Shown piece after piece: positions 1 through 64,000 of a stretch of 64,000 nt of DNA. Numbering within the stretch: position 1 is the first letter of the stretch; the number at the start of each line of letters is the position of its first letter. The DNA is from a virus (Duplodnaviria > Caudoviricetes), in the IMG/VR virus record IMGVR_UViG_3300025120_010521, one strand, 5' to 3'. Below the pieces are notes generated by a model. That model did no database searches, was not told where the DNA came from, and saw only the letters and a list, made by a program, of their open reading frames with translations. The translations under genes and the position numbers were made by a program.

Positions 1-814
1 TTACTGAATCCATTGTTAGATCCAAGTAGTGACATCTGGACATAACTGCCTGCAAGTGATCCTGTAGCTTCTTTGACTTAACATAATCAAACTTGATGTT
101 GGTGATCATTATCACACTACCTTGGAATTCAAATCTATCCGGCACACCCTCATTGGCAAGTACTCTGGATTCTGTATTCCAACTTATGTAACGTTTCTTA
201 CTGCTGTCTAGTGCGGCCTTCAATATGTTTAGTGCTACATCATCAAACAGGATACTGTCACAGTCATCCAACACTAGTATGTGTCCTGGGGATGAAAACT
301 TGTACAGTTTCTGATACAAACCAATGGCACTCATTGCACCACGTACGATCTCAAACTTAGGCTTGCTTTCAGATATCTTGTCAAAGATGCCTGCTTCGTT
401 TAGTTTCTCTTCAACACCATATGACTTACCAACTCCTGGAGGTCCTGAAACTATCATTGCTCTAACAGTTCCTTCCATAGTCGCTTCCGTCATTGTGTCC
501 AAGATATCAAAACGTTCTCTGATTCTCTCAATGGCCTTCTCTTCTGTTTCACCAGGAGCATTTAAGTTAGTAGACGAAACTGACTTTTCAAACTCTGTTT
601 CGTTAACAAACTCATATGACTTGGGAGACTCACATCTGATCTTAATGTTACGATCTGGAAAGCCTTCTATCTTGCTGGAGTCAACAGTAACGAAGCCTCC
701 TTGCTTGTCTGTGGCAAATGCATTAACCAATGGAAACATGGTTCCTGCTACGGATGTCTGCTTACCTTTTATTCTGTAAGCGCCATCTACGATCTTTATA
801 AATGTATTTTGCAT
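1..814 (-). CDS. AAA+ ATPase, phage early type (3' end runs off the window)
   Basis: Manual translation from ATG 814: MQNTFIKIVDGAY...; Walker A GPPGVGKS, Walker B ILVLDDCD, sensor-like VIMITN; no stop before base 1, hence absent from the ORF track; early promoter at 847-874. Confidence 0.85.
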   Translation of the reverse strand, partial: MQNTFIKIVDGAYRIKGKQTSVAGTMFPLVNAFATDKQGGFVTVDSSKIEGFPDRNIKIRCESPKSYEFVNETEFEKSVSSTNLNAPGETEEKAIERIRERFDILDTMTEATMEGTVRAMIVSGPPGVGKSYGVEEKLNEAGIFDKISESKPKFEIVRGAMSAIGLYQKLYKFSSPGHILVLDDCDSILFDDVALNILKAALDSSKKRYISWNTESRVLANEGVPDRFEFQGSVIMITNIKFDYVKSKKLQDHLQAVMSRCHYLDLTMDSV

Positions 815-878
815 AGTGTTCCTTTCTTTGCAATTGTTATATTATTATATTAGCACCGTTCTAGGATCTGTCAACCGT

Positions 879-2075
879 TTATTTTGCTATGCAATTTGGG
901 TTGAAACTGATCGTATCATCAATACCTTTTGTCTTTCTCTTCGAGTTCCATACAGGATCATTTACCATATCAACATCAGTCACGATCTTCATCAATGTGT
1001 CTATAGCCATAGAGTCTTGATGCGTGTGCCATCTTGCGTGTGCTGGGTTGGTAGATACATTACTATTGTATTCTCCTGTGAACTCTCTGCTTAAATATGC
1101 ATCACGATCTAGTATAGCTAGGTTAACCAATTCACTTGCTTTAACTAATTTGTTCATGATGCTTTTGGGAATTTCTGCACCCCATAACTGTGCTACATAT
1201 ACATAAGCCAACGCAGAGTTATGTCCATATGAGTGATACCATTGTGCTCTTACTCCTCTAAAACTATTGTTGTTGATGTATCCATCCTTGTAATATACTG
1301 TGTCTATCTGTTTTAATCTTGTGTTGATCTCTTTGGCCGCTAACTTCTTATTGTTAGTCCAAGACGCATATAATAAGATTGGTGTACCACCATCGGCATT
1401 TTGATAAAAGCCTCTATCTTTTACTTTACCTTCTGTAGGCTTTAGAAACTTCTTGTACATCTTTTTAATATACTTGTCTACAATTTTAAATTGTTTGTCA
1501 TCCATGTATGGCTTTAACCATATAGCAGTAATCATATAATTACCAAATACATCTCTTGCAAACTGATATTCATGATATGGACATGGTGCATTAACATCAC
1601 TGTTCTTCCAACATCTAGGCTTCTTCTTAGAATCTAAATAACCTAGTGAGTCATGTAGTGTGTTGGCTTTAGCAAGTTGTACAGCCAAGTCTACCGCAAT
1701 CGAAATTGCTTTTTCATTACCATTACCAATTGCGTTGTGTGTTGCAACCATAAATGTTATTGCAGGACCTGTTATGTTCTGATGATTGACTGTTAATGAG
1801 TTGCTGTTCTTCTCGTGGTCAGCATGCCAATCATAACCAATTAGGCCTTGTACTCTTTTGATGTTGTAGCCTATATCAAATGTTGCACCACCCATTGCTG
1901 AACATTGTCCAATCTCTGTTGTATAAAAGTTTCCCGGAAACTCAATATCTTTTGCTTTTACTTTTGCATTAGCAATGCCGGGGAATAAGATTAATAATAA
2001 TAAAATAGGTACAACTATTGTCATAGGCCAAAAGTGTAAAAATTCTAGTATTTGTTTTTTAGTTTGTCTTTTCAT
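879..2075 (-). CDS. Secreted or membrane-anchored protein resembling an alginate lyase (PL5-like alpha/alpha toroid)
   Basis: N-terminal hydrophobic signal; DGYINNNSFRGVRAQWYHSY resembles the DGxxxxExxRGxRALxYHxY segment of alginate-lyase-family proteins. Confidence 0.5.
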   Translation of the reverse strand: MKRQTKKQILEFLHFWPMTIVVPILLLLILFPGIANAKVKAKDIEFPGNFYTTEIGQCSAMGGATFDIGYNIKRVQGLIGYDWHADHEKNSNSLTVNHQNITGPAITFMVATHNAIGNGNEKAISIAVDLAVQLAKANTLHDSLGYLDSKKKPRCWKNSDVNAPCPYHEYQFARDVFGNYMITAIWLKPYMDDKQFKIVDKYIKKMYKKFLKPTEGKVKDRGFYQNADGGTPILLYASWTNNKKLAAKEINTRLKQIDTVYYKDGYINNNSFRGVRAQWYHSYGHNSALAYVYVAQLWGAEIPKSIMNKLVKASELVNLAILDRDAYLSREFTGEYNSNVSTNPAHARWHTHQDSMAIDTLMKIVTDVDMVNDPVWNSKRKTKGIDDTISFNPNCIAK

Positions 2076-2137
2076 TTGTTTTTGTTCCTTCTGTTTATAT
2101 TATAATAATAGCATGATATAGGTTTCTGTCAACCACT

Positions 2138-2782
2138 TTATTTCATAAAAGTATGGTTACCTAAAGAGCCTATTCTTTCTTTACTATCTGCCCAGTGAGG
2201 ATATACCAAATTATGTGCATAATAGAATGTCGCACCATGTGTATTATCTTTGATCATCATTGAACCAACCTCTTGTATGTATATCGCAAGTTGTACTGAT
2301 TCTCTCCAAGCTCTTGCATTACCTTCAATTGTCTGACCAGTCTTTTCATAGTTGGCCCATATAACATCTTTCTGTCCATCACAATACCAACTAAATTTAC
2401 ATCTATGTTTCTTAGGATAATAAACTCTTTCAGAGTCTGCTAGGTCTTTGTGTTGTTTTGTTTTCCATGACTCTCTAACAGGACCTTGCATTACCACTTC
2501 ACAATAAGTACCAGGCCATCTTGCATCTTCAACTCTATTACGAGTCACATTACCAACGGCCGCCTTACCACCATAACTTTCAGCTCTGGCTTCGAAGTAG
2601 ATGTTTTCTGCTAGGCACATAACCTCTGCATGATATTTCTTATCAACACCTTCTTGTTCTAATTCTGTCCACAGGATGTGTTTTGCTTGTGTAGTAAGTT
2701 CAGCACCTGTTGTAGCATTAGCAGGAGCAATAGCCCAAGCTAACAAGTATATTGTAAAAAAGTAAAATATAAGTTTTTTCAT
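2138..2782 (-). CDS. Cell wall hydrolase, SleB/Hydrolase_2 family
   Basis: CLAENIYFEARAE, VGNVTRNRV, CKFSWYCDG, GATFYYA...PHWA, IGSLGNHTF motifs; signal peptide. Confidence 0.9.
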   Translation of the reverse strand: MKKLIFYFFTIYLLAWAIAPANATTGAELTTQAKHILWTELEQEGVDKKYHAEVMCLAENIYFEARAESYGGKAAVGNVTRNRVEDARWPGTYCEVVMQGPVRESWKTKQHKDLADSERVYYPKKHRCKFSWYCDGQKDVIWANYEKTGQTIEGNARAWRESVQLAIYIQEVGSMMIKDNTHGATFYYAHNLVYPHWADSKERIGSLGNHTFMK

Positions 2783-2839
2783 GTTCTGTTCCTTTTGTTA
2801 TATTAATAATATAGCATATTATAGAAACCTGTCAACCAT

Positions 2840-2879
2840 AAAAAAAGCCCCATAAACCTTAATGATCTATGAGGCTTTT
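2840..2879 (-). terminator. Intrinsic terminator
   Basis: AAAAGCCCCATA/TATGAGGCTTTT stem followed by a T7 run on the minus strand. Confidence 0.75.
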
Positions 2880-2883
2880 AAAC

Positions 2884-3080
2884 AAAGGAACTCTAATCAA
2901 CCTAAGTTTTCGAAGTATCCCGGCTTCCCGGCTCTTATGGGGACTAGTGCTATACCCCTTCATGGTTGATACTACTTCGCATCTGTTGGCTATGTTTAAA
3001 GAGTAAACCCGACCGCAACGGTCAAAACCTCTCTGATGCATTTAAAGTCTGCCGACTAATTGACCAGCACAGTCAAATTC
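2884..3080 (-). ncRNA. Candidate structured ncRNA, family unrecognised
   Basis: GC-richer ORF-free 200 nt with several stems (TTGAC/GTCAA, GACCG/CGGTC, GCATC/GATGC, GGGG/CCCC) and crossing pairs CGAAGTA/TACTTCG and ATCAACC/GGTTGAT; ends just before a terminator. Confidence 0.45.
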
Positions 3081-3083
3081 TTT

Positions 3084-3284
3084 CTACCACTCATCGTGTA
3101 TAAACCCTTCTTCATCATCTAGATCGCTGAATGGAATTGCTTCATTAAGTGCATCCTCCGAACCTGTACGATCGAAACATTGTACGCAGTTCCATTGTTC
3201 TTGATCTTCTGCATACTGTCTATCATCAAAGTGCTCTGTGGACTCTTGACATGATCCACAGAACTTCTGTTTAATTGGTCCCAT
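3084..3284 (-). CDS. Small zinc-ribbon protein
   Basis: CGSC...CVQC motifs, acidic tail. Confidence 0.7.
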   Translation of the reverse strand: MGPIKQKFCGSCQESTEHFDDRQYAEDQEQWNCVQCFDRTGSEDALNEAIPFSDLDDEEGFIHDEW

Positions 3285-3787
3285 TACGCAACCTCTTCTT
3301 TAAGACAACTTCTAGTTAAGATGTCGATGTGATCTTTAACAGCCACCTTCATGTTCTTTTCAAAACCTAGTTGGTCATGTTTTGCATAGTACCAAGTGCC
3401 TGTTGGCTTACCTAAGAAGTCCTTGTCGCCAACATCCTTCATTAGATAAATGTAGTCCTCGCATGAGTTGAAACCATTAGCAAGATATTCTGCTTCGTCT
3501 TTGTAAATTTTATATCCGCTGTTCTTCTCGCCCCTGTCTCTACCATAGTAGACATTTTGATAATCATATGTTTCAGCATCTCTATTGTCGAAGTCTATTG
3601 TGTCTCCAATAAACATTCCCCAAGTACTAGCATCTCCTAATTTGATTGCTTTAGTGACCTTGGCGCTGTTCATCCAATACTCTTCTAACTTGTAGCCAAG
3701 TCCTCCTGGGTATCCGTCCCAGTGTTGATAACTTGCTATGATTCTTCCGGACTTTTGTTGTATTCCTATTCTTGCTCTTGTTGCCAT
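3284..3787 (-). CDS. Conserved phage hypothetical protein
   Basis: MATRARIG...YQHWDGYPGGLG N-terminus; overlapping start/stop with neighbours. Confidence 0.75.
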   Translation of the reverse strand: MATRARIGIQQKSGRIIASYQHWDGYPGGLGYKLEEYWMNSAKVTKAIKLGDASTWGMFIGDTIDFDNRDAETYDYQNVYYGRDRGEKNSGYKIYKDEAEYLANGFNSCEDYIYLMKDVGDKDFLGKPTGTWYYAKHDQLGFEKNMKVAVKDHIDILTRSCLKEEVA

Positions 3788-4207
3788 TTAGGCCTCCCTT
3801 TGTTTATTATTAATAGTAGCATAGGATTCCAGTTTGTCAACCGGAAAATTCAAACTTAATTGTTTCCATAAATCGCCAGTTTGCTTCTTGGCATCTTCTA
3901 CGGCTTCCCATATCACATCATCATACCAATACTCTTCTTTCTTTTCAATTATGCTTTCAGCATGATCATCTTTGTAATACAATCCACCTAGGTTGGCATT
4001 ACCCATTTCATGTCCTTTGAAATATGCTTTTGCCCAAAAGCCAAACCATGCATCATAACCTGCATCGATTCTCTTAGCCATTTCATCTGTGTCTGTTTCA
4101 TCGCAGTACAATTCATTAGGATGTATATCTTCATAGAAGTATCCTACACGGACCTCGAAGCCATCTTTGTTGTGACGGAGATCTTTAACTTCATAGAATT
4201 CAGACAT
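3788..4207 (-). CDS. Hypothetical acidic early protein (likely start MSEFYEV at 4207)
   Basis: ORF track 3788..4222; TAATG overlap with the upstream gene favours the 4207 start. Confidence 0.7.
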   Translation of the reverse strand: MSEFYEVKDLRHNKDGFEVRVGYFYEDIHPNELYCDETDTDEMAKRIDAGYDAWFGFWAKAYFKGHEMGNANLGGLYYKDDHAESIIEKKEEYWYDDVIWEAVEDAKKQTGDLWKQLSLNFPVDKLESYATINNKQREA

Positions 4208-4557
4208 TAAGCTACCTTCCATTCAAATTCATCTGTAGACCATTCTGTGTCTTCATAATCAATACTGTCACTATCTTCGTATGGGATACATTCAGCTACT
4301 TTAACAGCTTCAAATGATTGTGTTGAGTCTGTGTTATAATCTTGTGCATAAACCTCAACCGGTTCGTTATCATGATATCCTTCTAACCATTCAATTTTTT
4401 CTATGCCACCATGATCGATAACAGCATCAACTGCCTGGTCTTTGTTTGTAGCAACCACATCGTATTCTACCCAAACATTGTAACAATGTCTAACTCTAAA
4501 CTTTTGTTTACCGATATCCTTGTGTGGATTCTCTTTACCGTATTCTTTTTTTGACAT
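4207..4557 (-). CDS. Hypothetical acidic early protein
   Basis: ORF track; TAATG coupling. Confidence 0.7.
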   Translation of the reverse strand: MSKKEYGKENPHKDIGKQKFRVRHCYNVWVEYDVVATNKDQAVDAVIDHGGIEKIEWLEGYHDNEPVEVYAQDYNTDSTQSFEAVKVAECIPYEDSDSIDYEDTEWSTDEFEWKVA

Positions 4558-4757
4558 TATGCTTCTCCTCTGTTAGAAATTAATACAGCAGACCCTGTAA
4601 CAAACATTGTAAGTCCAATGCCTGCAAACATTAGCATCTCGCCAATTGTGTTAGCCTGTTCAACGCATTTACCATCACAGTCTCCTGCGGAACCTGCCAT
4701 CATTACAATACCTACGAATACAAGTAATGTTGCTATTGTGTTTATTATAAGTTTCAT
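4557..4757 (-). CDS. Small two-TM membrane protein
   Basis: Two hydrophobic segments flanking GDCDGKC; AAAGGAAC RBS and early promoter upstream. Confidence 0.75.
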   Translation of the reverse strand: MKLIINTIATLLVFVGIVMMAGSAGDCDGKCVEQANTIGEMLMFAGIGLTMFVTGSAVLISNRGEA

Positions 4758-4834
4758 TTTGTTCCTTTGTTTTATTTGTTTATATTATTAATATAGCACG
4801 ATATAGAATCCTGTCAACCATTAATTTATCCGCA

Positions 4835-5200
4835 TTAAATGGCAACATTTTCAGTTATGCTCCATATGGGATCATCCTCATATGCTTCCCAATACAGCCC
4901 TTTGTCTGCTTCTAGTTTATACCACAGCTCTTCGATCTCCTTATATTCTGCTTCTAGGTCTTCCCTAGACATCTTGTGAAAGCCTCTAAAGCCACCCTCT
5001 AGTATATAAGTGAGAGTTGAATAGTCACCTTCGTTGAAGTCATTGTATATCTTTGATGCTTCAACTTGTAGACATCGTTCAGCCATTACATAGTGTGACA
5101 ACACCATTGCCCTACTATCTTCATAGTAGGGATCGTGTTCTTCTTGGTCGTTCAAGTTTGCAGGCAATGTGCCTAGTGGATCAAATCGTTCGTTAGCCAT
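4835..5200 (-). CDS. Hypothetical acidic early protein
   Basis: ORF track; coupled to the upstream gene. Confidence 0.7.
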   Translation of the reverse strand: MANERFDPLGTLPANLNDQEEHDPYYEDSRAMVLSHYVMAERCLQVEASKIYNDFNEGDYSTLTYILEGGFRGFHKMSREDLEAEYKEIEELWYKLEADKGLYWEAYEDDPIWSITENVAI

Positions 5201-5789
5201 TCGCTTGTTCCTCCTTTTGGTCTTCTTCCCATTGCGCCAAGTTCTCTACACAACCCATGTAGTCATCTATCAACTTGCCATCTTCTGTTTGCCAAAACTC
5301 TGAGTCTGACTTTGGTGCATCTTCGCTACACATATAACAACGGTCATCCATGTCTTCCCAAACTCCCATAAAGTCACAGCCCGGTTCATAGTAGACAGCA
5401 CGGATTGACATATCATCATTGTTGGATATGTAATGTTCGTACGCACCGATCGGTGGGGCCCATGCAGTATCAAAACCAAACACCACTCGCTTGTCACCAT
5501 CGTCTTTGCCAAACAGCTCTTCTTGTTCTTGTATAGATCCATCATAGATGTCACAATCCCATTTGGTAGACCAATTGCTTGTTCTCCAATCGTACCAATT
5601 GTTGTGTCCATCCACTACAGGTTGTTTCTTCATCACTTCATCGTCCGAAGTGCTTTGAGTATCTTCTAGCTCTTTAGGCATAGGGTAAAGTGTATTGATG
5701 AACTCTCCCTTCTTTGCACCAGCTATTAACTTGTCGACCTTTGCTTTGGGTCCTACTATTTCTATATTGTTGTTGCACCAGTTCGGCAT
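5193..5789 (-). CDS. DUF1281/YubB-like ferredoxin-fold protein
   Basis: MPNWCNN, WYDWRxxNWxTKWD, FDTAWAPP, YYEPGCDFMG motifs. Confidence 0.75.
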   Translation of the reverse strand: MPNWCNNNIEIVGPKAKVDKLIAGAKKGEFINTLYPMPKELEDTQSTSDDEVMKKQPVVDGHNNWYDWRTSNWSTKWDCDIYDGSIQEQEELFGKDDGDKRVVFGFDTAWAPPIGAYEHYISNNDDMSIRAVYYEPGCDFMGVWEDMDDRCYMCSEDAPKSDSEFWQTEDGKLIDDYMGCVENLAQWEEDQKEEQANG

Positions 5790-5890
5790 ATCTGCTCCTT
5801 TATAATTGTTTATATATTTAATATAGCATAGGATCCTATTATGTCAACCTCTTTTTGCAAATAAATGCTGAGGTTTTAATAGGGAGCGAA

Positions 5891-5914
5891 GGTGCGTTGT
5901 TTTAACGCACCCCC
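5891..5914. repeat. Hairpin at the left edge of the GR-free tract
   Basis: GGTGCGTT-gtttt-AACGCACC; core GTTGTTTTAACGCA matches 7925-7938 at 13 of 14 positions. Confidence 0.7.
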
Positions 5915-5924
5915 ATGCACATGC

Positions 5925-6353
5925 TTATGCAACTAATTTTCTATGTTTGTCTTTGCAGTATACATCCAAACTTAAATAGTCCTCACCCTGCATACCCTGT
6001 TCGCTACCACCAGCTTCCAATAGCTTGTTTGTGCGTGTGTGTATTCTCTCGTTTATTGCGTCATTTAATGCGCCAGTATATGCAAGTCCACTGCCTTTTA
6101 CATAATCCAAATGTACAGTGCCTTCCCATATACTAATCTCATTGTCCCCATACTCGTCACTACAGTCAATTGCTGTCTCTAACGTTAGCTCGTCATTTGT
6201 TACAGCACAGTCACCCCAATAGCCTGCTTCGTAGTTGCCAGCAAAGCCACCTCCTAAGTTAACACTTATGTAATAAATTTCTCTGTCATCCTCAGCGTCA
6301 GTTGTTACTGTTACGTGCTGTAGTGCTTGTAGTTGTTTTACTAATGTGTGCAT
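5925..6353 (-). CDS. Acidic, proline-free early protein (GR-free cassette gene 3)
   Basis: ORF track; GGAAGGAAC RBS and promoter; coding strand has no TC or CC dinucleotide. Confidence 0.8.
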   Translation of the reverse strand: MHTLVKQLQALQHVTVTTDAEDDREIYYISVNLGGGFAGNYEAGYWGDCAVTNDELTLETAIDCSDEYGDNEISIWEGTVHLDYVKGSGLAYTGALNDAINERIHTRTNKLLEAGGSEQGMQGEDYLSLDVYCKDKHRKLVA

Positions 6354-6412
6354 GTTTGTTCCTTCCTTTGTTATATTATTAATGTAGCATACTTGTGCAT
6401 TTTGTCAAGTGT

Positions 6413-6868
6413 TTATTTAAGTTTTTTAATAATGTCCTCCATGTCATCGTTGTTGTACTTGCCACACTTTGTACAAGCAACATCGCCGTCGCAGTTCTCT
6501 GTTACAACTTCGCAAGTCCAATCAAAGTCCCCTTCCACTCTGTTGTTAATACAATCTAAACCATCCATACCATCGTATACAAAATGTTCTTCCAACAGTT
6601 CCTTAACTTGTTCTAACGTTGTTGCTTCTCTTATCTCAGCAACAGCATCTGCAACGTACTCTTCTTGTTTATCCACAAAGTCTGCATAGTCTCTTTCGTC
6701 TATGTGTTTCTCACCGCAGTGTTTACATTTCCAATCACTACATTCGTACACGCCATCCACTATGTCTTTAATTCGCTGTGCACCTTGTTTGCTTGTGCTT
6801 ACTGTAATCGTTTCTTTGTTGCCTAAAAAATATTCTTCGCCGTCTTTGTAACTTTCCCATTTTTGCAT
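6413..6868 (-). CDS. Acidic, proline-free protein with CxxC pairs (GR-free cassette gene 2)
   Basis: CKHC and CTKC motifs; AAAGGGAC RBS; no TC or CC on the coding strand. Confidence 0.8.
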   Translation of the reverse strand: MQKWESYKDGEEYFLGNKETITVSTSKQGAQRIKDIVDGVYECSDWKCKHCGEKHIDERDYADFVDKQEEYVADAVAEIREATTLEQVKELLEEHFVYDGMDGLDCINNRVEGDFDWTCEVVTENCDGDVACTKCGKYNNDDMEDIIKKLK

Positions 6869-6883
6869 GTGTTTGTCCCTTTG

Positions 6884-7060
6884 TTATATTATAAATGTAT
6901 TGTTTTTGTATTGTGCAAACATACTTTTTATGTGCTGTTGCTTTGTTGTGTAACACATACGTGTGTCTGCTTGTAAACGCACAATTGTTTTTTCAAGTTG
7001 TGCGTAAGTTTTTATAGGCAGTTTGTAGTATACGGGTTTTGCTGTTTTACTGTTGTACAT
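6884..7060 (-). CDS. Small basic protein, 58 aa (GR-free cassette gene 1)
   Basis: Manual translation MYNSKTAKPVYYKLPIKTYAQLEKTIVRLQADTRMCYTTKQQHIKSMFAQYKNNTFII*; AAAGGAAC RBS; promoter at 7093-7120. Confidence 0.7.
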   Translation of the reverse strand: MYNSKTAKPVYYKLPIKTYAQLEKTIVRLQADTRMCYTTKQQHIKSMFAQYKNNTFII

Positions 7061-7135
7061 TATTGTTGTTCCTTTGCTTTTGTTATATTATTAATATAGC
7101 ACAATTGTGCATATTGTAAAGAGGGTAAATGCATA

Positions 7136-7169
7136 GGGGACAGTGTAATGTTGTCCCCAACATTACACT
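7136..7169. repeat. Overlapping alternative inverted repeats between back-to-back promoters
   Basis: Perfect 12-bp AGTGTAATGTTG-tccc-CAACATTACACT (7142-7169), overlapping GGGGACA...TGTCCCC (7136-7158). Confidence 0.8.
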
Positions 7170-7196
7170 TGACAGTTTGCAAAAAGATGTTATACT
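7169..7196 (+). promoter_or_regulatory. Rightward sigma70-like promoter, antisense to 7195..7545
   Basis: TTGACA-N16-TATACT with extended TG. Confidence 0.6.
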
Positions 7197-7545
7197 ACGC
7201 GGCTTTTGGAAACTCTATCTTGGTTGGTTCCCAGTAGATGCCATCATCGGAATAATGCCATTCACCCTTCATGTGTATAAACAGACCCTCAAGGTCCTCT
7301 GTGTTCTTTACACCACTTAGGCGTGTGCATAAAGGATCTCCCAAACCATCAACATGTCCGTGATCTTTTAGGTTCCACTGTGCCAGGTGTACAAAGTACT
7401 TGGCAGTTTCTAGAGTTGGTGCAACCTCTTCTAGTTGACGTGCTAGTTCCTCAGCAGTTTTCTTTTGGTACAGCGTAGAGGTAACGTCATATTCGCTGTA
7501 AGCCACTCTAAAGTTTTTTATTTGCATGTGTGCTCCTTTGTTCAT
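7195..7545 (-). CDS. Hypothetical early protein (likely start MQIKN at 7527)
   Basis: ORF track; AAAGGAGC RBS; promoter at 7552-7579. Confidence 0.7.
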   Translation of the reverse strand: MNKGAHMQIKNFRVAYSEYDVTSTLYQKKTAEELARQLEEVAPTLETAKYFVHLAQWNLKDHGHVDGLGDPLCTRLSGVKNTEDLEGLFIHMKGEWHYSDDGIYWEPTKIEFPKAA

Positions 7546-7615
7546 ATGTTTATAGTAGCACCATTACGCAATGTGTCAAGCCCCTAATTGGCCAAAAAGA
7601 TTTAAATTATTCTGG

Positions 7616-7643
7616 TTGACACAATAGGAACCTATGTTATTAT
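7616..7643 (+). promoter_or_regulatory. Rightward early-type promoter firing into non-coding DNA
   Basis: GGTTGACA-N16-TATTAT; no convincing downstream ORF. Confidence 0.7.
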
Positions 7644-8087
7644 TAATAATAAGATAAGGGAACAGAAACTTTATCCGCCGGTTGTAATTAACTAGAACCA
7701 AATAAATCTAGAAAGATAAAATCGATACTCAAAGGATGGGCCGAACTCTGACCTAAATACCATGGCACATTATATAGTCCCCCATCGACTATATCTAGTG
7801 AACCACAACAGCAGTTAGTCTGTTCTTCACGGTTAAACCATTGAAATTATTAGTCTTTTTATCTACTAGATGTTGTGTCGTGCTGTATCGATATGGCACA
7901 CACTGTAGTACCATTAAGTAGGGTGTTGTTTTTACGCAACACCCCCTCGATCTCTCATGTGCTGTTTGTTGTTTTTGTGCAACACTTTTAGACTAGTTGT
8001 TGCATTTCTGCAACACCTCTCAAAATCCTTAAATTCTGAGCTAGGTCCCGAGTCTCTGGAACCTATTCTAAACTCTCCGTTCGCCAC

Positions 8088-8201
8088 CTTTGAACCTCTT
8101 TGAAGTCCCAATGAACCCCTTGAAGCCTTTGAGCCCCATTGACGTCTCATTGATGCATTGAAGTCATTGAAGCCCTACAGTGTCTTTGAACCCTTTGAAC
8201 C
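8088..8201. repeat. Degenerate tandem repeats of about 10-nt period (TTTGAAc/gCC-like), iteron-like
   Basis: TGA cores at 8091, 8101, 8112, 8121, 8130, 8140, 8151, 8159, 8168, 8187, 8196. Confidence 0.7.
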
Positions 8202-8358
8202 GATCGTACTCCAGAGAACTTAATCTCAGACTCTCGGGGCTCTATACGGAGTGTTCCCAAATATGCAACTGATCGCACACCGATGTTCTGGGTACTTGGT
8301 TGTTTACGTGCAGTGATCGATGCCCGCCGTAAAGGCCACCCATGTATTGTTATTTACT

Positions 8359-8389
8359 AGTATATACTCATATAGGCCAACTGTCAACC
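8359..8389 (-). promoter_or_regulatory. Leftward early-type promoter firing into non-coding DNA
   Basis: GGTTGACA (-35 at 8382-8387)-N17-TATACT on the minus strand. Confidence 0.6.
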
Positions 8390-8539
8390 CCAAAGAGGCC
8401 TCTACTACATATAGTGATGGCCACAGCACTGCCCATGAGGCATAGACCGCATGCTCAAGACTAGATATAGTGGTGGCCAAATTAAATGGGGTCATTTAAT
8501 CATGACTACATGTTGTGGTGGCCTCAAACCCCGTATAAG

Positions 8540-8582
8540 CTACAGCGGGGTCCCAGGTATAGCCAACCCCTACAGCGGGGTC
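8540..8582. repeat. 13-bp direct repeat CTACAGCGGGGTC, two copies 30 bp apart
   Basis: 8540-8552 and 8570-8582; partial third copy TACAGCG at 8591. Confidence 0.8.
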
Positions 8583-9099
8583 ATAGTGGTTACAGCGTAT
8601 ATAGTGAGTATAGGGGCAATTGATCAGGGGCCCAATCGTATGTGCTACGCCGTGCGTATGAGTTTACGATACGCACAAGAGCACATATGAAGCCGGAGGC
8701 TAGATCAGAATGATCTATTTCAGACAGCAACAGCTGATTGCCCCACTATCAGGAAGCGATGATCAATGGTGGTTACACGGTTGATAATGGTTAAGAGGCC
8801 ATGGTTATAGCGTAGGTAAATTGGTTTTATCGTCTTCAGATACGGGTAATGAGAGACACGGTTTTACCTTTTGGGTAGGAACTTTCTATCCACATTGTGT
8901 ATACAAAAACAGACTAATCTGTGTAGTGTTTATACCCCAAAATCGCTTCGTACGGTACCTGTAAAATAGCTTTCTTTTTAGTTCATACTGAAAGGATATA
9001 TGCACAATCCACATTGCTTCACTGTGTGTCATGCATTAATGCTGTGTTACAGTCACTCTAGACTAATAGTGTAGTGATCAAGTGTGTGTATGTGTGCTA

Positions 9100-9288
9100 C
9101 TAGCTTATGCCAAATGGGTTATGCTGTGCTTCGTACTGTTCTTTTGTGATATCGTCTATTACTATACAGTCGTAATCTTCACCTAGTAGTTCGTCGAATC
9201 GTTCTTGTATCAGCTTCTTTGTTGAGTATGCACAGAATTCTTCTAATACGATATTGCCTTTGTATGCGTATACGAAACAGTAGTGCAT
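9100..9288 (-). CDS. Small hypothetical protein
   Basis: ORF track; TAATG coupling with the upstream ORF. Confidence 0.6.
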   Translation of the reverse strand: MHYCFVYAYKGNIVLEEFCAYSTKKLIQERFDELLGEDYDCIVIDDITKEQYEAQHNPFGIS

Positions 9289-9806
9289 TAGAACCTAACG
9301 TCCTTGAGATCATAGCCTGTGAATCTATGATATAATTCAGTGAATTTATCCTTGTTACCGAGACCTTGTTCTATCCAACAGCCTGCTAGTGTGGCCATTT
9401 TCCAAGGCTTGTTCACACTCATGCTGTGCTGTTCGAACCACTGTTCTATCTCAGGCATGTACTCCAACAGTGCCAAACCGTCATGTGGCTGTGTGCTGTA
9501 GAGTATACAAGCGGGTGCCCAATATACATCCTCGCAATAGTGTGTGTTGTGTATGTTACGCATCTGTGTGTGGGTTTTCATTGTTGTGGTACTGCGATAT
9601 TTGTTGGTATGATAGCGACTCCAATCAACTGCTTCTATGCTGTGTGTGGCTACGTTTGCCCATGCACAACCTTGATACAGCAGATTCTTATAGTACTGTG
9701 TGATGTTTTGTTCGTAGTAGCTGACGTATCGACTGTAGCTGGGCTCTAGGTCCATTTCCAATTGATTTAATTGTTCAAGTGTGTGATCTATTTGATCTCT
9801 ATACAT
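9288..9806 (-). CDS. Hypothetical protein
   Basis: ORF track; overlaps the nitroreductase 3' end. Confidence 0.55.
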   Translation of the reverse strand: MYRDQIDHTLEQLNQLEMDLEPSYSRYVSYYEQNITQYYKNLLYQGCAWANVATHSIEAVDWSRYHTNKYRSTTTMKTHTQMRNIHNTHYCEDVYWAPACILYSTQPHDGLALLEYMPEIEQWFEQHSMSVNKPWKMATLAGCWIEQGLGNKDKFTELYHRFTGYDLKDVRF

Positions 9807-10558
9807 TTAATGTCGCGATTTTCTTTGGAAAATGATGGGAATTTAATTTCTTTGGGTAGGTAGTGTATGTTACCTTGGTTGTCTTCTGCGGATATCTGTT
9901 TTATATCCACTATTTTACCCGGATTGTCTGTCCATGCTCCAGTGGCTTGTCCTATCAATACTTCATGTTGATCTGACTGTGTGTGTTCTAGATCCTGCTG
10001 TGGATATCCAATGCCTATGCCATATTCCAGTGCTTTCGTACCATCATTTACGCCATCCAATATGTTCAAACGTTTCCACCAATATTCCTTGTCTGGAGGT
10101 GAACTCATGTTCTTGTTGAAGCCTGTTGCATAGCCCATTTCCGCGGCCGAACGTGCAATCAAGCCCATTGCCAGTCCAATTGAAGCCAAACAGTTATCAC
10201 GTCTGCCCTGATATTCTTCTGAACGACCTTCGCCATCTACTTCATAGTTACGCATTGTATCTGGATACTTGCTTACAAAACACATGTAAAAATTAGCACC
10301 CATTTGTGGATTTCTCCAACAGCTAGGTGGTGTTGTTGTGGCTGTAAAACCCCATGTGTATTCTAGCATTTCTTTGATTACTTCAGCTTTGCGAATAAAA
10401 TAAACATCATAATATGCTTCATGTTGTTTGCTTGGGGCATTTTGAGCTATCCATAACCAGTGATCAATATGCTCTTGAGGTATGGATTTTGTTAGGTCCC
10501 AATTGCGTTGGCACTTTTTAATAGTATTAATATACTCTTTTTCTTTATCCATACTCAT
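9788..10558 (-). CDS. Nitroreductase-family flavoprotein
   Basis: IKKCQRNW (R-x-S-x-R equivalent), AQNAPSKQ, and ASIGLAMGLIARSAAEMGYATGF helix. Confidence 0.8.
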   Translation of the reverse strand: MSMDKEKEYINTIKKCQRNWDLTKSIPQEHIDHWLWIAQNAPSKQHEAYYDVYFIRKAEVIKEMLEYTWGFTATTTPPSCWRNPQMGANFYMCFVSKYPDTMRNYEVDGEGRSEEYQGRRDNCLASIGLAMGLIARSAAEMGYATGFNKNMSSPPDKEYWWKRLNILDGVNDGTKALEYGIGIGYPQQDLEHTQSDQHEVLIGQATGAWTDNPGKIVDIKQISAEDNQGNIHYLPKEIKFPSFSKENRDIKCIEIK

Positions 10559-10563
10559 AAAAG

Positions 10564-10571
10564 TATTTATA
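10564..10571 (-). promoter_or_regulatory. T4-late-like promoter TATAAATA (representative copy)
   Basis: Exact TATAAATA upstream of the nitroreductase and at 22713-22720 (+); ATAAATA variants precede genes starting at 11672, 12712, 13503, 26610, 30833, 33396, 37689, 39159 and 57159. Confidence 0.6.
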
Positions 10572-11672
10572 TTACCTTTTAATTATGCTTTTTATATCAG
10601 GATTATGTGCTGTGGAACATTTTTCATTACAGGTTATATAGGATCTATTGTTCCATGCTGACTGTAGCTGAGAAAAATACTTTGAATTTAATATATCTGT
10701 TATTGAATCTTGTGAATAAATTGAATGAATTTCTGGATCAAGTCCTTGTGAAAATGATGAAGCACCTTCTTTGAGGCTACGATCAGTCCCCATCCAACAG
10801 CAAGGAGTAATAAATCCATGTGCTGTGATAAAAAGACTTCGTTTAATTATGCTATTTTTTTCTAAAGCCTTGCAAAAAATGGTATCTTTTTTTACTGTTG
10901 CTGTGGTTTTGGGCATAGAAAATGGTGGTATTTTTTTATTAATTGGTGTATTTTTTATTTGATTGCTAGTATCATGCTGTATATATTTTTTCTTTGGGCT
11001 TTTATCAATTTTAATCTGTGGATTTTTTCTGTTGCTGTTGATTATTTTAATAGAATTAAATCCCCAGGCTTTATAATTGGATTCAATTTCATTTAATTGA
11101 TGTTCATTATGATCAAATACAATAATTTGCCATGTTGAATTACCACCTGCTTGATTATATGCTGTATAATTCTCTTTTAATTTATTCCAATTAACACCTT
11201 TGCGATAGATATGATTTGTATCTTCTAGGCCATCTATACCCCATACAACTCTTAAATCAATATTTTTTTGTTTTAATTGATTGCTTTTTTCTCCTAATTG
11301 TTTCCACCATTCTCTATCTCTAGTACCACCGTTGGTAGCAATACTAATAGACTTTGCTTGTGGTAGATATTCTACAGTATAATCAATAAATTGCATAATT
11401 TTTGGATGTACAGTTGGTTCGTCATAGTTTCCACAATAGTGTATTTCACGTAGACTTTCCCATTTATCATTTGTAATCATTTTTTTGTATCTGTCTATAT
11501 TTAAATGTGTTGAATTTATGCTGACTGGGTATGGTGATTCTTGTTTGTATCCTTTAAGCCAATCTGAATTTAAATAGTTTACTCTTGCACAATGAGGACA
11601 ACCAGCATTACAATAATTTGTAAGCTCTATTTGTAAACGTGTAATTTGATCTGTTTTAAGTGCCCAAGACAT
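10572..11672 (-). CDS. Radical SAM protein with C-terminal SPASM/twitch domain
   Basis: ELTNYCNAGCPHC (CxxxCxxC), GNYDEP, ATNGG, GIDG; C-terminal GFITPCCW...CNEKC. Confidence 0.9.
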   Translation of the reverse strand: MSWALKTDQITRLQIELTNYCNAGCPHCARVNYLNSDWLKGYKQESPYPVSINSTHLNIDRYKKMITNDKWESLREIHYCGNYDEPTVHPKIMQFIDYTVEYLPQAKSISIATNGGTRDREWWKQLGEKSNQLKQKNIDLRVVWGIDGLEDTNHIYRKGVNWNKLKENYTAYNQAGGNSTWQIIVFDHNEHQLNEIESNYKAWGFNSIKIINSNRKNPQIKIDKSPKKKYIQHDTSNQIKNTPINKKIPPFSMPKTTATVKKDTIFCKALEKNSIIKRSLFITAHGFITPCCWMGTDRSLKEGASSFSQGLDPEIHSIYSQDSITDILNSKYFSQLQSAWNNRSYITCNEKCSTAHNPDIKSIIKR

Positions 11673-11685
11673 ATAACTATTTATG

Positions 11686-12036
11686 GAGTGCTAGAATGCA
11701 TAAACCCCGGACTTAGGATGCATTAAGCATCAGCCGGGGAAAAAATCAAAAACATTTTTTCACAAATGAAGACCTAAAGTCTTCTAAGGTTATTATTGTT
11801 TATAACGGTAGCTTAAATTTAAAAGCCTTTTTAAACCTGACTGCCTTGCAGTGCTCTTGGGTTGCTTACTACCAAACATAACCTAAACGAATAAACAAAG
11901 TTTATTCAATAAACAAAGTACATCTACGGCGTCTGTTAGCTTATGCTATATGCCTCGTCTTTGTTGTTACTCAAGTAATAATAGTTATCGCCTTGTAGGC
12001 TACATAAAAACATCTTAGAACTCTATATATAGAGTT
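11686..12036. ncRNA. Candidate structured intergenic element or ncRNA
   Basis: CCCCGG/CCGGGG crossing AATGCAT/ATGCATT; GAAGAC/GTCTTC hairpin; CTACGGCG/CGCCTTGTAG stem; perfect 18-bp palindrome at 12019-12036. Confidence 0.45.
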
Positions 12037-12052
12037 TTAATTCAAAAAAGAT

Positions 12053-12712
12053 TTACAGTTTACCAAAGCCCCATAGTCTTTCTTCACACCACCAGCATTT
12101 ACCACAATGCGGAGTAATTGAAGGATCTAATTCTGTTTCCTCACATGTCCTTGTTACATTAAATAAAGTGTCCATTAAGTTATACTTCTTATAAAGTTCT
12201 GCAACACCTTTCTTATCAATATTAACAAGTATTCTTCCATGTGCTGTGTCTTTTCTTTTCTGTTCTTTATCACGACCTGGAGATGGTTCGTCATTTGGGT
12301 CATCAGGTGACCACTGTTTATAAACTTCTATTGGAGGGTTAGCTGTAACACCACTAAACTTACAATCTATAATTTTGTTTTTAGTTAAGATACTTTGTAG
12401 TTCTTCCATACGTTCGTTATAATCACTACCGTCTGAATGTATTGTAAAATGTTCTTTATGCCATCTAACATTAGGGAACTCTCTTTTTAACCACCATTTA
12501 ACTTTAGAAGCATACCATATATTATGAGGTTTTAAACCATGTATGACTGTAAATGGTACAATGGTACAGTCTGGTCGATGATCACGTATGTACAAGCAAA
12601 TTAGATAGGCTACAATGGATGAATCTAGTCCACCGCTCAACTTTATACCAATGTTTCTTTTGTTTGAATCAACGTTTATTTCTATTGTATCTTGTGATGT
12701 TTCTACAATCAT
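12053..12712 (-). CDS. QueC-like PP-loop ATPase (7-cyano-7-deazaguanine synthase-like)
   Basis: IKLSGGLDSS PP-loop; C-terminal TRTC...HCGKCWWCEER zinc site as in QueC. Confidence 0.7.
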   Translation of the reverse strand: MIVETSQDTIEINVDSNKRNIGIKLSGGLDSSIVAYLICLYIRDHRPDCTIVPFTVIHGLKPHNIWYASKVKWWLKREFPNVRWHKEHFTIHSDGSDYNERMEELQSILTKNKIIDCKFSGVTANPPIEVYKQWSPDDPNDEPSPGRDKEQKRKDTAHGRILVNIDKKGVAELYKKYNLMDTLFNVTRTCEETELDPSITPHCGKCWWCEERLWGFGKL

Positions 12713-12865
12713 TTTTTACCTTTTTACTTTTACATATTTATTATTAAAACTAGTGCAAGAATCCATTAACAGAAGTTTATTAATTAAAGTGGTATGTTTG
12801 ACTACTACTAAATTACAGTAAATATATATGTAGGTTGAGCAATCTACAAATAATGGGAGAGCAGA

Positions 12866-13462
12866 GTGGACAAAATAATTTTAACAGATATTGATGGAGT
12901 TGTCTTTGATTGGCATACAGCATTCGTAAAGTGGATGGAATTGCAAGGCTATTCTTCTACAGGAGTTATACATCATGACGCAGAAATACAAAACGAGTTT
13001 GGTATTTCTTTACAAGAAGCTACTGTGAAAAGAGAAGAGTTCAATGCCTCTATGGCTTGTTCTGTTTTAGAACCAATGAGACAGTCTGAAGAATATATTA
13101 AGAAGCTACACGAAGAAGGTTATCATTTTATTGCTATTACATCATTAAGTGATAAACCGATTGCACAATATTATCGTTACCTAAACATTGAAGATTACTT
13201 TGACACTGATGTATTTGTTGATGTAAGATGTTTACCAGCTGGCGCACCTAAACTAGATGCTATGATGGACTTTGAAAACAGCGGATTAATATACATTGAC
13301 GATAGAATTTCTAACTTAGAAGACGCATTAAAGGTTGGATTAAAGCCTGTACTAATGAAACATGCTTACAATATTCACTACGCAAATAAAAATGTACACC
13401 AGGTTGCTAACTGGAAAGACATCTACGATTACGTTACACAGACGTACAAAAACAGCAAATAA
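12866..13462 (+). CDS. HAD-family 5'(3')-deoxyribonucleotidase-like phosphatase
   Basis: LTDIDGVVFDW motif I, ITSL, YIDDRISN motif IV. Confidence 0.8.
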   Translation: MDKIILTDIDGVVFDWHTAFVKWMELQGYSSTGVIHHDAEIQNEFGISLQEATVKREEFNASMACSVLEPMRQSEEYIKKLHEEGYHFIAITSLSDKPIAQYYRYLNIEDYFDTDVFVDVRCLPAGAPKLDAMMDFENSGLIYIDDRISNLEDALKVGLKPVLMKHAYNIHYANKNVHQVANWKDIYDYVTQTYKNSK

Positions 13463-13502
13463 ATACATTTACGTATAGATATATCAATACTAGAGAAAAA
13501 CT

Positions 13503-14651
13503 ATGACAAAAAAATGGTGTAACGCAGGAACGTCTCATATATGGCTTAGACATGACAGGAAAATAACACCATGTTGTGCCTTAGGTGAACCAATGGAATT
13601 TAACCTAGACAAGGACGGAGACTTTCTAAAAAAGATGCAGTCTTCGGAATTCATTAAAGCAATTGAGCCATTAGCTAACGGTCCGTTACCTAAAGGTAGA
13701 TGCGACCAGTGTCTTTCTCAAGACAGTGCAACAACAACAGAAAATAAAAGATCTAGATCAGTTAGACATAAAATTAATCACTTTTCTAATCCAGTAATTG
13801 GAGCTCATGGAAAACAGAATAACAATCCTTTCTTTTTAAAAATTGACTTTTCAAACAAATGTAATTTAAAATGCGTAATGTGTAATAGTAAAAGATCAAC
13901 CGGTTGGGTAAAAGACGAGCAAAAACTTTCTGAACTTGGTATGTTTCCTAAAAAAGCAATAAGTTCATATGATAAGTTACCAGACAAGTGGTGGTTAAGA
14001 AATAGTAAACAATGGTGGGAGTCAGTAACCAAAGTTGAAATATCAGGCGGGGAACCTTTTTATGAACCTATGCTATTTGAATTTTTAGAGTTTCTATTAA
14101 GTATAGGAAGAAGTAGTATTAATCTTTCAATCATTACTAATCTTACATTATATAATAAAAATATTGATACTATTTTAAGAAAGTTTAAAAACGTTGACCT
14201 ATTATGTAGTGTTGATGCTTGGGAACAAGATGTCTATCAATATTCAAGAGGAGGCATATATACTTTAGAAACAATAAAAGAAAATATCAAACAACTATCT
14301 AAAGTAGCATCAAGATTAAGTATAGTAGACACAATACATTGTACAACGTATGATCAATCTAAACTAGCTAAAAAATGGATTAAAGAACAAAACCTTGATA
14401 ATGTATATCATAATGTAAACTATGTATATACTCCAAGACACTTAGATGTAAGATCGGTATTGCCAGACTCTATGTTAGAAACAAATAAAGATATTAAAAT
14501 TCCACAATCAGGTTTTAAAAAAGAAAAACAATTACAACATAAATTTTATAACTGGATTAATGCACTTGATAAAGTGAGAAACACAAACATACTAAACATA
14601 AGACCAGAATTTGAATCTTGGTTTAAAGAAATTGAAACATGGGCAAAGTAA
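13503..14651 (+). CDS. Radical SAM protein with N-terminal twitch/SPASM-like domain
   Basis: WCNAG...ITPCC; FSNKCNLKCVMC; ISGGEPF; ITN; SVDA. Confidence 0.9.
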   Translation: MTKKWCNAGTSHIWLRHDRKITPCCALGEPMEFNLDKDGDFLKKMQSSEFIKAIEPLANGPLPKGRCDQCLSQDSATTTENKRSRSVRHKINHFSNPVIGAHGKQNNNPFFLKIDFSNKCNLKCVMCNSKRSTGWVKDEQKLSELGMFPKKAISSYDKLPDKWWLRNSKQWWESVTKVEISGGEPFYEPMLFEFLEFLLSIGRSSINLSIITNLTLYNKNIDTILRKFKNVDLLCSVDAWEQDVYQYSRGGIYTLETIKENIKQLSKVASRLSIVDTIHCTTYDQSKLAKKWIKEQNLDNVYHNVNYVYTPRHLDVRSVLPDSMLETNKDIKIPQSGFKKEKQLQHKFYNWINALDKVRNTNILNIRPEFESWFKEIETWAK

Positions 14652-15922
14652 TAGCAATAGACAACGATATACAAAATCCTTATTCATTTGAAGTTACATG
14701 GGATTTAGGATTAAGATGTAATTACGACTGTACCTATTGTCCTGCACATAGACACAACAATACTTCTTCACATGCAAGTTTAGAAACATTAATTAAAACA
14801 AGTAAATTTGTTTTTGAGTATAAAAAATTAATGCAATCACAAATGACTTTTGATAGACAGTGGAATATTGGTTTTACAGGTGGGGAACCAACTAACAATC
14901 CAAACTTCTTAGAAATGTGTCAATACATACATGCACAAAATGATCCAGACGTATTAGTTGATGTTACTACTAATGGAGCATTTAGCCAAAAGTATTGTGA
15001 TAAACTTATAGAAGCTGTTGATTCTATTACAGTAAGTTATCATTGTGAAGCAAAACAAAAGATAAAAGATAATGTAGTTGCAAGAATATATCAGTTACAT
15101 AACTCAGGAATCAAATATAAAGTTAATTTGATGGTACATGCTAAACCAGAATACTTTGATGAATGTATGAAGCTCGTTGATAGGTTTACAGACGATAATA
15201 TAAAGTTTGTACCTCGTATCATTGGTGAAAGCTATGAAGATAGTAAGTATGTACATCGATATACTCCGGAACAACATGCATGGTTTAGAAACTATTGGAC
15301 AAATAAAAACAAAAAAATAAACAAGCCTGATGCAAATAAAGATGCAGAGTATGAATATAAAGATGATCAAAAGAAAGTACAACAACAAAAACAAGTTGTA
15401 CATACTCTAAAAGAAAAACCAAAAGTAGTAAAAGAAATATCACCAAAACCAAAAGAAGTCAATACAAGAAAAGCATTAGGAAGACCTTGCTGTGGGCAAA
15501 GAACTTTTTATACACTAGATGAAGATCAATATAAGAAAGACAATGTAAAGCTAGATACTAATGATTGGAAAAAATCTGTATTTGCGTGTTCAACTGAATA
15601 TAAAGAATGGTCATGCATGATAAATTGGAATTGGCTACACATTGAACAAGAGTATAATAAAATATTACATCATCAAACATGCAGAGCAAATTTTGGAGGT
15701 AAGAAGGGAGAGATAGGAACTATTACTGAGTGTGATCAAATAATAAACAAACTAGAAAAACAGTTTGCTACCGGAACTATGCCAGTGATAACTTGTCCAA
15801 ACAAAGTTTGTGGTTGTGGTTTGTGCGTACCTAAAGCACAGCATCACGATATAACTAAAGCAATGTTTAAAAAATCAGTAAAGAATCTTACTCCTGTAAT
15901 AGGTGGTACATTGAATGCATAA
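14639..15922 (+). CDS. Radical SAM protein
   Basis: WDLGLRCNYDCTYC; FTGGEPT; VTTNG; C-terminal CPNKVCGCGLC. Confidence 0.9.
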   Translation: MGKVIAIDNDIQNPYSFEVTWDLGLRCNYDCTYCPAHRHNNTSSHASLETLIKTSKFVFEYKKLMQSQMTFDRQWNIGFTGGEPTNNPNFLEMCQYIHAQNDPDVLVDVTTNGAFSQKYCDKLIEAVDSITVSYHCEAKQKIKDNVVARIYQLHNSGIKYKVNLMVHAKPEYFDECMKLVDRFTDDNIKFVPRIIGESYEDSKYVHRYTPEQHAWFRNYWTNKNKKINKPDANKDAEYEYKDDQKKVQQQKQVVHTLKEKPKVVKEISPKPKEVNTRKALGRPCCGQRTFYTLDEDQYKKDNVKLDTNDWKKSVFACSTEYKEWSCMINWNWLHIEQEYNKILHHQTCRANFGGKKGEIGTITECDQIINKLEKQFATGTMPVITCPNKVCGCGLCVPKAQHHDITKAMFKKSVKNLTPVIGGTLNA

Positions 15923-17123
15923 AGACTATCAAAAGTTTATTAAAGAACACGGTAATTCTTTTTGTGTGTTGCCTTTTACAGAAATATGTAATACAGCACA
16001 AGGACACGGGCAATTGTGTTGTTTTTCAGATACAATAGATTCAGACATGTACAATAATCAAATAATTGATACATGGAAAAATAATAACGTTCTAAATAAT
16101 ATAAGAGAAAAAATGTTAAGTAACAAACCTATTAAAGAATGTCGTAGGTGTTATCAATATGAAAAAGACGGAGCATATTCATTAAGTAAAAGACTTAATC
16201 AATCAATTGAAATAGAAAATAAATTTCCGGGAACGGTACAAAAAATAAAAGAACAAGGTGGCTTAACACTTAGAACTTTAGATCTAAAGTTTGGTAACAA
16301 ATGTAATCTTGCGTGTGTAATGTGTGATGGACATAGTTCTTCCTTACATACAAAAGAAAAGCAAAAATACCCTGTGCCTAATGATCTAAAAGAATTAATA
16401 GTATCAACCGGTGAAGACAATGACTTTGATAGAAATAACTTACAAGAGTTATTAGAGCAGGCACCAAACTTACTAAGATTAAAGTTTACAGGTGGCGAAC
16501 CAACATTATTAGATGGGTTTAAAGAATTTATACAAAAACTTTCACAAACATCATATGCTAAAAACATAGAAGTTATTATTGTTACAAATGGCACAACTGA
16601 TGTAACTAAATGGATACCTATTTTTAGTAAGTTTAAACTTGTAGATATAAACTGGTCTACAGATGGTATAGGTAGTACATTTGAATATATTAGATGGCCT
16701 GGTAAATGGGAAAAGACAAAACAAATACAGCAATCATTTAATGAAACTATTAAACAATATAGTAATATTAAGTCAACACTAACGTCAGCAATACAATTAT
16801 TAAATTTAGATCAATTGCCAGACTTATTAAAATATGGTAAAGAATATAACTTTACTAAATTTTCACCGGTACTAGTTATGTGGCCTGAAGCACTTAATAT
16901 TGGTATTGTTCCAAAAGAAATAAGAACACAAATAATAAAAGAATGTCAACCTTACATTGAAACATATCCGCAAGTAAAAAGTTTTACAAGCATTATAGAA
17001 AAAGCAAACAGTCATTTAACATGGAAAGACACAAAAAACTTTTTATCCTACTATGATCATATTAGAAACTATTCAGCGAAAGACATGTGTACAATATATA
17101 ATAAAATTAATAGTAGAGTATAA
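15915..17123 (+). CDS. Radical SAM protein with N-terminal twitch domain
   Basis: FCVLPF...QLCC...CRRC; GNKCNLACVMC; FTGGEPT; VTNG; STDG. Confidence 0.9.
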   Translation: MHKDYQKFIKEHGNSFCVLPFTEICNTAQGHGQLCCFSDTIDSDMYNNQIIDTWKNNNVLNNIREKMLSNKPIKECRRCYQYEKDGAYSLSKRLNQSIEIENKFPGTVQKIKEQGGLTLRTLDLKFGNKCNLACVMCDGHSSSLHTKEKQKYPVPNDLKELIVSTGEDNDFDRNNLQELLEQAPNLLRLKFTGGEPTLLDGFKEFIQKLSQTSYAKNIEVIIVTNGTTDVTKWIPIFSKFKLVDINWSTDGIGSTFEYIRWPGKWEKTKQIQQSFNETIKQYSNIKSTLTSAIQLLNLDQLPDLLKYGKEYNFTKFSPVLVMWPEALNIGIVPKEIRTQIIKECQPYIETYPQVKSFTSIIEKANSHLTWKDTKNFLSYYDHIRNYSAKDMCTIYNKINSRV

Positions 17124-17295
17124 GAGGATTAAACCCCTTATACTCTTATATAATTTTTGTGTATAGAAAATAATTGACAGCACCCAAAGTATATAACGCG
17201 AGTCCCTCTTTGGTGTGCTATAAAAATATTTATATGTATCTCAAAAAATATTAACAGGTAAAATTATATTCATATTAAAAGCCCTATTAATATTT

Positions 17296-17369
17296 TGGTA
17301 GCAGTGATGAGAATTGAACTCATAACTCTAGCTACTGAGACTAACGTGTTACCACTACACTACACTGCA
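17296..17369 (-). tRNA. Atypical tRNA: anticodon loop CU-CAG-UA, short variable loop, U1-U72 mismatch
   Basis: Cloverleaf TGCAGTG-TA-GTGT-AGTGGTA-ACAC-G-TTAGT-CTCAGTA-GCTAG-AGTT-ATGAG-TTCAATT-CTCAT-CACTGCT-A-CCA. Confidence 0.75.
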
Positions 17370-17410
17370 TACTATTATTTATAGGTTTCTATGTGTAGTT
17401 ATACAGCAAC

Positions 17411-17578
17411 TTATTTTTTAAATGGGTTTAATTTTTTTATTGATGAACTAACTTTTGAACCCATGTTTTTAGTTCCGTCTTTAGCTTTATTCATTGATGC
17501 TTTAGCAGAACTGCCCATAGCTTTAGCCTTGTCTTGAGCTGTCTTAATTGAACCTTTGATCTTATCAAACATTTTCAT
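17411..17578 (-). CDS. Small Lys/Ala/Ser-rich protein, 55 aa
   Basis: Manual: MKMFDKIKGSIKTAQDKAKAMGSSAKASMNKAKDGTKNMGSKVSSSIKKLNPFKK*; AAAGGAG RBS. Confidence 0.7.
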   Translation of the reverse strand: MKMFDKIKGSIKTAQDKAKAMGSSAKASMNKAKDGTKNMGSKVSSSIKKLNPFKK

Positions 17579-17613
17579 AATTTACTCCTTTGTAAACGAA
17601 CAGTATTTATCAT

Positions 17614-17644
17614 AAAAAAAGCGGGGACTGTTTCCAATCCCCGC
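17614..17644 (-). terminator. Intrinsic terminator after the large structural gene
   Basis: GCGGGGA/TCCCCGC stem plus T7 on the minus strand. Confidence 0.85.
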
Positions 17645-17699
17645 CCAAAGTATTATTAATAGTGTTTGTCTAACTAATAAGTTAGCCTAAACTAACCTA

Positions 17700-20600
17700 T
17701 TATGTTAATGCTTTATATTCAACTGTAACTACTGCAGAACCACCTGTTGGTGTTGACGCTGAAGCATTAGATTTTAAAAATGCTAATGTAATTGTTGCGC
17801 CACCAGCCGTTGCTGTTGCAAACGGAAGGTCAACTACGTATGAACCAGCAGTTGAAACGTCCGCGTCTGCGTCAGCCACAAGTGCTAATGAACCATCACT
17901 AACTGTGATGTGATCCACTGAATCACCTGAGAAGCCTGTTGCTACGTGAACAGTTACTTTTGATACATAGTAAGTTGTTGAACCTGCGTTTGGCATAGTT
18001 CCAATTGTTACTGAAGAAGCGCCAGTACCTACTGCTGTTCTAATAGTTAGATCATCAACAGTTTGTACAACGTTGTCTTCAACCCATTTCTTAGTAACAA
18101 GATCGTCATCGCCAGATACGTTTGCTTCGTAACCATCATAAGTTGTGATTACACCAGTACCTTTTGGAGATAGTGTTAATGAAATGTTTGTGTCGCCACC
18201 AGTTGATGCAATTGAAGGAGCACCTGAAGCCGCCGCGTTAGTGATTGAAATTTCGTTGATAGCCGAAGCTGTTCTTTCGAAAATAGCAATCTCATTGTTA
18301 GAAGAGTCAAGTACTTTTACTTTACCTTCTGAAGCACCGCCAGTACCACCTTTAATTAAAACGTCACCTGATGCGTGAGCACCTGTACCGTTACCACCTT
18401 TGATAACTGCATCACCAGCCGCCGCGCCTGAAGCCGCACCACCTGATACTGTTAAGTCTAAGTTATCATCAGCCATTACAAGTGAGTTACCACCTGAAGA
18501 TTCAGAAATTACAACAACACCGTCGCCTTGTCCTTTAAGAACTAGGTCGATGTTTGCCGCACCGTCATCTGGATCTGTAGCTTGTAATGTTACTTTGTCT
18601 GCCGCATTAGTCATTACCAATTTGATGTTATCAGTTAATGTACCTGAAACTTCAATTGCTGATGTACCAGCCGCATCTCTTAATGCAGTAACATAGTCGT
18701 ATTGGTTAACTGAACCAGTTGATCTTAAGTATTTGTTTACTGTACCAACTGCTGTTAAACCTGTACCACCGTTTGCTACTGGAGTTGCTCCTGTGATGTC
18801 TGCTGTCATATCAACTTTTGCGTATGCTAGAGAACCACCTGAACTTACTTTAAGAACAGTTGAGTTTGCACCTTTGCCTAACTCTGAAACTGTACCGTCA
18901 CCGTCTGTAGTGATGATAGAGCTTTGTGAGAAAGAAGAGATGTTTGTACCTAAACCACCGTTTGCCGCCGCAACAGTACCAGATAAATCTGATGCCGCTA
19001 ATCCAGAAGCTGAGAAGTTAGTTCCGTCTGATCTTAAGTATTGACCCGCTGAACCTACGCCGATTTCGCCGCCGTCTGCTTCAACAAGTGAGTTTGTACC
19101 GTGACCTGAGATTGAAGTACCAAAGCCACCGTATGTTCTTCCTATTACAGAACCGTTCCATGTACCAGCGGCAATTGTACCAAAACGCATAGTTGCGTCT
19201 GCTACTGAAGCCTGGTTAGCTGAACCAGTTTTGAATGTGAAAGAGTCATTTGAATCATCAAAGTTAACAAATGCAAATTGGTCTGTGTCAGCAGTATTTG
19301 ATCTTTTGATCTCGATACCACCAGCTAAACCAGTTTCTTGTGATGTAGCACCACTGTTTACTTGCATGTATTTGTCTTCTGATGTAACTGTTCCAACGTC
19401 TAAAGTAATAGAGTTACCTGAAACAGTTAAGTCACCTGTTACTGCTAGGTCACCAGTGATAGCCATTGAACCATCAATAGTTGCTGTTGAACCTAATGTA
19501 CCAGTTGAGAAAGTAGTAACACCAGTGATTGAACCACCTGTTACTGCTACGTTATTAGCCGCCTGTGTTGCAATTGTGCCTAAACCTAAAGAAGTTCTTG
19601 CTGTTGCACCTGATTCTAATACGAAGTTTGAACCGTCACCAATAATGATGTTACCATCAGTTGGAGTTAAACCTGCGATATCAGCCAATTGTGCGTCAAA
19701 TGCCTGAACATTTGTACCAATAGCCAAACCTAGGTTTGTTCTAGTTGCATCAGAGTTAGCAAGTGTAATTGCACCTGTGTCTGCCAATGTAGCGTCACCT
19801 GACATAGCTGAATCAATCCAAACAGAGTTGCCTGTGTCATATAATAACATAGAACCGTCTGCTGGTGATGTAATGTTTACGTCAGATAATTCACCGATTT
19901 CGTTTGATGAAGCAATTGAGGCATCAACATACGCCTTAGTAGCCGCATCTTGAGCGTTCGATGGATCTGCAACGCCTGTAATAGCCGCTGAACCCATTGC
20001 CGCACCTGTGAAAGTTGGTGTGTCACCAGTGCCTAAGCCTAGTGATGTTCTTGCTGTGTTGCCGTCTTCTGCTACGAAACCTGAAGCTGAACCTACGATG
20101 AATTTACCGTCTGTGTCTGCCAAGCCTGCAATAGAAGCCAACTGTGCATCAAATGCCTGTACGTGAGTACCAATAGTTAAACCTAATGATGCTCTTGCTG
20201 TTGCGCCTGACTCTAATACAAAGTTTGAACCATCACCAATGATGATGTTTCCGTCTGTTGGAGTTAAGCCAGCAATGTCAGCCAATTGTGCGTCAAACGC
20301 CTGTACGTCAGAACCGATTGCTAAACCTAAGTTAGTTCTAGCATCAGCGGCTGATGAAGCGCCTGTACCACCGTGTGCTACGCCAATATCAGTTGCATTC
20401 CAAGTACCAGTTGAAATAGTACCTAAAGTTGTAAGTGATGTTTGACCTGCATACGTTGATTTAATTCTAAGTGCGTCTGAGTTGATTTCAAGTGATGAAT
20501 CATCTACATTGGCGCTCAGTGTGTTACCAGTTTTGTCTAAACCGTTACCAGCTACAATTTGACCTGTACCTGAGAACTGAGTAAACGCAATTGATGTTGA

Positions 20601-21107
20601 ACCAACTGTGATATCATCATCTGTTGAGATAACGAAACCAGAGTCAGCGTTAGTTGAACCTTCTTCTACGAAGAAGAAAGCACCAGCAGTTACTTCTGAG
20701 TTCTCATCGAAATCAGTTGCTCTTGCCGGAGATGCACCTGCTGTGTAGATACCGTTTTCAGAACCAGTAGTTTGGTTCTTAACTAGTACTCTATCACCGT
20801 CTGCAAGTGTTACGCCGTCGATTGCGTCACCTACATTTAAGCCAGTTGCGATAGTTATGTTGCCAGTTGTAGCCGCACGTACAGAGTCTTTTACATCAAG
20901 GCCTGATTTAGTAGCATCAACATAAGATTTTGTTGCTACGTCAGTTGCGTTTGATGGAGAAGCCGCTCTGATTTGTGTTAATGTACTGCCGTCAGTTGTA
21001 AATTTGAAAAATGCTGATGATGAATCGTATACCAATCTACCACCTGATTTACCAAATTGTACGTCTGAGCCAATACCAGCTAAACCGAAGTTTTTAATGT
21101 TAGCCAT
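17700..21107 (-). CDS. Large Gly/Ala/Ser/Thr-rich virion structural or tail-fibre protein
   Basis: 1135 aa; DAATKAYVD and KDSVRAATT...DGDRVLVKNQT motifs typical of myovirus fibre proteins; internal repeats. Confidence 0.8.
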   Translation of the reverse strand: MANIKNFGLAGIGSDVQFGKSGGRLVYDSSSAFFKFTTDGSTLTQIRAASPSNATDVATKSYVDATKSGLDVKDSVRAATTGNITIATGLNVGDAIDGVTLADGDRVLVKNQTTGSENGIYTAGASPARATDFDENSEVTAGAFFFVEEGSTNADSGFVISTDDDITVGSTSIAFTQFSGTGQIVAGNGLDKTGNTLSANVDDSSLEINSDALRIKSTYAGQTSLTTLGTISTGTWNATDIGVAHGGTGASSAADARTNLGLAIGSDVQAFDAQLADIAGLTPTDGNIIIGDGSNFVLESGATARASLGLTIGTHVQAFDAQLASIAGLADTDGKFIVGSASGFVAEDGNTARTSLGLGTGDTPTFTGAAMGSAAITGVADPSNAQDAATKAYVDASIASSNEIGELSDVNITSPADGSMLLYDTGNSVWIDSAMSGDATLADTGAITLANSDATRTNLGLAIGTNVQAFDAQLADIAGLTPTDGNIIIGDGSNFVLESGATARTSLGLGTIATQAANNVAVTGGSITGVTTFSTGTLGSTATIDGSMAITGDLAVTGDLTVSGNSITLDVGTVTSEDKYMQVNSGATSQETGLAGGIEIKRSNTADTDQFAFVNFDDSNDSFTFKTGSANQASVADATMRFGTIAAGTWNGSVIGRTYGGFGTSISGHGTNSLVEADGGEIGVGSAGQYLRSDGTNFSASGLAASDLSGTVAAANGGLGTNISSFSQSSIITTDGDGTVSELGKGANSTVLKVSSGGSLAYAKVDMTADITGATPVANGGTGLTAVGTVNKYLRSTGSVNQYDYVTALRDAAGTSAIEVSGTLTDNIKLVMTNAADKVTLQATDPDDGAANIDLVLKGQGDGVVVISESSGGNSLVMADDNLDLTVSGGAASGAAAGDAVIKGGNGTGAHASGDVLIKGGTGGASEGKVKVLDSSNNEIAIFERTASAINEISITNAAASGAPSIASTGGDTNISLTLSPKGTGVITTYDGYEANVSGDDDLVTKKWVEDNVVQTVDDLTIRTAVGTGASSVTIGTMPNAGSTTYYVSKVTVHVATGFSGDSVDHITVSDGSLALVADADADVSTAGSYVVDLPFATATAGGATITLAFLKSNASASTPTGGSAVVTVEYKALT
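19590..20345 (-). repeat. Three copies of an intragenic repeat of about 45-50 aa
   Basis: LGLAIGxxVQAFDAQLAxIAGL...GDGSNFVLESGATARxSLGL, three times. Confidence 0.85.
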
Positions 21108-21291
21108 TATAAATTCTCCCTTTAATAAGCTATATTATATTTTAACGTATTTGGGAGGGTCTGCCTCATTGTTATATAATCCACTTTCGTTCGGAGTGGT
21201 TAGTTATATTTATTATATAGAACAACAATTAAAATGCGTATATTAAATACTATTATAACATAATAGAAATTCTAATTGGTGTTCAAGCCAT

Positions 21292-21323
21292 AAAAAAAGG
21301 GCCATGTTGCCACAGCCCTTTTT
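21292..21323. terminator. Bidirectional intrinsic terminator
   Basis: AAAAAGGGC...GCCCTTTTT. Confidence 0.8.
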
Positions 21324-21344
21324 AAACTTCGTTATTTAAAAGTC

Positions 21345-21620
21345 TTAAGCTATTGTTCCGTAGTCGTAATTACCACCACTTGAAACAACTGCGTCAGCTA
21401 CTGATCCGTAATCCATAAAGTTATGAAGAAAGCCCATACCTGCCTCACCTGCACCTAAGTTGTGCTGTGGGAAAAGTGAATCTGCTTCAGTTACTAAACC
21501 GTAATTATTTAAATCAGTGTGCATAGGATCAAAAACTCTTCTAACGTTTGAATTAACGTCTAAGTTTCTTACCTTTACATTCGCTAATGTTTTAAGGTTA
21601 AAATATCTCATGTTTGCCAT
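21345..21620 (-). CDS. Small probable virion protein with (D/N)YG repeats
   Basis: NYGLV, DYGSV, DYGTI; AGAGGAG RBS; in the fibre operon. Confidence 0.7.
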   Translation of the reverse strand: MANMRYFNLKTLANVKVRNLDVNSNVRRVFDPMHTDLNNYGLVTEADSLFPQHNLGAGEAGMGFLHNFMDYGSVADAVVSSGGNYDYGTIA

Positions 21621-21637
21621 AATTTATATCTCCTCTA

Positions 21638-22570
21638 CTACATTAAGTTCACTAATACTTCAATAACACCTGTTTCGCCGTCAAAATCTTCCATTGCTTT
21701 ACCAATCATATGACCTGCTTTACCTTCGCCCGCCATAGCGTGTCCCGCCATTGCTGATGAAGTTAGTAAGTCACCTTTTTTGATCGAACCTGTTACTTTA
21801 CATGGCACTCTACCTGTAAGTGCTACGTATGGATGAGTTGCGTCATCGCCTGCTTCTGAGTTCATCATGTAACCTGGTGCTGAAGAAATAACGCCTGCTA
21901 CTCTGTGATCGTATTCTGTTGCTGACATTGAAACTTCTTTGTCACCACCAAATACCATTACTGTACCTGCGTCGTATTGTGCATCTGCTTCGTATCTCTC
22001 AGCCAAATCCGCATATCTTGCCGTTGTTGCTGTTAATGTTGCAACGTCGGCTCTGATGTTTGCGTATGAGGCAATAGTTACGTTACCTGATGTTGTACCG
22101 TCTTCTGTTGTGTTTACAAAAGAAAACTGATCTTCTGATTCGTCCCAAATCATACCAACATTAGTCAAGTCACCTCTTTCGATGATGTGACCAACGTCTT
22201 TTGCGTTGTTACCTGTTGTACCGTTGTTTAATACGATCAACGAATCGTTTACTACTGTGTTAGTAGATGATATTGTAGTAGTTGTACCTGATACTGTTAA
22301 GTTTCCTGAAATGAATACATTTCTTAAACCTGCAGATCCAGAACCTAAGTCTACTGTGTTATCAGTTGCCACTAATAAGTGTGCATTGATAGCCGTTGTA
22401 CCTAAGTTATCAAGTTCTATTGTAGATAGCTCGTGACCACCTGCTGTAGAACCATCATGTACGTGGATCGTATTTCTTGTAGTGTTAACAGTTAATTCTC
22501 CTGCTAAACCTGTAAACGAACCATGCTCTGCCGCAGTACCTCTACGTCTTTGAATTGCATAACTTGCCAT
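21638..22570 (-). CDS. Tail-fibre protein with Mtd/hyaluronidase-like N-terminal head-binding motif and C-terminal chaperone-like domain
   Basis: IQRRRGT...GELTVNT...VHDGSTAGG; YADLAERYEAD...GTV...VALTGRVPCKVTGSIKKGDLL. Confidence 0.8.
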   Translation of the reverse strand: MASYAIQRRRGTAAEHGSFTGLAGELTVNTTRNTIHVHDGSTAGGHELSTIELDNLGTTAINAHLLVATDNTVDLGSGSAGLRNVFISGNLTVSGTTTTISSTNTVVNDSLIVLNNGTTGNNAKDVGHIIERGDLTNVGMIWDESEDQFSFVNTTEDGTTSGNVTIASYANIRADVATLTATTARYADLAERYEADAQYDAGTVMVFGGDKEVSMSATEYDHRVAGVISSAPGYMMNSEAGDDATHPYVALTGRVPCKVTGSIKKGDLLTSSAMAGHAMAGEGKAGHMIGKAMEDFDGETGVIEVLVNLM

Positions 22571-22739
22571 TGTTAATTGCTCCTATATCGATATATTAGC
22601 AACCTATAAAGATTGCTTCGTTGTTGTTTAGAAGAGGCTCGCGTTCTTCCTCTTCATGATTATTTACTTGCTTTCTTGGTCATATTAAATTATAATATAA
22701 CTAGTTTTAATGGTATAAATATATAAAATAAGGTAAAAA

Positions 22740-24119
22740 ATGCTAGGTTCTGATGAAAATATAAAAATAAGATTAGTTTGGGACAACTGGAGTGACAATG
22801 GAACTCCAATGCCTAATGGTCTACATCCAAAATATATCAAAGAATGGGACACAAAATGGAAGCATCGTTATGATATCAACGTACTTACTAGATTTATACC
22901 ACTAGAAAGATACAACAAGGGATTTTTTCCATTACTCTCTGCTCAAGCAGGAGTGCATGTTCATAACATACCACCAGAAGATATTGCTGAAGAAGTAGGA
23001 ACGTTAGATTGGTATGTAATGGAACCAAACCATATGGACATATCATTACTAACAGAAAATATGTTTGGTAATATCAACGAATACACACTTGATATGATTA
23101 GACGTGGTGCTGTAAAACTTGTATTATATTATGCCTACGAAGCTTTCCCAGTAAATCAAGTTAATTGGATTAATATTATTGAAAGAAGTTTAGGATGGTT
23201 AAAGATACCAAAAGAAAATTTCATATTAATATTTGGAGATCAAAAATTTGATCAGAATTATGGCAAATACATAAACTCTGGACAAGGTCCTTTTTATGAG
23301 TATTACTTACAGAATGTTTTTACATTTGATCATTTTGCTTGGGAGTTTTCAGATTATATTAAAAGTCAAGTTATAGGTAAACCAGACGAAGCAAAAGAAT
23401 TAGTACCAGCTACTGAAGAAACTAGAGATAGAATAAGACCTAAGAAGTTTTTATGTTTGAACGGCGGAGGAAGACCTCATCGTAAATTTTTAATGACAGA
23501 GTTTGCTCGTAATGATTTGTTTAAAGACAGTATAGTAAGTTACCTTAATAAGTTTGATATTCCGTATGAGCCAGATCAATTTTGCTTCCAGCCTGTTGTA
23601 AAAGGACAAGGTGATCAACGTTTAATGGATATGATTGACTTCCACAGAAATTACAAAATTAAAGAAATGAATTTAGATGTTGATGCTACACAAGATGCTT
23701 GGCATAACAGAGGCATGACAGCTCAGCACTATCTCGATACTTACTTTAATGTTACTACTGAAACTTGGCCTGCAGAGCCAAGCTTCTTTGTTACAGAAAA
23801 GATTTATAAACCAATAATGAACTTACAACCTTTTATATTATTAGGTCATCCGGGATTACTTGCATACCTAAAAGAAAATGGATATGAAACATTTCCAGAA
23901 ATATTTGATGAACACTATGATGAGATACAAGACCATCCTCAACGTTTTTACAACGTTATGCAAAACATTATTAGAGTTTCTGCAATGCCACAAGAAGAAT
24001 TACACGGCTTGTATAAACGTGTATGGCCAAAGTTATTACACAATAGACAGAAGTTATTAGATCATAGTCATGCCGAGTACTGGAAAGAACTTATTAAGAC
24101 TATGAAAGAAATTAAATGA
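22740..24119 (+). CDS. Putative glycosyltransferase-like protein (GT-B/GT10-like C-terminus)
   Basis: FLCLNG..RPHR; FNVTTET...FVTEKIYKPI...PFILLG..G.LAYLKENGYETF motif; TATAAATA at 22713-22720. Confidence 0.45.
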   Translation: MLGSDENIKIRLVWDNWSDNGTPMPNGLHPKYIKEWDTKWKHRYDINVLTRFIPLERYNKGFFPLLSAQAGVHVHNIPPEDIAEEVGTLDWYVMEPNHMDISLLTENMFGNINEYTLDMIRRGAVKLVLYYAYEAFPVNQVNWINIIERSLGWLKIPKENFILIFGDQKFDQNYGKYINSGQGPFYEYYLQNVFTFDHFAWEFSDYIKSQVIGKPDEAKELVPATEETRDRIRPKKFLCLNGGGRPHRKFLMTEFARNDLFKDSIVSYLNKFDIPYEPDQFCFQPVVKGQGDQRLMDMIDFHRNYKIKEMNLDVDATQDAWHNRGMTAQHYLDTYFNVTTETWPAEPSFFVTEKIYKPIMNLQPFILLGHPGLLAYLKENGYETFPEIFDEHYDEIQDHPQRFYNVMQNIIRVSAMPQEELHGLYKRVWPKLLHNRQKLLDHSHAEYWKELIKTMKEIK

Positions 24120-24667
24120 AAATATTAATGACTGGAAATGCTAACTACGGGTTAGCAGAAAAGTTCTCAATAGTTTGTCCAAACACTGACTTTGCAAGTA
24201 GAACAAACAATTATGACTTATGTAATAAAGATAGTCGCATTAGACTTGCATACGACAGCTTAGGATATGATGTTTTTATTAATGGTAGTGCATTATATCA
24301 ATTTAATCAGTCATTAGTTTTAGAAACAGTTTGGAAAACGTGGAAAGAAAATAACAAGCAAGGACACATTATCAATATTGGATCAACAGTTGATCGTTCA
24401 ACTAAAGGTGCTGAGTGGATTTATCCTCAAGAAAAGAAAGCATTAAAAAGTATGAGTCATCAGTATGCTATGTTAGGCATATGGGGCGGCAGTGGTATTA
24501 GAGTTAGTTATATTTCATTTGGTTCACTTGAAACTAAAAAAGTACATGAAAAACATCCTGATAGAAAATTAATGAATGTTACTCAAGCGGCAGAATATAT
24601 TAAATGGATTATTGATGCTCCTATAAACATTAATATTAATGAGTTACATATGGATCCAATACAATGA
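24116..24667 (+). CDS. Short-chain dehydrogenase/reductase (atypical, short)
   Basis: ILMTGNANYGLA; DVFINGS; IINIGS; YxxxK (YPQEK). Confidence 0.75.
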   Translation: MKILMTGNANYGLAEKFSIVCPNTDFASRTNNYDLCNKDSRIRLAYDSLGYDVFINGSALYQFNQSLVLETVWKTWKENNKQGHIINIGSTVDRSTKGAEWIYPQEKKALKSMSHQYAMLGIWGGSGIRVSYISFGSLETKKVHEKHPDRKLMNVTQAAEYIKWIIDAPINININELHMDPIQ

Positions 24668-26601
24668 CCAATATATTTGATAGTAGTGCAAAGTGGTTGC
24701 AAGAAAACAAGATTGGCATAGGTATATTTGATATTAGTGATAATATTAAAGATGAGACATTAAAAAATTCTAGCGACAACTGTTTAGACTTTTGGATAAA
24801 CGGGTTTAATAATACACTCCATACACCCTTAATAGAAAGAAACAAAGATGCAAACAAATTATTATCATGGGCAGTAAACAATGACTTAAACTTTATTGTT
24901 GTAGGTGCATTAGGTATTACATTCCAAGACAATGATAAACATTTCTTTTTAGAGTTGCAAAAGTATTTTGAAAGTATTGATACTAGTAAAATAGCAATAC
25001 TAGGACATATATTAGATAAAAAAGATATGTTCTATCAGTTACATCATCAAACTTTTATTGTAAATATAAAATGGTGGAAAGAACAAGGCTGTCCAGACAT
25101 AGGAAATAAAACTGCTGAACAAAAAGAATTGCCTAAAGTAATTAGAAGTATAGAAAATCATCATGATGATTACACTCCCCTTTGGATTAAAAAAGATAAT
25201 GGTACTGAACAACATAAAAATTTAAAATTTGGTTGGAATATTATATCAAAAGCATTAGACTCAGAATACACTATAAACAGTTTTAATAAAAATCTTAGAA
25301 TATCAAAAAGATATTTCTATCCAGATGTTATATCAGATAAACAATCACATTTTAAACTTAATACAAAATGGGGAGACACCTTAGGATATTCATACGAATG
25401 GTTAAAATCTAACGGAATAGCTTTTGGAGTTCATGACTGTAGTGATGACGTTAAAGATGATATACTTTTACAATTTTCTAAAAATATTATGGAGCATTGG
25501 ATAGTAGAGATATGCAATGATTACTCTCCTAGCCTTGATGAAGAAATTGTTGCTATAAGAAAAAAAATTCGAGACTTATTTGATTGGGCAATAGAAAATA
25601 AATTTAAATATTTACTTGTTGCACCAATTGGGAATACATTTAAATATAAAGGACAAGAGTTCTTTACAGAATTAAAAAACTTCTTTGATAATAGTATTTC
25701 TTTTGTTGGGCAACATGATGATGTATTTTTAATTAACTTAGAATGGTGGAATGAACAAGGTAAGCCAAACATTGAGAATTTATCAAAAGAATGGCCACAT
25801 AAATTAAAAAACAATATATCAAGAGAGAATCTATTTAACAATGATGACATAACATCATCTATACATAGAATGACACAGACAAATATTCATTTTATTGCTA
25901 ACACTGAAGACCCTAAGCCAATTTCAAAACATGCAGGAGACTTTGATTCAATAGTTTGTACGGCCGGTGGGTTGACTCCAATTACTCGTGCATGGAGATC
26001 AAATTTAAAACCAGGAGGTCAAATACTTGTAGTTGATACTAGCCACCTTGCATTAAAATACTCTAAGGATCTATTTGATGATGTAGTATCTGACAAAGTT
26101 GATATTACAAATATAACCAAATATCTTAAGCAGTCAATGTTAGATTATGCACCTGATGATGAACGTTGGCAAGTAGCAGATGTAGATATATTTCAATCAC
26201 AAGACAATATAGATAAAATGCAAGAGCTTATAAACTCATTTGCGGGAGATGGTTTATTAAATTATGTTAAGAATATTTTACCTCAGTTAGAAATTAATTG
26301 GTTGCATGAAGATTTTTTTGATGTAGAAAGAATATCAAGAAGATTATTAAACAGAACTAAATCAAAAGATAGAGTTTTACTATTTTTTTCAAATGTGTAC
26401 AGTTACTATAACACAGCATGGGTTTATAATTTTAGATTAAGAGAACATTTATATAGAAAGCTACTTTTAAATTTACAAACAGGCGCACCTAATAAATTTT
26501 GGATTCAAAAAGGTAAAACAGTTACATCATTAGAAGAGTCAATTAACTTTTCTAAAAAATATGAAAATAGATTAAATAAATTTGTAAACTGGTACAAATA
26601 A
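24664..26601 (+). CDS. Multidomain protein with an internal duplicated domain and a possible degenerate methyltransferase-like C-terminus
   Basis: Repeat pairs FIVNIKWWKEQGCPDI / FLINLEWWNEQGKPNI and FFLELQKYF / FFTELKNFF; C-terminal ILVVDTS..AL, WLHEDFFD. Confidence 0.55.
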   Translation: MTNIFDSSAKWLQENKIGIGIFDISDNIKDETLKNSSDNCLDFWINGFNNTLHTPLIERNKDANKLLSWAVNNDLNFIVVGALGITFQDNDKHFFLELQKYFESIDTSKIAILGHILDKKDMFYQLHHQTFIVNIKWWKEQGCPDIGNKTAEQKELPKVIRSIENHHDDYTPLWIKKDNGTEQHKNLKFGWNIISKALDSEYTINSFNKNLRISKRYFYPDVISDKQSHFKLNTKWGDTLGYSYEWLKSNGIAFGVHDCSDDVKDDILLQFSKNIMEHWIVEICNDYSPSLDEEIVAIRKKIRDLFDWAIENKFKYLLVAPIGNTFKYKGQEFFTELKNFFDNSISFVGQHDDVFLINLEWWNEQGKPNIENLSKEWPHKLKNNISRENLFNNDDITSSIHRMTQTNIHFIANTEDPKPISKHAGDFDSIVCTAGGLTPITRAWRSNLKPGGQILVVDTSHLALKYSKDLFDDVVSDKVDITNITKYLKQSMLDYAPDDERWQVADVDIFQSQDNIDKMQELINSFAGDGLLNYVKNILPQLEINWLHEDFFDVERISRRLLNRTKSKDRVLLFFSNVYSYYNTAWVYNFRLREHLYRKLLLNLQTGAPNKFWIQKGKTVTSLEESINFSKKYENRLNKFVNWYK

Positions 26602-26609
26602 ATATTAGC

Positions 26610-27374
26610 ATGAACATTGAAGATTTTATAAAAGATTGCAAACAGCATTCTCATTATCAACACATCAAAACTAAACCAGACGAGTTTAATAACTGGCAAG
26701 GTGATGAAAAACTAACATGGAAGTATGCTAAATGGATCGAGCAAAATAGTAATGCTCCGACCCTTAAAATGAATATAGCTGTTCCGCATTTAGAAGAAAT
26801 GGCTAAAGAAGCCAATGAAGTTATTGTTGACTCTGTTAAACATAGAGGCAACACACACCCGGGATGGGAAAGTATTACACTTCATGGACAAAGTTCTACG
26901 CATACACAACCAAAAGAATATTATATCGAGCAAGGAGAGTTTACTTTAGAAAATTGTCCTCCGTATGATTGGACTTCAATAGCAGATAAATGTCCTGCAA
27001 CTGTCGATTGGTTAAAAACAAATTGGCACTATCATAGATTTCATAGAGTAAGATTTATGTTACTAAAGCCAGACGGATATATTAAACCACATCAAGATTA
27101 CAATACAAGAAGACTTGCCGCATATAATTTTGCTGTTACAAATCCTCCAGGAGTAGATTTTGCAATGGAAGAAGCAGGATTAGTGCCGTGGCAACCAGGC
27201 GACGTTAGAGCTATTGATATTGGTAGACTACATGCTGTAAAAAATAATAGCTCACAAGATAGAATACATATGATTGTACATGGAAATCCAAATCATCATC
27301 ACAATGAATTACTTTGTGAAAGTTTTGATATGTTAATGAAAGAATTAAATGCAGATAACACAATGGAATTGTAG
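26610..27374 (+). CDS. 2OG-Fe(II) dioxygenase, Asp/Asn beta-hydroxylase-like
   Basis: VRFMLLKPDGYIKPHQD...IDIGRLHAVKN...DRIHMI (HxD...H...R). Confidence 0.85.
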   Translation: MNIEDFIKDCKQHSHYQHIKTKPDEFNNWQGDEKLTWKYAKWIEQNSNAPTLKMNIAVPHLEEMAKEANEVIVDSVKHRGNTHPGWESITLHGQSSTHTQPKEYYIEQGEFTLENCPPYDWTSIADKCPATVDWLKTNWHYHRFHRVRFMLLKPDGYIKPHQDYNTRRLAAYNFAVTNPPGVDFAMEEAGLVPWQPGDVRAIDIGRLHAVKNNSSQDRIHMIVHGNPNHHHNELLCESFDMLMKELNADNTMEL

Positions 27375-28014
27375 CAGTCAAGATAACTTCGACGAAGCAT
27401 ATCTAGAACAAGCATTAGAAAATAGTAACTTATGTTTATTGCAAAGATGTAAAGATCGTTTCCTTCATGTTGCAATGAACAAGTTTAATAATTATTTTAA
27501 AACTAGCCACAGTGCTGATCGTAGTTTGGTAATAGGTTCAAACTATGAAATATCTGATCAAAAACATTTTGAACTGCCTACTTATAATCACATTGACATA
27601 TACAAATATGACTCCAATCAAGGAAGTATGGCACAGTCTATAGTTATAAAAGACTTACAGATAATAAACTTTCAAATAGCATTTGAAGACCACAGCATCA
27701 GTAGACAATGGACTTACGATGACTTTGAATATATTTTTGAAAACATAGTTCAACATGACAACTGCCTTATGGTAGGTGACATACATTATGAACCTGACAC
27801 TCCTAAAAACTTTGAAAGTCTTATTGAACAACACAATTTTAAAAATAACACAAACAACATTGTTACATTTTCTAAAATTGTTGATGGTGTAGCACATGGA
27901 TTCCGACACGACAGGATACTAACAAAAGGAAAAGTCGACGTACATAACATACAAACTTTTGCAAAGCCACATAACCAAGGCAATGCACATTGGATAATAA
28001 ATTATAATGTTTAA
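27349..28014 (+). CDS. Endonuclease/exonuclease/phosphatase (EEP) superfamily-like protein
   Basis: ITQWN, CLLQ, LMVGDIH, TF...HDRILT, NAH, resembling EEP motifs. Confidence 0.5.
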   Translation: MQITQWNCSSQDNFDEAYLEQALENSNLCLLQRCKDRFLHVAMNKFNNYFKTSHSADRSLVIGSNYEISDQKHFELPTYNHIDIYKYDSNQGSMAQSIVIKDLQIINFQIAFEDHSISRQWTYDDFEYIFENIVQHDNCLMVGDIHYEPDTPKNFESLIEQHNFKNNTNNIVTFSKIVDGVAHGFRHDRILTKGKVDVHNIQTFAKPHNQGNAHWIINYNV

Positions 28015-28156
28015 AACATTGGCAATCACAATAGTGTTATGCACAGTTTATACAATATACTGGCGTAACTTTGAAAGTGTATTACTTTTTATTAATAACA
28101 TAGTTTAACTACTGGACTCTATACTCTTAAATAGTTATAGAGAGGCGGTAATCATT

Positions 28157-28480
28157 ATGTTGTTTAGAATCTTTTTTAAAGATGCATACAAATGGTACGA
28201 AGCAAAAACGTTACAATCATATAACAATGATGATGTTAAGCCGCGAGTCAAACGCAAGAAGTTTTCAACATTAAAAAGAAAAGCACCCAAAGTTCCAGAA
28301 TACACTTGCCCAATCATTGATAGTGTGCTAGATGATTTAAGTTCAGATCCAAATATCAAAGCAAGTAAATTTACTAAAGTCAAACGCAAGATGGAAAAAC
28401 TAAGAACAAAAAATGAATTACTACGTGAATCCGGCATCTACTGGTATGAGATTGCTAAAGGTGTCTTTACTGGCAAATAA
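28157..28480 (+). CDS. Hypothetical protein with coiled-coil C-terminus
   Basis: ORF track; AGAGGCGG RBS-like. Confidence 0.65.
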   Translation: MLFRIFFKDAYKWYEAKTLQSYNNDDVKPRVKRKKFSTLKRKAPKVPEYTCPIIDSVLDDLSSDPNIKASKFTKVKRKMEKLRTKNELLRESGIYWYEIAKGVFTGK

Positions 28481-28533
28481 CACATGAGTTTACTCCATTA
28501 CCTATGCACTTAAATATTAGTGTAGGCTTAAAC

Positions 28534-29250
28534 ATGGCACGAAAAAACAAACGATCAAAGAAATACCGTGACAACATAGACTTCACACACGATGAAGTTT
28601 ATAAATCAACATACAAACAGATCCAACCTCGAAATGAACAGCAACGTCTGTACCACAGATACTTGAACGACTGGAGCAAGGTCATATTGATCGCCCTTGG
28701 CCCTGCAGGAACTGGTAAGACATATCTGGCAGTACAGGAAGCAGTGGAATCGTTCAAAGCCAAAGACATTGAACGCATTGTTATCACAAGACCTGCTGTG
28801 AGTGTGGATGAAAAACATGGATTTCTACCTGGTGGTTTGGTGGAAAAGATGGCGCCATGGATAAGACCTATAGTAGACATATTTAGAGAACACTGGTCAC
28901 CACGCCAAACGGAATACTTCATGAAGCAGGAGAAGATAGAAATTGCACCATTGGCATACATGCGAGGCAGGACTTTCAAGAACTGTTGGATCATCGCTGA
29001 TGAAATGCAGAATGCTACTCCAGAACAAATGAAGATGTTGCTCACAAGAATAGGTGACAACTCACGTTTGGTGGTGACTGGTGACTTACAACAACATGAC
29101 CGAGGTTATGAAAAAAATGGTCTACAAGAATTTATAGAACGATACGACCAAGATCCACAACGTTACAATCTAGTAAACACAGTCAACTTTGGACAAGAAC
29201 ACATCGAACGCCACCCTGTAGTGAGCCAAGTGCTTGACATCTACAAGTAA
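28534..29250 (+). CDS. phoH: PhoH-family ATPase
   Basis: LGPAGTGKT, ITRPAV, GFLPG, EIAPLAYMRGRTF, IIADEMQN, LLTRIG, VVTGDLQQ; start MARKNK at 28534 preferred. Confidence 0.95.
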   Translation: MARKNKRSKKYRDNIDFTHDEVYKSTYKQIQPRNEQQRLYHRYLNDWSKVILIALGPAGTGKTYLAVQEAVESFKAKDIERIVITRPAVSVDEKHGFLPGGLVEKMAPWIRPIVDIFREHWSPRQTEYFMKQEKIEIAPLAYMRGRTFKNCWIIADEMQNATPEQMKMLLTRIGDNSRLVVTGDLQQHDRGYEKNGLQEFIERYDQDPQRYNLVNTVNFGQEHIERHPVVSQVLDIYK

Positions 29251-29269
29251 GGCGCTCGATAAAGTATGA

Positions 29270-29500
29270 TTAGCTAATCATACAAAGTTTTATTTTAATT
29301 TCCCAGTTCTTTTCTTTACATCTTTTTATAAAATGTCTACGAGCTTCACCGGTCCATTTTTCCCATGCACCTGTTTTGATATCAGTTTCAAGAGTTTGCT
29401 TTCTCTTTATTGCATTGTTTTCATTGGGTGAAAATGAAGTAAAGCCTTCTACTGGATTTGATTGTTTTGGGTTGATCCCATACACTATTGTTGCTAACAT
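29270..29500 (-). CDS. Small hypothetical early protein
   Basis: AGGAGG RBS; early promoter -35 at 29577-29582. Confidence 0.65.
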   Translation of the reverse strand: MLATIVYGINPKQSNPVEGFTSFSPNENNAIKRKQTLETDIKTGAWEKWTGEARRHFIKRCKEKNWEIKIKLCMIS

Positions 29501-29598
29501 GTTTACCTCCTGTGGTTTATGTTAATATGAGCTTCATTGCTCAACTATATTTATATAATAGCACATATTATATATTTGTCAACCAAGTAAATAACAGT

Positions 29599-30290
29599 AT
29601 GGATATCATAAAACACCTAAGATCTAAACCTCTTGTACACATCATATCGGAACCTAGGTCGGGCAGTAATTCATTGTATTGGTGTCTCAAACACAATACC
29701 GTACAAAATAAAGAACTTTCGGTAAAGTTTTGGCATCAGAACTCTGCAGAACACAAAAATATAATACCCAATAGGCTAAACAAAAATGAACAGCTTGAAC
29801 TAGCTCACAACAATGTATCTGGACTTTGTGGATACATCAACCACAACCTACAACAATCAAAAGTTATCAAAAATCATCTAGTAGACATGCAGGACTATTC
29901 ACTTCGCGATCAACAAAGGCTATGGCAATTACCTGCATACAAAGTAGGACTATCAAGAAGAAATCTATTTCAACAGGTATTAAGTCGTTGTTTGGCCAAA
30001 CTCACAGGCATATATCACATAGACGAATCACTTGGAGATCATATGGTCCCTAAAACGATTGCACCAGAATTTTTCCTAGATCACCTTGCTAAAGTATCAC
30101 ACAGAAAGCAAGAACTACACAAACACAAATTGCGTTTCCATCAGTTCATCTATTACGAAGACATCGTGTTTCCTATTACGAAGACATCGTGTTTCCTGCA
30201 CACATGGACCAATACAAGTTTCCAGACAAGTCCATCACAGTCAGCAATATTGCCGAACTAGAACAGCTATACCAAAAACACAAGGCGTAG
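29599..30290 (+). pseudogene. Sulfotransferase-like (Stf0-type) gene frameshifted by a 23-bp tandem duplication
   Basis: PRSGS 5'-PAPS-binding loop; removing one repeat copy restores YYEDIVFPAHMDQYKFPDKSITVSNIAELEQLYQKHKA* ending at TAG 30288-30290. Confidence 0.65.
30150..30197. repeat. Perfect 23-bp tandem duplication CTATTACGAAGACATCGTGTTTC, two copies
   Basis: 30150-30172 and 30173-30195. Confidence 0.95.
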
Positions 30291-30832
30291 CCTTTACTTG
30301 CGGATTTATCCGCATTTAGGCCCCTCGGCGGCTATGCAGAAGTAGTAGAGCATCGTCAACCAATATGTATGCGTATAGATCACTCTGTAGCACATGTTCA
30401 ACTCTAATAGGTCACATGCCTAATTCAACTCTAGGACTCAATACAAACTACCGTCAGAACCGCTCAATTCAGATTAGTTTGCCACATCCATCGAGTCAGA
30501 ATATTCTCGAGTATGTCTCTACTCTGTTACATGTTATCCATAAGGCACCACGCACTATCCACTCGCCATTCACAATGTCCTCCACGTGATGTTGCAGTAG
30601 GGCCGCAGTGATGATCTGTGGTGTACCTTGAAGTTTATCTCCAACAGCGTCAGGAACGGTGGCATAGTGTAATGGGAAAACGAATATGAAAATCACGAAG
30701 TGATTTGATGTTGAGTTTTACATTAAAACAGGACTTCCTAAAAATTTAACCGCACATACAATTATAATACAATATTCGCCGGTCTGACCACCCGATAAAT
30801 ATTATGTAGTATTAGAAGTAGAGGGATTTGAT

Positions 30833-31411
30833 ATGAAACAGGGAACACATTATTTTCACGTACCAGAATTAGATATAACAGAGAGCAAACGAAAAACACT
30901 TGTTAAACGTTTTGAAATATATCAGAAGTTTAATAAGGGTGGAGATTGGTATGAAAATGCTGATGGTACTACATCACAAACTTTTAACTATTACCCAAGT
31001 GGAAAATCTACACTAACAAACATATTCAACGATGAGCAAATACGTCATATGAAAAATATATGTAAAAGTATTCCAGGTAACCCACAAACAACTGAACCTT
31101 TTGACTTCTTACATTGTCAAGGAGAAGTTTTTAAACATATAGATGAATTAAGATCAGCTGTTATTACAGTGCCGTTACTGTTAGATAATGATCACGGTTT
31201 ACAATTTTGGAATGATGACGGTACTGAAATCATCGACTACTTAAAATATGATTACAAAACTTATATTTTTAATTCAAAAACACTACATGGTGTAAATACA
31301 TCTACTGAACCAAGATTGTTCTGGCAAGCAAGTATATTTGATGAAGTTGCTAGTTTTAGTGAAATAAGAAAAATGTACGAAACTGATCAGTTATTCAAAG
31401 ATAATCAATAA
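30833..31411 (+). CDS. 2OG-Fe(II) dioxygenase-like protein
   Basis: VFKHID...YIFNSKTLHGV...PRLFWQ. Confidence 0.7.
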   Translation: MKQGTHYFHVPELDITESKRKTLVKRFEIYQKFNKGGDWYENADGTTSQTFNYYPSGKSTLTNIFNDEQIRHMKNICKSIPGNPQTTEPFDFLHCQGEVFKHIDELRSAVITVPLLLDNDHGLQFWNDDGTEIIDYLKYDYKTYIFNSKTLHGVNTSTEPRLFWQASIFDEVASFSEIRKMYETDQLFKDNQ

Positions 31412-31716
31412 TTAAAGTCGTTGTACAAAGTATACTTTGCTGTAAGCTCTTCGCCTGCTTTAATTGGCTTTATCGTTTGTAGATACTTTACAGGAAGTTG
31501 ATGCCAAAATCCATTTACATTTTTACAGTTGGGTTCATCTGAGTGATTATAGAATGCACCCAAGGCAGTTCTAATGCTACCGTGTGGGAAGTTTTTATCT
31601 AATACGTGTACAATACCTAGTATTGTCCATGCATCAAAATCTTGTGTAGCAAACAAGCCAAGGCCTTGCACCTTTGACTCTTTGATAGTTAATCCTTCTG
31701 GTAATGGTCTATACAT
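31405..31716 (-). CDS. Minimal SET-domain protein
   Basis: ESKVQGLGLFAT; FYNHSDEPNC; IKAGEELTAKY. Confidence 0.9.
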   Translation of the reverse strand: MYRPLPEGLTIKESKVQGLGLFATQDFDAWTILGIVHVLDKNFPHGSIRTALGAFYNHSDEPNCKNVNGFWHQLPVKYLQTIKPIKAGEELTAKYTLYNDFNY

Positions 31717-31851
31717 AATATTAATACTTATTATATAATAACTTATCTGTTAATGCAAGAAAAGATTTGTAAACAGATTAGTTAACACCATATGTTGCAT
31801 GTTTATATAGAATCCTACAAGCCTAAATACTATTGACTTTACTAAATCTAT

Positions 31852-32151
31852 ATGGGAGTAGTAGACATGGATAGAAACATCATTGAGCAATTAAACGACA
31901 GAATAGACGAACTAGAACAAAAGATCGAAAGACTAGTTGATCTTTTAGAAATGAATCACGAGTTCGAAGACCAAGATTACGATTCAGATTACAGCGAAGA
32001 AGAGTTAGACGAGTGTGAAGAATGCTACGAAGAACCTTGTGGCTGTGATAACGAAGATGACGACAACGACTTCGAAGAAGACGAAGACGAAGACGAAGAC
32101 CAAGACGAAGATGACTTTGAGTACGACGAAGACGACAAAACTTATAACTAA
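31852..32151 (+). CDS. Coiled-coil plus extremely acidic protein with a Cys cluster
   Basis: N-terminal heptads; ECEECYEEPCGCD; D/E-rich tail. Confidence 0.75.
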   Translation: MGVVDMDRNIIEQLNDRIDELEQKIERLVDLLEMNHEFEDQDYDSDYSEEELDECEECYEEPCGCDNEDDDNDFEEDEDEDEDQDEDDFEYDEDDKTYN

Positions 32152-32161
32152 TTTATGTATA

Positions 32162-32189
32162 AAGGTAGGGTATTAATTTACCCTACCTT
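32162..32189. repeat. Palindrome GGTAGGGTA-N6-TACCCTACC, copy 1
   Basis: 11-bp stem AAGGTAGGGTA/TACCCTACCTT between convergent genes. Confidence 0.85.
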
Positions 32190-33396
32190 AATTATTTGCT
32201 TTATTTGAAATATCTTTTTCAACCCGTGTAACAGTTTTCTTACTGCATATTCTTTTACACATTTCCATATTTTCAAAATTATCCATTATTTTTTTAAATG
32301 CAGGACCGTTTATTATTTCTTTATATGTATTTTTGTAAATGCTCATTGACTCGGCATCCTGCTTTGTAATTCCTGCTTGATCAAAAGTCCATTGTTGGTC
32401 AACTCTCATGAAACAACATGGCAAAAATAATCCTTCACTAGATATAAAATTAGCATAATTTTTTACGTTCATACATTGTGGATACACATTTTCTGTTTGT
32501 ACAATGTCTACTTCATCTTTAGCTAATGGCAATGTTCCGTATGATCTTTTTGCTTTACTACCTTCTGGTAGCTTAACTATGTCTATTGCATTAGACTGTT
32601 TTATTTTAGTTAGCTCTGCACCTGCTTCTCTATTCCATATATATTTTGGCTTTGGTTCTTCTTTTTTACGTTTTGCCAATACTGCTGTTCTTGGAGTGAT
32701 ATTAATTGTTAAATCTGTTACTTTTGTTTTCCAACTATCAGGGCCACTTTTTAAATCATTTACATACAATTCTAATTGATCTAGACTTTGATTAAATTCT
32801 TTTTTATTTACTAATTGTCCAACTGGTGCTCTATGAGTATCAATCAATTCAAAATATGTAAACCCAATTTCGTTAGCTATATCAAATGCAGTCTTCATAT
32901 CGTTGTAAGAATTGTTATATTTAAAAACAATGTATTTCCATTTTATACGTCTATTCTGTTTTGCTAGTATTTCTGTCCCAACTTTAATACTTGGCCAATC
33001 AGCATTGACTCTATATTGTGTAAAGTTTTCTGGTGTTCCATCTAAACTAAATGTTATTAGATCTGAATTTGTCATTAGGTCAGCAATTTGTTCCCAGTCT
33101 TTTGCTTTTCTATAACTACCGTTGGTGTCCATCATAAAGTTAATATTGGCTTCTTTGATTGCTTTTAAGGTCTTTACAAGGTGGGGATGATACAATCCGT
33201 CACCGTAGGCTCCAGTTAATAGTATTTTGGTTACTGGTAGTAGTTTTAAAAAGTCTATTAATTTATCAGCATCTATATGTCCGTTATCCCATAAATGTCT
33301 TTTGTCTGCTTGAAAGGTACGGGGACAGTTAGGACATTTAATTGTGCATTTACTAGTTAACTCTAGCTCTAAAGTATTAGACTCAGGGAATTTCAT
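32188..33396 (-). CDS. Radical SAM protein with C-terminal SPASM/twitch domain
   Basis: ELTSKCTIKCPNC; GAYGDG; DTNGS; FSLDG; FLPCCF...CKRIC. Confidence 0.9.
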   Translation of the reverse strand: MKFPESNTLELELTSKCTIKCPNCPRTFQADKRHLWDNGHIDADKLIDFLKLLPVTKILLTGAYGDGLYHPHLVKTLKAIKEANINFMMDTNGSYRKAKDWEQIADLMTNSDLITFSLDGTPENFTQYRVNADWPSIKVGTEILAKQNRRIKWKYIVFKYNNSYNDMKTAFDIANEIGFTYFELIDTHRAPVGQLVNKKEFNQSLDQLELYVNDLKSGPDSWKTKVTDLTINITPRTAVLAKRKKEEPKPKYIWNREAGAELTKIKQSNAIDIVKLPEGSKAKRSYGTLPLAKDEVDIVQTENVYPQCMNVKNYANFISSEGLFLPCCFMRVDQQWTFDQAGITKQDAESMSIYKNTYKEIINGPAFKKIMDNFENMEMCKRICSKKTVTRVEKDISNKANN

Positions 33397-33421
33397 AATA
33401 CATGTATTTATTATTATGAAT

Positions 33422-33443
33422 GGTAGGGTAATATTACCCTACC
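33422..33443. repeat. Perfect 22-bp palindrome GGTAGGGTAATATTACCCTACC, copy 2
   Basis: Same arms as copy 1; followed by T7. Confidence 0.85.
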
Positions 33444-33737
33444 TTTTTTTATGATTTATAAGAAAAATAAAAGTAACATAGATAGCATTGTAATAACAAC
33501 TGTAGCAACTGCAACTATTCCTGCTACAGTATATACTTTATTCATCATTTTTTAACTTTACCTTTGCCTGACAGGTATTTAACAGTGTGTGGCTCACCAA
33601 ATATTTTTATGTATAATTTTGTAATGAAAGTTGTAATTTTGTTTATAAATTTTGGCATTTTTAACTGCTTATGATTTTATTATAACATATAAAAATAATT
33701 TTGCAATACAAAAAATTAGTTGTTATCCACAATTGAT

Positions 33738-33814
33738 TGGCCTGCCCGGCAGGATTCGAACCTGCAACCTACGGTTTAGAAGACCGTTGCTCTGTCCTGT
33801 TGAGCTACGGGCAG
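33738..33814 (-). tRNA. tRNA-Arg(UCU)
   Basis: Cloverleaf, loop CTTCTAA, encoded CCA. Confidence 0.95.
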
Positions 33815-33997
33815 ACAATAACTTACTTTTTCTTTTTCTTTTTACTGCCCCATCCGTATTTTTTATTAATAGTTTCTGGATCTGACCTTCGCATAGGTGG
33901 ACAAGTTGTTGGTTTATTATTTTTTAACCATTTTTCAATTAAAATTTTATCTTCTAATGTTATTTGTGATCTAGTCAATTTAGTTAATCCTTATGTT

Positions 33998-34084
33998 TGG
34001 TGCGAGTGGAGGGACTTGAACCCACACATCATGATTGATAACGGATTTTAAGTCCGTTGCGTCTACCTATTCCGCCACACTCGC
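33998..34084 (-). tRNA. tRNA-Leu(UAA)
   Basis: Loop CTTAAAA, long variable arm, encoded CCA. Confidence 0.95.
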
Positions 34085-34091
34085 TTTTAAA

Positions 34092-34376
34092 TTATGATCT
34101 AACGTTTCCGCGATCTTTTTCTATTTGCATATAGAAATCGTTAAGCTCGGAAGTAATATTTGGTTGATGTGTAACTATGTGGTCAATTACAAATTGTTTA
34201 AATTGTTCATATGAAGGAACTGTATACGATCCCCAATCAGGAACTTCTTTCCAATTTATTTCATTCTTGTTTGCATCAAGGACTACATGCATATTTTTGC
34301 GTGTATCTTCATCTTCATCATATTCAAGTACATAGGTGTACCCAAGATAGGTATAGTATTCTTTGTATGAGTGCAT
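34092..34376 (-). CDS. Hypothetical protein
   Basis: ORF track; AAGAGG RBS; -35-like TTGACA at 34434-34439. Confidence 0.65.
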   Translation of the reverse strand: MHSYKEYYTYLGYTYVLEYDEDEDTRKNMHVVLDANKNEINWKEVPDWGSYTVPSYEQFKQFVIDHIVTHQPNITSELNDFYMQIEKDRGNVRS

Positions 34377-34466
34377 GACAACCTCTTACTATTGCTCTCT
34401 AACTGTATGCATTATTACATAGGTATTTGATCTTGTCAACCACTTTTGGCCAAATAAATACTACAA

Positions 34467-35240
34467 ATGGCAAATTCAAAAAGTTTTCATACACTTGTTA
34501 AACAAAACAAGATAGAGATTATAAAAGCATCTGATCCTGCAAAAAATCTTATTGACAAAATTTTTAAAACTTCTGCAGAATGGATAGATAAAGATTACAA
34601 AAACCCTGTGCTTGTTTTTCAAGACAAAGACTTTATCTATAAAGTATTCTATCATGATATAAAAATAAATGGTATAACTTTGAAAAATCAGAAACATACA
34701 ATTGATATGTATATAAAGTTTTTTAAAAACTATAAAGGTGACATGCAATTAAAAAATTACTATATCGATACCCAATGTTCTATTTTACAACTAGTTAAGT
34801 TGCCTGGTGAAACATTAACTAATTTAAAAGGTGATATTGACTTAACCATACATCAAGCTGGAGAATGGTTTGCTGAGCAATGCAAACAGATACATTTAGC
34901 AGGTATAGATTGTGTAAAAAAATATAAAGAGTTTCAAATAGAAAGACATATATTTAATAATGGTTATTACTTTATATTTTCAGATTGGAATCCTGATAAT
35001 ATTTTATATGACCAAACAACAAACAAATTATATCTTGTAGATCTGCAACCAGTGAATTGGATCCCAAATGATTTATGGAAATGCACTATAAGATCCCAAT
35101 GGAGAGATATTGCTAGATTAAATTGGAAAATACCAAAAAGACAAATAACAAAGCAACATTTATTAAATATAGAATATAATACCATTAACTTAATTAAAGA
35201 AAGTCTTGGAGAACAATATAGATCAAGGAAAAGCAGATGA
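34467..35240 (+). CDS. Kinase-like (APH/PKc-fold) protein, paralog 1
   Basis: FIYKVF; FSDWNPDNILY...LYLVDL resembles the catalytic-loop DxxxxN and DFG-like motifs. Confidence 0.6.
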   Translation: MANSKSFHTLVKQNKIEIIKASDPAKNLIDKIFKTSAEWIDKDYKNPVLVFQDKDFIYKVFYHDIKINGITLKNQKHTIDMYIKFFKNYKGDMQLKNYYIDTQCSILQLVKLPGETLTNLKGDIDLTIHQAGEWFAEQCKQIHLAGIDCVKKYKEFQIERHIFNNGYYFIFSDWNPDNILYDQTTNKLYLVDLQPVNWIPNDLWKCTIRSQWRDIARLNWKIPKRQITKQHLLNIEYNTINLIKESLGEQYRSRKSR

Positions 35241-35920
35241 ATAAAGATTACGGGAAAAGCATAGTTGAAGAAATATTCAACACTAAAGTTAAGGCAATGT
35301 ATAAAAATGATTATGCAAGTAGTCGTGCCGTGTACTCAGATTCTAATTTTATATATAAAGTTTTTCGCAAAGAAACAGTAGTTGAGCAGTTTAAAAAATT
35401 CTTACAAAATTATCAAGGTGACTTAAAACTACTTGATACTTATGAAAGTGATGAACTAGTTATATTTAAAATGAATAAACTGCCAGGCGAAACTATGTTA
35501 TTAAGATGCAAAGATAAAAATAAAACTTCTATTGATTTGCCTGTGCTAATGTCTTGGTTTAAACAACAGGTACATGAAATACATAACACTGGTGTTAGAT
35601 GCTACAACAAGTATGATGAATATAAGATTAAAGATGACCCATGGGGGAATGGATTTATATTTACATTTTGTGATTGGACCAATGGTAATTTTTTATACAA
35701 CGAAATAGATAAAAAACTGTATCTAATAGATCTAGAGCCAGTTAACTGGATTCCAAGAAATATATGGAATTGTATTGTTAGAGATCATTTTAGGACTTTT
35801 ATTAAAAATTTTGCTGTTAAAGGTTTAGAGGATCCTAACTATGTATCACATTTAGAAGATATAATAGTAGAACAACTGTCAAAAGAAATAGCATTATTTG
35901 GGCACTACACTAGTGATTAA
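35237..35920 (+). CDS. Kinase-like protein, paralog 2
   Basis: FIYKVF; FCDWTNGNFLY...LYLIDLEPVNWIP; tandem paralog with ATGA overlap. Confidence 0.6.
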   Translation: MNKDYGKSIVEEIFNTKVKAMYKNDYASSRAVYSDSNFIYKVFRKETVVEQFKKFLQNYQGDLKLLDTYESDELVIFKMNKLPGETMLLRCKDKNKTSIDLPVLMSWFKQQVHEIHNTGVRCYNKYDEYKIKDDPWGNGFIFTFCDWTNGNFLYNEIDKKLYLIDLEPVNWIPRNIWNCIVRDHFRTFIKNFAVKGLEDPNYVSHLEDIIVEQLSKEIALFGHYTSD

Positions 35921-35949
35921 AAGGTGTCTTAGTCCTGTTTTAAAGCGTC

Positions 35950-35992
35950 TACAAGCGTCATACAGTGTGTGAACTAGTGTTTGACGCTTGTA
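35950..35992. terminator. 11-bp inverted repeat between convergent genes
   Basis: TACAAGCGTCA...TGACGCTTGTA. Confidence 0.55.
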
Positions 35993-36019
35993 CTGTTAAA
36001 ACCCTATTTAAAAGAAGAT

Positions 36020-36463
36020 TTAAGCCAATGCTTGTATTCTATCTCTAAGCCTTTCAGCCCTATTTCCTACTTGTTTTGCCCAACGTGAGTCCATCATTTC
36101 AACGGCCGCTGTGTTCCAGTCGCTGTTATTCACTCCAGCAATAAACTTTTTAAATTTGGCCAATCTTGGAGCACCCATATTGAATGTCATATTTACAATA
36201 ACTTCTTGTGCTTCGCTAGGTAATTCTGTTAGATTAGGAAATACTTTTTTTGCTTCACTTATATAAATTGCAACGTCACTATCAAAAACTGCATTTACTC
36301 TTTGTTCGTTTACAAGAGTGCCTACGGGTTTTCCATATTCTTCGTCTGCTTCTGTAATTAAATGTCCAATACCAAATGTAGGATAACCTAAGTGATCGTT
36401 ATACACTTCGTATTTGACTCCTTCATCTATTTTAAGTTGTTCTCTTAATTTATCTACGTTCAT
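36020..36463 (-). CDS. T4-type lysozyme (GH24)
   Basis: LKIDEG...YNDHLGYPTFGIGH; NMTFNMG; AAVEMMDSRWAKQVGNRA. Confidence 0.95.
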   Translation of the reverse strand: MNVDKLREQLKIDEGVKYEVYNDHLGYPTFGIGHLITEADEEYGKPVGTLVNEQRVNAVFDSDVAIYISEAKKVFPNLTELPSEAQEVIVNMTFNMGAPRLAKFKKFIAGVNNSDWNTAAVEMMDSRWAKQVGNRAERLRDRIQALA

Positions 36464-36492
36464 TGTTTTATCCTTTTACACGTACAATTTAT

Positions 36493-37689
36493 TTAGTTAA
36501 AGTTATAGTGTTTGCTTATCTCTGGAAAATGTTTTGAAAAATCTAAGTTTCTTGTTTTATCAATATTTTTTATTTTTTTAACAAATCCTTGAGTAGCTGA
36601 TTGATCTGTTTTTGTATCTAATCTTTTTAATATTTGTTGAGACTTATCTAAAAATACTTCTTTTTGTTTTAATGGCAGTGAGTTAGCAAACTGGTAAAGA
36701 TTATCCTTTGCTTCTTGCTTTAGTTCTTGTGGCATGTGTTCCATGTTATACTCATTACCTTCAACCATATTAAAATCGTAAGTATCTAAATTACTATCTA
36801 AGAAAAACTTTATTAGTTTTGTAAAATGAATAGCATTATAAGTTCCAATTGTTATCTGCGGTTCTACCCATATATTAGGATTGTCTCTTAATTGTAATAG
36901 GTTTTGTTCTAGTTGGTTCCATATCGTACCATATCTAATATATTCTGCTTGTGGTCCCATAGCATCTATACTTGGTGCTATACTAACTCTTTTAAAATGT
37001 TTCCACAACTCTGTTGTATCTTTATTCTTGTGTGTTAGCTTTAGGATATTACTATTGTAATGTAAATTAACATCTGTTCTTTTAATGTCTATTAACTTTT
37101 CTAGTATATAGTAGTGTTCGTCCATTACTAACGGTTCACCACCTGCAAAATAAATTGACTCTACATTTTTAGCATGGTTATCTATAAACTCATATGTTTT
37201 ATTTTTATCATCAAAATTGTTTAATATTTTGCCTTTGTCTGATTTCAATTCTGCCTGCCATTTACTACTAAATTCTGGACCGCACATAATACAAGCCATA
37301 TTACATATATTACTAAAACGTACATCCCAATACTTTGCAGATACTTCTGTTAAAGTTCCATCTTCTTTAGTAATATCTTTTATTGTATTTTTTACTTCTT
37401 TTGTCCATGGATGGTATTTTTCTAATATTGTTCTAAAACTTTCTCCTAAGACTTCTTCTTTTCTATAACACCTTTCGCAACCTTTTGGTTCAAGATTATT
37501 CATCATTTCTTTACGCATAGTTTTAGCTTTAGGAGAATTTATAATTTCTTCGTAGCTTTGCGTCTTAATGTTACCCCAAAAATTATTTGCTGTCCAATGT
37601 AAACAACATGGCATAACTGTTCCGTCTGGGTTTGTGCTTAATCCAATCCAAGGTAATGGGCACCATGTGTCTAATATCTTTCTGCTCAT
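36493..37689 (-). CDS. Radical SAM protein with N-terminal twitch domain
   Basis: CPLPW...VMPCC...CERC; SNICNMACIMC; FAGGEPL; YNSN; SIDA. Confidence 0.9.
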   Translation of the reverse strand: MSRKILDTWCPLPWIGLSTNPDGTVMPCCLHWTANNFWGNIKTQSYEEIINSPKAKTMRKEMMNNLEPKGCERCYRKEEVLGESFRTILEKYHPWTKEVKNTIKDITKEDGTLTEVSAKYWDVRFSNICNMACIMCGPEFSSKWQAELKSDKGKILNNFDDKNKTYEFIDNHAKNVESIYFAGGEPLVMDEHYYILEKLIDIKRTDVNLHYNSNILKLTHKNKDTTELWKHFKRVSIAPSIDAMGPQAEYIRYGTIWNQLEQNLLQLRDNPNIWVEPQITIGTYNAIHFTKLIKFFLDSNLDTYDFNMVEGNEYNMEHMPQELKQEAKDNLYQFANSLPLKQKEVFLDKSQQILKRLDTKTDQSATQGFVKKIKNIDKTRNLDFSKHFPEISKHYNFN

Positions 37690-37702
37690 ATAATGTATTT
37701 AT

Positions 37703-37779
37703 TGGCCTGCCCGGCAAGATTCGAACTTGCGACCTTCAGTTCCGCAAACTGACGCTCTATCCAACTGAGCTACGGGCAG
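37703..37779 (-). tRNA. tRNA-Arg(GCG)
   Basis: Stem TCAGT/ACTGA, loop TTGCGGA; same acceptor stem as the Arg(UCU) tRNA; CCA. Confidence 0.9.
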
Positions 37780-37782
37780 TCT

Positions 37783-37857
37783 TGGCTGGGGTAGATGGAT
37801 TCGAACCACCGAATGTCGGTACCAAAAACCGATGCCTTACCGCTTGGCTATACCCCA
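37783..37857 (-). tRNA. tRNA-Gln(UUG)
   Basis: Loop TTTTGGT; U1-A72; CCA. Confidence 0.92.
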
Positions 37858-37858
37858 A

Positions 37859-37935
37859 TGGTAGCAGTGGGTAGATTCGAACTACCGACCTTCCGAATAT
37901 GAGTCGGATGCTCTAACCAACTGAGCTACACTGCC
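37859..37935 (-). tRNA. tRNA with CAU anticodon (elongator Met or Ile2)
   Basis: Loop CTCATAT; CCA. Confidence 0.9.
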
Positions 37936-37938
37936 ATG

Positions 37939-38015
37939 TGGTAGGCGATGGAAGACTCGAACTTCCGACCCCTGCGTTATCAACACAGTGCTCTAACCAA
38001 CTGAGCTAATCGCCC
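37939..38015 (-). tRNA. tRNA-Ile(GAU)
   Basis: Loop TTGATAA; CCA; its 5' end overlaps the stop codon of the upstream ORF. Confidence 0.92.
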
Positions 38016-38512
38016 ATATCATATTCAAAGTTAACGGTATTCTTATTTACTCGTAACTCTTTAGCACCGTTCTTTGTATGAAATTTTCTTGCCATTTCTG
38101 TCATTGGTGACAAGGTAATTAATCTAGTTAAATGATTTGATTTCTTAATCATTTTATATACTTCATCTACTATCTTTTGTCCGCCTCCACGTTTACGACT
38201 CCAAACAGTATATGCAATAGCAATACGTCCTTGTACTCCTGCTCTGTGTATGGCTTCCATGTGTGCAACTTTACTCATGGTATCTAATTCTTGTACTGAC
38301 GCTGGTACTTCATTGGTGAATGCAAAACACATCACAGCAACTATTTCATCATTGTCTTGAAGGCCATATATTTTTCTACCATATTGTTGTCTAAACCAAT
38401 TGTCCAGTTCTGGTCTTACTGGATCTTCAGATGTGTCAACTTCGTTAAGTTCTACTAACTTAACTTTTTTTAACCATTCAAATTTATCTAAAATTTTATT
38501 TAAAACGTCCAT
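38006..38512 (-). CDS. GNAT-like fold phage protein
   Basis: IAYTVWSRKRGGGQKIV...LITLSP...ARKFHTKNGA resembles GNAT motifs A and B. Confidence 0.55.
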   Translation of the reverse strand: MDVLNKILDKFEWLKKVKLVELNEVDTSEDPVRPELDNWFRQQYGRKIYGLQDNDEIVAVMCFAFTNEVPASVQELDTMSKVAHMEAIHRAGVQGRIAIAYTVWSRKRGGGQKIVDEVYKMIKKSNHLTRLITLSPMTEMARKFHTKNGAKELRVNKNTVNFEYDMGD

Positions 38513-38568
38513 ACTGTATAATACTTTCTTTTAAGTTTTTGTCAAGTACATGTTTACGATTGTTGTAT

Positions 38569-39159
38569 TTATGGTGTAATTGGTGAAGTATCTAATACTG
38601 TGGCCACTAGATGGACTCTGTCCTCTTCGCCACCATTAAATGCATTATGATATCGTGTGTTGTCTGTAATCCAGACTGATCCATCTGCAGGCATGTGTCT
38701 GACTTCTGTATCAATGCACATTCGAGCTCCGGGGTTGGTAACAATTGGAATATGTAATCTTGGTTCTGGATCTCTATGCCAGCTTAATGTTGTTCTTGGC
38801 AACTTCCATAAAAGTCTAATTCTGCCTAGTTTGTATTTGTTTGTTAATGTAGTATAAACTTCTTTAAAATATGTATCTTCAAATAAATTTACAAATTCAG
38901 AATATTGTGTTTCATCAATTATTGCTTCTCTTGTTACTTCAACACCTGTATGATCTGGTCTAGTCCAAAATAATCCTCTAACGTTTCCACCTGTAATAGA
39001 ATTTGGATCTCCTGGTATTTGTGTAAGACAAATTGCATTTATATCTCTTTCACCTAATGGTGATTGCCTAGCAACTCGTTTATCTACTTCTGTTAGTGCT
39101 GATTGTAACTTTGTTATATCAAAACTAATATCTGGGTCTTTATAAAAGTTTGTATGCAT
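38569..39159 (-). CDS. 2OG-Fe(II) dioxygenase, Asp/Asn beta-hydroxylase-like
   Basis: LSWHRD...RLHIPIVTN...TDNTRYHNAFNGGEEDRVHLV. Confidence 0.85.
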   Translation of the reverse strand: MHTNFYKDPDISFDITKLQSALTEVDKRVARQSPLGERDINAICLTQIPGDPNSITGGNVRGLFWTRPDHTGVEVTREAIIDETQYSEFVNLFEDTYFKEVYTTLTNKYKLGRIRLLWKLPRTTLSWHRDPEPRLHIPIVTNPGARMCIDTEVRHMPADGSVWITDNTRYHNAFNGGEEDRVHLVATVLDTSPITP

Positions 39160-39321
39160 ACTACATATTTATTATTAGATAAATTAATAATCCTATCATT
39201 GCGTTTATAAAAAGTAAAAATGTTATCTTAGCCCAAAAAACTTTATTAGGTATATCTTCCCATTGCTTTTTCTTACTATCACTCAATGGTGGTGGGATGG
39301 TAAACCAGGATCCCCAAGACA

Positions 39322-39594
39322 TTATTCTTCCTTATGAGCTCCACCACGTTTGATTGTATCAAGTATCATCTCAATATCATCAAATGCATCTCTCTCTTCT
39401 GATAAACTATTTTTATATGCAATCTTAATTGCTTTGTTTAATACAGTAGGTTTAACGTCAAGCTCTTCTGCAATATGTTTTACTGTATCTCTTAGACCTG
39501 CTCTCAAATCATCTGACTCTTGCAATACCTGTGTGCCTTCGTCAAACAATCTAATAAGTTTTGCCTTTTCTTCTTGATTAATTGTTAATGCCAT
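39322..39594 (-). CDS. T4 DsbA-like double-stranded DNA-binding protein
   Basis: LRAGLRDTVKHIAEELDVKPTVLNKAIKIAYK, helical 90-aa DsbA/GapR-like pattern. Confidence 0.75.
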   Translation of the reverse strand: MALTINQEEKAKLIRLFDEGTQVLQESDDLRAGLRDTVKHIAEELDVKPTVLNKAIKIAYKNSLSEERDAFDDIEMILDTIKRGGAHKEE

Positions 39595-39595
39595 T

Positions 39596-40039
39596 TTATT
39601 TTCCTATTAGTGTTTGTATTGTAGCTATTGAATACTCACGTGCTCCGTCATCGTCACCGTCGCATTCATGACTGTCAGCTACTTTATTTGCTCCAAGTTC
39701 TACCATACGTTTGTCAATTTTCTTAGGGCCACCACAAAAATAAGTGTGTGAGCTATCTCCTAAACCACAAATAGCATAGTTCATATTACTAAGATCTACT
39801 TCAGCTTCTGATAGTTTATTAAAAAAATCATCTCCGTTTGTAGGAACGTCACCTTGTCCTGTAGTGCTTGATATAAACATTACATTCTTCATATCTTTAA
39901 ACGATTCAATATCAATATCGTTCATTTCATTTATTTTAATGTCGGCACTTGATTCTTTTGATATACTATCAAATACATCGGTGGCTACATCTTCTGCTGT
40001 GCCAAACATCGATGCCCATAATATGTTTACTTGTGTCAT
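39596..40039 (-). CDS. Flavodoxin (MioC/CysJ-N type)
   Basis: ASMFGTAE FMN loop; SSTTGQGDVP; YAICGLGDSS..YFCG. Confidence 0.92.
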   Translation of the reverse strand: MTQVNILWASMFGTAEDVATDVFDSISKESSADIKINEMNDIDIESFKDMKNVMFISSTTGQGDVPTNGDDFFNKLSEAEVDLSNMNYAICGLGDSSHTYFCGGPKKIDKRMVELGANKVADSHECDGDDDGAREYSIATIQTLIGK

Positions 40040-40044
40040 TTATT

Positions 40045-40251
40045 TTATCTTCCTAGTTTTTTACTTCTGCCTAATGGTAAAGATTGATCTTTTTCGTATT
40101 CTCCACCTTTTTTAGCTGTCCATTCCACACGGACAATTTTACTTTTACTTCCGCCTTGAAACGATTTTACTGCTCGTCTATAGCTTAATGCTTCTATAGT
40201 TTTTGGCTCTTCATTGCCTTCAAAGAACGTGTATGTTCTCATTTTTGCCAT
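40045..40251 (-). CDS. Small basic hypothetical protein
   Basis: AAGGAGG RBS; ORF track. Confidence 0.7.
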   Translation of the reverse strand: MAKMRTYTFFEGNEEPKTIEALSYRRAVKSFQGGSKSKIVRVEWTAKKGGEYEKDQSLPLGRSKKLGR

Positions 40252-40277
40252 AACCCTCCTTGGTTACAATTTATTTA

Positions 40278-40448
40278 TTAGTACTTTACTTTCTGCTCTA
40301 AATGTCTTATTTCCCAGCCTCTGCCTTTTTCTTTTTTTTGCAGGTCAACCCAAACATTTTGAGTATCCAGTTTTTGATATATAGAATTTAGTTTAGTTAT
40401 GTTTTCTTTAAAATTCTTTACCAATTCAATAACTTTTGGATCTTTCAT
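40278..40448 (-). CDS. Small hypothetical protein, 56 aa
   Basis: Manual: MKDPKVIELVKNFKENITKLNSIYQKLDTQNVWVDLQKKEKGRGWEIRHLEQKVKY*. Confidence 0.55.
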   Translation of the reverse strand: MKDPKVIELVKNFKENITKLNSIYQKLDTQNVWVDLQKKEKGRGWEIRHLEQKVKY

Positions 40449-40511
40449 AATTATTACCTTTCAATAAATACTATAATATTGTAATATGATACAATAGTCA
40501 AGAGAAATTAT

Positions 40512-41672
40512 ATGAAAAAAGCAAATGTTCCAAACTCTACGTATTTCTGCACCCTACCTTTTAGTGGTGCACAAATCAACGAATTTGGTGTAGTTACACC
40601 TTGTTGTAATTGGGATTTTAATGATCGAAAAGGTTGGCCAAAATTGGAAGATGGTGGATTAGAAAAAGCAGTACAGCATCCTCGATTTCAAGAAGTACGT
40701 AATAACATGCTAGAACAAAAACCTACTTCTGGATGTAGAAAATGCTTTGATAACGAACGTGCTAAAAGTCAAAGTTTTAGACTGTGGACTCTTGAACGTG
40801 ATAAAGAGTGGATTAAAGAATCACAACAAAGAAACCTATTTGATAAAGATTTTTTTGAAATGCGTTATCTAGATAGTGTTTTTAGTATTTTATGTAATTT
40901 AAGTTGTAGAATGTGTAGCTCTAGTGTTAGTAGTACATATAGTAAAATTGTAGAGCCACATAAAAAAGTTTTAAAAACTCCACAATTGGATTTATATGAT
41001 ATTGACTTTTCTAAACTATCTTATTTAAAATTTGTAGGTGGAGAACCATTAATGGAACCAAAGCATGATCAATTTATAGAAAAGATTACACAAGAAGATG
41101 TTGATATTCCTAACCTATCATTAATATATCATACAAATGCAACTATGTTACCAAACAAAAAAGTTCAGGCTGTTTGGAAAAAATGTAAGTCTATACAAAT
41201 AAATTTAAGTATTGACGGGTATGGCGATATTAATTGGAAACAACGTCCAGGTCCATACACATGGCAAGATGTTGAAAAAGTATGTAAACAATATCGATTA
41301 TGGGCAAGAGAATGGAAGAACATTAAAATACGTGTTAGTTCAGTTATAACAAAAATAAATGTTTTTCATCTACACGAATTAGAACAATGGGCAGATACAT
41401 TTTGGGATAAAGATATGCATGATAAAGATCATTCATTATTTGAGGCTCATTGTATTGAACACCCTGGAGAGTTATCTATTTGTGATTGGCATGATAACTT
41501 AGAAAGAAAAACCCAAATAAAAAAATATTTACAAAATATAAAAAGACCGTACTTAAGAGATCATATTCTATATTGGTTAGAAAATGTTTCTTCAAAAACT
41601 GCATTTGATTATAACATTAAATCTAAAAGGCTTGACAAGTACTGGAAATACGATATTGACAAGTATCTATAA
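40512..41672 (+). CDS. Radical SAM protein with N-terminal twitch domain
   Basis: FCTLPF...VTPCC...CRKC; SILCNLSCRMC; FVGGEPL; HTNA; SIDG. Confidence 0.9.
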   Translation: MKKANVPNSTYFCTLPFSGAQINEFGVVTPCCNWDFNDRKGWPKLEDGGLEKAVQHPRFQEVRNNMLEQKPTSGCRKCFDNERAKSQSFRLWTLERDKEWIKESQQRNLFDKDFFEMRYLDSVFSILCNLSCRMCSSSVSSTYSKIVEPHKKVLKTPQLDLYDIDFSKLSYLKFVGGEPLMEPKHDQFIEKITQEDVDIPNLSLIYHTNATMLPNKKVQAVWKKCKSIQINLSIDGYGDINWKQRPGPYTWQDVEKVCKQYRLWAREWKNIKIRVSSVITKINVFHLHELEQWADTFWDKDMHDKDHSLFEAHCIEHPGELSICDWHDNLERKTQIKKYLQNIKRPYLRDHILYWLENVSSKTAFDYNIKSKRLDKYWKYDIDKYL

Positions 41673-41692
41673 TAGGATTATAATATTAGTAT

Positions 41693-42742
41693 ATGGATTT
41701 AGAAAAAATAAAACAGTATGAAATAGAAATAACATCTAAGTGTAATGCTAGATGTCCTGGATGTTCACGTACTCATAATGGAGATACACACCCTGACTTA
41801 AAGATGTTAGAAATTTCGTTGTCACAATTTAAACATATATTTCCACCAAACACAATTAAAGATAGAGCATTTGGTTTTTCTGGAGTATATGGTGATCCAG
41901 GAATGGCTAAAGATATAATTTTAATTTGCAAATATATTTTAGAAAATAATCCTTCTAAAGTTTGGTTAGATACAAATGGTGGTATGCAAACAGAAAAGTT
42001 TTGGCATGATTTATCTCAGTTAAGTTTTAAATACAATCACAAACTTGTTGTTGGTTTTAATATAGATGGCTACAAGGATACAAATCATATGTATCGTGTT
42101 AATGTTATTTGGGATAAACTTATAAAAAATATTACAGCATATTCAAAAGGGCAAGGCAGAGCGACATGGTCTTATATTGAGTTTGATCATAATACTAGTG
42201 ATATAGATAATGCAAGACAACTAGCAAAAGAGCTAGGATTTAATTTTAGAGTAAGGAGATCTTCAAGAAATCAAATTAAGGCTCCATGGAAAACTAATAA
42301 AACAACTATTACAACTAATAAAAAAGAAATTCAACATTCACAAGCTCAAGTTAAATTTAATGTAACTAAGAAAATAGAATCAGAAACAGTAAAGAATACA
42401 AAATTTAAAGATATCAGTTGCAGATTAATACATGAGCAAAGAGCTTACATATCACATGACATGAAATTATGGCCTTGTTGTTGGATTGGTGATATGTATC
42501 ATGATTCTATAAGACCGAGTGTACAAAAACAAGGCAGAGATAAGTTGTTTGAAATTGAAGAACAATATGGAAAAAACTGGAATGATCTAAGACATAACTC
42601 AATTGATAATATACTAGGTCACGAATACTATGATTCTGTATTAGAAGACTCGTGGGATACTGATCATAATTTATATATTAAAAGATGTGTGATAGAATGT
42701 GGCGGGCACGGCTCTAGAGCAAAAGTAGAATATCAAAAATAA
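41693..42742 (+). CDS. Radical SAM protein with C-terminal SPASM/twitch domain
   Basis: EITSKCNARCPGC; GVYGDP; DTNGG; NIDG; LWPCCW...CVIEC. Confidence 0.9.
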   Translation: MDLEKIKQYEIEITSKCNARCPGCSRTHNGDTHPDLKMLEISLSQFKHIFPPNTIKDRAFGFSGVYGDPGMAKDIILICKYILENNPSKVWLDTNGGMQTEKFWHDLSQLSFKYNHKLVVGFNIDGYKDTNHMYRVNVIWDKLIKNITAYSKGQGRATWSYIEFDHNTSDIDNARQLAKELGFNFRVRRSSRNQIKAPWKTNKTTITTNKKEIQHSQAQVKFNVTKKIESETVKNTKFKDISCRLIHEQRAYISHDMKLWPCCWIGDMYHDSIRPSVQKQGRDKLFEIEEQYGKNWNDLRHNSIDNILGHEYYDSVLEDSWDTDHNLYIKRCVIECGGHGSRAKVEYQK

Positions 42743-42743
42743 C

Positions 42744-42944
42744 TTAAGATTTTTTTTTAAAAGTATCTGATGTTAATCCAGCTTTAGCAAATGCCTCAGC
42801 AAAGGCGTTATTAATCATTGGTGCTTCTTTAGTTTTAAATGCTTGTGGCTGAACGTTTCTAACAGGTTTTTTCTTCTGCTTTGGTTTGGTTATTTTTTTA
42901 GTAGGTGTAATATCACCTATAATGTATGTTTGCTTTTTTTTCAT
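42744..42944 (-). CDS. Small basic hypothetical protein
   Basis: ORF track. Confidence 0.6.
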   Translation of the reverse strand: MKKKQTYIIGDITPTKKITKPKQKKKPVRNVQPQAFKTKEAPMINNAFAEAFAKAGLTSDTFKKKS

Positions 42945-42989
42945 AGACTGCTCAATCTTACTTTGTATTTATATAGATATCTGTATTTA

Positions 42990-43232
42990 CTACCTATAAT
43001 CGTCTTTATTGATCTTTCCTGCTTGTTCTTTTAAGTATAACCACCAATCAATAAACAATAGTTGCATCACAGTACCTAAAGGTGTTAGCAGATATCCAAA
43101 TAAAAATGGAAGGCCTATTAGAAAGAATACAATTGTTAATAGATATTTTAAAGGATTATCTGGTTGCCATCGACTCCACTTTGGAGGATCATATGGATCT
43201 TTATTTCTATAGTCGTTAAATTCATAATTCAT
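42990..43232 (-). CDS. Small membrane protein
   Basis: Two hydrophobic segments. Confidence 0.6.
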   Translation of the reverse strand: MNYEFNDYRNKDPYDPPKWSRWQPDNPLKYLLTIVFFLIGLPFLFGYLLTPLGTVMQLLFIDWWLYLKEQAGKINKDDYR

Positions 43233-43338
43233 CTAAATTCCAATATTAAATATTAATAAGGTTATTATAATAATACTTATAGTAACTACATAAATCCAAG
43301 CATCAGATAAGAGATCTTTTAATGCTTCTTTAATGAAA

Positions 43339-43626
43339 TTACTTATCTTCATACTTGTGAAGATCTTCAAGAACACCCAAAGCCATAGCAGATGTCATTC
43401 TCAATGTTTGAGATGTTTTGCCAATCCTTTTTAGATGTGCTTTGGCAGTATCATTGTATTTGATACCATAATGGTTTTTGACATATTTGGCAAACTCAAG
43501 TATTTCTCCTTCAAGTTCTTCCAACCACCAAACTTTCATGTCAAGTTTTGATGCAACAGAATGTTTAACGTATGCTGGATCTAATTTAATATGATCGTCT
43601 TTTTTAGTTATACGTTTCCTCGCCAT
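43339..43626 (-). CDS. Hypothetical protein
   Basis: ORF track. Confidence 0.6.
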   Translation of the reverse strand: MARKRITKKDDHIKLDPAYVKHSVASKLDMKVWWLEELEGEILEFAKYVKNHYGIKYNDTAKAHLKRIGKTSQTLRMTSAMALGVLEDLHKYEDK

Positions 43627-43907
43627 TTGCCATACCTTTCTCTTTTAACTTTTTTTTTAACTTTTTTCTTTTTAGTTATAATACGAGATACCCACCATCT
43701 GTCTAATAGATAGTACCAAACTGAATTAACCAAAGGTTCAACTATTGCATCTGTGATTGCTACCCAAAGCTCTATGCCTGGATCTAATAGTTTTAATATT
43801 GTGGCCGCAATTATAAAATGGCCAATAGTGAATATTATTGTTCTAGTTAATGACCCTTTTGCTTGTTTATCAAATAGTTGTTTTATTTTTATTTTCATTT
43901 TTATCAT
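43608..43907 (-). CDS. DUF2061-like membrane protein
   Basis: SLTRTIIFTIGHFII...AITDAIVEPLVNSVWYYLLDRWW. Confidence 0.65.
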   Translation of the reverse strand: MIKMKIKIKQLFDKQAKGSLTRTIIFTIGHFIIAATILKLLDPGIELWVAITDAIVEPLVNSVWYYLLDRWWVSRIITKKKKVKKKVKRERYGKWRGNV

Positions 43908-44054
43908 TTATTTTATTTTATTTTTTTCTTTCCATTAACCATACAATTATAGGTAATGAAAATGCCATTATTAAATAAATTTCTAAAGTAGTTAGATCCA
44001 TTCCGCATTGCAGTATGCATTCTCCCCACCAAGTGTTTATTGCATCAATCAATG

Positions 44055-44330
44055 TTAACCTACAGGTTCAAGTTTGCCGTTTTTATCTGTAAACCAAGTA
44101 TATCCAGCGATTTTGGCCTGTTTATCATAACCTTTAAGATTATAAGCAAAAAGTAATTCAGGTTGATGCGTATTTCTAATCAATCCGTATCTTGACTGTC
44201 TATTACCTTCTAGGATATAACTTGCTTGTTTAGTAGTAGGATCTTGTACTAATTCTACCTTAAACTTGTGTTTACCAATCTGAACTTCAGTGCTTTTTAG
44301 TAAATCACTATGTTGTTTAACGTCACTCAT
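44055..44330 (-). CDS. Hypothetical early protein
   Basis: GAGG RBS; early promoter TTGACA at 44388-44393. Confidence 0.7.
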   Translation of the reverse strand: MSDVKQHSDLLKSTEVQIGKHKFKVELVQDPTTKQASYILEGNRQSRYGLIRNTHQPELLFAYNLKGYDKQAKIAGYTWFTDKNGKLEPVG

Positions 44331-44517
44331 TTATTTTACCTCGTTTATTAGTTATATATTTCTATAGTATAGCACAATATAGATATCTGTCAAGTGAAAA
44401 GATACCTATCTATCTTGTTTTTCTGTAAATAAAATCCTATATTTTTCAATAAAATACACTATAATAGATAAATAACATTGTATATACTAAAAACAAATAC
44501 ACATAGGAGAGCTCATT

Positions 44518-44790
44518 ATGTTAATATCTTGGAAAACAAACGGTTCTGCAGATGCAGTAGATACTATGAGAGGTCGTTTAGAAAATAACGATTTCACAGA
44601 CTATATTACTTGGGCATCAGTTAACGGCAGAGTCAATTTCAAATATGAGATGGTTGGTGATGATCTTGTTATCAGTGAAGAATGGAATTGTGATAGAGCG
44701 GCATACGACGCACTAAACATTGACCAAACTGACGGCGAAGGCAACGCATTACCAATGGTAGAAACTACTGACCATTTATCATTCGATTAA
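44518..44790 (+). CDS. Small acidic hypothetical protein
   Basis: AGGAGAG RBS; phage-like codon usage. Confidence 0.75.
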   Translation: MLISWKTNGSADAVDTMRGRLENNDFTDYITWASVNGRVNFKYEMVGDDLVISEEWNCDRAAYDALNIDQTDGEGNALPMVETTDHLSFD

Positions 44791-44807
44791 TAATTAATTA
44801 TTAAGGC

Positions 44808-45410
44808 TCACTGTTGGACAAACAATGGTGAGCTTTTATAATACTCATACACATCATTTATAGTCATACCATAATCAAAGTCAAGTTGAAACCCATAACG
44901 TGTCATTGTGTCGCCGCCTTTAGCACTGTGTAATTGTCCTGTGTTTACTACTACCGGGTGGTTGTAATACAGTGTTTTTGTATGTTCTCTTTTATTATTA
45001 TACCAACTAATAGAACCACCTGCAGGTTTAAATTCTACAAGTAAAGCTACCATTCGTTGTACATCTCGATGAATATTTAAAAACCAACCAGGAGACATCT
45101 TTGTGTATTGTTTTCTAACAATAAGACTTGTAGGCATATTTAAAACTTTACAAGTGTCTTCTACTATCTTTTCAATTAATGGACTACCATTAAAATCTGC
45201 TCCATGGTCAACATCTTGATAGTATACCCATTCATGATCGTTTTTATCTTCTTTAATACCTTCTTCATAAGTTACTTGGTGTCCTGCATAGGCTACATCA
45301 ACTTTTTGAAACTTATCTTTTAATTGGTCAATAGCATCAATGTTTGATTTATTATCTATTTTTAATTGTGGTAGTTCAAAGTACTCAAAGTGATTCATGT
45401 TTATCTCCAA
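44808..45410 (-). CDS. 2OG-Fe(II) dioxygenase-like protein
   Basis: LNIHRD...VVVNTGQLHSA...TRYGFQ. Confidence 0.75.
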   Translation of the reverse strand: MEINMNHFEYFELPQLKIDNKSNIDAIDQLKDKFQKVDVAYAGHQVTYEEGIKEDKNDHEWVYYQDVDHGADFNGSPLIEKIVEDTCKVLNMPTSLIVRKQYTKMSPGWFLNIHRDVQRMVALLVEFKPAGGSISWYNNKREHTKTLYYNHPVVVNTGQLHSAKGGDTMTRYGFQLDFDYGMTINDVYEYYKSSPLFVQQ

Positions 45411-46155
45411 ACTCTATTGCATAGTCTTTATATTTGTTCCAACTACGAACTAACGTATCTAAATGTTTATTAGGATCAATAGATCCTGTAGTAGTAATAA
45501 CAAACTTTTGTTGTTCAATTTTTTTAGCACCATGTGGTCTATCTAATTCATTTAATACAAATGTATTTGTGTCCATTGGTAGTTCCATAAATCTATAATC
45601 TTTTTTATCTTGTTGCTCTAAACGTTCTGTCCAAAATAAACTAGGTTCACGTACATCATTAATTAACAATCTGTATCCTGAAGGCTCTAAAGGTCTTAAA
45701 GTACTATGATCAGAAGATGATAAACCTGGCACATCCATATGCAATGGAACATCTCTGCGTTGTCTAATTAGTTCTGCATGATTGCATTGTATTGGTAATT
45801 GTTCTATTAGTTTAATTATTCCGTATAGTTCTTTTGGTAACGCAGGATTAATATTTACTTTTCTTTTTCTAGTTAAACGATTCAACCAACTTTCTCTAAC
45901 TTTATCTGCTTTGCCAAAGTCTTCTTCATCGAGCTGTCCAAGTAAACAAACAATACGCCATAATTCGTGTGGTGCAGTTTCTACATATGGAGCATTTTCT
46001 AAGTTGTTAGCTGAATAAGATTCCGTAACAACATCCGGTGGCCACATGTAGTTTCTATCATGGAATACTTCTAACTCGTCTAAATTAATTTTTTGGTAAG
46101 GCAAGTCGATTGGTAAGTAACATACGTTACGAAAGTCTTTATAGTCCTTCTTCAT
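45385..46155 (-). CDS. 2OG-Fe(II) dioxygenase-like protein
   Basis: VPLHMD...FVLNELDRPHGA...KFVI. Confidence 0.65.
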   Translation of the reverse strand: MKKDYKDFRNVCYLPIDLPYQKINLDELEVFHDRNYMWPPDVVTESYSANNLENAPYVETAPHELWRIVCLLGQLDEEDFGKADKVRESWLNRLTRKRKVNINPALPKELYGIIKLIEQLPIQCNHAELIRQRRDVPLHMDVPGLSSSDHSTLRPLEPSGYRLLINDVREPSLFWTERLEQQDKKDYRFMELPMDTNTFVLNELDRPHGAKKIEQQKFVITTTGSIDPNKHLDTLVRSWNKYKDYAIEFGDKHESL

Positions 46156-46897
46156 CCTTATACCTCTTATCTAATAAAAAAGTTTTTATAACCCATCCTG
46201 GAAAATCTATTTCCCACCATTTTTCTTTATTCGTCCAACTCTGTGGTTTTTGATGATGTGTATTGTGTAGTCCACTACCAAGTGTTATTAGATTTACCCA
46301 TGTATTATTTGTACTACCATCAGGTGTATTAAATAATCTATAACCCCATTTATGACACAATACATTAACAGCACCAGCACTATGAAAAGTTATCACTGCT
46401 GGAATTGATATTAAAAATACTGCAATACGCCAATCAACTAAAGCAATGGCTCCATAAGAACATAGTAATAACTTTAAGTAATGTTGATGTATAAATTTAA
46501 TCCATTTATCTTTAATTAAATCTTTTACAAATTTTGTTTCAATTGTAAATGGTTCCCAAAAAGTTGTCCATATTCTCCATGCTGGTTGACCACCATGTGG
46601 ATCTTCTTTAGTTTCAGGAACTGCATGATGCTTTCTGTGTACACCACACCAAGCAATTGGTGATCCAAAACAGTTAAACATACTTAATATGATTAACATT
46701 CTTGATTTCCAATAAGATGTTTCAAAACTTTTATGTGATAGGTATCTATGTAAAGCTATTTCTCCACCGACTTTACCAAACATAATCCAGCCAATAAGAG
46801 ATAGCCATAGCCAGCTTAGATCTGCGTATAATAACCCTACTATAAGCAGTAAGTGGTTAGTTAATAAAATTAGTTTTAATTTATACTCGTAGCTCAT
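46139..46897 (-). CDS. Delta-9-type fatty-acid (acyl-lipid) desaturase
   Basis: His boxes HRYLSH, HRKHH, HNTHH; TM segments. Confidence 0.92.
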   Translation of the reverse strand: MSYEYKLKLILLTNHLLLIVGLLYADLSWLWLSLIGWIMFGKVGGEIALHRYLSHKSFETSYWKSRMLIILSMFNCFGSPIAWCGVHRKHHAVPETKEDPHGGQPAWRIWTTFWEPFTIETKFVKDLIKDKWIKFIHQHYLKLLLCSYGAIALVDWRIAVFLISIPAVITFHSAGAVNVLCHKWGYRLFNTPDGSTNNTWVNLITLGSGLHNTHHQKPQSWTNKEKWWEIDFPGWVIKTFLLDKRYKDEEGL

Positions 46898-47546
46898 TCT
46901 TTTTTATAACCTGTGTATTGTATTTATTCGCACTTTGCTTTATTAGGTTTTGATGTTCTGATTTAATCACTTTTCCTAGTACAAACCCAACTATACGATC
47001 GTCATCGATACCTTCTTGTACATCAACACCGTGTGGCTGTGTACAATTATTAATTAAAAACGCATCTGTTTCTTCTGGTATTGTACAAAAATGTTTAAGC
47101 TGATTACTCATATCTTGACTATAATCATATTCTTTGCACATATACAAGCTATCACGTGATCCGCTTACTACAAATCTATATCCTATAGGTTCATTTGCTC
47201 GTTGATGATCAAACATTTCTTGAGTAATTGTCATATGATGTGGGTGTGGTGCTTTAACATAATTACCGTCCACATGTGGAGCAACATTCCCTGTTGACCG
47301 TGCTATTCTTACGTAAAATTTATATTCAAATGGAAAGTATGTATCTATCCAATTTAGTAATTCTGGATACTTTTGTTTAGCAGAAGCATTCCATTCCTGC
47401 ATTTCACCAAATGGTTTGGAAAGATCTTTTACCCCTAATAGTGTTTCTTCTTTCCACCATGCAAACTTTTCTCCACCGATGAAATTATCTAGTATCGATT
47501 GTTTGTTTGGAATTGGTGGTATATCTAAAGGAGTGAATACTATCAT
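46881..47546 (-). CDS. 2OG-Fe(II) dioxygenase-like protein
   Basis: VAPHVD...AFLINNCTQPHGV...DRIVGF. Confidence 0.65.
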   Translation of the reverse strand: MIVFTPLDIPPIPNKQSILDNFIGGEKFAWWKEETLLGVKDLSKPFGEMQEWNASAKQKYPELLNWIDTYFPFEYKFYVRIARSTGNVAPHVDGNYVKAPHPHHMTITQEMFDHQRANEPIGYRFVVSGSRDSLYMCKEYDYSQDMSNQLKHFCTIPEETDAFLINNCTQPHGVDVQEGIDDDRIVGFVLGKVIKSEHQNLIKQSANKYNTQVIKKNELRV

Positions 47547-48304
47547 CTTTGCACAAATGCCTTCTCTACTACAAATTGTCCTGGAATGGATGTGTTACCT
47601 TCCTGCATACCTAAAGACTCAAAATGTTCAATTAAATCTTTGTTAAGACCTTGCGATCCACATATCATAAATCTATCTTCTTTTGTATCTAAACTTTGTC
47701 CAGCAGTCTCAGAAAACAATTTATTATTCTTTATCCATTCAGTAATTCTACCTTTGCGTGGCCAGTCTTGTTGCGTTAGTGTATTGAAATACTTAAAGTT
47801 TCCTAGTGTTAATTCTTTCCATTCTTCATTAAACCAATTAAGAGGCTCATGATATGCTAACTCGTTTTCATACTGTACTGTATGAGTTAAGATAACTTTT
47901 TCAAAACGTTCATATGTCGCAGGATCTTTTATTATTCCTAGAAATGGTGCAAGACCTGTACCTGTTGCAATCAAGTATAAATTACGACCAGGTAATAGGT
48001 AATCAATTACAAGTGTACCTGTTGATCTAGGATTAATTAGTATCTCATCACCTTCTTTAATATGTTGTAGTTTTGATGTTAATGGTCCATCATTTATTTT
48101 AATAGATAGGAATTCTAAATAATCTTCATGATTGGCTGATGCAATTGAGTATGCTCTCATTAATTTTTTACCTTCATGCTCCATACCTATCATTGCAAAC
48201 TCACCGTTATTAAATTTGTTTGGATAGTTTCTTGTAGTTTTAAATGAAAACGTTTTATCGTTCCAGTGTTTAACCCAAGTTACTGTTTCTTTATTAACTG
48301 CCAT
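47543..48304 (-). CDS. fpr: Ferredoxin/flavodoxin-NADP+ reductase
   Basis: RAYSIAS; GPLTS; LIATGTGLAPF; MICGS; FVVEKAF. Confidence 0.92.
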   Translation of the reverse strand: MAVNKETVTWVKHWNDKTFSFKTTRNYPNKFNNGEFAMIGMEHEGKKLMRAYSIASANHEDYLEFLSIKINDGPLTSKLQHIKEGDEILINPRSTGTLVIDYLLPGRNLYLIATGTGLAPFLGIIKDPATYERFEKVILTHTVQYENELAYHEPLNWFNEEWKELTLGNFKYFNTLTQQDWPRKGRITEWIKNNKLFSETAGQSLDTKEDRFMICGSQGLNKDLIEHFESLGMQEGNTSIPGQFVVEKAFVQR

Positions 48305-49519
48305 TTATACGTTCCTTGTGTTACCATACTCAATTACTGTGCAACCTTCTAACTGTGGACATTGTCTCCACGGGTCAACAATAATTGATCCTTTTGGAAA
48401 ATCATATTTAGAAGTGTCATCTGTACCGTATGTTACGTTTGGATTATGTGCAAGTAGATAAACTGCGTTACCTAAATCTTTTGGTGGCTGATCACCTGTA
48501 TGCTCATCTTTATAATATAATGTTCTACCTGCTTTTTCAATGTAATGTCCAATAAGCAAACTATATGATCCATTAGTGTAAGGCACGTGAGGCTTATATG
48601 CTTTACCTACAATCACAATTGGTAAGTTATACGACATTAATTTTTTAGCAAGATTTTCTGCTTGTATTTCTCTAGCACCCATAATAGCATCAAACAAATC
48701 GTAACCTAAGCCTAGATGGTCTGCCATCCAACGTAATGCAATGTTATCACGTGGGTGACAAGCACCGCCATCGCCCATACCTGCTGTCATATATTTTGGA
48801 CCCATAATACGCATATCAGAATATGCAAGTGCAGATGTTACTACATCAACATTAATATTACCCTGTTTTTCTGCTACGTCTTGAATCATATTTACTAAAC
48901 CAATCTTTGCTGAAATAAAGGTGTTGTAAAAAATTTTAATTGATTCACATTCATCCCAAGTACCAACTACATATCTAGGACTATTCTGCATCATTGGTTT
49001 ATAAAAATCTATAAGCTCTTTTGCATCACCAGTTTTTGATCCATCTTCAGTACCAATCATAATCATTTCTGGATTTACCATATCCCATTTTACTGACCCC
49101 ATTGCAATTAGGTACGGGTTATAAACAAAACGTGCATTTGTAATTAAAGGTTCAAGCTCACGTCTTGTTGTACCTGGTAGTACTGTTGATATAAGAACTA
49201 CTAATTGTTTTTTGTTAACAACCTTATTAACTTCTTTTAAAATATTTTTTACAATTGTATAATCAAAATCTTTTGGCTCTAAGTGTGCTGTTGGTGTTGA
49301 CCCATCATAACGTGGATCATGTGGTGTTGGCGCCGCAATAAAAACAATATCTTTGTCTTTTACTGTTTCAGAAATTGATGTCTTCATTGCAAAATTTTCT
49401 GGTGTTCTTGGTTCTACATCGTAGCCTTCAACCATATATTGTTGTGCCATAACTTCTGCACAGTCTTGTCCTAGTTTACCGCAACCTATCATTGCGACTT
49501 TTGTATTTTTTGGTTTCAT
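48305..49519 (-). CDS. UDP-glucose/GDP-mannose dehydrogenase family protein
   Basis: GCGKLG; FIAAPTP; ISTVLPGTT; YNPYLI; ESIKIFYNTF; GDGGACHPRD. Confidence 0.9.
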   Translation of the reverse strand: MKPKNTKVAMIGCGKLGQDCAEVMAQQYMVEGYDVEPRTPENFAMKTSISETVKDKDIVFIAAPTPHDPRYDGSTPTAHLEPKDFDYTIVKNILKEVNKVVNKKQLVVLISTVLPGTTRRELEPLITNARFVYNPYLIAMGSVKWDMVNPEMIMIGTEDGSKTGDAKELIDFYKPMMQNSPRYVVGTWDECESIKIFYNTFISAKIGLVNMIQDVAEKQGNINVDVVTSALAYSDMRIMGPKYMTAGMGDGGACHPRDNIALRWMADHLGLGYDLFDAIMGAREIQAENLAKKLMSYNLPIVIVGKAYKPHVPYTNGSYSLLIGHYIEKAGRTLYYKDEHTGDQPPKDLGNAVYLLAHNPNVTYGTDDTSKYDFPKGSIIVDPWRQCPQLEGCTVIEYGNTRNV

Positions 49520-51000
49520 GAATATACCCTCACTTTATGTTGTTGTTCAAATGCGTCTGCATGTTGTCTTGTGTTTACTAACGGTTCACCTTTAATATTT
49601 AGGCTAGTGTTTAATAATATTGGACATCCTGTTTGATCATAGAACTTTTTAATTAAATTATAAAATCCTGGTGCTTCTTTTTGTGTTACTGTTTGTACAC
49701 GAGAAGTACCATCAGCATGTATTATTGCTGGAAACTCTTGTGGCTTTCTACATATAGCAACTGCCTGCATATATGGTGATTCTGTAATACCTCCTGGCAT
49801 TGTAAAATATTGATGAACATGTTCTTCAAGAATAGCAGGAGCAAATGGTCTAAACTTTTGTCTTTTTTTAATGTCATTTACTCTATCTTTTATTTCAGTG
49901 CCTCGAGGATCAGCAAGTAGACTTCTATTACCTAATGCTCTTGGTCCAAACTCTGCTTTGCCACTTGCTACACCAATAATATTTCCATTTAATAATGCAT
50001 CACAGGCAGAATCTACAGGATAATCACCTTCAATATTTGTACCTAAGAAAGGTCCTTGCCAATCTAACTTATCGCCATAACCTATTGCCGCGGCTCCTAA
50101 TGAATTACCTGCGTCGCCTGGGTTAGGCATAATCCATATATTTGGATTTTTATTATACATTAATGAATTAGCTACACAATTAAGTGCAACTCCTCCCATC
50201 CATACAATGTTTTTTTGTGAACTATATGAACGTGCTATTTCAAATAGTGTAAGAATTTTCTTTTCAATAACTTGTTGAATTGATGCCGCAACGTCATATG
50301 AAAACTGATGATCAATCAACGGCATGTGTGCCATCCATTCCTCAATACCTGCATGAACATTCATTGTTAGTTTCAAAGGATCTTTTTTATCAAAGAAATG
50401 CTTTTCAATATCTTTTGCATACTTTGGTTCTCCATAGGCCGCCATGCCCATTAAAATGTATTCTTCTTCGTTTGCTTTTAATCCAACTCTTTGTGTGAAT
50501 GCTGAATACAATAACCCCAACGAGTGTGGATATTGGTATGTCTTTAATCTTTTTAATCCGTTTGGTGCTGTATATTCCCATATTGACATAGTATCAAACT
50601 CTCCAATAGCATCAGCAACAATAACACAGGCACTATTGTAAGGTGATGTATATGCTCCTGCGGCCGCGTGTGCTTTATGATGTTCTACATATTCTAACTT
50701 ATGTGGTACCATATGTTGGAACTGTTTCATATATTGTGATGGTAAGTTAGACGTTTGAAATAATTCATTCCATTGCCCAGAAACCATTTGTCTACGTTTT
50801 TTTAGCCAAGGTCTTTCATGCCATATAACCTTATCTGGATCACCATGTTCTAATGCTTCATTTATTATTTCATCGCACAAGTAAGGATCATTTTTTATTC
50901 TTGTGTATCTTTCTGTATGACCAGCAAATACTATTTGATTGTCTTTTATTACAGATAAAGATCCATCATGACCTAAACCACATATACCCCAAGTTATCAT
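49516..51000 (-). CDS. O-carbamoyltransferase, NodU/CmcH family
   Basis: GHDGS; EHHKAHAAA; DAIGE; LMGMAAYG; GGVALNC; EFGPRALGNRSLLADPR; RPFAP; NTSLN. Confidence 0.95.
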   Translation of the reverse strand: MITWGICGLGHDGSLSVIKDNQIVFAGHTERYTRIKNDPYLCDEIINEALEHGDPDKVIWHERPWLKKRRQMVSGQWNELFQTSNLPSQYMKQFQHMVPHKLEYVEHHKAHAAAGAYTSPYNSACVIVADAIGEFDTMSIWEYTAPNGLKRLKTYQYPHSLGLLYSAFTQRVGLKANEEEYILMGMAAYGEPKYAKDIEKHFFDKKDPLKLTMNVHAGIEEWMAHMPLIDHQFSYDVAASIQQVIEKKILTLFEIARSYSSQKNIVWMGGVALNCVANSLMYNKNPNIWIMPNPGDAGNSLGAAAIGYGDKLDWQGPFLGTNIEGDYPVDSACDALLNGNIIGVASGKAEFGPRALGNRSLLADPRGTEIKDRVNDIKKRQKFRPFAPAILEEHVHQYFTMPGGITESPYMQAVAICRKPQEFPAIIHADGTSRVQTVTQKEAPGFYNLIKKFYDQTGCPILLNTSLNIKGEPLVNTRQHADAFEQQHKVRVYS

Positions 51001-51515
51001 TTTGCACTCACCATTAATTGTTTTACTTCATATGATTGATCAATAATCCATTTTATTGTTTCAACTATATCTTTATATGACAGCTTTGCTCCATCATAGT
51101 CTTTGTTAAATTCTGTATCAACATACCCTAGTCCTAGTGTTGTAATTTTACATTTACGTTGTTGATTGTGTAACAATTCAACTTGCGAATGTAATGCAAC
51201 TTTCTCTACAGGATATTGCTGGTGCACTACTTGCCAGTTACTATAAGGAACTGTATCAACACCAATGTTAATTATTAATTTGCTATAATCTTTCCATGCT
51301 GTAAAAACATCATTTAACAATTCTACTTGTCCAAATCCTTCATGTGCATTATTAATAAACACATCACAATCATTAATAGCATGAACTATTTTAGTTCTTG
51401 AATTTTTATCAGTAATATCAAATCCTTGTGATTTACTTAATCCAATACTATTTGGAAATGCATCATAGATTGCCTTACCAATTCTTTTTGTGTGTCCAGT
51501 AATTGCTACTTTCAT
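50997..51515 (-). CDS. Short-chain dehydrogenase/reductase (short)
   Basis: VAITGHTKRIG; DVFINNA; IINIG; YPVEK. Confidence 0.8.
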   Translation of the reverse strand: MKVAITGHTKRIGKAIYDAFPNSIGLSKSQGFDITDKNSRTKIVHAINDCDVFINNAHEGFGQVELLNDVFTAWKDYSKLIINIGVDTVPYSNWQVVHQQYPVEKVALHSQVELLHNQQRKCKITTLGLGYVDTEFNKDYDGAKLSYKDIVETIKWIIDQSYEVKQLMVSAK

Positions 51516-51874
51516 TCTTTTAAATATCCTTTTCTTATTTGTGTAGCACTAATTTTATGAATTTCTTCACCAAGGTCATGTTTAGTAAACGTATATCCTA
51601 CATCTCTTCCATAACTAATATCTACAATATTCGGAACACTAATAATATCATAATCGTGTTTAAATACGTATCCTTCTTTTGATAAATGCTCTTGTATTTT
51701 TAAACCAACCTGACCTCCTGCATATGGATTACTGTTATTAACTTCCATATCACGTATCATTATTACCACTTGCCCAGTTTCATTCATTGCTTTTTTAAAT
51801 AAAGCTGTATGCCCATCATGCCATGGTTGAAATCTTCCTAGCATTTGTGCTGTTGGTTTTTTACTATTGTACAC
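51512..51874 (-). CDS. Cytidylyltransferase-like (HxGH) nucleotidyltransferase
   Basis: LGRFQPWHDGH; ISATQIR. Confidence 0.85.
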   Translation of the reverse strand: MYNSKKPTAQMLGRFQPWHDGHTALFKKAMNETGQVVIMIRDMEVNNSNPYAGGQVGLKIQEHLSKEGYVFKHDYDIISVPNIVDISYGRDVGYTFTKHDLGEEIHKISATQIRKGYLKE

Positions 51875-51876
51875 AA

Positions 51877-52743
51877 TTAAATCCTTTCATATGCTGGTGT
51901 TAAGCACACTCGGTTTATACCATTTTCTCTTTTAAATCTATCCCATTCAGCATCTGTTGTAGTTCCTAACAGATATGAATCACTTGGTTGTAAGTTAAAT
52001 TGTTTACATAATGTTTGTTGCATTTTGTTATATTCTTCTTTTTTTGCAAACACACTACTACTTATTATTACCGCTCTAAATACATCAATTATTGCATGGT
52101 TAAAATATCCAACTCCTTGCAATTCTTGTTGTACTAATTCTGGTTCTCTAACAAAACGTACACCTGCTCTTAATAATCCAAGCCCATATGGTTTTGAACA
52201 ACTCCAAAATACTTCTTTAACATTTTCATATAATTTTATTTTATGTGGTCCTGTGGTTCCAGCAAATGCTAAATCTAAATATATTGGGCATTGTTGTCTT
52301 TCACCAACTTCATCATATCTTTTATCAAAGTTTCCTGTTGCACTAAATGGATTACTCATATACAAAGGTACACTAGATAATAAGTCATTAACAGATTTAG
52401 CAACATGTACTGGTTTTTTTATAAATGTTGGGTATCTATATTCTCCTTCAAATACTTGATACTGCGTAACTTTATTACACATCCAATCAATACTTTCATG
52501 TATACCATTTGTAGGATACCCCCATCTTAGTTCCGATAAGTCAATAAGCGGATTTAAATAATTTCTAATTTGATTTTGACAGTTTTCCCAACGTACACGT
52601 CTTTTTACAGATGGTGTTTTATCATTCTCGTTTGTACTTTCAATATAAGAACCATATGTACTAGATAGCATAGTTTTAATAGCCATATCGGTTGGTGAAT
52701 GTATTGCTTTACTTTTACCAAATGTTTCGTTTGTTATTTTCAT
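51877..52743 (-). CDS. PLP-dependent aminotransferase-like protein (short)
   Basis: TNGIHESI; SNPFSATGN; YLDLAF; SCSKPYGLGLLRAG. Confidence 0.7.
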   Translation of the reverse strand: MKITNETFGKSKAIHSPTDMAIKTMLSSTYGSYIESTNENDKTPSVKRRVRWENCQNQIRNYLNPLIDLSELRWGYPTNGIHESIDWMCNKVTQYQVFEGEYRYPTFIKKPVHVAKSVNDLLSSVPLYMSNPFSATGNFDKRYDEVGERQQCPIYLDLAFAGTTGPHKIKLYENVKEVFWSCSKPYGLGLLRAGVRFVREPELVQQELQGVGYFNHAIIDVFRAVIISSSVFAKKEEYNKMQQTLCKQFNLQPSDSYLLGTTTDAEWDRFKRENGINRVCLTPAYERI

Positions 52744-52745
52744 AT

Positions 52746-53408
52746 CTACCTTTGCTTCATATTTTTACACACACCTGCAAGTGTTTCTTCATTTACATCA
52801 ACATTAACAACTAACCAATACGCAGGATCAGGTGTTGTATTAAAAAGATAATGCATTTTAGCAGTATCAACAAAATATAAGATTCCTTGTTGCCATTGTA
52901 AAACTTTATCTTCTAATATAAATGTCATACCAGGAGTGTCACAATTCTTTAACGGCATTATTAATCTAAATGTATCAAAAATTAATTTATTTGATTGATG
53001 AAAATCATATTCATCTGGATGATCTCTATGTGGAGGAAAAAATCCACCTGTGTTTAATTTTAAAATATGTGTTCTAAATATATGTCCTTTAAATGGTTCT
53101 AAACATTCTTGTAATGACTGCCAATCAAATACCGGCGTTGGTGTTTTAAAGTCTCTTTCGGTCCACTCTGTTCCATTTTCTTTATTATATTCATATACAC
53201 TATCTAAATCTGGTCTACCAGATAGTCCGCCATCTAAACTTGTAATACTTAAACCTTCTCTAGGATAACTTTTTCTTGGATTATACTGTACATAATCAAA
53301 CTGTTTTTCAGTCCAATCAATAAATGCAGAAGAATCCTTCATACGAAGTTTTAAAGGATACTGTGCTCCAAATGTTATTAGATCTCTGTATAAACTGTTT
53401 TTACTCAT
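52746..53408 (-). CDS. 2OG-Fe(II) dioxygenase, Asp/Asn beta-hydroxylase-like
   Basis: GGFFPPHRD...YFVDTAKMHYLFN. Confidence 0.8.
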   Translation of the reverse strand: MSKNSLYRDLITFGAQYPLKLRMKDSSAFIDWTEKQFDYVQYNPRKSYPREGLSITSLDGGLSGRPDLDSVYEYNKENGTEWTERDFKTPTPVFDWQSLQECLEPFKGHIFRTHILKLNTGGFFPPHRDHPDEYDFHQSNKLIFDTFRLIMPLKNCDTPGMTFILEDKVLQWQQGILYFVDTAKMHYLFNTTPDPAYWLVVNVDVNEETLAGVCKNMKQR

Positions 53409-54571
53409 TCGTATGTTTTATCTCCTGGCCATAATGGTAATTTAGTTCCTTTGGCTCTCTTTGGTATTTTTGAATCAGCACTTGATACACAGCTTTGTGA
53501 AATACAAGTCTGTGGCTTATCAAATAGTTTAAATCCTGTTTCAATATTTCCAAGAGGCTTATCGTGACAACTGTAACTTCTTTTTATACTACCATCTGGT
53601 TCTCTAATAATAATTGATCTATACCCTGACGAGCATTCCCATCCTTCAAATTTATTAAAATTAAATGCGTTAAATCTTTCTGCTTGATCCATAAAGTAAG
53701 GATTGTTTTCTTTGTCTCTAAATTCAACTTGAAAGTGTTGTGGTACTCCTTCCGAGTATGTTTGTTTTTGCATAGTACGATCATCATCTATTTTAAACGT
53801 TGGCTTTGGTCTTTTTACATGTTGATTTTTTTCTTCAGTAAATCCACGTTGTGGCATTCCGTTATGTAACTTGTCAAGCATTTCTTTCGTGTAGCCATGG
53901 ACAACTTCTGATGCTGTTGGATCGCTTTGAGCTTTGAGCGTAACGTTAATACCTCTATTGTGGAAATATAATGATTCCTCGTATAGTTCATTAAACCATT
54001 CTGGAACCATAACTTGGTTAATTGTAACTTGGACATCGTGTTCTTGTGCGAAGCATAACTTATCGGCAAAATCTGCTCTTTTTTCTTTTGAGTTAACGTG
54101 TTCCCTGTGGTATGAAGCCGTGATACTGGCTCTATGGAACGGTGCGACTGCTTTAACATATTGTTCAAACCATTTCATGTTTCTACTGCAATTACTTGTC
54201 ATATGGACAGAAGTATAATTAGTGTTTTTTGTATCATCAGCAAGATGCTGAAGAATATCAAGGTAACCAGGATGAAACGTAGGCTCGCCTCCAGAAAGAC
54301 TGAAGTGGAAACTATTAAATCCTCTATCTCTTGCTTGTCTTTTAATCTCGTCAATGGTAGCAAGACAAAGCTCAGTAGGCCTATGATCTTTTCTGTCACT
54401 TCTAGCATACGGCCAACAGTAGCTACACCTGTAATTACAAAACCTACCAAGAAGCCAACTGACTGTAAAAAGATCCCTGTAAAGCATAGTACGTTGTCCA
54501 ACACGTACGAGATTGTTGTACGGAATTTGTGTAAAATCATATTCACTCCATTTTAAATCACTCATTGCCAA
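53405..54571 (-). CDS. Radical SAM protein (same subfamily as 14639..15922)
   Basis: WLLGRFCNYRCSYC; LSGGEPT; MTSN; WECSSG...SC...CVSSAD. Confidence 0.9.
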   Translation of the reverse strand: MAMSDLKWSEYDFTQIPYNNLVRVGQRTMLYRDLFTVSWLLGRFCNYRCSYCWPYARSDRKDHRPTELCLATIDEIKRQARDRGFNSFHFSLSGGEPTFHPGYLDILQHLADDTKNTNYTSVHMTSNCSRNMKWFEQYVKAVAPFHRASITASYHREHVNSKEKRADFADKLCFAQEHDVQVTINQVMVPEWFNELYEESLYFHNRGINVTLKAQSDPTASEVVHGYTKEMLDKLHNGMPQRGFTEEKNQHVKRPKPTFKIDDDRTMQKQTYSEGVPQHFQVEFRDKENNPYFMDQAERFNAFNFNKFEGWECSSGYRSIIIREPDGSIKRSYSCHDKPLGNIETGFKLFDKPQTCISQSCVSSADSKIPKRAKGTKLPLWPGDKTYE

Positions 54572-55791
54572 TAGTCCTTAAATTCTGGATACACTTCTAG
54601 AAAATTAGTTTTGTTTAATCTATCCATGGTTTCAATATATTCCCTTGTTGATTTTGGCAATGTATCATTGTTTATATCAGTATTATTCATATAATCTAAT
54701 ACATAGTTTGACCATTTAATTATTTTGGCCAAACGGTTCTCCTTAATATTTTCTAAACTTTCTATTTTATTATAAACTCTTTTTGTTATAATGTCTTTCA
54801 TTTTCTTTGGTATATATTGAATATTTAGAGCTTCTGGGTATTGTACCAAACTACAATGAAAGGAACAATCCAAAGATGTATAATAATCAATAATATCATC
54901 AAATCTAGAAATATTGTACAACGAAACTGTACATGTTGTTGTTAAATTAAAAACTTCTTGTGATAATTTAGATTTTAATGTTTTTATATTATCTTCAACT
55001 GCTTGTAAATTACTTCCTGTTCTTAAATAACTGTGTATTTTTTTATCACCATCTAAACTTACACGACAGTTTATCTTTTTAAATTTACTCCAAAGGTCAC
55101 TAATATGCTTATCCTTTAATACTATATTGTTTAAATTTGTATTATATTCTAGTGTAATGTTATGAGCATAGGGTAAAAGTTTTTCTAATGCATCATAATG
55201 CTGTGGCTGTATCAAAGGCTCGCCACCTGCTATAATTATTTCTTCTACTCTTGGTCCTATGTCATTTACTACTTGATTAAATGTTTCTATAGGTAATTTT
55301 GCTATGCCTCTCCATGTGCTGGTTTCAGTTAGTTGATATTTGTCAAACAAACGTTTAACCTCATCATGCTTGTTAACTGCTACTGCCCAAGTTGAACTGT
55401 ATATCGAAGAACAATGTCTACATCTTAGATCACACACATTACCAAAACGTAATTCAATTGTTTTAACGTTCATAGGTAATTCACCGTCATTTACTTCTTT
55501 TAATACTTGAGGAATATGCTTTTCATAGTCTTGATTACATTGTTGCCTAGTTGATATGACATTTGCTTTTTCCATATCCCAACAACTTTTACAGCCGTCA
55601 TGCTGTACTCCATTCATTAAATTATCACGTATTTTTTTATAGTTGTCATTGTTCCATATTTCTTTTAAAGTTTTATCTCCATAATGTCCTAGCGAATCAT
55701 GATTACGCCAACAAGCACTTACAAAGCCTTTTGGCTTTAGGTTCATGTGTATAAATGGCATTATACAAAATGTATTTGATTGTTTGCTCAT
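54562..55791 (-). CDS. Radical SAM protein with N-terminal twitch domain (likely start MSKQ at 55791)
   Basis: FCIMPF...SAC...CKSC; GNVCDLRCRHC; IAGGEPL; YNTN; SLDG. Confidence 0.9.
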   Translation of the reverse strand: MSKQSNTFCIMPFIHMNLKPKGFVSACWRNHDSLGHYGDKTLKEIWNNDNYKKIRDNLMNGVQHDGCKSCWDMEKANVISTRQQCNQDYEKHIPQVLKEVNDGELPMNVKTIELRFGNVCDLRCRHCSSIYSSTWAVAVNKHDEVKRLFDKYQLTETSTWRGIAKLPIETFNQVVNDIGPRVEEIIIAGGEPLIQPQHYDALEKLLPYAHNITLEYNTNLNNIVLKDKHISDLWSKFKKINCRVSLDGDKKIHSYLRTGSNLQAVEDNIKTLKSKLSQEVFNLTTTCTVSLYNISRFDDIIDYYTSLDCSFHCSLVQYPEALNIQYIPKKMKDIITKRVYNKIESLENIKENRLAKIIKWSNYVLDYMNNTDINNDTLPKSTREYIETMDRLNKTNFLEVYPEFKDYWQ

Positions 55792-57035
55792 GTCAATGCC
55801 TCTGATAGTTCTAAAAAAGTAGTACGCCAATTCTCATTACGAACACTATCAATTAGATTTGCTTTCTCAAAGAACTCTGTCGACAGATCACTAGAAGCAT
55901 AATTTAATCCTTTTAATATTTTATCATAACTTTTTTCTATAATAGATATTAATTCCTTATTACTTTGATATGTTAACAATAACTGATCTTTATGTTGTAA
56001 TACTAAATTTTTAATTTTAGATTGATTAGATATACTTAAATTTGATAATGACAGATACTGTGGTGTTTGTGCTAAATGTAAATCTAAAAAGTTTTTTGTT
56101 ATAATACTTTTTGGAAAATAATTAGCTATCCAATTAATAAACTCTTTTAGATACAAAACATTATATATTGTTAAGGTATGTCCAATTACAACTGAAACGT
56201 TTGTATGCTGTTGACTTACATCTACCCACTTTGTAGCTGATTCTGTAACCTTATCCCATTGCGAACCTTTTCTTAAAAACTCTGCTCGTTTTTCAATTGC
56301 ATCTAAACTTAGATCTATTTTAGCACTTTTAAAATTTGGTATTAGTTTTCTATATTGATCTTTTGGAAAGAAAGAACAATTTGTAAAAACTTCTAAATGT
56401 ATATTTTTTGCTATATCCCACTTAACTAAATTAGCTAGAAAAGTTTGAAATTGATCATTTAAAAAAGGTTCACCGCCTGTTGCTTTTACATTTTTTAAAT
56501 GTTTTACTGTATCAAATGATATTGTCGATAACGATTGATTTGTTTTTGGAAGTTGTTTTATATTAATATATTCGTGGTGTTCATTTCCAAAAAAGTTTTT
56601 TATTAGTTCACTATCTTTATCTAAATCTTCATCCCATGTTGTTGATAGTTTTGGTCCACATGATCTACATTTTAAATTACAATACCTACCTGTTTGTATT
56701 TCAAGAAACTCTAACTGTGTTTCATCATATTTAGGGTTTTGTTTATAATCATAACTTATTTCACCATTTGTATCAATAGCACTTTCACGCATTGATTTTA
56801 TACCAGCTTGTTCATCTTGATAACATCTCCAACATCCTTTAATTTGTTTACCTTCTAATGATTTTTTTCTTAACGTATCCCATATCTTATTGTATCCATT
56901 ATCAAAAGACTTTGAATATTCTAATGAATCATCTTTATATCGACAGCATGGAACAATAGAGCTATCAGGAACCTGCATGACAGCACCCCGAAAAAGGTAT
57001 GGACAGTAAGTTTTATTGTTTTTTAGATCAATCAT
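55788..57035 (-). CDS. Radical SAM protein with N-terminal twitch domain
   Basis: YCPYLF...VPCC...CWRC; GRYCNLKCRSC; ATGGEPF; FTN; SLDA. Confidence 0.9.
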   Translation of the reverse strand: MIDLKNNKTYCPYLFRGAVMQVPDSSIVPCCRYKDDSLEYSKSFDNGYNKIWDTLRKKSLEGKQIKGCWRCYQDEQAGIKSMRESAIDTNGEISYDYKQNPKYDETQLEFLEIQTGRYCNLKCRSCGPKLSTTWDEDLDKDSELIKNFFGNEHHEYINIKQLPKTNQSLSTISFDTVKHLKNVKATGGEPFLNDQFQTFLANLVKWDIAKNIHLEVFTNCSFFPKDQYRKLIPNFKSAKIDLSLDAIEKRAEFLRKGSQWDKVTESATKWVDVSQQHTNVSVVIGHTLTIYNVLYLKEFINWIANYFPKSIITKNFLDLHLAQTPQYLSLSNLSISNQSKIKNLVLQHKDQLLLTYQSNKELISIIEKSYDKILKGLNYASSDLSTEFFEKANLIDSVRNENWRTTFLELSEALT

Positions 57036-57158
57036 TTTTTTATAAGTATACAGTAAAATCTTAATTAAATCAATATAAAGTGTGTACTTTATATATTTAC
57101 CACTTGCATTCTATGATAAATATATGTATAATATTGCTTATTAGGAGAAATAATTAAA

Positions 57159-57974
57159 ATGTTAGTACGTAAAAAATATCAATTACCAACAATGTGGAAA
57201 TTTGAGAACCATAAGTTTGACATCGAACGATTAAAGAAAGAAGCACTTGTTTTAGCTAATGACTATGGTAATGTGATGGACACTAATAAAGCATTATGTT
57301 CAAACAATCACGAATTAGTTATGAGTGTGTATAAACATTTTAAACAAATTAATCTTACAGAATTTGATCCGCAAGGAGAAGCACCTACTGTTGAGTCTTG
57401 TGAAGTAATGGGTAAGACTGCGGGAACTGGTGATGAAGCAATTAGTAAAATTGCAAAATATAGGTTAAAAGCAAGACGTGGAGAAAACTTAGATCCAGCA
57501 TTAAACGAGCATAACTATAATACTCCTACTGAAAAGTATAAAGGTACATACTTTGAAGAAGTAGTAAACTCTTTTAATTCAGATGCAATAAGAGTAAGAC
57601 TTGTAAGGTTAGATCCCGGCAAGACTCTTACGCCACATATTGATTACGATCCGACTTATGCTGTAAGAGTTATTATTCCTATCTTTGCAGAAGAAGAAGC
57701 AACAAATTACTTTTGGAGAAAAAGTAAAGAAGAAGCATATCATTTAAAAGCAGATGGTTCAGCATATTTCTTAAATATAGGATTTACTCATACTGTAGTA
57801 AATTCTGGAAATACACCAAGAATTAGCTTAATGTTTAGTTTAAAAGATCAATCAGACTTACAAGAAATACCAGAGAATGATTGGAATGAAAATAACAACA
57901 TGGGCAACTTGCAAATACAAAAAGCATATAAAGAACATAAGGCCCAGGCAGATGCCCAACCATTGGCTGTTTAA
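57159..57974 (+). CDS. 2OG-Fe(II) dioxygenase, Asp/Asn beta-hydroxylase-like
   Basis: RVRLVRLDPGKTLTPHID...FLNIGFTHTVVNSGNTPRISL. Confidence 0.85.
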   Translation: MLVRKKYQLPTMWKFENHKFDIERLKKEALVLANDYGNVMDTNKALCSNNHELVMSVYKHFKQINLTEFDPQGEAPTVESCEVMGKTAGTGDEAISKIAKYRLKARRGENLDPALNEHNYNTPTEKYKGTYFEEVVNSFNSDAIRVRLVRLDPGKTLTPHIDYDPTYAVRVIIPIFAEEEATNYFWRKSKEEAYHLKADGSAYFLNIGFTHTVVNSGNTPRISLMFSLKDQSDLQEIPENDWNENNNMGNLQIQKAYKEHKAQADAQPLAV

Positions 57975-58278
57975 AACAGAAGTAAAAGAATCAAATATAC
58001 ACGGACAAGGAAGGTTTGCATTAGAAAACATTCCAATTGGTCGACAGGTAGTTGAGCTTAAAGGCTCTATTGTTCCAAAAGAACAAGCACCTCAAAAATT
58101 TCCTGTTAGTTTAACTCACAACATGGATTGTGAAGATACATTTATTAATCACAGCGAAGATTCAAATTTAGCATACTTAGGTGGTACTAGTTTTGTTTCT
58201 GCTAAAAATATAAAAAAGGGTGAAGAATTAACTATGGACTATAAAGAATTTGCTGGTGATAGAAAATTTTTATTCTAA
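57952..58278 (+). CDS. Minimal SET-domain protein (second copy)
   Basis: ESNIHGQGRFA; FINHSEDSN; IKKGEELTMDY. Confidence 0.85.
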   Translation: MPNHWLFKTEVKESNIHGQGRFALENIPIGRQVVELKGSIVPKEQAPQKFPVSLTHNMDCEDTFINHSEDSNLAYLGGTSFVSAKNIKKGEELTMDYKEFAGDRKFLF

Positions 58279-58542
58279 TGAACGATCCATTAAGTTATAA
58301 ACTTAAAAAACTTATTGAGTGGCTATTAATACAGCAGGTTCCTGCTATTTTAGTAATACTATTTTTAATTTACTACTTTATATTTTAATCTTGTTTTTCA
58401 ATTAATTTTGCAAAATACTTTGTTAAAGGATTATTTGGCTGATAGTGGTTATATTCTGAACGTACATATTTACGTTTTTTAACTGTTGTTTTACGTTTCT
58501 GTTTCTTTTTTTGACTATCCTGCATCAAAGCAATATTTATCA

Positions 58543-59232
58543 TTATTGATTAAATTTTGCTTTCCAATCCATATTAGCAAATGGCCAGCCTGTAATAACA
58601 ACACGACAATTTGGTTTAGCATTTGTAACAGGATTTACATAATGAGCTGATCCTACTCGCATTAGCACACAAGAGTTTCTTTTTGGTTTAATTGCTAATG
58701 GACCTACTAGATAAGGGTCTTGTTTTGATTCTTTAAATAATTTTGTTTTAAATTCTTCCCAGTTTTCTTTTTCTTCAGGATGAAAGTTAAAATGATCTGC
58801 TAACATATATTCGTTTGGCAATACTAATTCGCCGCCTTCTTCATTTGTTAGATAATGTATAAAAACAAATTCACCATATATATCTTTACGTTCAGTGTGG
58901 ACATTATATATACTTTTTGGATTAAATGTTTTAGTAGTAAATTGTAAAACATTTTTTTCATTTATATCTTCTATTAGTATTGGTTTATATACATCTGCTA
59001 ATATTTCATTTAGTTTATTAATTACTGCTAATACTATATCATTATCTTGATGTACATTATATTTTACATGATTATAATTGTAGTATGACTTACTAATAAT
59101 ATGTGGTTGTTCATTACCATCTAGTTCTTTAGTTTCTGATTCACGGATATGACTTAATGCTTTGTCTACAAGAGCATCATCGATAAAATGTTCTGTGTGC
59201 CATACTTCATCATAAACTAATTCATTCCACAT
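58543..59232 (-). CDS. 2OG-Fe(II) dioxygenase (HxE variant)
   Basis: VHTE...EEGGELV...GSAHYVNP...RVVITGW. Confidence 0.75.
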   Translation of the reverse strand: MWNELVYDEVWHTEHFIDDALVDKALSHIRESETKELDGNEQPHIISKSYYNYNHVKYNVHQDNDIVLAVINKLNEILADVYKPILIEDINEKNVLQFTTKTFNPKSIYNVHTERKDIYGEFVFIHYLTNEEGGELVLPNEYMLADHFNFHPEEKENWEEFKTKLFKESKQDPYLVGPLAIKPKRNSCVLMRVGSAHYVNPVTNAKPNCRVVITGWPFANMDWKAKFNQ

Positions 59233-59999
59233 TAATGACAGTCCTCTGGCTTTGGTTGTTCATGACGTTTAGAGTCAAAGTAATAATTAAAATTACAATG
59301 TTGATCTAAACCATTAATGAGATCTTTTGTAGCATAAGGCCATCCAGTGACTACTTGTCTTGATTCTTTAGTTACTTCGCCTTGCAAAGGATTTACATAA
59401 TGAGCTGACCCTATTGCAAATACTACACACTTATTATACGTTGGCTTTACAACTACATCATCTAAATAACGCATTGGAAATCCTTTTGATTCTACTAACT
59501 GTATATTTTCTTGCCATCTAGCTTCTTGTTTAGGAAACTGCTGTAAATGTTTTTCTACTCCATTGCGACTAGGAAATACTAACTCACCACCTTCTTCAGA
59601 AGAAAGAAAATGCATAAAAGCATATGGACCGTATTTGTCAATTGGCTCAGTATGTAGATCATACCAACCACGTTTTGAAAAACTCTTTGTGAATAACTGT
59701 AAGCCTTCTAAGTTATCCATAGGTACTGTTGCTTCTGTAAGTGGTTGCATTAGCTCATTCACTTTACCCATATATAAATCAATCAATACTCTATCTTTAT
59801 GTATATCAGTTCTATGCACTGTGTAATTATATGTTGTTGCATTAACTCCTGAATTTCTAAAGTTTGGCAATATTGCTTCGCCAGGTTCTAGTTCAGTTTT
59901 ACCTGCTGTTAACATATTTTGTTTTATTTGACTAATTGTACTGTCATCAAGAAAGTTATCATATTCCCATAACTCATTCTTTACTAATTCTTTCCACAT
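59232..59999 (-). CDS. 2OG-Fe(II) dioxygenase (HxE variant), tandem paralog
   Basis: LHTE...EEGGELV...GSAHYVNP...RQVVTGW. Confidence 0.75.
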   Translation of the reverse strand: MWKELVKNELWEYDNFLDDSTISQIKQNMLTAGKTELEPGEAILPNFRNSGVNATTYNYTVHRTDIHKDRVLIDLYMGKVNELMQPLTEATVPMDNLEGLQLFTKSFSKRGWYDLHTEPIDKYGPYAFMHFLSSEEGGELVFPSRNGVEKHLQQFPKQEARWQENIQLVESKGFPMRYLDDVVVKPTYNKCVVFAIGSAHYVNPLQGEVTKESRQVVTGWPYATKDLINGLDQHCNFNYYFDSKRHEQPKPEDCH

Positions 60000-61780
60000 T
60001 ATCTTTCGCTCCCTATAGCAACAATCTCAGTTGGTTTAATACGAGCGTCTGTACCATACATACTCATATCAAATTCTTTTTTCCATTCTGATATATCATA
60101 TTTAACCAACTTCTCTGGAAATACTTTTGACAAATCTTCTACAAACTGATCTTGGTTATGCCAAAACTGATATATTTCATCTGCACGTAAACATCTTGAA
60201 AAATACAAATATGTTGCTAAATCTTTTACTTCTGTTCTTGGCTCATCTTTAAATATATTTCTAATTATTTGTCTGTTCTTTTCTACTAGTTTAATCATTA
60301 AAGGCATTTTATCTAAATGCTTATAAAACCATTTAACTTGGAACTCTATATCATGCCCAGTATCAAATAAATCTTTCATAGTATGATTTAATGCTCTTGA
60401 GTTATGAAAGTTATGGTAGAACCACCAATAGTCAAACATACGAACAATTTCATCTTCATCATATGAAAAACATTTATGCATAATTTCTATCTCTTCAAAT
60501 TCATATGTGCTACGTTCATCTCTGTACTCTGGATGATTATGCAATTGCTTATATCCTAGTCCTGAAAACGAATAAGGAAATGCAAGTATCTTAGATTCTA
60601 CCTTGTGTTCTTTTTGAAACTTATCTGTATATAATTCTGTATTAGGTACTAGGTTTAAAAAGTATGATCGCATAAAATCAATACCAAGCTCATAATCTTT
60701 ATTCAATGAGTATAACCAACTGTCTGCTGTTTCGCCAGGTAAAGCAATAATCATTTCTGATGTTACTGGTAATCCTTTAGACTTAAAACTATCAATTAAA
60801 GGTAATAGTTTATCATTGTTAATATTTGCTCTGTTAATAACTTTTAATGTTTCTTTTGCATGTGTTTGGAAACTTACTTTCAAATTACGTTGATCAGCAT
60901 CTAAATTGTTATGTATTATATCGATAATCTCTGGTAACCATTTACTACCATTCTTTGCAAGTCCACTATAAGATATTTTAGGATTATTGCCTGTTGCTTC
61001 TTTATTTGCTTTCATTTTTTTAACGACATCTAAATCTCTAGGTAACATACCAAAGTTAGCATCAAGTATCTCTACTTCTGCTATGTTGGTGTGTTTGTAT
61101 ATAAAGTCTAATTGTTCATTTACAGGATCCATATCAAACTTTGTAACTTTTGATCTTGCTTGTCCACCCCAATCGCAGAATGCACATTTAAAAGGACAAC
61201 CACGATTAGTTTCAAATGATGCTTTAACTCTTTTTTCTTCAGCAAGTATAGAATCAAATACTCCATCTAAATATGGTGTAGGCATTTCATGAGTTTCAAT
61301 TTGATATAATTTTTTTCCTACCTCTACGTTATTCCATCCTAACCCAAAACTACCGTCATGTGTACTCATTGGAGTATCAATATTTTGTAAAAACTTACTA
61401 ATTAACTTTTCACCAGGACCTACCCAAAATATATCTATATAAGGATGATCTTTTGCAAACTTTTCTGCAAGTTTAGGATCTTCAGGTACATTAGGTCCAC
61501 CATACATTGTAATACCATTTGGGTTTACATCTTTGTAATGACTCATCAATTGATCATTATATGCTTGGTTCCATACGTAACAAGTTAACCCAAATACATC
61601 AATATTTTTAAACTCTTCTGTATATTCTTCTACAGGTTTATATTTGTATATTGGATCATTGAATTTATAATTTGATTTTATTTCTGGAATCTTATTACAG
61701 TAACTAATAAGGCATGCCGCGGCATATGGCAACCATGTTTCATGTATAACCGATACTGTGCCTAATTGTACTGTTTTCAT
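59999..61780 (-). CDS. Cobalamin-binding (class B-type) radical SAM protein
   Basis: N-terminal B12-binding-like DVFGLTCYVWN...GGPNV...GPGE; ETNRGCPFKCAFCDWG; ILDANFG; IIALPGET. Confidence 0.9.
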   Translation of the reverse strand: MKTVQLGTVSVIHETWLPYAAACLISYCNKIPEIKSNYKFNDPIYKYKPVEEYTEEFKNIDVFGLTCYVWNQAYNDQLMSHYKDVNPNGITMYGGPNVPEDPKLAEKFAKDHPYIDIFWVGPGEKLISKFLQNIDTPMSTHDGSFGLGWNNVEVGKKLYQIETHEMPTPYLDGVFDSILAEEKRVKASFETNRGCPFKCAFCDWGGQARSKVTKFDMDPVNEQLDFIYKHTNIAEVEILDANFGMLPRDLDVVKKMKANKEATGNNPKISYSGLAKNGSKWLPEIIDIIHNNLDADQRNLKVSFQTHAKETLKVINRANINNDKLLPLIDSFKSKGLPVTSEMIIALPGETADSWLYSLNKDYELGIDFMRSYFLNLVPNTELYTDKFQKEHKVESKILAFPYSFSGLGYKQLHNHPEYRDERSTYEFEEIEIMHKCFSYDEDEIVRMFDYWWFYHNFHNSRALNHTMKDLFDTGHDIEFQVKWFYKHLDKMPLMIKLVEKNRQIIRNIFKDEPRTEVKDLATYLYFSRCLRADEIYQFWHNQDQFVEDLSKVFPEKLVKYDISEWKKEFDMSMYGTDARIKPTEIVAIGSER

Positions 61781-62379
61781 AATACCTCTGAAACATCTTT
61801 TATAGTTCCATTATGTTGATGCAATATTACTGCGTTGGTTGGTTTCCATTTATAATTTGGATCAATGTAATAGCTATAGATAAACTGTATCATATTTGAT
61901 TTTGGCTTATCGTGAAACACTAGATCTTTTTCAAGTGTTAGCTTTTTATAATCTTCATCTTCAAACCAACTGTTATCGCCACCTACGTATTTTTTCTTAT
62001 GCTGAAATAATTTATTAATTGCTACATCTTTAACATCATGTGTCCAGTAATAATGTTTAAACCCATTGTCTTTTGCCCAAGCAATTTGATGCTTCATCAT
62101 TTTAAATCCATAACGTCCATGCCTGTGTTTTTTAAGAATATGATATCTGCATTTCCTAATAGACTCTGGAGTGCCTGTGATAAAACTTCTTTCAGCATAA
62201 CTTATACTAGCAACTTCGTTATCAACTAATGCTAACCACAAACTGCTTTTATCATCTAATTCATCTATGTTAAATTTTTCTTTTTTATAAGTTCCGGAAC
62301 TTCCTTCTATTACTGCTTGTATGAGAAAGTCTTCAACTATTGGTTTATATGCTGAAGTATATTTTAATATTTTTTCCAT
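61777..62379 (-). CDS. GNAT-like acetyltransferase (likely start MEKI at 62379)
   Basis: RKCRYHILKKHRHGRYG motif-A-like; AWAKDNGF. Confidence 0.55.
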   Translation of the reverse strand: MEKILKYTSAYKPIVEDFLIQAVIEGSSGTYKKEKFNIDELDDKSSLWLALVDNEVASISYAERSFITGTPESIRKCRYHILKKHRHGRYGFKMMKHQIAWAKDNGFKHYYWTHDVKDVAINKLFQHKKKYVGGDNSWFEDEDYKKLTLEKDLVFHDKPKSNMIQFIYSYYIDPNYKWKPTNAVILHQHNGTIKDVSEVL

Positions 62380-62380
62380 A

Positions 62381-63043
62381 TTATATGTACCATGATTCAA
62401 TAGATATATTTTTGATATGCACATTCTTTGGTTGGTTGACCATATAGTATACTGATTCAGCTATCTTATCTGATGGTACTAGTTTTACTCCCATAGGAAT
62501 TGTTTTTTTATATTCAGGAGATTTTTCAAATAGTCCTGTGTCTACCCAACCTGGTCTTATGATAGAAACTTTACATTTTCCTTTTCCATAAACACCAAAG
62601 TTATCAACAACTGTTTCTAATGCAATTTTTTGATGATAATAAGGTTTGACTATTTCAGCTGGCTCATTATGATCTTTTGCTGTTGACCCTATGCAAATAA
62701 TCAGTTTATTTTGTTTTTGCCACATTTCATAAACAGCATAGAGTAAATCTAACTGGCTCCATTGTAAGTGAGCATTGTTGATGAATATATCATAGTCTTT
62801 GATTTCTCTCAAAAATCTTTTTGTATCTTCTGTGTATTCAAAGTCTTGGTGTTTATCAGATTCTTGATCAGTAGTATATTGTTTTCCGATGTTTTTTAAA
62901 TTAAAACCTGTGGCACGACTAAAGCCAACAACATCATGGCCTTGTAAAATTCCCATATTGTATATGGATTTACCAATTCCGGATGTATGACCTGTTACTG
63001 CTATTTTTAAATTTTTAGAAGATTGAGTCTTCCTTTTTCCCAC
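62381..63043 (-). CDS. Short-chain dehydrogenase/reductase
   Basis: IAVTGHTSGIG; DIFINNA; ICIGS; YYHQK; IRPGWVDT. Confidence 0.85.
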   Translation of the reverse strand: MGKRKTQSSKNLKIAVTGHTSGIGKSIYNMGILQGHDVVGFSRATGFNLKNIGKQYTTDQESDKHQDFEYTEDTKRFLREIKDYDIFINNAHLQWSQLDLLYAVYEMWQKQNKLIICIGSTAKDHNEPAEIVKPYYHQKIALETVVDNFGVYGKGKCKVSIIRPGWVDTGLFEKSPEYKKTIPMGVKLVPSDKIAESVYYMVNQPKNVHIKNISIESWYI

Positions 63044-63044
63044 T

Positions 63045-63797
63045 TTATTTTACCTCTAATTGTTTTATGAACCAACCACCCATATCAAACTCCCACCATT
63101 TATGTTGAAAATTTGAATTGTTAGGATTTGCATGATGATTATTATGCCAGCCTTCACCCCACATTAATATTCCTAACATTGGAACATTAGTTGAGTTATC
63201 AGGAGTTTCATGGTTTCTATATCCAATCATATGAGAAAGAGTGTTAATAAATGATCCTGCATTCCAAAGTATCATTGCTGGAAATAGATAAGCTGATACT
63301 AGTAACATTGGATCAATCATATACCATGTTCCGGCAATTGCTAAATGTATTAAAATATAATATCTATGAGTGAACAAATGAAATTTATTTCTAATAAGTT
63401 TAACAACGTACCTCGGTTTTGGCTTATCAAACATGCTTAACCATTGAACTTTAAAAAAGCCTTTGTACGATGGTGAGTGTGGATCATCTTCGCTATCAGT
63501 ATGCACATGGTGTTCTCTATGAATAGCTACCCATCCTATAGTTGATCCGGTTAACCCGTATGTACCTGCTAGTGATCCAAAGTAGTAAAACCATTTAGGC
63601 GCCTTCCAACTTGCATGACTTAACAATCTATGATATGTCATTGTCATTCCAAAACATCCAGTAATAAAATATACAAAAAATGCTATCACCCAATGATACC
63701 AAGCACCATACACAATCATAGGTATAATGCTTAGATGTGCGATCATCTGAGCAACAAATAAAAAATACTGATCTTTAGTTGTTTCTTGCTTTTTCAT
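63045..63797 (-). CDS. Delta-9-type fatty-acid desaturase (second copy)
   Basis: HRLLSH, HREHH, GEGWHNNHH. Confidence 0.92.
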   Translation of the reverse strand: MKKQETTKDQYFLFVAQMIAHLSIIPMIVYGAWYHWVIAFFVYFITGCFGMTMTYHRLLSHASWKAPKWFYYFGSLAGTYGLTGSTIGWVAIHREHHVHTDSEDDPHSPSYKGFFKVQWLSMFDKPKPRYVVKLIRNKFHLFTHRYYILIHLAIAGTWYMIDPMLLVSAYLFPAMILWNAGSFINTLSHMIGYRNHETPDNSTNVPMLGILMWGEGWHNNHHANPNNSNFQHKWWEFDMGGWFIKQLEVK

Positions 63798-63853
63798 GGT
63801 TTTCCTTTATTAACACAATTATAACAATATTTATCCTAATTTACAAGTCTATA

Positions 63854-64000
63854 TTAAAACTTTAATTTCCATCCAACTGTTATATTTCTTCCGCCTTGAT
63901 TATAACCATCTGGTCTTTCATACTGATCATCTGTTAAGTTTTTTACGTTTAAAACTATTTCAGAATCTTGTGTTAGATAATAACCTGCTGTAAGATCTGC
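63854..64000 (-). CDS. C-terminus of a TonB-dependent outer-membrane receptor (BtuB-like), partial
   Basis: Manual: ...ADLTAGYYLTQDSEIVLNVKNLTDDQYERPDGYNQGGRNITVGWKLKF*; NLxDxxY...GYxxxGR...terminal F is the TBDR C-terminal signature. Confidence 0.75.
   Translation of the reverse strand, partial: ADLTAGYYLTQDSEIVLNVKNLTDDQYERPDGYNQGGRNITVGWKLKF

What the first reader, a model, noticed from the sequence alone, without database searches (positions are those of the whole stretch)
5889..7121. Strand-specific dinucleotide-free early cassette: no GA for about 1.23 kb and no GA or GG for about 1.13 kb on the template strand
Seen directly by line-by-line reading. The + strand has no GA from 5889 to 7121 and no GG from 5892 to 7017, so about 170 consecutive Gs (manual count) are all followed by C or T. 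Flanking DNA has GA or GG every 10-20 nt, and the same strand is rich in TC and CC, so the effect is strand-specific. The + strand is the template for the three genes here. Their coding strand lacks TC and CC: Ser is only AGY, Phe only TTT, and two proteins (142 and 151 aa) contain no Pro. The only GG exceptions are the two Pro codons of the 58-aa gene. The exclusion also covers the untranscribed promoter spacers at 6387-6402 and 7099-7114, whereas the six early-promoter spacers to the left all contain TC or CC. That points to a DNA-level rather than RNA-level constraint. Established, from recollection: 7-deazaguanine DNA modification in coliphage CAjan is placed at GA and GGC contexts, and bulky template-strand adducts can stall RNA polymerase. 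Inference: the phage hypermodifies G in GR contexts (or the paired YC) genome-wide, and keeps a modification-free template for its first-expressed genes so that unaltered host RNAP can read them. The acidic and Zn-ribbon products could then adapt RNAP or block defence. Alternative: avoidance of a host enzyme attacking YC on the displaced strand (DarT-like or deaminase-like). I know of no description of such a zone.
Basis: partly seen in the sequence, partly recalled or inferred. Interest (0 to 1): 0.96.

Follow-up and report, generated by a model that had tools for sequence, protein, structure and literature searches.

The report
Early phage genes lacking pyrimidine-C dinucleotides
A 1.2-kb block of three small early genes in an uncultured marine giant phage has been recoded so that its mRNA strand holds almost no TC or CC. 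The same exclusion recurs in related phages and is kept by selection. It most likely hides these transcripts from a factor that reads pyrimidine-C, with termination factor Rho the best candidate.

Summary
The + strand has no GA at 5889-7121 (1233 nt; next-longest GA gap in 64 kb is 219) and no GG at 5892-7017. All 171 Gs there are followed by C or T. On the coding (minus) strand this is a ban on TC and CC (YC). It is met by recoding: Ser only AGY, no NTC or NCC codons, no YC at 348 codon junctions, Pro almost absent. C content is unchanged.

The ban is under ongoing selection. 20 metagenome contigs keep it, and about 8.4 YC-creating changes were expected against none seen. YC-free cassettes of 0.6-2.4 kb, always on the sense strand, occur in at least 9 related lineages of uncultured marine jumbo myoviruses. 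Pooled over 13.3 kb there are 9 YC against about 970 expected, and no other dinucleotide is affected.

CAjan, which is modified at GA and GGC, has no such zone.

The mechanism is not settled. My best guess (0.35) is a transcript with nothing for Rho to bind, since Rho's primary sites each bind 5'-YC. The rivals are a template strand free of DpdA-type modification or nick sites, a YC-specific RNase, and an ssDNA cytosine deaminase. I found no published description. This scan noted it only on this window.

The parts
5889..7121 (-). TC-free zone on the coding (minus) strand, seen as GA-free on the + strand. It runs from the base next to the -35 hexamer of the first promoter to the 3' arm of the closing stem-loop.
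   Evidence: The same boundaries hold in 20 metagenome contigs.
5892..7017 (-). Core with neither TC nor CC on the coding strand (no GA or GG on the + strand); 171 Gs, none followed by A or G.
6884..7060 (-). 58-aa basic protein gene, first of the cassette. It holds the only CC exceptions (two Pro codons, + strand GG at 7017-7018 and 7034-7036). It is deleted in variant L019 without loss of the void.
6413..6868 (-). 151-aa acidic protein gene with two CxxC pairs (zinc-ribbon-like). No Pro. Only near-identical relatives were found. An analogous 104-aa CxxC protein sits in the YC-free unit of L032.
   Evidence: single-sequence AF2 model poor
5925..6353 (-). 142-aa acidic protein gene, a member of a large family (more than 160 clusters) from marine metagenomes. 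105 of 120 listed members have no Pro. Confident AF2 model without a known fold.
7093..7120 (-). First early promoter: -35 TTTACA (7115-7120), 16-nt spacer, -10 TATATT (7093-7098), followed by the conserved ATATAACAA leader box.
   Evidence: sequence reading; not tested experimentally
6381..6408 (-). Internal early promoter of the 142-aa gene: -35 TTGACA (6403-6408), 16-nt spacer, -10 TACATT (6381-6386).
5891..5911 (-). Stem-loop that closes the unit (GGTGCGTT / AACGCACC, no U-tract). The first CC after the void lies in its 3' arm.
7136..7170 (-). Stem-loop that ends the upstream unit (116-aa gene 7195-7545), just before the first promoter of the cassette.

Best explanation
The cassette is a set of immediate-early transcription units whose RNA has been purged of 5'-YC (UC, CC) by selection. 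As a result, a factor that reads YC on single-stranded RNA cannot act on these transcripts.

The one well-established reader of exactly this dinucleotide is termination factor Rho. Each of its six primary binding clefts holds one 5'-YC. A transcript whose Cs all follow purines gives Rho nothing to load on, so host RNAP would finish these genes even when the RNA is naked. That would be the case in the first moments of infection, or when translation lags or is shut down. The products could then act before any other phage function exists. They are small acidic, zinc-ribbon-like and basic proteins of unknown function, in a hypervariable early region typical of take-over or counter-defence genes.

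Shown: the exclusion, its strand, its specificity to YC, its maintenance by selection, and its recurrence in related phages in both gene orientations.

For: 1. Specificity. In 13.3 kb of pooled void zones from at least 9 lineages there are 9 YC against about 970 expected. The other 14 dinucleotides lie at 0.76-1.47 of flank frequency. C content in the window's zone is unchanged (15.6% vs 16.0%), with AC and GC enriched. So YC is avoided, not C. This matches Rho's cleft, which takes a pyrimidine followed by cytosine (PMC6144790, read).
2. The void is always on the sense strand, whichever way the genes point. L046 and G001 hold divergent YC-free units.
3. It covers 5' UTRs, coding sequence in all frames, codon junctions and 3' UTRs up to a hairpin. 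In three lineages it starts only downstream of a TC in the promoter spacer, so it tracks the transcribed region.
4. Selection is ongoing. The zone has 79 variable sites among 13 haplotypes. About 8.4 YC-creating changes were expected and none is present (P about 1e-5). Three multi-base changes avoid YC jointly.
5. The phages belong to T4-related jumbo myoviruses. The capsid gene of G002 is closest to Vibrio phage 2.275.O and to 350-kb jumbo phages of Yersinia, Erwinia, Serratia, Escherichia and Sinorhizobium, so the hosts probably have Rho. In T4, Rho restricts in vitro transcription to immediate-early RNA (PMC2988021).
6. RNA-library contigs from four marine metatranscriptomes cover 5908-6658. 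They were not shown to be RNA-derived, since DNA can be present in such libraries.
Against: The host is unknown. If it is a cyanobacterium, which lacks Rho by established knowledge, the idea fails.

Rho needs several YC within 60-80 nt, so isolated YCs should be harmless. Yet even single Pro codons are purged, which fits a per-site hit (cleavage or lesion) better.

Neighbouring early units with the same promoter type are not depleted. In L032 the 142-aa homologue has an early-type promoter and 13 YC.

T4 (first 50 kb) and the closest isolate, Vibrio phage 2.275.O, have no such zone although their hosts have Rho.

Translating ribosomes should shield coding RNA from Rho, yet coding sequence is as clean as the UTRs.

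Nothing here separates an RNA-level cause from a template-strand DNA cause.
Confidence: 0.35

Rival explanations
1. DNA-level protection of the template strand. The phage's DpdA-type enzyme replaces G in GA/GG contexts with a 7-deazaguanine derivative. These bases, or lesions or nicks made at them by a host enzyme that attacks modified DNA, or by a frequent-cutting nickase, stop RNAP only when they lie on the template strand. A GR-free template keeps a few first-response genes transcribable.
For: Published DpdA motifs are GA plus GGC (CAjan, PMC7544227) and GA (iggy, PMC10484667). Unchecked notes on the same genome list FolE, QueD, QueE and a TGT/DpdA-like gene. There is a weak QueC-like gene at 12053-12712, with a counterpart in void-bearing G001. 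The closest isolate has neither TGT nor a void. A per-site block explains the completeness of the void and its uniformity over UTR and coding sequence.
Against: CAjan, modified at GA and GGC, has no void. All GG types are excluded, not only GGC. Other early genes of the same genome have GA and GG at normal density on their templates. 7-deaza substituents lie in the major groove and are not known to block RNAP (my own knowledge). The promoter-spacer argument does not hold. No TGT was found in five void-bearing fragments, but these lack the PolB region where the gene is said to lie, so this is uninformative.
Confidence: 0.18
2. Immunity of the mRNA to a YC-specific RNA-cleaving or RNA-modifying enzyme. 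This could be a host defence effector or toxin, or the phage's own shut-off RNase. The messages for the antidote or first-response proteins would survive while other RNA is destroyed.
For: A per-site lethal hit explains the purge of even single Pro codons and the uniform void over UTR and coding sequence. It also explains why only one small cassette per genome is affected, with one locus in each of G001 (101 kb) and G002 (155 kb). The first YCs after the void lie in hairpin stems in the window and in L032. MazF-resistant ACA-less messages are a precedent in principle (my own knowledge).
Against: I know of no RNase with plain YC specificity, and none turned up in the literature searches. Lineages that stably carry one or two YC inside the cassette (L036-38, L039-41) should lose the benefit. 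In L032 the 142-aa homologue is not protected.
Confidence: 0.15
3. Avoidance of an ssDNA cytosine deaminase (APOBEC- or DddA/SsdA-like, which typically prefer 5'-TC or 5'-YC) or another ssDNA-modifying enzyme. Such an enzyme would attack the displaced non-template strand of the most heavily transcribed early units before replication starts.
For: The dinucleotide class and the strand fit: the non-template strand is the exposed one. The void starts near the -10 region, where DNA melts.
Against: Damage to the non-template strand does not stop expression. The cost is mutation or breakage, which should weigh on all strongly transcribed early genes, not on one cassette. It is not decay by deamination, because C content is unchanged and T is not raised. 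I found no described anti-phage ssDNA cytosine deaminase of this kind.
Confidence: 0.1
4. No function: a compositional accident, a recent transfer from a genome with odd composition, or a past burst of hypermutation.
For: None beyond the fact that the cassette lies in a hypervariable region.
Against: Chance is about 1e-19 or less. C content is preserved and RC dinucleotides are raised. The void persists through 79 variable sites and through 45-55% protein divergence in other lineages, and in both orientations.
Confidence: 0.02

Closest known systems
Rho utilisation (rut) sites and the Rho primary binding site, which is specific for 5'-YC
   Same: The same dinucleotide class (pyrimidine followed by C), read on the nascent RNA, hence strand-specific and limited to transcribed DNA. 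T4-type early transcription is known to be Rho-sensitive (PMC6144790, PMC2988021).
   Different: Known biology is about the presence of YC-rich, C>G tracts that recruit Rho. A kilobase-scale, complete absence of YC as an evasion device has not been described as far as I could find. Known phage answers to Rho are proteins or RNA elements (lambda N and Q, HK022 put, P4 Psu; my own knowledge), not recoding.
DpdA-dependent 7-deazaguanine DNA modification (CAjan: GA and GGC; iggy: GA)
   Same: The motif set on the + strand (GA, GG) overlaps the published insertion contexts. The genome is reported to carry the pathway (unchecked notes).
   Different: Those phages modify both strands genome-wide. CAjan has no motif-free zone. 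Nothing known links the modification to transcription.
Restriction-site avoidance and strand-biased site orientation in phages (for example GATC-less Staphylococcus phage K, and EcoP15I sites all on one strand in T7; my own knowledge)
   Same: Selection removes short words from phage DNA.
   Different: Those cases are genome-wide, involve 4-6-bp words and mostly affect both strands. Here a dinucleotide class is absent from one strand of one cassette.
ACA-less messages resistant to MazF (my own knowledge)
   Same: A message freed of a short word escapes a sequence-specific enzyme.
   Different: That case is a trinucleotide with a known RNase. Here no YC-specific RNase is known.
Promoter-early stem-loop (PeSL) cassettes of T4-type phages (my own knowledge)
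   Same: Small novel ORFs, each with its own early promoter and often a stem-loop, in a hyperplastic region. Cassette content varies between relatives (2 to 7 genes).
   Different: No dinucleotide exclusion has been reported for PeSLs. The first 50 kb of T4 shows none.

Membership tests
Rho-evading (rut-free) transcript | No 5'-YC ligands for Rho's primary binding site on the RNA | tested here: met
   0 YC in 1126 nt, and 4 overlapping-pair counts at two Pro codons in 1233 nt; 9 in 13.3 kb pooled
Rho-evading (rut-free) transcript | The host possesses Rho | tested here: inconclusive
   Host unknown. The capsid gene of relative G002 groups with jumbo phages of Proteobacteria. No psbA in five related fragments. 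Unchecked notes mention AOX and BtuB-like genes.
Rho-evading (rut-free) transcript | Rho terminates YC-containing but not YC-free versions | not testable with these tools
   Needs in vitro or in vivo transcription assays
DpdA / 7-deazaguanine-modified phage DNA with a modification-free zone | A dpdA (TGT-family) gene and the preQ0 pathway in the genome | tested here: inconclusive
   Only a weak QueC-like hit in the window (PF06508, 23 bits). The rest rests on unchecked notes. No whole genome is held.
DpdA / 7-deazaguanine-modified phage DNA with a modification-free zone | Modification placed at GA and GG | not testable with these tools
   Needs LC-MS or nanopore/SMRT data from virion DNA
DpdA / 7-deazaguanine-modified phage DNA with a modification-free zone | Phages with a proven GA/GGC modification show such zones | tested here: not met
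   CAjan: longest GA gap 160, longest GR gap 98, longest YC gap 112
Deaminase hypermutation footprint | Loss of C and gain of T at YC | tested here: not met
   C 15.6% vs 16.0% in the flank; T 22.3% vs 25.7%; AC and GC enriched
T4-type early promoter cassette (PeSL-like) | A sigma70-type early promoter before each small ORF, with stem-loops at unit ends | tested here: met
   TTGACA/TTTACA-N16-TAnnnT plus a conserved ATATAACAA leader before the genes; stem-loops at 7136-7170 and 5891-5911. By sequence reading only.

The most novel reading that the evidence does not exclude
A clade of abundant marine jumbo phages keeps one 'stealth' cassette. Its sense strand is completely free of pyrimidine-C, so that its first-expressed genes are untouchable by a YC-reading host or phage factor: Rho, or a still unknown YC-specific nuclease or modifying enzyme. 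This would be a new, purely sequence-encoded way of escaping termination or defence. It is detectable by a simple scan, and it marks the genes inside as the phage's first-response (anti-Rho or anti-defence) proteins.
Probability: 0.6. Interest if true: 0.9.

Novelty: categorically new. Interest (0 to 1): 0.88.

Why it matters
Selection strong enough to remove every TC and CC, and with them nearly all proline, from whole transcription units means that one dinucleotide on one strand is dangerous for these genes. Whatever reads it is a major and so far unnoticed force in the first minutes of infection in the sea.

It also gives a direct natural test of the YC rule for Rho loading.

In practice the void is a sequence-only marker. 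A dinucleotide-gap scan can pick out candidate first-response genes in uncultured phages. More than 160 clusters of the 142-aa family alone are found in marine metagenome assemblies, Tara Oceans among them.

Tried and rejected
- Identity of the phage: megablast and tblastn of the cassette against 50,697 phage records found nothing. No whole genome is held. The ENA contig behind L012 could not be searched.
- Function of the three proteins: no Pfam hit. For the 142-aa protein the AF2 model is confident (pLDDT 86.6), but Foldseek against PDB and AFDB and VIA-align wide gave nothing above Z 5. The ESM Atlas gave no lead. The single-sequence model of the 151-aa protein is unusable (pLDDT 45).
- Chance, and decay by deamination: rejected.
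- A codon-usage or tRNA explanation: rejected, because codon junctions and non-coding parts obey the ban too.
- DarT1 (guanine ADP-ribosylation): no consensus motif is known (PMC11543638), so it gives no support.
- A general property of deazaguanine phages: rejected for CAjan.
- A general property of T4-type phages: not seen in T4's first 50 kb or in Vibrio phage 2.275.O.
- Rfam on the gene-free region upstream, in the window and in L036: no family.
- TGT search in void-bearing fragments G001-G005: negative but uninformative, since they lack the PolB region.
- Complex prediction (a cassette protein against Rho) was not run. The host is unknown and I do not claim binding.
Full report
**1.

On the + strand there is no GA from 5889 to 7121. 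The gap is 1233 nt, and the next-longest GA gap in the 64-kb window is 219. There is no GG from 5892 to 7017: that gap is 1126 nt, and the next is 395. No other dinucleotide shows anything similar. The 171 Gs in the core are followed by C 56 times, by T 114 times, and never by A or G. With the window's own frequencies, such a GA gap anywhere in the window has a probability near 1e-19. The + strand of the zone is rich in TC and CC, so the effect is confined to one strand.

**2. Anatomy**

The zone holds three minus-strand genes: 58 aa (6884-7060), 151 aa (6413-6868) and 142 aa (5925-6353). Seen from their coding strand, the rule is: no TC, and no CC except in the two Pro codons of the 58-aa gene.

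The zone begins at the base next to the -35 hexamer of an early promoter: TTTACA at 7115-7120, a 16-nt spacer, then TATATT at 7093-7098. It ends in the 3' arm of a stem-loop at 5891-5911. A second promoter of the same type sits before the 142-aa gene (6381-6408). All early units here share a conserved ATATAACAA leader box.

**3. How the rule is met**

C content is unchanged: 15.6% in the zone against 16.0% in flanking genes on the same strand. AC and GC are raised, with odds ratios of 1.66 and 1.41. The codon figures are as follows.
- Ser is 12/12 AGY.
- Phe is 7/7 TTT.
- There is no ATC, GTC, CTC, ACC or GCC.
- Pro is 0, 0 and 2 in the three proteins.
- None of 348 codon junctions is YC, against 5% in the flanks.
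- TAC, AAC, GAC and GGC are preferred.

This is recoding under selection. It is not loss of C by deamination, and it is not a codon or tRNA effect, because junctions and non-coding parts obey the rule too.

**4. Selection is ongoing**

The exact 142-aa protein and a 96%-identical variant of the 151-aa protein are encoded on 20 metagenome contigs from many marine samples, and all of them keep the void. Thirteen haplotypes differ at 79 sites in the zone. That is 6.4% of sites, against 21.5% in the flanks. Given the observed substitution spectrum, about 8.4 changes should have created a YC. None is present (P about 1e-5). Three multi-base changes avoid YC only in combination.

**5. The void recurs in related phages**

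The 142-aa protein belongs to a family of more than 160 clusters in marine metagenomes, and 105 of the 120 listed members contain no Pro. At 44-55% protein identity the genes again lie in YC-free stretches, together with unrelated small genes.

| Locus | YC-free stretch |
|---|---|
| L033-35 | 815 nt |
| L036-38 | 282+467 nt |
| L046 | 684 nt |
| L047 | 943 nt |
| L049 (G001) | 1496 nt |
| L051 (G002) | 1722 nt, plus 723 nt with three YC |
| L054 | 1969 nt |

In L046 and G001 a minus-strand unit is YC-free on its own coding strand, next to plus-strand units that are YC-free on theirs. So the void follows the direction of transcription.

Two contigs could be read whole: G001 (101 kb) and G002 (155 kb). 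Each has one such locus, and no other Y/R dinucleotide class has a gap above 210 nt.

Pooled over 13.3 kb there are 9 YC where about 970 are expected. All other dinucleotides stay within 0.76-1.47 of the flank frequency.

Synteny is kept. The cassette lies upstream of a gene that starts MPNWC (window 5193-5789; G002 4037-4612) and downstream of a gene-free region of 1-1.5 kb.

Some relatives lack the void. These are L044 (GC 48%), the 71%-identical homologue in L032, and more distant homologues. In L032 it is the neighbouring CxxC and basic-protein genes that are YC-free. The trait therefore belongs to transcription units, not to one protein family.

**6. What phage this is**

The window has no match in the phage collection. 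The capsid gene of relative G002 is closest to Vibrio phage 2.275.O (349 kb). After that come the 350-kb jumbo phages of Yersinia, Erwinia, Serratia, Escherichia and Sinorhizobium, among others. CheckV completeness values imply genomes near 350 kb. First-stage notes on the same genome describe T4-like late promoters and T4-like capsid-targeting leaders (unchecked). The host is unknown. No psbA was found in five related fragments.

**7. Level of the constraint**

That does not hold.
- A promoter outside the zone (7579) lacks YC too.
- In L033, L036 and L039 the first promoter of the cassette has a TC in its spacer, and the void starts only at about -17 to -10.
- In G001 and G002 the void can run on through the next promoter and 5' UTR, up to the start codon of a normal gene.

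The void thus tracks transcribed DNA and its short AT-rich leaders. That is equally compatible with an RNA-level cause and a template-strand cause.

**8. Candidate mechanisms**

*(a) Rho.* Each primary binding cleft of the Rho hexamer holds a 5'-YC, and rut sites are C>G tracts with YC dimers spaced 9-13 nt apart (PMC6144790). In T4, Rho limits in vitro transcription to immediate-early RNA (PMC2988021). A YC-free RNA that keeps its Cs behind purines is what one would design to be invisible to Rho. This matches the dinucleotide class, the strand and the transcript-wide extent.

Several points count against it.
- Rho needs several YCs, so isolated ones should be tolerated, yet they are purged.
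- Ribosomes should shield coding RNA.
- Neighbouring early units are normal.
- T4 (first 50 kb) and Vibrio phage 2.275.O have no void.
- The host is unknown.

*(b) Template-strand protection linked to 7-deazaguanine.* DpdA motifs are GA and GGC, or GA alone (PMC7544227, PMC10484667). The genome is said to carry the pathway. The window has a weak QueC-like gene, as has G001. Against it: CAjan has no void, all GG types are excluded, and other early genes are not protected. The TGT searches in fragments are uninformative.

*(c) Immunity to a YC-specific RNase or RNA-modifying enzyme.* This explains the per-site stringency and why only one cassette is affected. No such enzyme is known.

*(d) An ssDNA cytosine deaminase on the displaced strand.* The class and the strand fit. 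The cost would fall on progeny rather than on expression, and it should affect all strong early units.

*(e) Accident or hypermutation.* Rejected.

I rank them (a) 0.35, (b) 0.18, (c) 0.15, (d) 0.10 and (e) 0.02. The remainder goes to something not thought of.

**9. Expression and products**

Contigs from four metatranscriptome libraries cover 5908-6658. In one (X16) this is the only part of the 6-kb stretch that assembled, and in another (X18) it is the main part. This is consistent with transcription but is no proof, and it gives neither strand nor transcript ends.

The 142-aa protein folds confidently (pLDDT 86.6), with a core made mostly of beta strands plus helices, and it has no significant structural neighbour. 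The 151-aa protein has two CxxC pairs but could not be modelled. Function remains unknown. The setting is a hypervariable early cassette with acidic and zinc-ribbon-like small proteins. That suggests host take-over or counter-defence, which is inference.

**10. Novelty**

Literature searches for strand-specific dinucleotide avoidance in phage early genes, and for Rho evasion by sequence, found no description. The phenomenon is a complete exclusion of one dinucleotide class from the sense strand of whole early transcription units. It is conserved across diverged lineages of abundant marine phages. I consider it new. Its mechanism is open and can be tested directly.

Noticed in passing
window 8087-8201 (within the gene-free stretch of about 7600-9288): A tandem array of about 12 units of 9-11 nt (consensus CCTTTGAAC / TCATTGAAG on the + strand). 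Read as + strand RNA it is C-rich, G-poor and weakly structured, with YC dimers about every 9-10 nt, which looks like an idealised rut site. Read as minus-strand RNA it is G-rich and folds better than shuffles (z = -3.2). It could equally be a set of protein-binding repeats (iterons). An RNA-library contig covering 7948-8230 has the highest depth of the 6-kb stretch in run X15. Related lineages have only a pair of TCATTG units 9 nt apart, just upstream of their first cassette promoter.
   Followed up: partly
window about 7600-9288; L036 1412-2976; L039 4864-6001; L033 1-1035: A region of 1-1.5 kb without called genes lies directly upstream of the YC-free cassette in several lineages. It is conserved within lineages (80-92% between L033, L036 and L039) but not between them and the window. 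There is no Rfam family. Many metagenome contigs end there.
   Followed up: partly
window 5925-7060 (coding strand): NAC and GGC codons are preferred inside the cassette (TAC 14/22, AAC 12/16, GAC 20/33, GGC 11/25) relative to the flanks. NAC codons are read by queuosine-bearing tRNAs, and the genome is said to carry a TGT-like gene and preQ0 genes. This may be only compensation that keeps C content constant.
   Followed up: no
window 10572-17123, 32188-33396, 36493-42742, 54562-61780: An unusual number of radical SAM genes (at least ten with Pfam or PHROG support), several with SPASM domains, plus a carbamoyltransferase (49516-51000) and an NT5C-like nucleotidase (12866-13462). This looks like a large tailoring or modification repertoire.
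   Followed up: partly
L022 and L023 (variants of the same phage), about 4.0-4.9 kb downstream of the 142-aa gene: Some strains carry a polysaccharide lyase gene (PF14099) and a Rick_17kDa_Anti-domain gene in the place where the window has a 398-aa ORF (879-2075). So there is strain-level cassette exchange downstream of the cell-wall hydrolase gene (2138-2782).
   Followed up: no
window 17296-17369, 33738-34084, 37703-38015: Seven tRNA genes: Leu-CAG, Arg-TCT, Leu-TAA, Arg-GCG, Gln-TTG, Met-CAT and Ile-GAT.
   Followed up: no

Follow-up and report, generated by a model that had tools for sequence, protein, structure and literature searches.

What does a giant phage encode in 1.5 kb of DNA that holds no gene? 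The window analysed, i.e., the whole stretch of 64,000 nucleotides, originates from an uncultured giant marine T4-like phage, and its positions 7580–9099 represent the largest ORF-free stretch, since the other large gaps hold small serial ORFs or tRNAs. An earlier note on this DNA had delimited the stretch as 7546–9099, described it as gene-free and GC-richer, and considered it a candidate replication origin or junction of the genome ends. The stretch itself proved to be real, whereas its left edge is better placed at approximately 7580: the 116-aa gene on that side probably starts at its second methionine (Met7 at 7527, with AAAGGAG upstream) and has a promoter of its own, so that the non-coding stretch spans about 7580–9099.

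7552–7579, minus strand: early promoter of the 116-aa gene (TTGACA-16-TACTAT, TG-extended)

For the 116-aa protein, no match was obtained in Pfam, PHROG or PDB, and its predicted fold (pLDDT 75.8) resembles no PDB entry either. The elevated GC content was confirmed, with values of 0.34–0.52 in 200-nt windows and a maximum at 8500–8699, compared to approximately 0.29–0.35 in most of the window and 0.38–0.45 in the immediate neighbours of the region.

Relatives of the locus were retrieved by two scans, one alignment-based and the other motif-based, yielding approximately 35 marine metagenome and virome loci from Tara, JGI and IMG/VR samples. Among these, the region is more conserved than the flanking coding sequences and features invariant blocks of 30–40 nt. 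It is present as a single copy per genome, belongs to a block of early genes and is located where gene orientation switches. A weak hint points to Porticoccaceae, marine gammaproteobacteria, as possible hosts. Three flanking proteins, each scanned singly against IMG/VR, gave no matches, and a DNA search of a cultured-phage collection in near and distant mode returned no match to the region. Screening against Rfam 15 yielded only a chance miRNA match inside a neighbouring gene for positions 6500–10500 of the window (E up to 1) and only two tRNAs, located elsewhere, for the relatives L001, L059, L062 and L063 (E up to 0.1). ARAGORN predicted no tRNA or tmRNA in the region.

That unrecognised small protein genes or recoded genes occupy the region is very improbable. 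Several ORFs of 40–79 aa are present in the window sequence, the longest within 7546–9099 comprising at most 79 aa. However, none of these ORFs is preserved among the relatives: the three longest (79, 72 and 63 aa) are disrupted by stops and frame-shifting indels in all seven full-length relatives used for this comparison, and the lengths of indels in the region are not multiples of three. Moreover, the 3-nt periodicity of substitutions that marks codons is absent (phase ratio 1.04–1.45 vs. about 2 in the flanking genes), and reassignment of TGA, TAG or TAA opens no long frame. Given broken ORFs, missing periodicity and the lack of a reassigned frame, alternative genetic codes and small conserved ORFs were rejected, and the previous statement that two facing promoters have no credible ORF between them holds.

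Most likely, the region encodes three early non-coding RNAs, termed RNA-1, RNA-2 and RNA-3, all transcript ends of which were deduced from promoters and hairpins in the sequence. A scan scored against a 12-position sigma70-type consensus recovered the two facing promoters that had been noticed at 7616–7643 (plus strand) and 8359–8389 (minus strand).

7616–7643, plus strand: P1, early sigma70-type promoter of RNA-1 (TTGACA-16-TATTAT, 11 of 12 consensus positions)
8387–8359, minus strand: P2, early promoter of RNA-2 (TTGACA-17-TATACT, 11 of 12 consensus positions)
7921–7946, 7967–7985 and 7998–8016: three copies of the early terminator hairpin TGTTGY-N6-RCAACA

The −35 boxes of P1 and P2 are invariant across 24 aligned relatives, and the distant relatives L001, L036 and L044 possess a P2-equivalent promoter at the same place. 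P1 is one of approximately 14 early promoters in the window (TTGACA N13-14 TGCTAYWWT). The hairpin TGTTGY-N6-RCAACA represents the standard early terminator of this phage and occurs in one to four copies at this site in the relatives. For the copy at 7921–7946, the U-run and the basal G.U pairs are found on the minus strand only: in most relatives, an A-run on the plus side corresponds to a U-run on the minus strand, and A-C mismatches at the base of the plus-strand hairpin correspond to G.U pairs on the minus strand. Conserved early promoters, structured products and predicted ends at shared hairpins support the convergent ORF-less transcripts that had been postulated. In promoter-early stem-loop modules (PeSLs), a stem-loop terminator is joined to an early promoter of the sigma70 type, and such units recur between early genes (PMC4122927); in T4-like phages they flank small protein genes and mediate the shuffling of those genes (PMC2839356, PMC4122927). 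Similarly, TGTTGY-N6-RCAACA hairpins and TTGACA promoters recur between early genes in the window, with pairs at 5891–5911/5847–5820 and around the region, and bound RNA-1 and RNA-2. Unlike PeSLs, the modules described here frame non-coding RNAs, which are much more conserved than shuffled ORFs.

The most detailed evidence for an RNA function was obtained for RNA-2, which is predicted to comprise, from 5′ to 3′, a structured domain, an array of UCAAAG repeats, a variable spacer and the terminator hairpins.

7915–8352, minus strand: RNA-2 as a whole, ~360–440 nt, ends deduced from promoter and hairpins
8195–8356, minus strand: structured 5′ domain of RNA-2, ~160 nt, five helices with 28 pairs
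8087–8201, minus strand: array of 11 direct repeats in RNA-2, unit UCAAAGRGSY with invariant UCAA(A/U)G

Covariance analysis across relatives, which had been suggested as a check, gave a strong result for the 5′ domain: 16 of the 28 pairs show compensatory changes on both sides, and 98.4% of cells are paired. The covariation score amounted to 0.486 vs. 0.174 in shuffled alignments, none of 500 shuffles reaching the observed value, and was only 0.04–0.08 when partners were slid. Variable pairs comprise 37 G.U vs. 2 A.C cells on the minus strand, a count that is biased towards this strand because the structure was predicted on it. For at least one of the RNAs, the covariation support equals that of a curated family. 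Altogether, the region quite probably represents a conserved early non-coding RNA gene cluster, neither spacer DNA nor a set of hidden protein genes, and the explanation as a whole, a cluster that includes a multivalent decoy RNA, is regarded with moderate confidence.

The latter proposal is based on the repeat array, which occurs once in the complete relative G001. Relatives carry 8–12 copies at a spacing of 9–10 nt, with UCAAAG invariant in all clades and the spacing alternating between 9 and 10. The array shows no significant structure (z −1.3), its units being located outside hairpins. On the RNA-2 strand, G (0.29) exceeds C (0.17), and 11 YC dimers are present, one per unit and none elsewhere, whereas the plus strand of the array contains more C than G and 19 YC per 100 nt. 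Neighbouring early mRNAs are nearly free of YC (4 in 1233 nt).

Certain small RNAs of bacteria are built in a comparable way: CsrB/CsrC and RsmY/Z offer many GGA sites to CsrA, and CrcZ offers A-rich sites to Hfq/Crc. Like these, RNA-2 features tandem short single-stranded words beside a terminator, in varying copy number (8–12). It differs in that the word is UCAAAG and not GGA or AANAANAA, that the units are unstructured and not displayed in hairpin loops, that a large covarying 5′ domain precedes them and that its source is a lytic giant phage. CsrA sponges of the CsrB/Rsm type are rich in GGA motifs, the majority of them in hairpin loops; in the array, approximately one GGA per locus was counted by inspection of the sequences. 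CsrA-type sites were rejected on this basis, and CsrA is therefore unlikely as a partner. Accordingly, RNA-2 is not a member of the CsrB/Rsm family but may work like a sponge.

Further candidate functions of the repeat were rejected. Complementarity to the anticodon loop of the phage tRNA-Gln(UUG) does not apply, this loop reading UUUUGGU and not CUUUGA, and UCAAAG as part of a ribosome-binding site is contradicted by its presence in none of 72 upstream regions. Pairing of the units with CAUUGAA of RNA-1 shows no covariation, L001 combining CUCAAAG units with CAUUGAU in RNA-1. Ligands of the Rho primary site are unstructured, contain more C than G and carry YC dimers with linkers of 9–13 nt (PMC6144790); a Rho decoy was dismissed, since the linkers of RNA-2 are too short (7–8 nt) and the RNA is G-rich.

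A decoy role of RNA-2 in particular is put forward tentatively, as less likely than not. P1 (plus strand) and P2 (minus strand), as host-type early promoters, would drive RNA-1 and RNA-2, the latter acting as a multivalent decoy after the manner of CsrB or CrcZ. The folded 5′ domain may stabilise or target RNA-2, while early in infection the single-stranded tandem UCAAAG units would titrate a factor that binds single strands in a sequence-specific manner. An RNA-binding protein, of either the host or the phage, could be this putative factor, as could a complementary RNA; we know of no UCAAAG binder. As early mRNAs are nearly YC-free while the array has one UC per unit, the target could be a YC-reading factor which those mRNAs evade. 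The most specific version, in which three non-coding RNAs interact and RNA-2 as a CsrB-style decoy with 8–12 UCAAAG sites silences an RNA-binding factor of the host during the opening minutes of infection, appears doubtful. If RNA-2 were a decoy, it would be a rare example in which a host factor is titrated by phage RNA, UCAAAG would provide a concrete bait word, and a new anti-host strategy would be RNA- rather than protein-borne.

RNA-1 provides a second conserved transcript, facing RNA-2.

7652–7955, plus strand: RNA-1, ~300 nt, driven by P1, predicted 3′ end at hairpin 7921–7946
7721–7753, plus strand: RNA-1 core AUCGAUACUCAAAGGNUGGGCCGAACUCUGACC, 32 nt, invariant in relatives
7680–7684/7722–7726, 7692–7696/7707–7711 and hairpin 7765–7800, plus strand: covarying helices of RNA-1

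Helices of RNA-1 stay paired in relatives, CGGUU/GAUCG changing to CAGUC/GACUG and CUAGA/UCUAG to CCAGC/GCUGG. The fold described previously was found as placed, with ATATAGTC (7772–7779) facing GACTATAT (7787–7794) and the pairs GTGAA/TTCAC and AACAG/CTGTT also present; covariation was seen in its first hairpin (ATATAG/CTATAT to ATCTAG/CTAGAT). As RNA-1 and RNA-3 are largely invariant, most predicted pairs in these RNAs are not informed by variation, and folding energy alone was indecisive regarding the strand for RNA-1 and for 8395–8760. The RNA-1 core also exists as a stand-alone unit of 150–200 nt with its own early promoter (L059, L062–L064 and L065), namely in marine phages that possess neither the rest of the region nor the array. 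It contains one copy of CUCAAAGG, the word repeated in the array, and RNA-1 would therefore share the partner of RNA-2.

The right part of the region is assigned to RNA-3 and harbours two further repeat classes, the M units and the ACAGCGGGGTC repeats.

~8478–9075, plus strand: RNA-3, extent uncertain, invariant blocks of up to ~40 nt, plus strand favoured
8639–8688, plus strand: nested hairpin of RNA-3, inner helix covarying (GUGCGUAU/AUACGCAC to GUGCUAAU/AUUAGCAC)
8896–8926, plus strand: hairpin of RNA-3 with loop AACAGACUAAUC
8443–8471, plus strand: sole promoter-like site for RNA-3, weak and putative (TAGACC-17-TATAGT, 9 of 12 matches)
8404, 8460 and 8505 (8404–8523), plus strand: three M units, each composed of an imperfect 12-bp palindrome (ACTAsATnTAGT) and a subsequent GGTGGCC
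7788–7799 and 7865–7876: two further M copies inside RNA-1
8542–8582, plus strand: ACAGCGGGGTC twice, at a distance of 30 nt, and a third, degenerate copy at 8592

Covariation within 8612–8760 reached a score of 0.112 vs. 0.047 in shuffles. For 8755–9075, folding favours the plus strand (−86.6 vs. −68.5 kcal/mol), and covariation just marginally exceeds the controls. No convincing promoter or terminator of RNA-3 was found in the sequence; the promoter-like site overlaps unit M2, and some relatives carry a duplication of this whole unit including its spacing. Two conserved complementarities of 9–12 nt (UUAGUCUGUU/AACAGACUAA and AAUUAUUAGUCU/AGACUAAUAAUU) exist between RNA-1 and RNA-3, via which these RNAs may pair; the complementarities between RNA-1 and RNA-2 and between RNA-1 and RNA-3 are invariant or non-covarying. 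The spacing of the M units (56 and 45) is preserved across clades, and the palindrome is perfect (ACTAGATCTAGT) in L001. The M unit was rejected as a general promoter type, as it was found in this region alone, and GTGGTGGCC was rejected as a Chi-like site, a distant clade carrying GTCCCGG instead. M palindromes and ACAGCGGGGTC repeats are probably protein sites regulating the cluster.

Against the cluster and its decoy, the repeats of the region resemble DNA sites as much as RNA sites: array units follow one another at intervals of 9–10 bp, the interval between ACAGCGGGGTC copies is exactly 21 bp in three distant relatives and M is a 12-bp palindrome with conserved spacing. The region could accordingly be a protein-binding hub at the DNA level, its arrays assembling a nucleoprotein complex, for example a centromere of the ParR-parC or omega type, a pac site for the small terminase or a multi-operator switch, with transcripts that are incidental or merely regulatory. 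Ribbon-helix-helix proteins bind tandem repeat arrays, and 8–12 tandem units of 9–10 bp recall such arrays. Furthermore, M palindromes fit dimeric DNA binders, one of them overlapping a −10-like box, and GGCC is overrepresented, with 8 copies within 480 nt compared to 64 across the 64-kb window. However, double-stranded DNA sites cannot account for the strong strand-specific RNA covariation, and the array spacing is not fixed. Moreover, no recognisable par, terminase or repressor gene is located nearby, and partition is not obviously needed by a lytic T4-type phage. A hub of this kind is accordingly considered improbable.

An origin primed by transcription was one of two readings suggested in the earlier note; such an origin, of the T4 oriE or ColE1 type, is somewhat less improbable than a binding hub, though still unlikely. 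The early transcript from P2 (or P1) would cross iteron arrays bound by a phage initiator, form an R-loop and prime the leading strand; the 5′ domain would correspond to the folded pre-primer RNA II, with the convergent RNA as its regulator. T4 oriE combines an early-mode promoter with evenly spaced 12-nt repeats, the role of which is undefined (PMC3016281), and is located within gene 5, the opposite strand carrying small rep genes. The region likewise belongs to a T4-type phage and has an early promoter, P2, that runs through 8–12 evenly spaced short units in a strand-switch zone; the likeness goes no further, as even the T4 repeats have no defined role. Further points for an origin are the three DNA-like repeat classes (8–12 units of 9–10 bp, three to four ACAGCGGGGTC copies at 21 bp and 12-bp palindromes at fixed spacing), the single-copy locus in the orientation-switch zone, the G-rich RNA-2 over the array, which would favour an RNA–DNA hybrid, and four invariant CGATC sites. 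In contrast to oriE, which does not lie in non-coding DNA, the region comprises 1.5 kb of non-coding sequence with three structured RNAs, its units measure 9–10 nt instead of 12, and no rep gene was recognised. Convergent transcripts are also a feature of ColE1 RNA II/RNA I, but the RNAs described here overlap at the terminator hairpins only, without a long antisense stretch.

Iteron origins possess 17–22-bp iterons, an adjacent AT-rich region, DnaA boxes and an initiator gene in cis. The ACAGCGGGGTC repeats occur at 21–22 bp in three to four copies in L001, L036 and L044, and in two copies at 30 bp in the clade of the window. However, the tests performed did not bear out an origin. The repeats have no adjoining A+T-rich unwinding element, the array having a GC content of 43–48% compared to a genome value of approximately 32%; the AT-richest 40-mers (80% AT) coincide with P1 and the first hairpin of RNA-1. 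The region contains no DnaA box, and no recognisable initiator gene adjoins it, the 116-aa neighbour being without family or fold match. GC skew over the complete genome of G001 exhibits no inflection at the locus and is uninformative, because it follows gene orientation. Moreover, the RNA-1 core acts as a stand-alone small RNA gene in array-less phages, and invariant blocks of 30–40 nt together with compensatory helices exceed the needs of known T4 origins.

At T4 oriF and oriG, the transcript from the promoter is the proposed primer, as a promoter-driven transcript would be here. These origins depend on a MotA-dependent middle-mode promoter, and R-loop formation at oriF is sequence-independent (PMC3016281). 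In the region, by contrast, P1 and P2 are early-type promoters with a full TTGACA and no MotA-box-like TGCTT at −30, the downstream DNA is GC-richer (0.43–0.52 over 7900–8699 vs. approximately 0.32 for the genome), and the RNA is conserved and structured. If an origin were nevertheless present, no earlier one would have been defined in this group of phages, and the puzzling T4 oriE repeats would gain a clean counterpart in non-coding DNA.

The other suggestion made for the locus, that the physical genome ends meet there beside the first-entering genes, is, together with the related possibility that packaging starts there, as improbable as hidden protein genes. Its position among early genes would fit, and many short metagenome contigs end within 8468–8942. 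However, these contig ends are scattered, the loci were chosen for carrying the neighbouring gene, and variation in M-unit copy number accounts for the assembly breaks. In addition, eight contigs span the entire region, and in the complete relative G001 the locus is internal, at 127 of 328 kb, the end repeat of this genome being a short assembly overlap.

The preferred reading as an early non-coding RNA cluster adds to a small inventory: to our knowledge, descriptions of non-coding RNAs from lytic phages are scarce, and hardly any concern the T4-like giants, which are abundant in the sea but uncultured. GOLLD and ROOL are likewise conserved and structured non-coding RNAs associated with phages and extend over hundreds of nucleotides; unlike these, the cluster consists of three separate units and not of one ornate RNA, and no Rfam model matches. 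Whether read as a decoy-bearing cluster or as an origin, the three RNAs merit covariance models, as phage annotation now leaves the region blank. A minor observation concerns the right border, where a further hairpin overlaps the region of RNA-3 and may serve as the terminator of the incoming minus-strand operon (11672 to 9100).

8970–8994, minus strand: hairpin CUUUC/GAAAG followed by CUAUUUUAC, candidate terminator of this operon

The window shows a GC content of approx. 32% and carries seven tRNAs as well as many radical-SAM genes. As described in an earlier note, its largest gene-free stretch was located at 7546-9099, where no ORF exceeds 79 aa; other apparent gaps of the window represent runs of small ORFs or tRNAs. 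The gene to the left probably starts at its second methionine (Met7, position 7527) and has its own promoter (7579-7552), and the non-coding stretch therefore extends from approx. 7580 to 9099. The 116-aa protein encoded by this gene is conserved (GDPLCT...WHYSDDGIYWEP) and always adjoins the cluster; it could not be assigned to a Pfam or PHROG family, and its AF2 model (pLDDT 75.8) matched no PDB fold. The proposed lack of a credible ORF was confirmed: in each of the seven full-length relatives, stops or frame-shifting indels interrupt the three longest ORFs. Moreover, a 3-nt substitution phase is absent from the region (ratio 1.04-1.45 vs. approx. 2 in flanking genes), and reading TGA, TAG or TAA as sense opened no frame there. 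The two facing promoters ranked best locally in a promoter scan, each matching 11 of 12 positions. The following elements were distinguished, the extents of the RNAs being predicted from sequence:

7195-7545, minus strand: gene of the 116-aa protein
7616-7643, plus strand: P1, promoter of RNA-1
7652-7955, plus strand: RNA-1
8387-8359, minus strand: P2, promoter of RNA-2
8352-7915, minus strand: RNA-2
8087-8201: repeat array within RNA-2
8404, 8460 and 8505: M units, imperfect 12-bp palindromes
approx. 8478-9075, plus strand: RNA-3

Nothing similar to the region was found in cultured phages. Alignment of homologues of the 116-aa protein provided one IMG/VR locus and 56 metagenome loci, in approx. 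35 of which the non-coding region is alignable. Eight loci align end-to-end at 70-79% DNA identity, although their neighbouring protein is only 65-75% identical. Within an alignment of 24 sequences, the region has many 40-nt windows with a majority identity of 0.90-0.96, compared to 0.77-0.81 for flanking coding DNA, and invariant runs of 30-40 nt are interspersed with variable, indel-rich segments. Profile searches revealed the same block order in the distant loci L001/L045, L036/L037, L044 and L026 (neighbouring protein 52-62% identical). In the complete relative G001 from IMG/VR (328,149 bp), each cluster motif occurs once, at 126.8-128.2 kb, and approx. 11 kb away lies another 1.2 kb without ORFs (138,941-140,176). 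We consider the locus genuine, under strong selection and not described before. Two relatives (L008, L009) contain an approx. 190-nt insertion between the promoter of the 116-aa gene and P1, bordered by a duplicated TGTCAACC promoter box and suggestive of a cassette that inserted at a promoter module.

For RNA-2, the RNA reading has good support. In its promoter P2, the -35 box is invariant and the -10 box reads TATAnT, and an equivalent promoter occupies the same position in L001, L036 and L044. The 160 nt downstream form five helices; both partners changed in 16 of 28 pairs, with 98.4% of cells paired. Covariance analysis across relatives, suggested previously as a check, gave this 5' domain a score of 0.486 vs. 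0.174 for shuffles (reached by none of 500) and 0.04-0.08 with partners slid. G.U pairs are common on the minus strand (A.C on the other), the structure prediction having been made on the minus strand. The corresponding covariance model detected the domain in 24 close loci; in distant ones, its matches at the expected position are marginal (E 0.04-0.1). Downstream, the array comprises 8-12 copies of the unit UCAAAGRGSY (RNA sense; UCAA(A/U)G invariant), spaced by 9 or 10 nt in 136 of 175 intervals, and its structure does not exceed that of shuffled sequence (z -1.3). It is followed by a variable spacer and one to four TGTTGY-N6-RCAACA hairpins. Such a hairpin also terminates an early gene at 5911-5891, immediately ahead of the next early promoter, and is with it a module of the promoter-early stem-loop (PeSL) type known from T4-like phages (PMC2839356, PMC4122927). 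Within the cluster, hairpin 7921-7946 is followed by a U-run on the minus strand in most relatives and contains minus-strand-only G.U base pairs in seven sequences. Based on P2, the covarying domain, the array and the terminal hairpins, RNA-2 is predicted to be a promoter-to-terminator unit of approx. 360-440 nt, for which we infer both ends.

A serious rival reading is an RNA-primed origin resembling T4 oriE, which needs an early-mode promoter and carries 12-nt repeats at even spacing whose role is undefined (PMC3016281). An early-mode promoter and evenly spaced repeats are likewise present here; however, T4 oriE sits within gene 5, no DnaA box was detected in the region, and GC skew over the full G001 genome, suggested earlier as a check, tracks gene orientation without a turning point at the locus. 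Two features of T4 oriF/oriG, the middle-mode promoter among them (PMC3016281), are both absent. Furthermore, the locus is internal in G001, and contigs break at scattered points within the region, coinciding with variable copy numbers of M units. Of the initial proposal, convergent ORF-less transcripts are supported, given facing promoters, no kept ORF and covarying helices, and an origin or terminus was not supported by the tests run.

For RNA-1 and part of RNA-3, the RNA reading is moderately supported. P1 belongs to the early promoter family of the window, in opposite direction. Since RNA-1 is mostly invariant, few of its pairs are testable. Three helices stay paired by compensatory or G.U changes once distant relatives are included: CGGUU/GAUCG (to CAGUC/GACUG), CUAGA/UCUAG (to CCAGC/GCUGG or CUAGA/UUUAG) and hairpin 7765-7800. 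L001, L036 and L026 lack the 5' GAACAGA as well as its partner UCUGUUC. The RNA-1 core ACUCAAAGGNUGGGCCGAACUCUGACC was also found in five other contigs of IMG/VR, and in a further contig that had been binned to a Porticoccaceae MAG. These stand-alone loci have their own TTGACA/TATAAT promoter and a 150-200-nt unit ending ahead of the next promoter; no array, RNA-2 or RNA-3 is present, which argues that RNA-1 represents an independent sRNA gene. The MAG contig (L065, PBJN01000001.1) is phage-like and encodes a short-form RNA-1, then a 77-aa basic protein, followed by repeated AGTGAAGCAC words; its binning is a weak hint at Porticoccaceae as host. In distant relatives, a further array lies between the terminator hairpins and RNA-1; it consists of five or six approx. 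13-nt repeats (AATGTGTTSMAA; L001, reverse complement, 10700-10800; L036, 8130-8200; L044, 9310-9380) and is missing from the window's clade.

The highest conservation of all was observed for the block at approx. 8400-9075. It opens with three M units and two ACAGCGGGGTC repeats, together with several small hairpins. The inner helix of the nested hairpin 8639-8688 covaries, and 8612-8760 scored 0.112 vs. 0.047 for shuffles and no more than 0.024 with partners slid. The terminal 300-nt part shows weak overall covariation and folds far better on the plus strand (-86.6 vs. -68.5 kcal/mol); the stem of its AACAGACUAAUC-presenting hairpin pairs only via plus-strand G.U in four relatives. No good promoter was found for RNA-3, the only candidate being TAGACC-17-TATAGT, which overlaps unit M2; some relatives duplicate this whole unit, spacing included. 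Hairpin 8970-8994 with its minus-strand U-run may be the end of the incoming operon.

Regarding mechanism, we infer an early ncRNA cluster, with RNA-2 as a putative multivalent decoy. This reading is favoured because RNA-2 combines a folded domain with many single-stranded copies of one word, because array copy number varies, and because the invariant core of RNA-1 contains the array word in identical RNA sense. Hardly any GGA sites of the CsrA type are present (approx. one per array), the anticodon loop of the phage tRNA-Gln is not complementary to the array unit, and a role of the unit as part of phage ribosome-binding sites was ruled out. The minus-strand mRNA of the adjoining early genes (5889-7121) contains four YC dinucleotides in 1233 nt, compared to approx. 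73 expected from composition; YC is not depleted in the three RNAs, and the array contains YC only as a single UC in each unit. A Rho decoy is only a long shot, since the array RNA is G-rich with linkers of 7-8 nt, beyond the Rho rule of 9-13-nt linkers and C>G (PMC6144790). The plus strand of the array represents a textbook C>G, YC-rich tract and could stop P1 read-through.

Several repeats resemble DNA sites. M is an imperfect palindrome, perfect in L001 (ACTAGATCTAGT), and its spacings (55-56 and 44-45) are constant across clades. The ACAGCGGGGTC repeats are spaced by exactly 21-22 nt in L001, L036 and L044 and by 30 nt in the window's clade, and array units follow each other at roughly one per helical turn. 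AGACTAA occurs in two copies per orientation, which would give two conserved RNA-1/RNA-3 complementarities of 9-12 nt as RNA and inverted sites as DNA. GGCC is found eight times within 480 nt (8330-8810), mostly as RGGCCA, and 64 times across the whole 64-kb window. Furthermore, a module of hairpin and TTGACA early promoter recurs among the small early genes (5780-5940, 6351-6418, 7066-7121, 7601-7661) and in relatives; these modules match each other at 80-90% and are alike to PeSL cassettes of T4-like phages.

Follow-up and report, generated by a model that had tools for sequence, protein, structure and literature searches.

The stretch of DNA analysed in the present study (64,000 nucleotides, referred to as the window) is best explained as a hypervariable island in the tail-fibre region of an uncultured giant T4-like marine phage. 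About 54 kb around the tail-fibre genes encode 12 radical-SAM (rSAM) enzymes, about ten Fe/2OG oxygenases and a group of sugar-handling proteins; 12 rSAM genes per 54 kb are far above chance. There is about an even chance that these genes specify a late-expressed, cytoplasmic system that builds and edits a glycan, with a virion component as the favoured acceptor. This reading takes the substrate to be a sugar, all units to serve one product and the acceptor to lie in the virion, the last being its weakest step.

The source is a phage, as the original prediction had assumed; it is genuine and widespread in the sea, and the DNA is no chimera. Purifying selection acts on the tailoring genes, all of them intact, with dN/dS values of 0.02-0.29 across 34 genes compared with orthologues in a related phage contig. 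The corresponding region of pelagimyophages and cyanomyophages has been called hypervariable (PMC7029224). Cassettes were gained and lost between relatives, some of which differ by single cassettes. The genes had been proposed to form a single assembly line, but they are arranged in several transcription units headed by late-type motifs, with tail-fibre, tRNA, PhoH and lysozyme (lysis) genes between them. In the long minus-strand unit, start and stop codons overlap across 19 kb. The predicted late-promoter drive holds at the level of the motif: 18 of the 25 ATAAATA copies lie sense-upstream and no more than 60 nt from a gene start, a figure that counts motifs and not mapped transcripts. Every rSAM-carrying unit has an ATAAATA at its head, suggesting late expression.

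All 12 predicted rSAM ORFs were confirmed. Each contains exactly one CxxxCxxC, which occurs in no further ORF of the window, and all 12 genes are intact. Pfam PF04055 matched the whole set, ten of them above the gathering score of 29.5 bits and two below it (41693, 21.6 bits; 55788, 26.9 bits). The four predicted architectures were also recovered, namely six N-terminal-twitch (N_Twi), three C-terminal twitch/SPASM, two CNYxCxYC and one cobalamin-type enzyme.

The NCBIfam N_Twi_rSAM model NF033640 (cut-off 170 bits) was passed by ORFs 13503 (13503-14651, plus strand, 174.1 bits), 15915 (15915-17123, plus, 258.1 bits), 36493 (36493-37689, minus, 354.1 bits), 40512 (40512-41672, plus, 187.9 bits), 54562 (54562-55830, minus, 322.1 bits) and 55788 (55788-57035, minus, 243.3 bits). 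The most typical member, 36493, also has an N-terminal SPASM match (47.7 bits), more than 1,796 metagenome relatives and an ATAAATA 6 nt upstream. ORF 13503 has CNLKCVMC at residue 120 and an ATAAATA 37 nt upstream, and 40512 shares 59% identity with its G001 orthologue, compared with 84-96% for most flanking genes. The N-terminal domain of the family has a match in the twitch domain of BtrN, an aminocyclitol dehydrogenase; to our knowledge, no member has a demonstrated substrate, which counts against the glycan reading. Each of the six paralogues is closer to a gene of another phage than to its island neighbours. They are old, distinct subfamilies common to several phages, the pattern expected for distinct steps. 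The system had been described as diversifying, which agrees with the gain and loss of cassettes but not with the age of these subfamilies.

ORFs 10572 (10572-11672, minus, PF04055 35.1 bits), 32188 (32188-33396, minus, 30.8 bits) and 41693 (41693-42742, plus) share a C-terminal module, C-x18-23-CC-x51-68-CxxxC. Pfam SPASM matched the first two (22.6 and 24.9 bits), and 41693 was assigned by its paralogy to 10572 (E 1e-29) and 32188 (E 1e-18) and by Cys 243, 262, 263, 332 and 336; its dN/dS is 0.046. ORF 10572 has CNAGCPHC at residue 21, C-terminal Cys 267, 291, 292, 348 and 352, and an ATAAATA 5 nt upstream; in 32188 (dN/dS 0.146) the motif is 8 nt upstream. The two CNYxCxYC enzymes, 14639 (14639-15922, plus, PF04055 37.7 bits) and 53405 (53405-54571, minus, 47.9 bits), are paralogues. 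The best NCBIfam matches of 14639, MoaA (1e-11) and viperin (2e-10), were both far below cut-off, and 53405 shares 94% identity with its orthologue in G001 and 74% with an L087 gene. ORF 59999 (59999-61780, minus, dN/dS 0.038) resembles cobalamin-type (class B) rSAM methylases, with 155 bits to NF033712 (below the cut-off of 700). Its closest solved relatives, TokK (E 3e-49, residues 15-387) and CysS (E 2e-33), methylate small molecules.

For eight of the ten predicted dioxygenases, support came from HMM, homology or fold; for the other two (30833 and 44808), it came from a conserved HxD...H...R motif only. Pfam Asp_Arg_Hydrox (PF05118) was passed by 26610 (26610-27374, plus, 47.4 bits), 38569 (38569-39159, minus, 41.7 bits, dN/dS 0.061) and 57159 (57159-57974, plus, 26.2 bits), which have an ATAAATA 5, 6 and 36 nt upstream, respectively; the triad H and D of 26610 are invariant in A6. 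ORF 52746 (52746-53408, minus, dN/dS 0.044) scored below cut-off (18.8 bits), is BLAST-related to 26610 and 57159, and keeps the triad. These Asp/Asn-hydroxylase-like proteins have no membrane segment, and the earlier lead to LpxO and lipid A found no support. ORF 58543 (58543-59232, minus) encodes a prolyl-4-hydroxylase-type 2OG oxygenase (PF13640, 2OG-FeII_Oxy_3, 33.6 bits), and its paralogue 59232 (59232-59999, minus, 33% identity, E 4e-42) shares the motif HTE...SAHYVNP...R (HxE...H...R). A 2OG-Fe(II) oxygenase fold was predicted for 46881 (46881-47546, minus, AF2 pLDDT 88.7), since nearly all of the best 50 Foldseek PDB matches were 2OG oxygenases (ALKBH2, PHD2, proline 3-hydroxylase); H91, D93, H172 and R184 do not vary across its family. 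ORF 45385 (45385-46155, minus) joins this family (hhalign 97.2%, E 3e-11 to A4; PHxD, GYR and PHG in register). ORF 44808 (44808-45410, minus), with H114, D116, H161 and R171 invariant in A5, is probably a 2OG oxygenase; its family is small, confined to phages and has only 11 representative clusters among 1.8 billion proteins. ORF 30833 (30833-31411, plus, dN/dS 0.098) is a possible one, with HID at residue 102 and, further on, a His and an Arg that line up with those of the 44808 family, although hhalign was not significant.

The island also holds a set of sugar-handling genes. ORF 48305 (48305-49519, minus) encodes a nucleotide-sugar dehydrogenase (Pfam UDPG_MGDP_dh_N and central domain; TIGR03026 E 8e-39) with 72% identity to phage Bellamy, 50% to HTVC008M and 53-67% to rSAM-array homologues. 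Beside it lies the gene for a NodU/CmcH-type carbamoyltransferase (49516-51000, minus; Carbam_trans_C 188 bits, Carbam_trans_N 129 bits), which has homologues in L002, L005, L020, L089, Bellamy and HTVC008M. A short SDR-like protein (50997-51515, minus) has an N-terminal TGxxxxG and has its L089 match in common with the SDRs 24116 (24116-24667, plus, adh_short_C2 28.6 bits) and 62381 (62381-63043, minus, adh_short 28.3 bits). Also encoded are a small nucleotidyltransferase of the cytidylyl/adenylyl-transferase superfamily (51512-51874, minus; CTP_transf_like 25.2 bits; NMNAT-like E 1e-8, below cut-off), which is absent from G001 and L089, and a GNAT acetyltransferase (61777-62424, minus, Acetyltransf_1 22.3 bits). 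ORF 51877 (51877-52743, minus) gave no match in HMM and PDB searches, and an Atlas feature search linked it to viral clusters with Aminotran_1_2 (0.92-0.98), a lead to a possible PLP-dependent aminotransferase. A QueC/NadE-like PP-loop ATPase (12053-12712, minus; Pfam QueC 23.3 bits over the C-terminal 57 residues) is 28% identical to a PP-loop gene of the relative L089 that adjoins the carbamoyltransferase and sugar dehydrogenase.

The conserved 22740 protein (22740-24119, plus) belongs to no sequence family, and its AF2 model (pLDDT 87.6) identifies it as a predicted GT-B glycosyltransferase. The model aligned to H. pylori alpha-1,3-fucosyltransferase (VIA Z 13.3), and all of the best 50 entries were glycosyltransferases. 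The sequence TATAAATA lies 18 nt upstream of the gene. Homologues were found within rSAM arrays (L002, L003, L005, L023 and L086), at 5 of 17 array loci against 1 of 65 single-copy loci. It is the only glycosyltransferase found in 54 kb and its family is absent from most of the 17 array loci, both of which speak against a glycan product.

The genes are members of a recurrent tailoring set: in giant and T4-like phages they are accompanied by a nucleotide-sugar dehydrogenase and by a carbamoyltransferase of the NodU type. Unrelated phage contigs show the rSAM genes again in company with these sugar genes. In L002, a contig of 518 kb, about ten rSAM genes occur with a UDPG dehydrogenase, a carbamoyltransferase and a cobalamin rSAM; an epimerase/dehydratase, a methyltransferase and DegT come in addition in L003 and L086, and L087 and L088 have 10-12 rSAM genes within 21 kb. 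Among cultured phages, Bellamy and HTVC008M carry the dehydrogenase-carbamoyltransferase pair amid glycosyltransferases and heptose/nucleotide-sugar genes. T4-like marine phages rich in rSAM genes were reportedly mentioned in passing in 2017 and 2020.

In the proposed glycan system, several units would jointly make and edit an unusual sugar or glycan in soluble, cytoplasmic form. A conserved core of dehydrogenase, carbamoyltransferase, PP-loop ATPase and nucleotidyltransferase, with the SDRs, the GNAT and the possible aminotransferase, would activate and derivatise the sugar, and the GT-B protein would transfer it. The 12 non-redundant rSAM enzymes could contribute radical chemistry (e.g. oxidation, epimerisation, deoxygenation or C-C bond formation), including C-methylation by the TokK-like 59999, and the oxygenases hydroxylations. 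Electrons may be supplied by a flavodoxin (39596-40039, minus, Flavodoxin_1 85.5 bits) and an Fpr-type ferredoxin/flavodoxin-NADP reductase (47543-48304, minus; FAD_binding_6 and NAD_binding_1; PRK10926 E 7e-36). The island showed no flippase- or polymerase-like protein, and its membrane-spanning proteins are confined to two desaturases and two small ORFs. Viral DNA, virion proteins, glycans and the host envelope had been listed as targets, and of these the evidence points most to a sugar or glycan as the substrate.

It is rather unlikely that the direct substrates are virion proteins, for example tail fibres, or an unrecognised ribosomal peptide, which the enzymes would hydroxylate, methylate, epimerise or cross-link. 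In proteusin-type RiPP tailoring, too, 2OG enzymes work alongside rSAM and cobalamin rSAM enzymes, and SPASM/twitch rSAM enzymes mainly mature peptides. A SET-domain protein of the protein lysine methyltransferase family (57877-58278, plus, 35 bits), the Asp/Asn- and prolyl-hydroxylase-type oxygenases and the GNAT belong to families with protein substrates and point to proteins over sugars, and the genes lie amid tail-fibre genes with late motifs. In Hyphomicrobiales, the conserved operon around a single-copy N_Twi gene contains genes for an ABC exporter, the peptide-recognition domain PqqD, an HprK-like protein and NTP_transf_5, a neighbourhood that looks like peptide maturation; however, the operon also holds two GT2 glycosyltransferases. 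A local HMM search found no PqqD-like domain in any frame of the window, and the small ORFs at 42.7-44.8 kb included no candidate precursor. Moreover, sugar enzymes and a glycosyltransferase are the partners that different phages have conserved, and the solved relatives of the cobalamin enzyme use small molecules.

Somewhat more doubtful is the absence of any common system, in which independent accessory genes with separate targets, including host lipids and host metabolism, gathered in a recombination-prone region. The scattered units may have separate products, and the hypervariability and single-cassette differences noted above are in line with this. An Asp/Asn hydroxylase is reported to be a core gene in all pelagimyophages (PMC7029224). 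Two fatty-acid desaturase-like enzymes with intact His boxes in the main unit suggest lipid chemistry and might, together with the Fpr-type reductase, make up a separate lipid module: 46139 (46139-46897, minus, PF00487 53.2 bits), a di-iron enzyme with three His boxes and transmembrane segments, and 63045 (63045-63797, minus, 51.7 bits), which opens the long minus-strand unit with an ATAAATA 30 nt upstream. Against this, distant phages have the same combination of N_Twi, CNY-type and cobalamin rSAM, sugar dehydrogenase, carbamoyltransferase and GT-B genes, often in one tight co-directional array; the N_Twi subfamilies are kept as sets across phages, and the 19 kb of overlapping codons also favour a joint system.

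There is only a slim chance that the product is a hypermodified base or DNA-appended sugar shielding the genome from host nucleases: 14639 and 53405 have cores like MoaA and viperin, families that use nucleoside triphosphates, the PP-loop gene shares a block with a HAD/NT5C-type phosphatase (12866-13462, plus; NT5C 30.9 bits, HAD_2 27.7 bits) and the GT-B model aligns to the DNA-modifying T4 alpha-glucosyltransferase (Z 10.0), but the MoaA, viperin and QueC matches are far under family cut-offs, the L089 PP-loop homologue is embedded among sugar genes, T4-type DNA-modifying enzymes are early genes whereas the island units have late motifs, and the window yielded no DpdA, no hydroxymethylase and no DNA-binding domain.

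Among the other genes, 17700 (17700-21107, minus) encodes a tail-fibre-like structural protein of 1135 aa with internal repeats visible by sequence and PHROG tail fibre, head decoration and virion structural matches (E down to 5e-48). ORF 21638 (21638-22570, minus, Mtd_N 54.9 bits) is an Mtd_N-type fibre/receptor-binding protein, homologues of which lie directly ahead of the rSAM array in six contigs (L003, L086, L023, L008, L009 and L012). The first gene downstream of rSAM 10572 (9788-10558, minus) is nitroreductase-like (E 4.7e-4, below cut-off) with an ATAAATA 5 nt ahead of its ATG. The 645-aa protein in the unit of the GT-B gene (24664-26601, plus), with no Pfam, NCBIfam, PHROG or PDB match, has viral-only nearest Atlas clusters. 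Two paralogous kinase-like proteins (34467-35240 and 35237-35920, plus) gave no match in HMM and PDB searches, and share the motif DWNxxN...DL, which is typical of the APH/choline-kinase fold.

The twelve radical SAM genes of the original prediction were all recovered as ORFs, each carrying one CxxxCxxC motif for the [4Fe-4S] cluster that binds SAM, and no further ORF of the window contained this motif. All twelve matched PF04055, ten of them above its gathering score of 29.5 bits; the two lower scorers, 41693 (21.6 bits) and 55788 (26.9 bits; genes are named by start coordinate), were assigned by paralogy and by a match to NF033640, respectively. The four predicted architectures were also confirmed: six proteins of the N-terminal-twitch family NF033640 (N-twitch), three with a C-terminal five-cysteine module, two CNYxCxYC paralogues (14639 and 53405) whose cores are distantly MoaA/viperin-like, and one cobalamin-type enzyme (59999). 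Mutual identity among the paralogues is only 22–29%.

The NF033640 cut-off, 170 bits for the whole protein, was exceeded by 13503 (174 bits), 15915 (258), 36493 (354), 40512 (188), 54562 (322) and 55788 (243), while the remaining six radical SAM proteins reached at most 55 bits or gave no match. We know of no characterised member of NF033640 and of no reaction for the N-twitch family. In the alignment of this family the invariant cysteines C10, C28, C71 and C74 precede the cluster ligands C129/C133/C136 (36493 numbering), so that CxxxCxxC and a GGEP motif lie downstream of the cysteine module. The Pfam SPASM model matched the N-terminus of 36493, 40512 and 54562, and positions 7–78 of the family profile matched the twitch domain of BtrN (E 7e-7). 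In 59999, residues 15–387 aligned with residues 21–395 of TokK (E 3e-49) across the cobalamin domain and the radical SAM core, and CysS was also matched (E 2e-33); no Pfam B12-binding match was reported for this protein. Its score on NF033712, the KedN5 family, was 155 bits against a cut-off of 700 bits, suggesting a relative of the TokK/CysS/KedN5 group rather than a KedN5 family member.

The ten predicted 2OG-Fe(II) dioxygenases held up unevenly. An HxD/E...H triad with a basic residue about 10–13 positions past the distal His was present in all ten candidates, and the triad was invariant in the alignments for 46881, for 44808 and for four Asp/Asn-hydroxylase-like proteins. Family, fold or homology support was obtained for eight; for 44808 and 30833 the evidence is the motif. 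On PF05118 (Asp/Arg hydroxylase, gathering score 22.6 bits), the four Asp/Asn-hydroxylase-like proteins scored 47.4 (26610), 41.7 (38569), 26.2 (57159) and 18.8 bits (52746, below the cut-off). ORFs 58543 and 59232 are a prolyl-hydroxylase-type pair, and 46881 and 45385 belong to one family (hhalign, 97%). The best 50 PDB rows for the model of 46881 (pLDDT 88.7) were nearly all 2OG oxygenases (probability up to 1.0, TM 0.3–0.46); with its invariant His-Asp-His-Arg set, the protein is predicted to adopt the double-stranded beta-helix fold of 2OG-Fe(II) oxygenases. The same His-Asp-His-Arg motif was found across the small phage-only family of 44808. No significant link between 30833 and this family emerged (hhalign E 0.02, probability 2%), and none of the four unassigned oxygenases was recruited by a local HMM built from the Asp/Asn-hydroxylase-like quartet.

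LpxO is an inner-membrane enzyme. None of the four proteins of the Asp/Asn-hydroxylase type has a hydrophobic segment (Kyte-Doolittle, 19-residue window), and the suggested lead to lipid A hydroxylation of LpxO type found no support. Prolyl hydroxylation of collagen-like fibres was rejected, since Gly-X-Y runs are absent from every ORF of the window and such an activity would have no substrate there.

Two desaturase-like ORFs, 46139–46897 and 63045–63797, encode membrane proteins of about 250 amino acids with intact HxxxxH, HxxHH and HxxHH boxes. They lie at both ends of a long transcription unit, with an Fpr-type reductase (47543–48304) in between. The desaturases and the reductase could represent a lipid branch of the island, or point to a glycolipid product.

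The window has a G+C content of 30–39% and encodes seven tRNAs; its genes, about 70 in all, are tightly spaced. A 1135-amino-acid protein matched PHROG tail-fibre, head-decoration and virion families, and other phage hallmarks (an Mtd_N-type fibre protein, PhoH and a phage lysozyme) lie amid the genes of interest. No close cultured relative was found: the tail-fibre gene had no megablast match to cultured phages, and the best identity of the PhoH protein to anything among the cultured phages compared was 52%. Uncultured relatives are present. The related IMG/VR phage contig G001 (71 kb) is syntenic with the window at 30.8–63.8 kb (protein identity 59–96%), and the metagenome contig L089 (328 kb) has much of the long minus-strand unit in common, most shared genes being 66–91% identical. 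A 9-kb piece of the island occurs nearly letter-for-letter in marine metagenomes: 20 runs from 13 studies matched it, 13 of these runs with half or more of its sampled words. These relatives and near-identical copies indicate that the window is a real and widespread phage, not a cellular genomic island or an assembly chimera. Another metagenome contig, L002 (518 kb), encodes a T4-type spanin, a heme oxygenase and a ferredoxin-dependent bilin reductase (18115–21251) besides an array of about ten radical SAM genes, which marks it as a very large cyanophage-like genome.

Across the 34 genes with G001 orthologues, including eight radical SAM and nine oxygenase genes, dN/dS was 0.02–0.29. With the catalytic motifs intact, these low values defeat the objection that most copies might lack catalytic residues. 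Contigs from RNA-labelled libraries exactly matched parts of 45385, 46139, 48305, 53405, 54562, 57159, 58543 and 63045; this is a weak hint of transcription, as carry-over of DNA is possible and two of the runs resemble one data set, and the stretches without a match carry no information.

More than 1,796 relatives of 36493 were found in metagenomes. In phage contigs, three to eight N-twitch genes lie with other radical SAM types in tight co-directional arrays, up to 12 radical SAM genes in 21 kb, and in six contigs the array directly follows an Mtd_N-type fibre gene. Each array contains some of a set of partners: a nucleotide-sugar dehydrogenase (53–67% identical to 48305), a NodU-type carbamoyltransferase, a cobalamin radical SAM enzyme, an epimerase/dehydratase, a DegT protein and a methyltransferase. 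The product of 22740, modelled from an alignment of 24 relatives (pLDDT 87.6), best matched the H. pylori alpha-1,3-fucosyltransferase 2nzw (Z 13.3, rmsd 4.7 over 291 residues), and its best 50 entries were all glycosyltransferases. It is accordingly modelled as a GT-B glycosyltransferase with two Rossmann-like domains. This family was present in five of 17 array loci compared with one of 65 single-copy loci.

Searches of Pfam, NCBIfam and PHROGs returned nothing for 22740, 24664, 27349, 30833, 44808, 45385, 46881, 51877 and 59232, and PDB sequence searches gave no match for the 22740 profile and no useful match for the 46881 profile or for 10572, 34467, 51877 and 24664.

Further small enzymes lie among these genes. 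The QueC-like PP-loop protein 12053–12712 is 28% identical to the product of an L089 gene directly before the carbamoyltransferase and sugar dehydrogenase, the place of a 'NadE-like' gene in Bellamy (Synechococcus phage) and HTVC008M (Pelagibacter phage); its role may be amidation of a uronic acid instead of preQ0 synthesis. The adjacent paralogues at 34467–35920 had no HMM or PDB match. Both contain a DWNxxN...DL motif resembling the catalytic loop found in enzymes with the aminoglycoside-/choline-kinase fold, and 34467 and 35237 may be sugar or small-molecule kinases. A SET-domain ORF of the protein lysine methyltransferase family (57877–58278) overlaps the 3' end of 57159 and is kept in G001 (77% identity, dN/dS 0.23).

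In bacterial chromosomes the N-twitch gene is single-copy (65 loci compared), whereas phage contigs hold three to eight diverged paralogues. Outside Hyphomicrobiales the single-copy neighbourhoods consist of unrelated housekeeping genes. A contig labelled as a Haliscomenobacter MAG (L005/L095) was discarded as bacterial context, having almost no Pfam-annotated neighbours. In Hyphomicrobiales a conserved operon (L065 8214–15325; also in L050 and L064) combines an ABC exporter, N-twitch, PqqD, an HprK-like protein, two GT2 enzymes and NTP_transf_5; it may encode a glycosylated peptide system and provide a tractable bacterial model for N-twitch.

The history of the paralogues was examined in a FastTree phylogeny of 73 N-twitch proteins, in which long branches leave only the broad pattern reliable. 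The window's six copies never cluster together, the nearest relative of each being in another phage contig. Other arrays behave in the same way; sets such as those of L005, L009 and L012 have one protein apiece in five separate clades. Eight of the ten bacterial single-copy proteins in the tree form one clade beside the group holding 36493. This scatter suggests that the arrays are old, distinct subfamilies kept together, for which different steps or specificities are a better explanation than recent duplication. The 'diversifying' character originally proposed thus does not apply to the N-twitch paralogues themselves; it does apply to turnover of cassettes between relatives. In L089 an extra radical SAM gene lies between the dehydrogenase and the reductase, and a TauD-family gene and others occupy the position of 45385 and 44808, while G001 is without the lysozyme and a small nucleotidyltransferase. 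Within the block syntenic with G001, ORFs 32188–33396, 34467–35240 and 40512–41672 are only 66%, 59% and 59% identical (dN/dS 0.15–0.29) compared with 79–96% for most neighbours, suggesting allele replacement or faster evolution of single genes.

The one assembly line of the original prediction was not recovered as a single operon, the genes being distributed over several transcription units. On the minus strand there is a unit at 10572–9788 and a long unit at 63797–44808, in which a gap (58543–57035) holds the plus-strand pair 57159–58278. Other units are 13503–17123, 22740–28014 and 40512–42742, and 30833, 32188, 36493 and 38569 stand as single genes. The suggestion of late promoters was supported at the level of motifs. 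ATAAATA, which in T4 forms the core of the late promoter TATAAATA, has 25 copies in the window. Of these, 18 are in sense orientation no more than 60 nt ahead of a start, against about one expected from the share of start-upstream sequence. Every unit carrying a radical SAM gene has the motif at its head, while small genes at 0.8–7 kb have TATAAT-like elements instead. The full TATAAATA occurs six times, once 18 nt upstream of 22740, and is depleted relative to the 13 copies expected from shuffles (at least six in 98 of 100 shuffles), a pattern that would fit selection against stray promoters.

In seven genes (9788, 10572, 26610, 32188, 34467, 36493 and 38569) ATAAATA lies 5–8 nt before the ATG and there is no Shine-Dalgarno sequence. 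The corresponding intervals are 9788–10571, 10572–11684, 26598–26610, 32188–33411, 34454–34467, 36493–37702 and 38569–39172. At 17369–17382 the motif precedes tRNA-Leu(CAG) with a like spacing of 6 nt. T4 late transcription starts 6–8 nt after the motif; if the same holds here, the late mRNAs of these seven genes would be leaderless.

The sugar-nucleotide partners, the glycosyltransferase, the relationship of 59999 to the small-molecule enzymes TokK and CysS, and the twitch resembling that of a cyclitol dehydrogenase together suggest an island that makes an unusual sugar or glycan and edits it, a reading in which our confidence is evenly balanced. A virion component is our first choice of acceptor, tentatively, given the late-type motifs, the position among fibre genes and the lack of a flippase, polymerase or multi-pass membrane protein in the window except the two desaturases. 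The host envelope, reached via host machinery as Zaragoza-Solas et al. (2020; PMC7029224) propose for pelagimyophage glycosyltransferases, comes next.

The alternative that fares best is direct modification of a protein or peptide, a serious rival although we consider it unlikely. The Hyphomicrobiales operon, with its PqqD, exporter and HprK-like protein, does resemble peptide maturation, and SET, prolyl-hydroxylase-type and Asp/Asn-hydroxylase-type enzymes are present in the window. In proteusin (polytheonamide-type) tailoring a radical SAM epimerase, cobalamin radical SAM C-methyltransferases and a 2OG hydroxylase act on one substrate. The window differs in that its conserved partners are sugar enzymes and no recognition domain was found: an HMM from three PqqD proteins beside bacterial N-twitch genes, run on all six frames, gave a best E of 0.15 for a PqqD-type (RRE) domain. 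Nor was a Cys-rich or repeated core-like peptide seen among the small ORFs of the one stretch read (42.7–44.8 kb), a reading that could miss a short or distant precursor. A collection of unrelated accessory genes is quite unlikely in view of the recurrence of the arrays across phages. Modification of nucleotides or DNA is improbable, having weak matches only and a poor fit with the late motifs.

Within the glycan reading, a more specific and speculative proposal is that N-twitch enzymes are a new class of carbohydrate-editing radical enzymes. Fixed sets of 6–12 non-redundant radical SAM members in giant marine phages would then edit a glycan late in infection, powered by the phage's own flavodoxin (39596) and reductase (47543), and a virion component would end up carrying this radically edited glycan. 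Radical SAM clusters are usually reduced by a flavodoxin together with an Fpr-type NADP reductase; in the window this pair could also supply electrons to the two desaturase-like di-iron enzymes.

The substrates that BtrN, TokK and CysS tailor are sugars, cyclitols or small molecules, in pathways that also contain aminotransferases, dehydrogenases and carbamoyltransferases. BtrN has its twitch domain after the core; the N-twitch proteins of the window have theirs ahead of it. Bacterial small-molecule clusters have one to a few such radical SAM enzymes where the window has twelve, in a virus and with late-type promoter motifs.

Literature searches found only passing mentions of these islands (PMC5332604, PMC7029224), with no reaction for the N-twitch family and no product. 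Zaragoza-Solas et al. described the host-recognition cluster of pelagimyophages and cyanomyophages as a hypervariable island flanked by the markers VrlC and gp14. Like that cluster, the window holds a large, non-syntenic island within the structural gene region of a T4-like marine myovirus, where tail-fibre genes are mixed with glycosyltransferase and radical SAM cassettes that vary between relatives. Their account names the cassettes in passing and proposes modification of the host O-chain by the glycosyltransferases, giving no enzyme classes, partners or timing of the cassettes. Nishimura et al. (2017; PMC5332604) reported 12 radical SAM genes and Fe-S-related genes in TARA_ERS488813_N000010, a 183-kb T4-like marine genome, with one sentence on Fe-S cluster supply and no function proposed.

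Phage glycan gene islands and radical SAM tailoring of sugars are known kinds, and the interest lies in the chemistry and the wide distribution. Radical SAM enzymes perform some of the hardest reactions in biology, and twelve of them with their own electron supply are a large outlay for a phage genome. This gene set is found again in many large aquatic phages, some of them related to phages of the most abundant bacteria in the ocean, and six of its members belong to a family with thousands of metagenome representatives. If an edited glycan is the product, whether on virions or on infected cells, it would matter for host range, for protection against defences and competitors, and for new enzyme chemistry of sugars. 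If N-twitch enzymes do form a new carbohydrate-editing class, this would be the first glycan pathway with multiple radical SAM enzymes and also the first such viral pathway, and would point to a chemically new kind of virion surface relevant to host recognition or shielding.

Cultured phages provide a usable handle, with Vibrio phages K566 and K567 and Ralstonia phage RsoM2USA as possible laboratory models. Bellamy and HTVC008M have in common with the window a core of carbamoyltransferase, PP-loop 'NadE-like' and UDP-glucose dehydrogenase-like genes, adjoining glycosyltransferases and methyltransferases and, in Bellamy, heptose-pathway genes. The dehydrogenase 48305 is 72% identical to that of Bellamy and 50% to that of HTVC008M, and tblastn with 36493 found no N-twitch relative in either genome. 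By tblastn, distant N-twitch-like genes were located at three places in each of K566 and K567 and at two in RsoM2USA (records OZ196521.1, OZ196593.1 and MG752970.1), with 23–25% identity over more than 80% of 36493.
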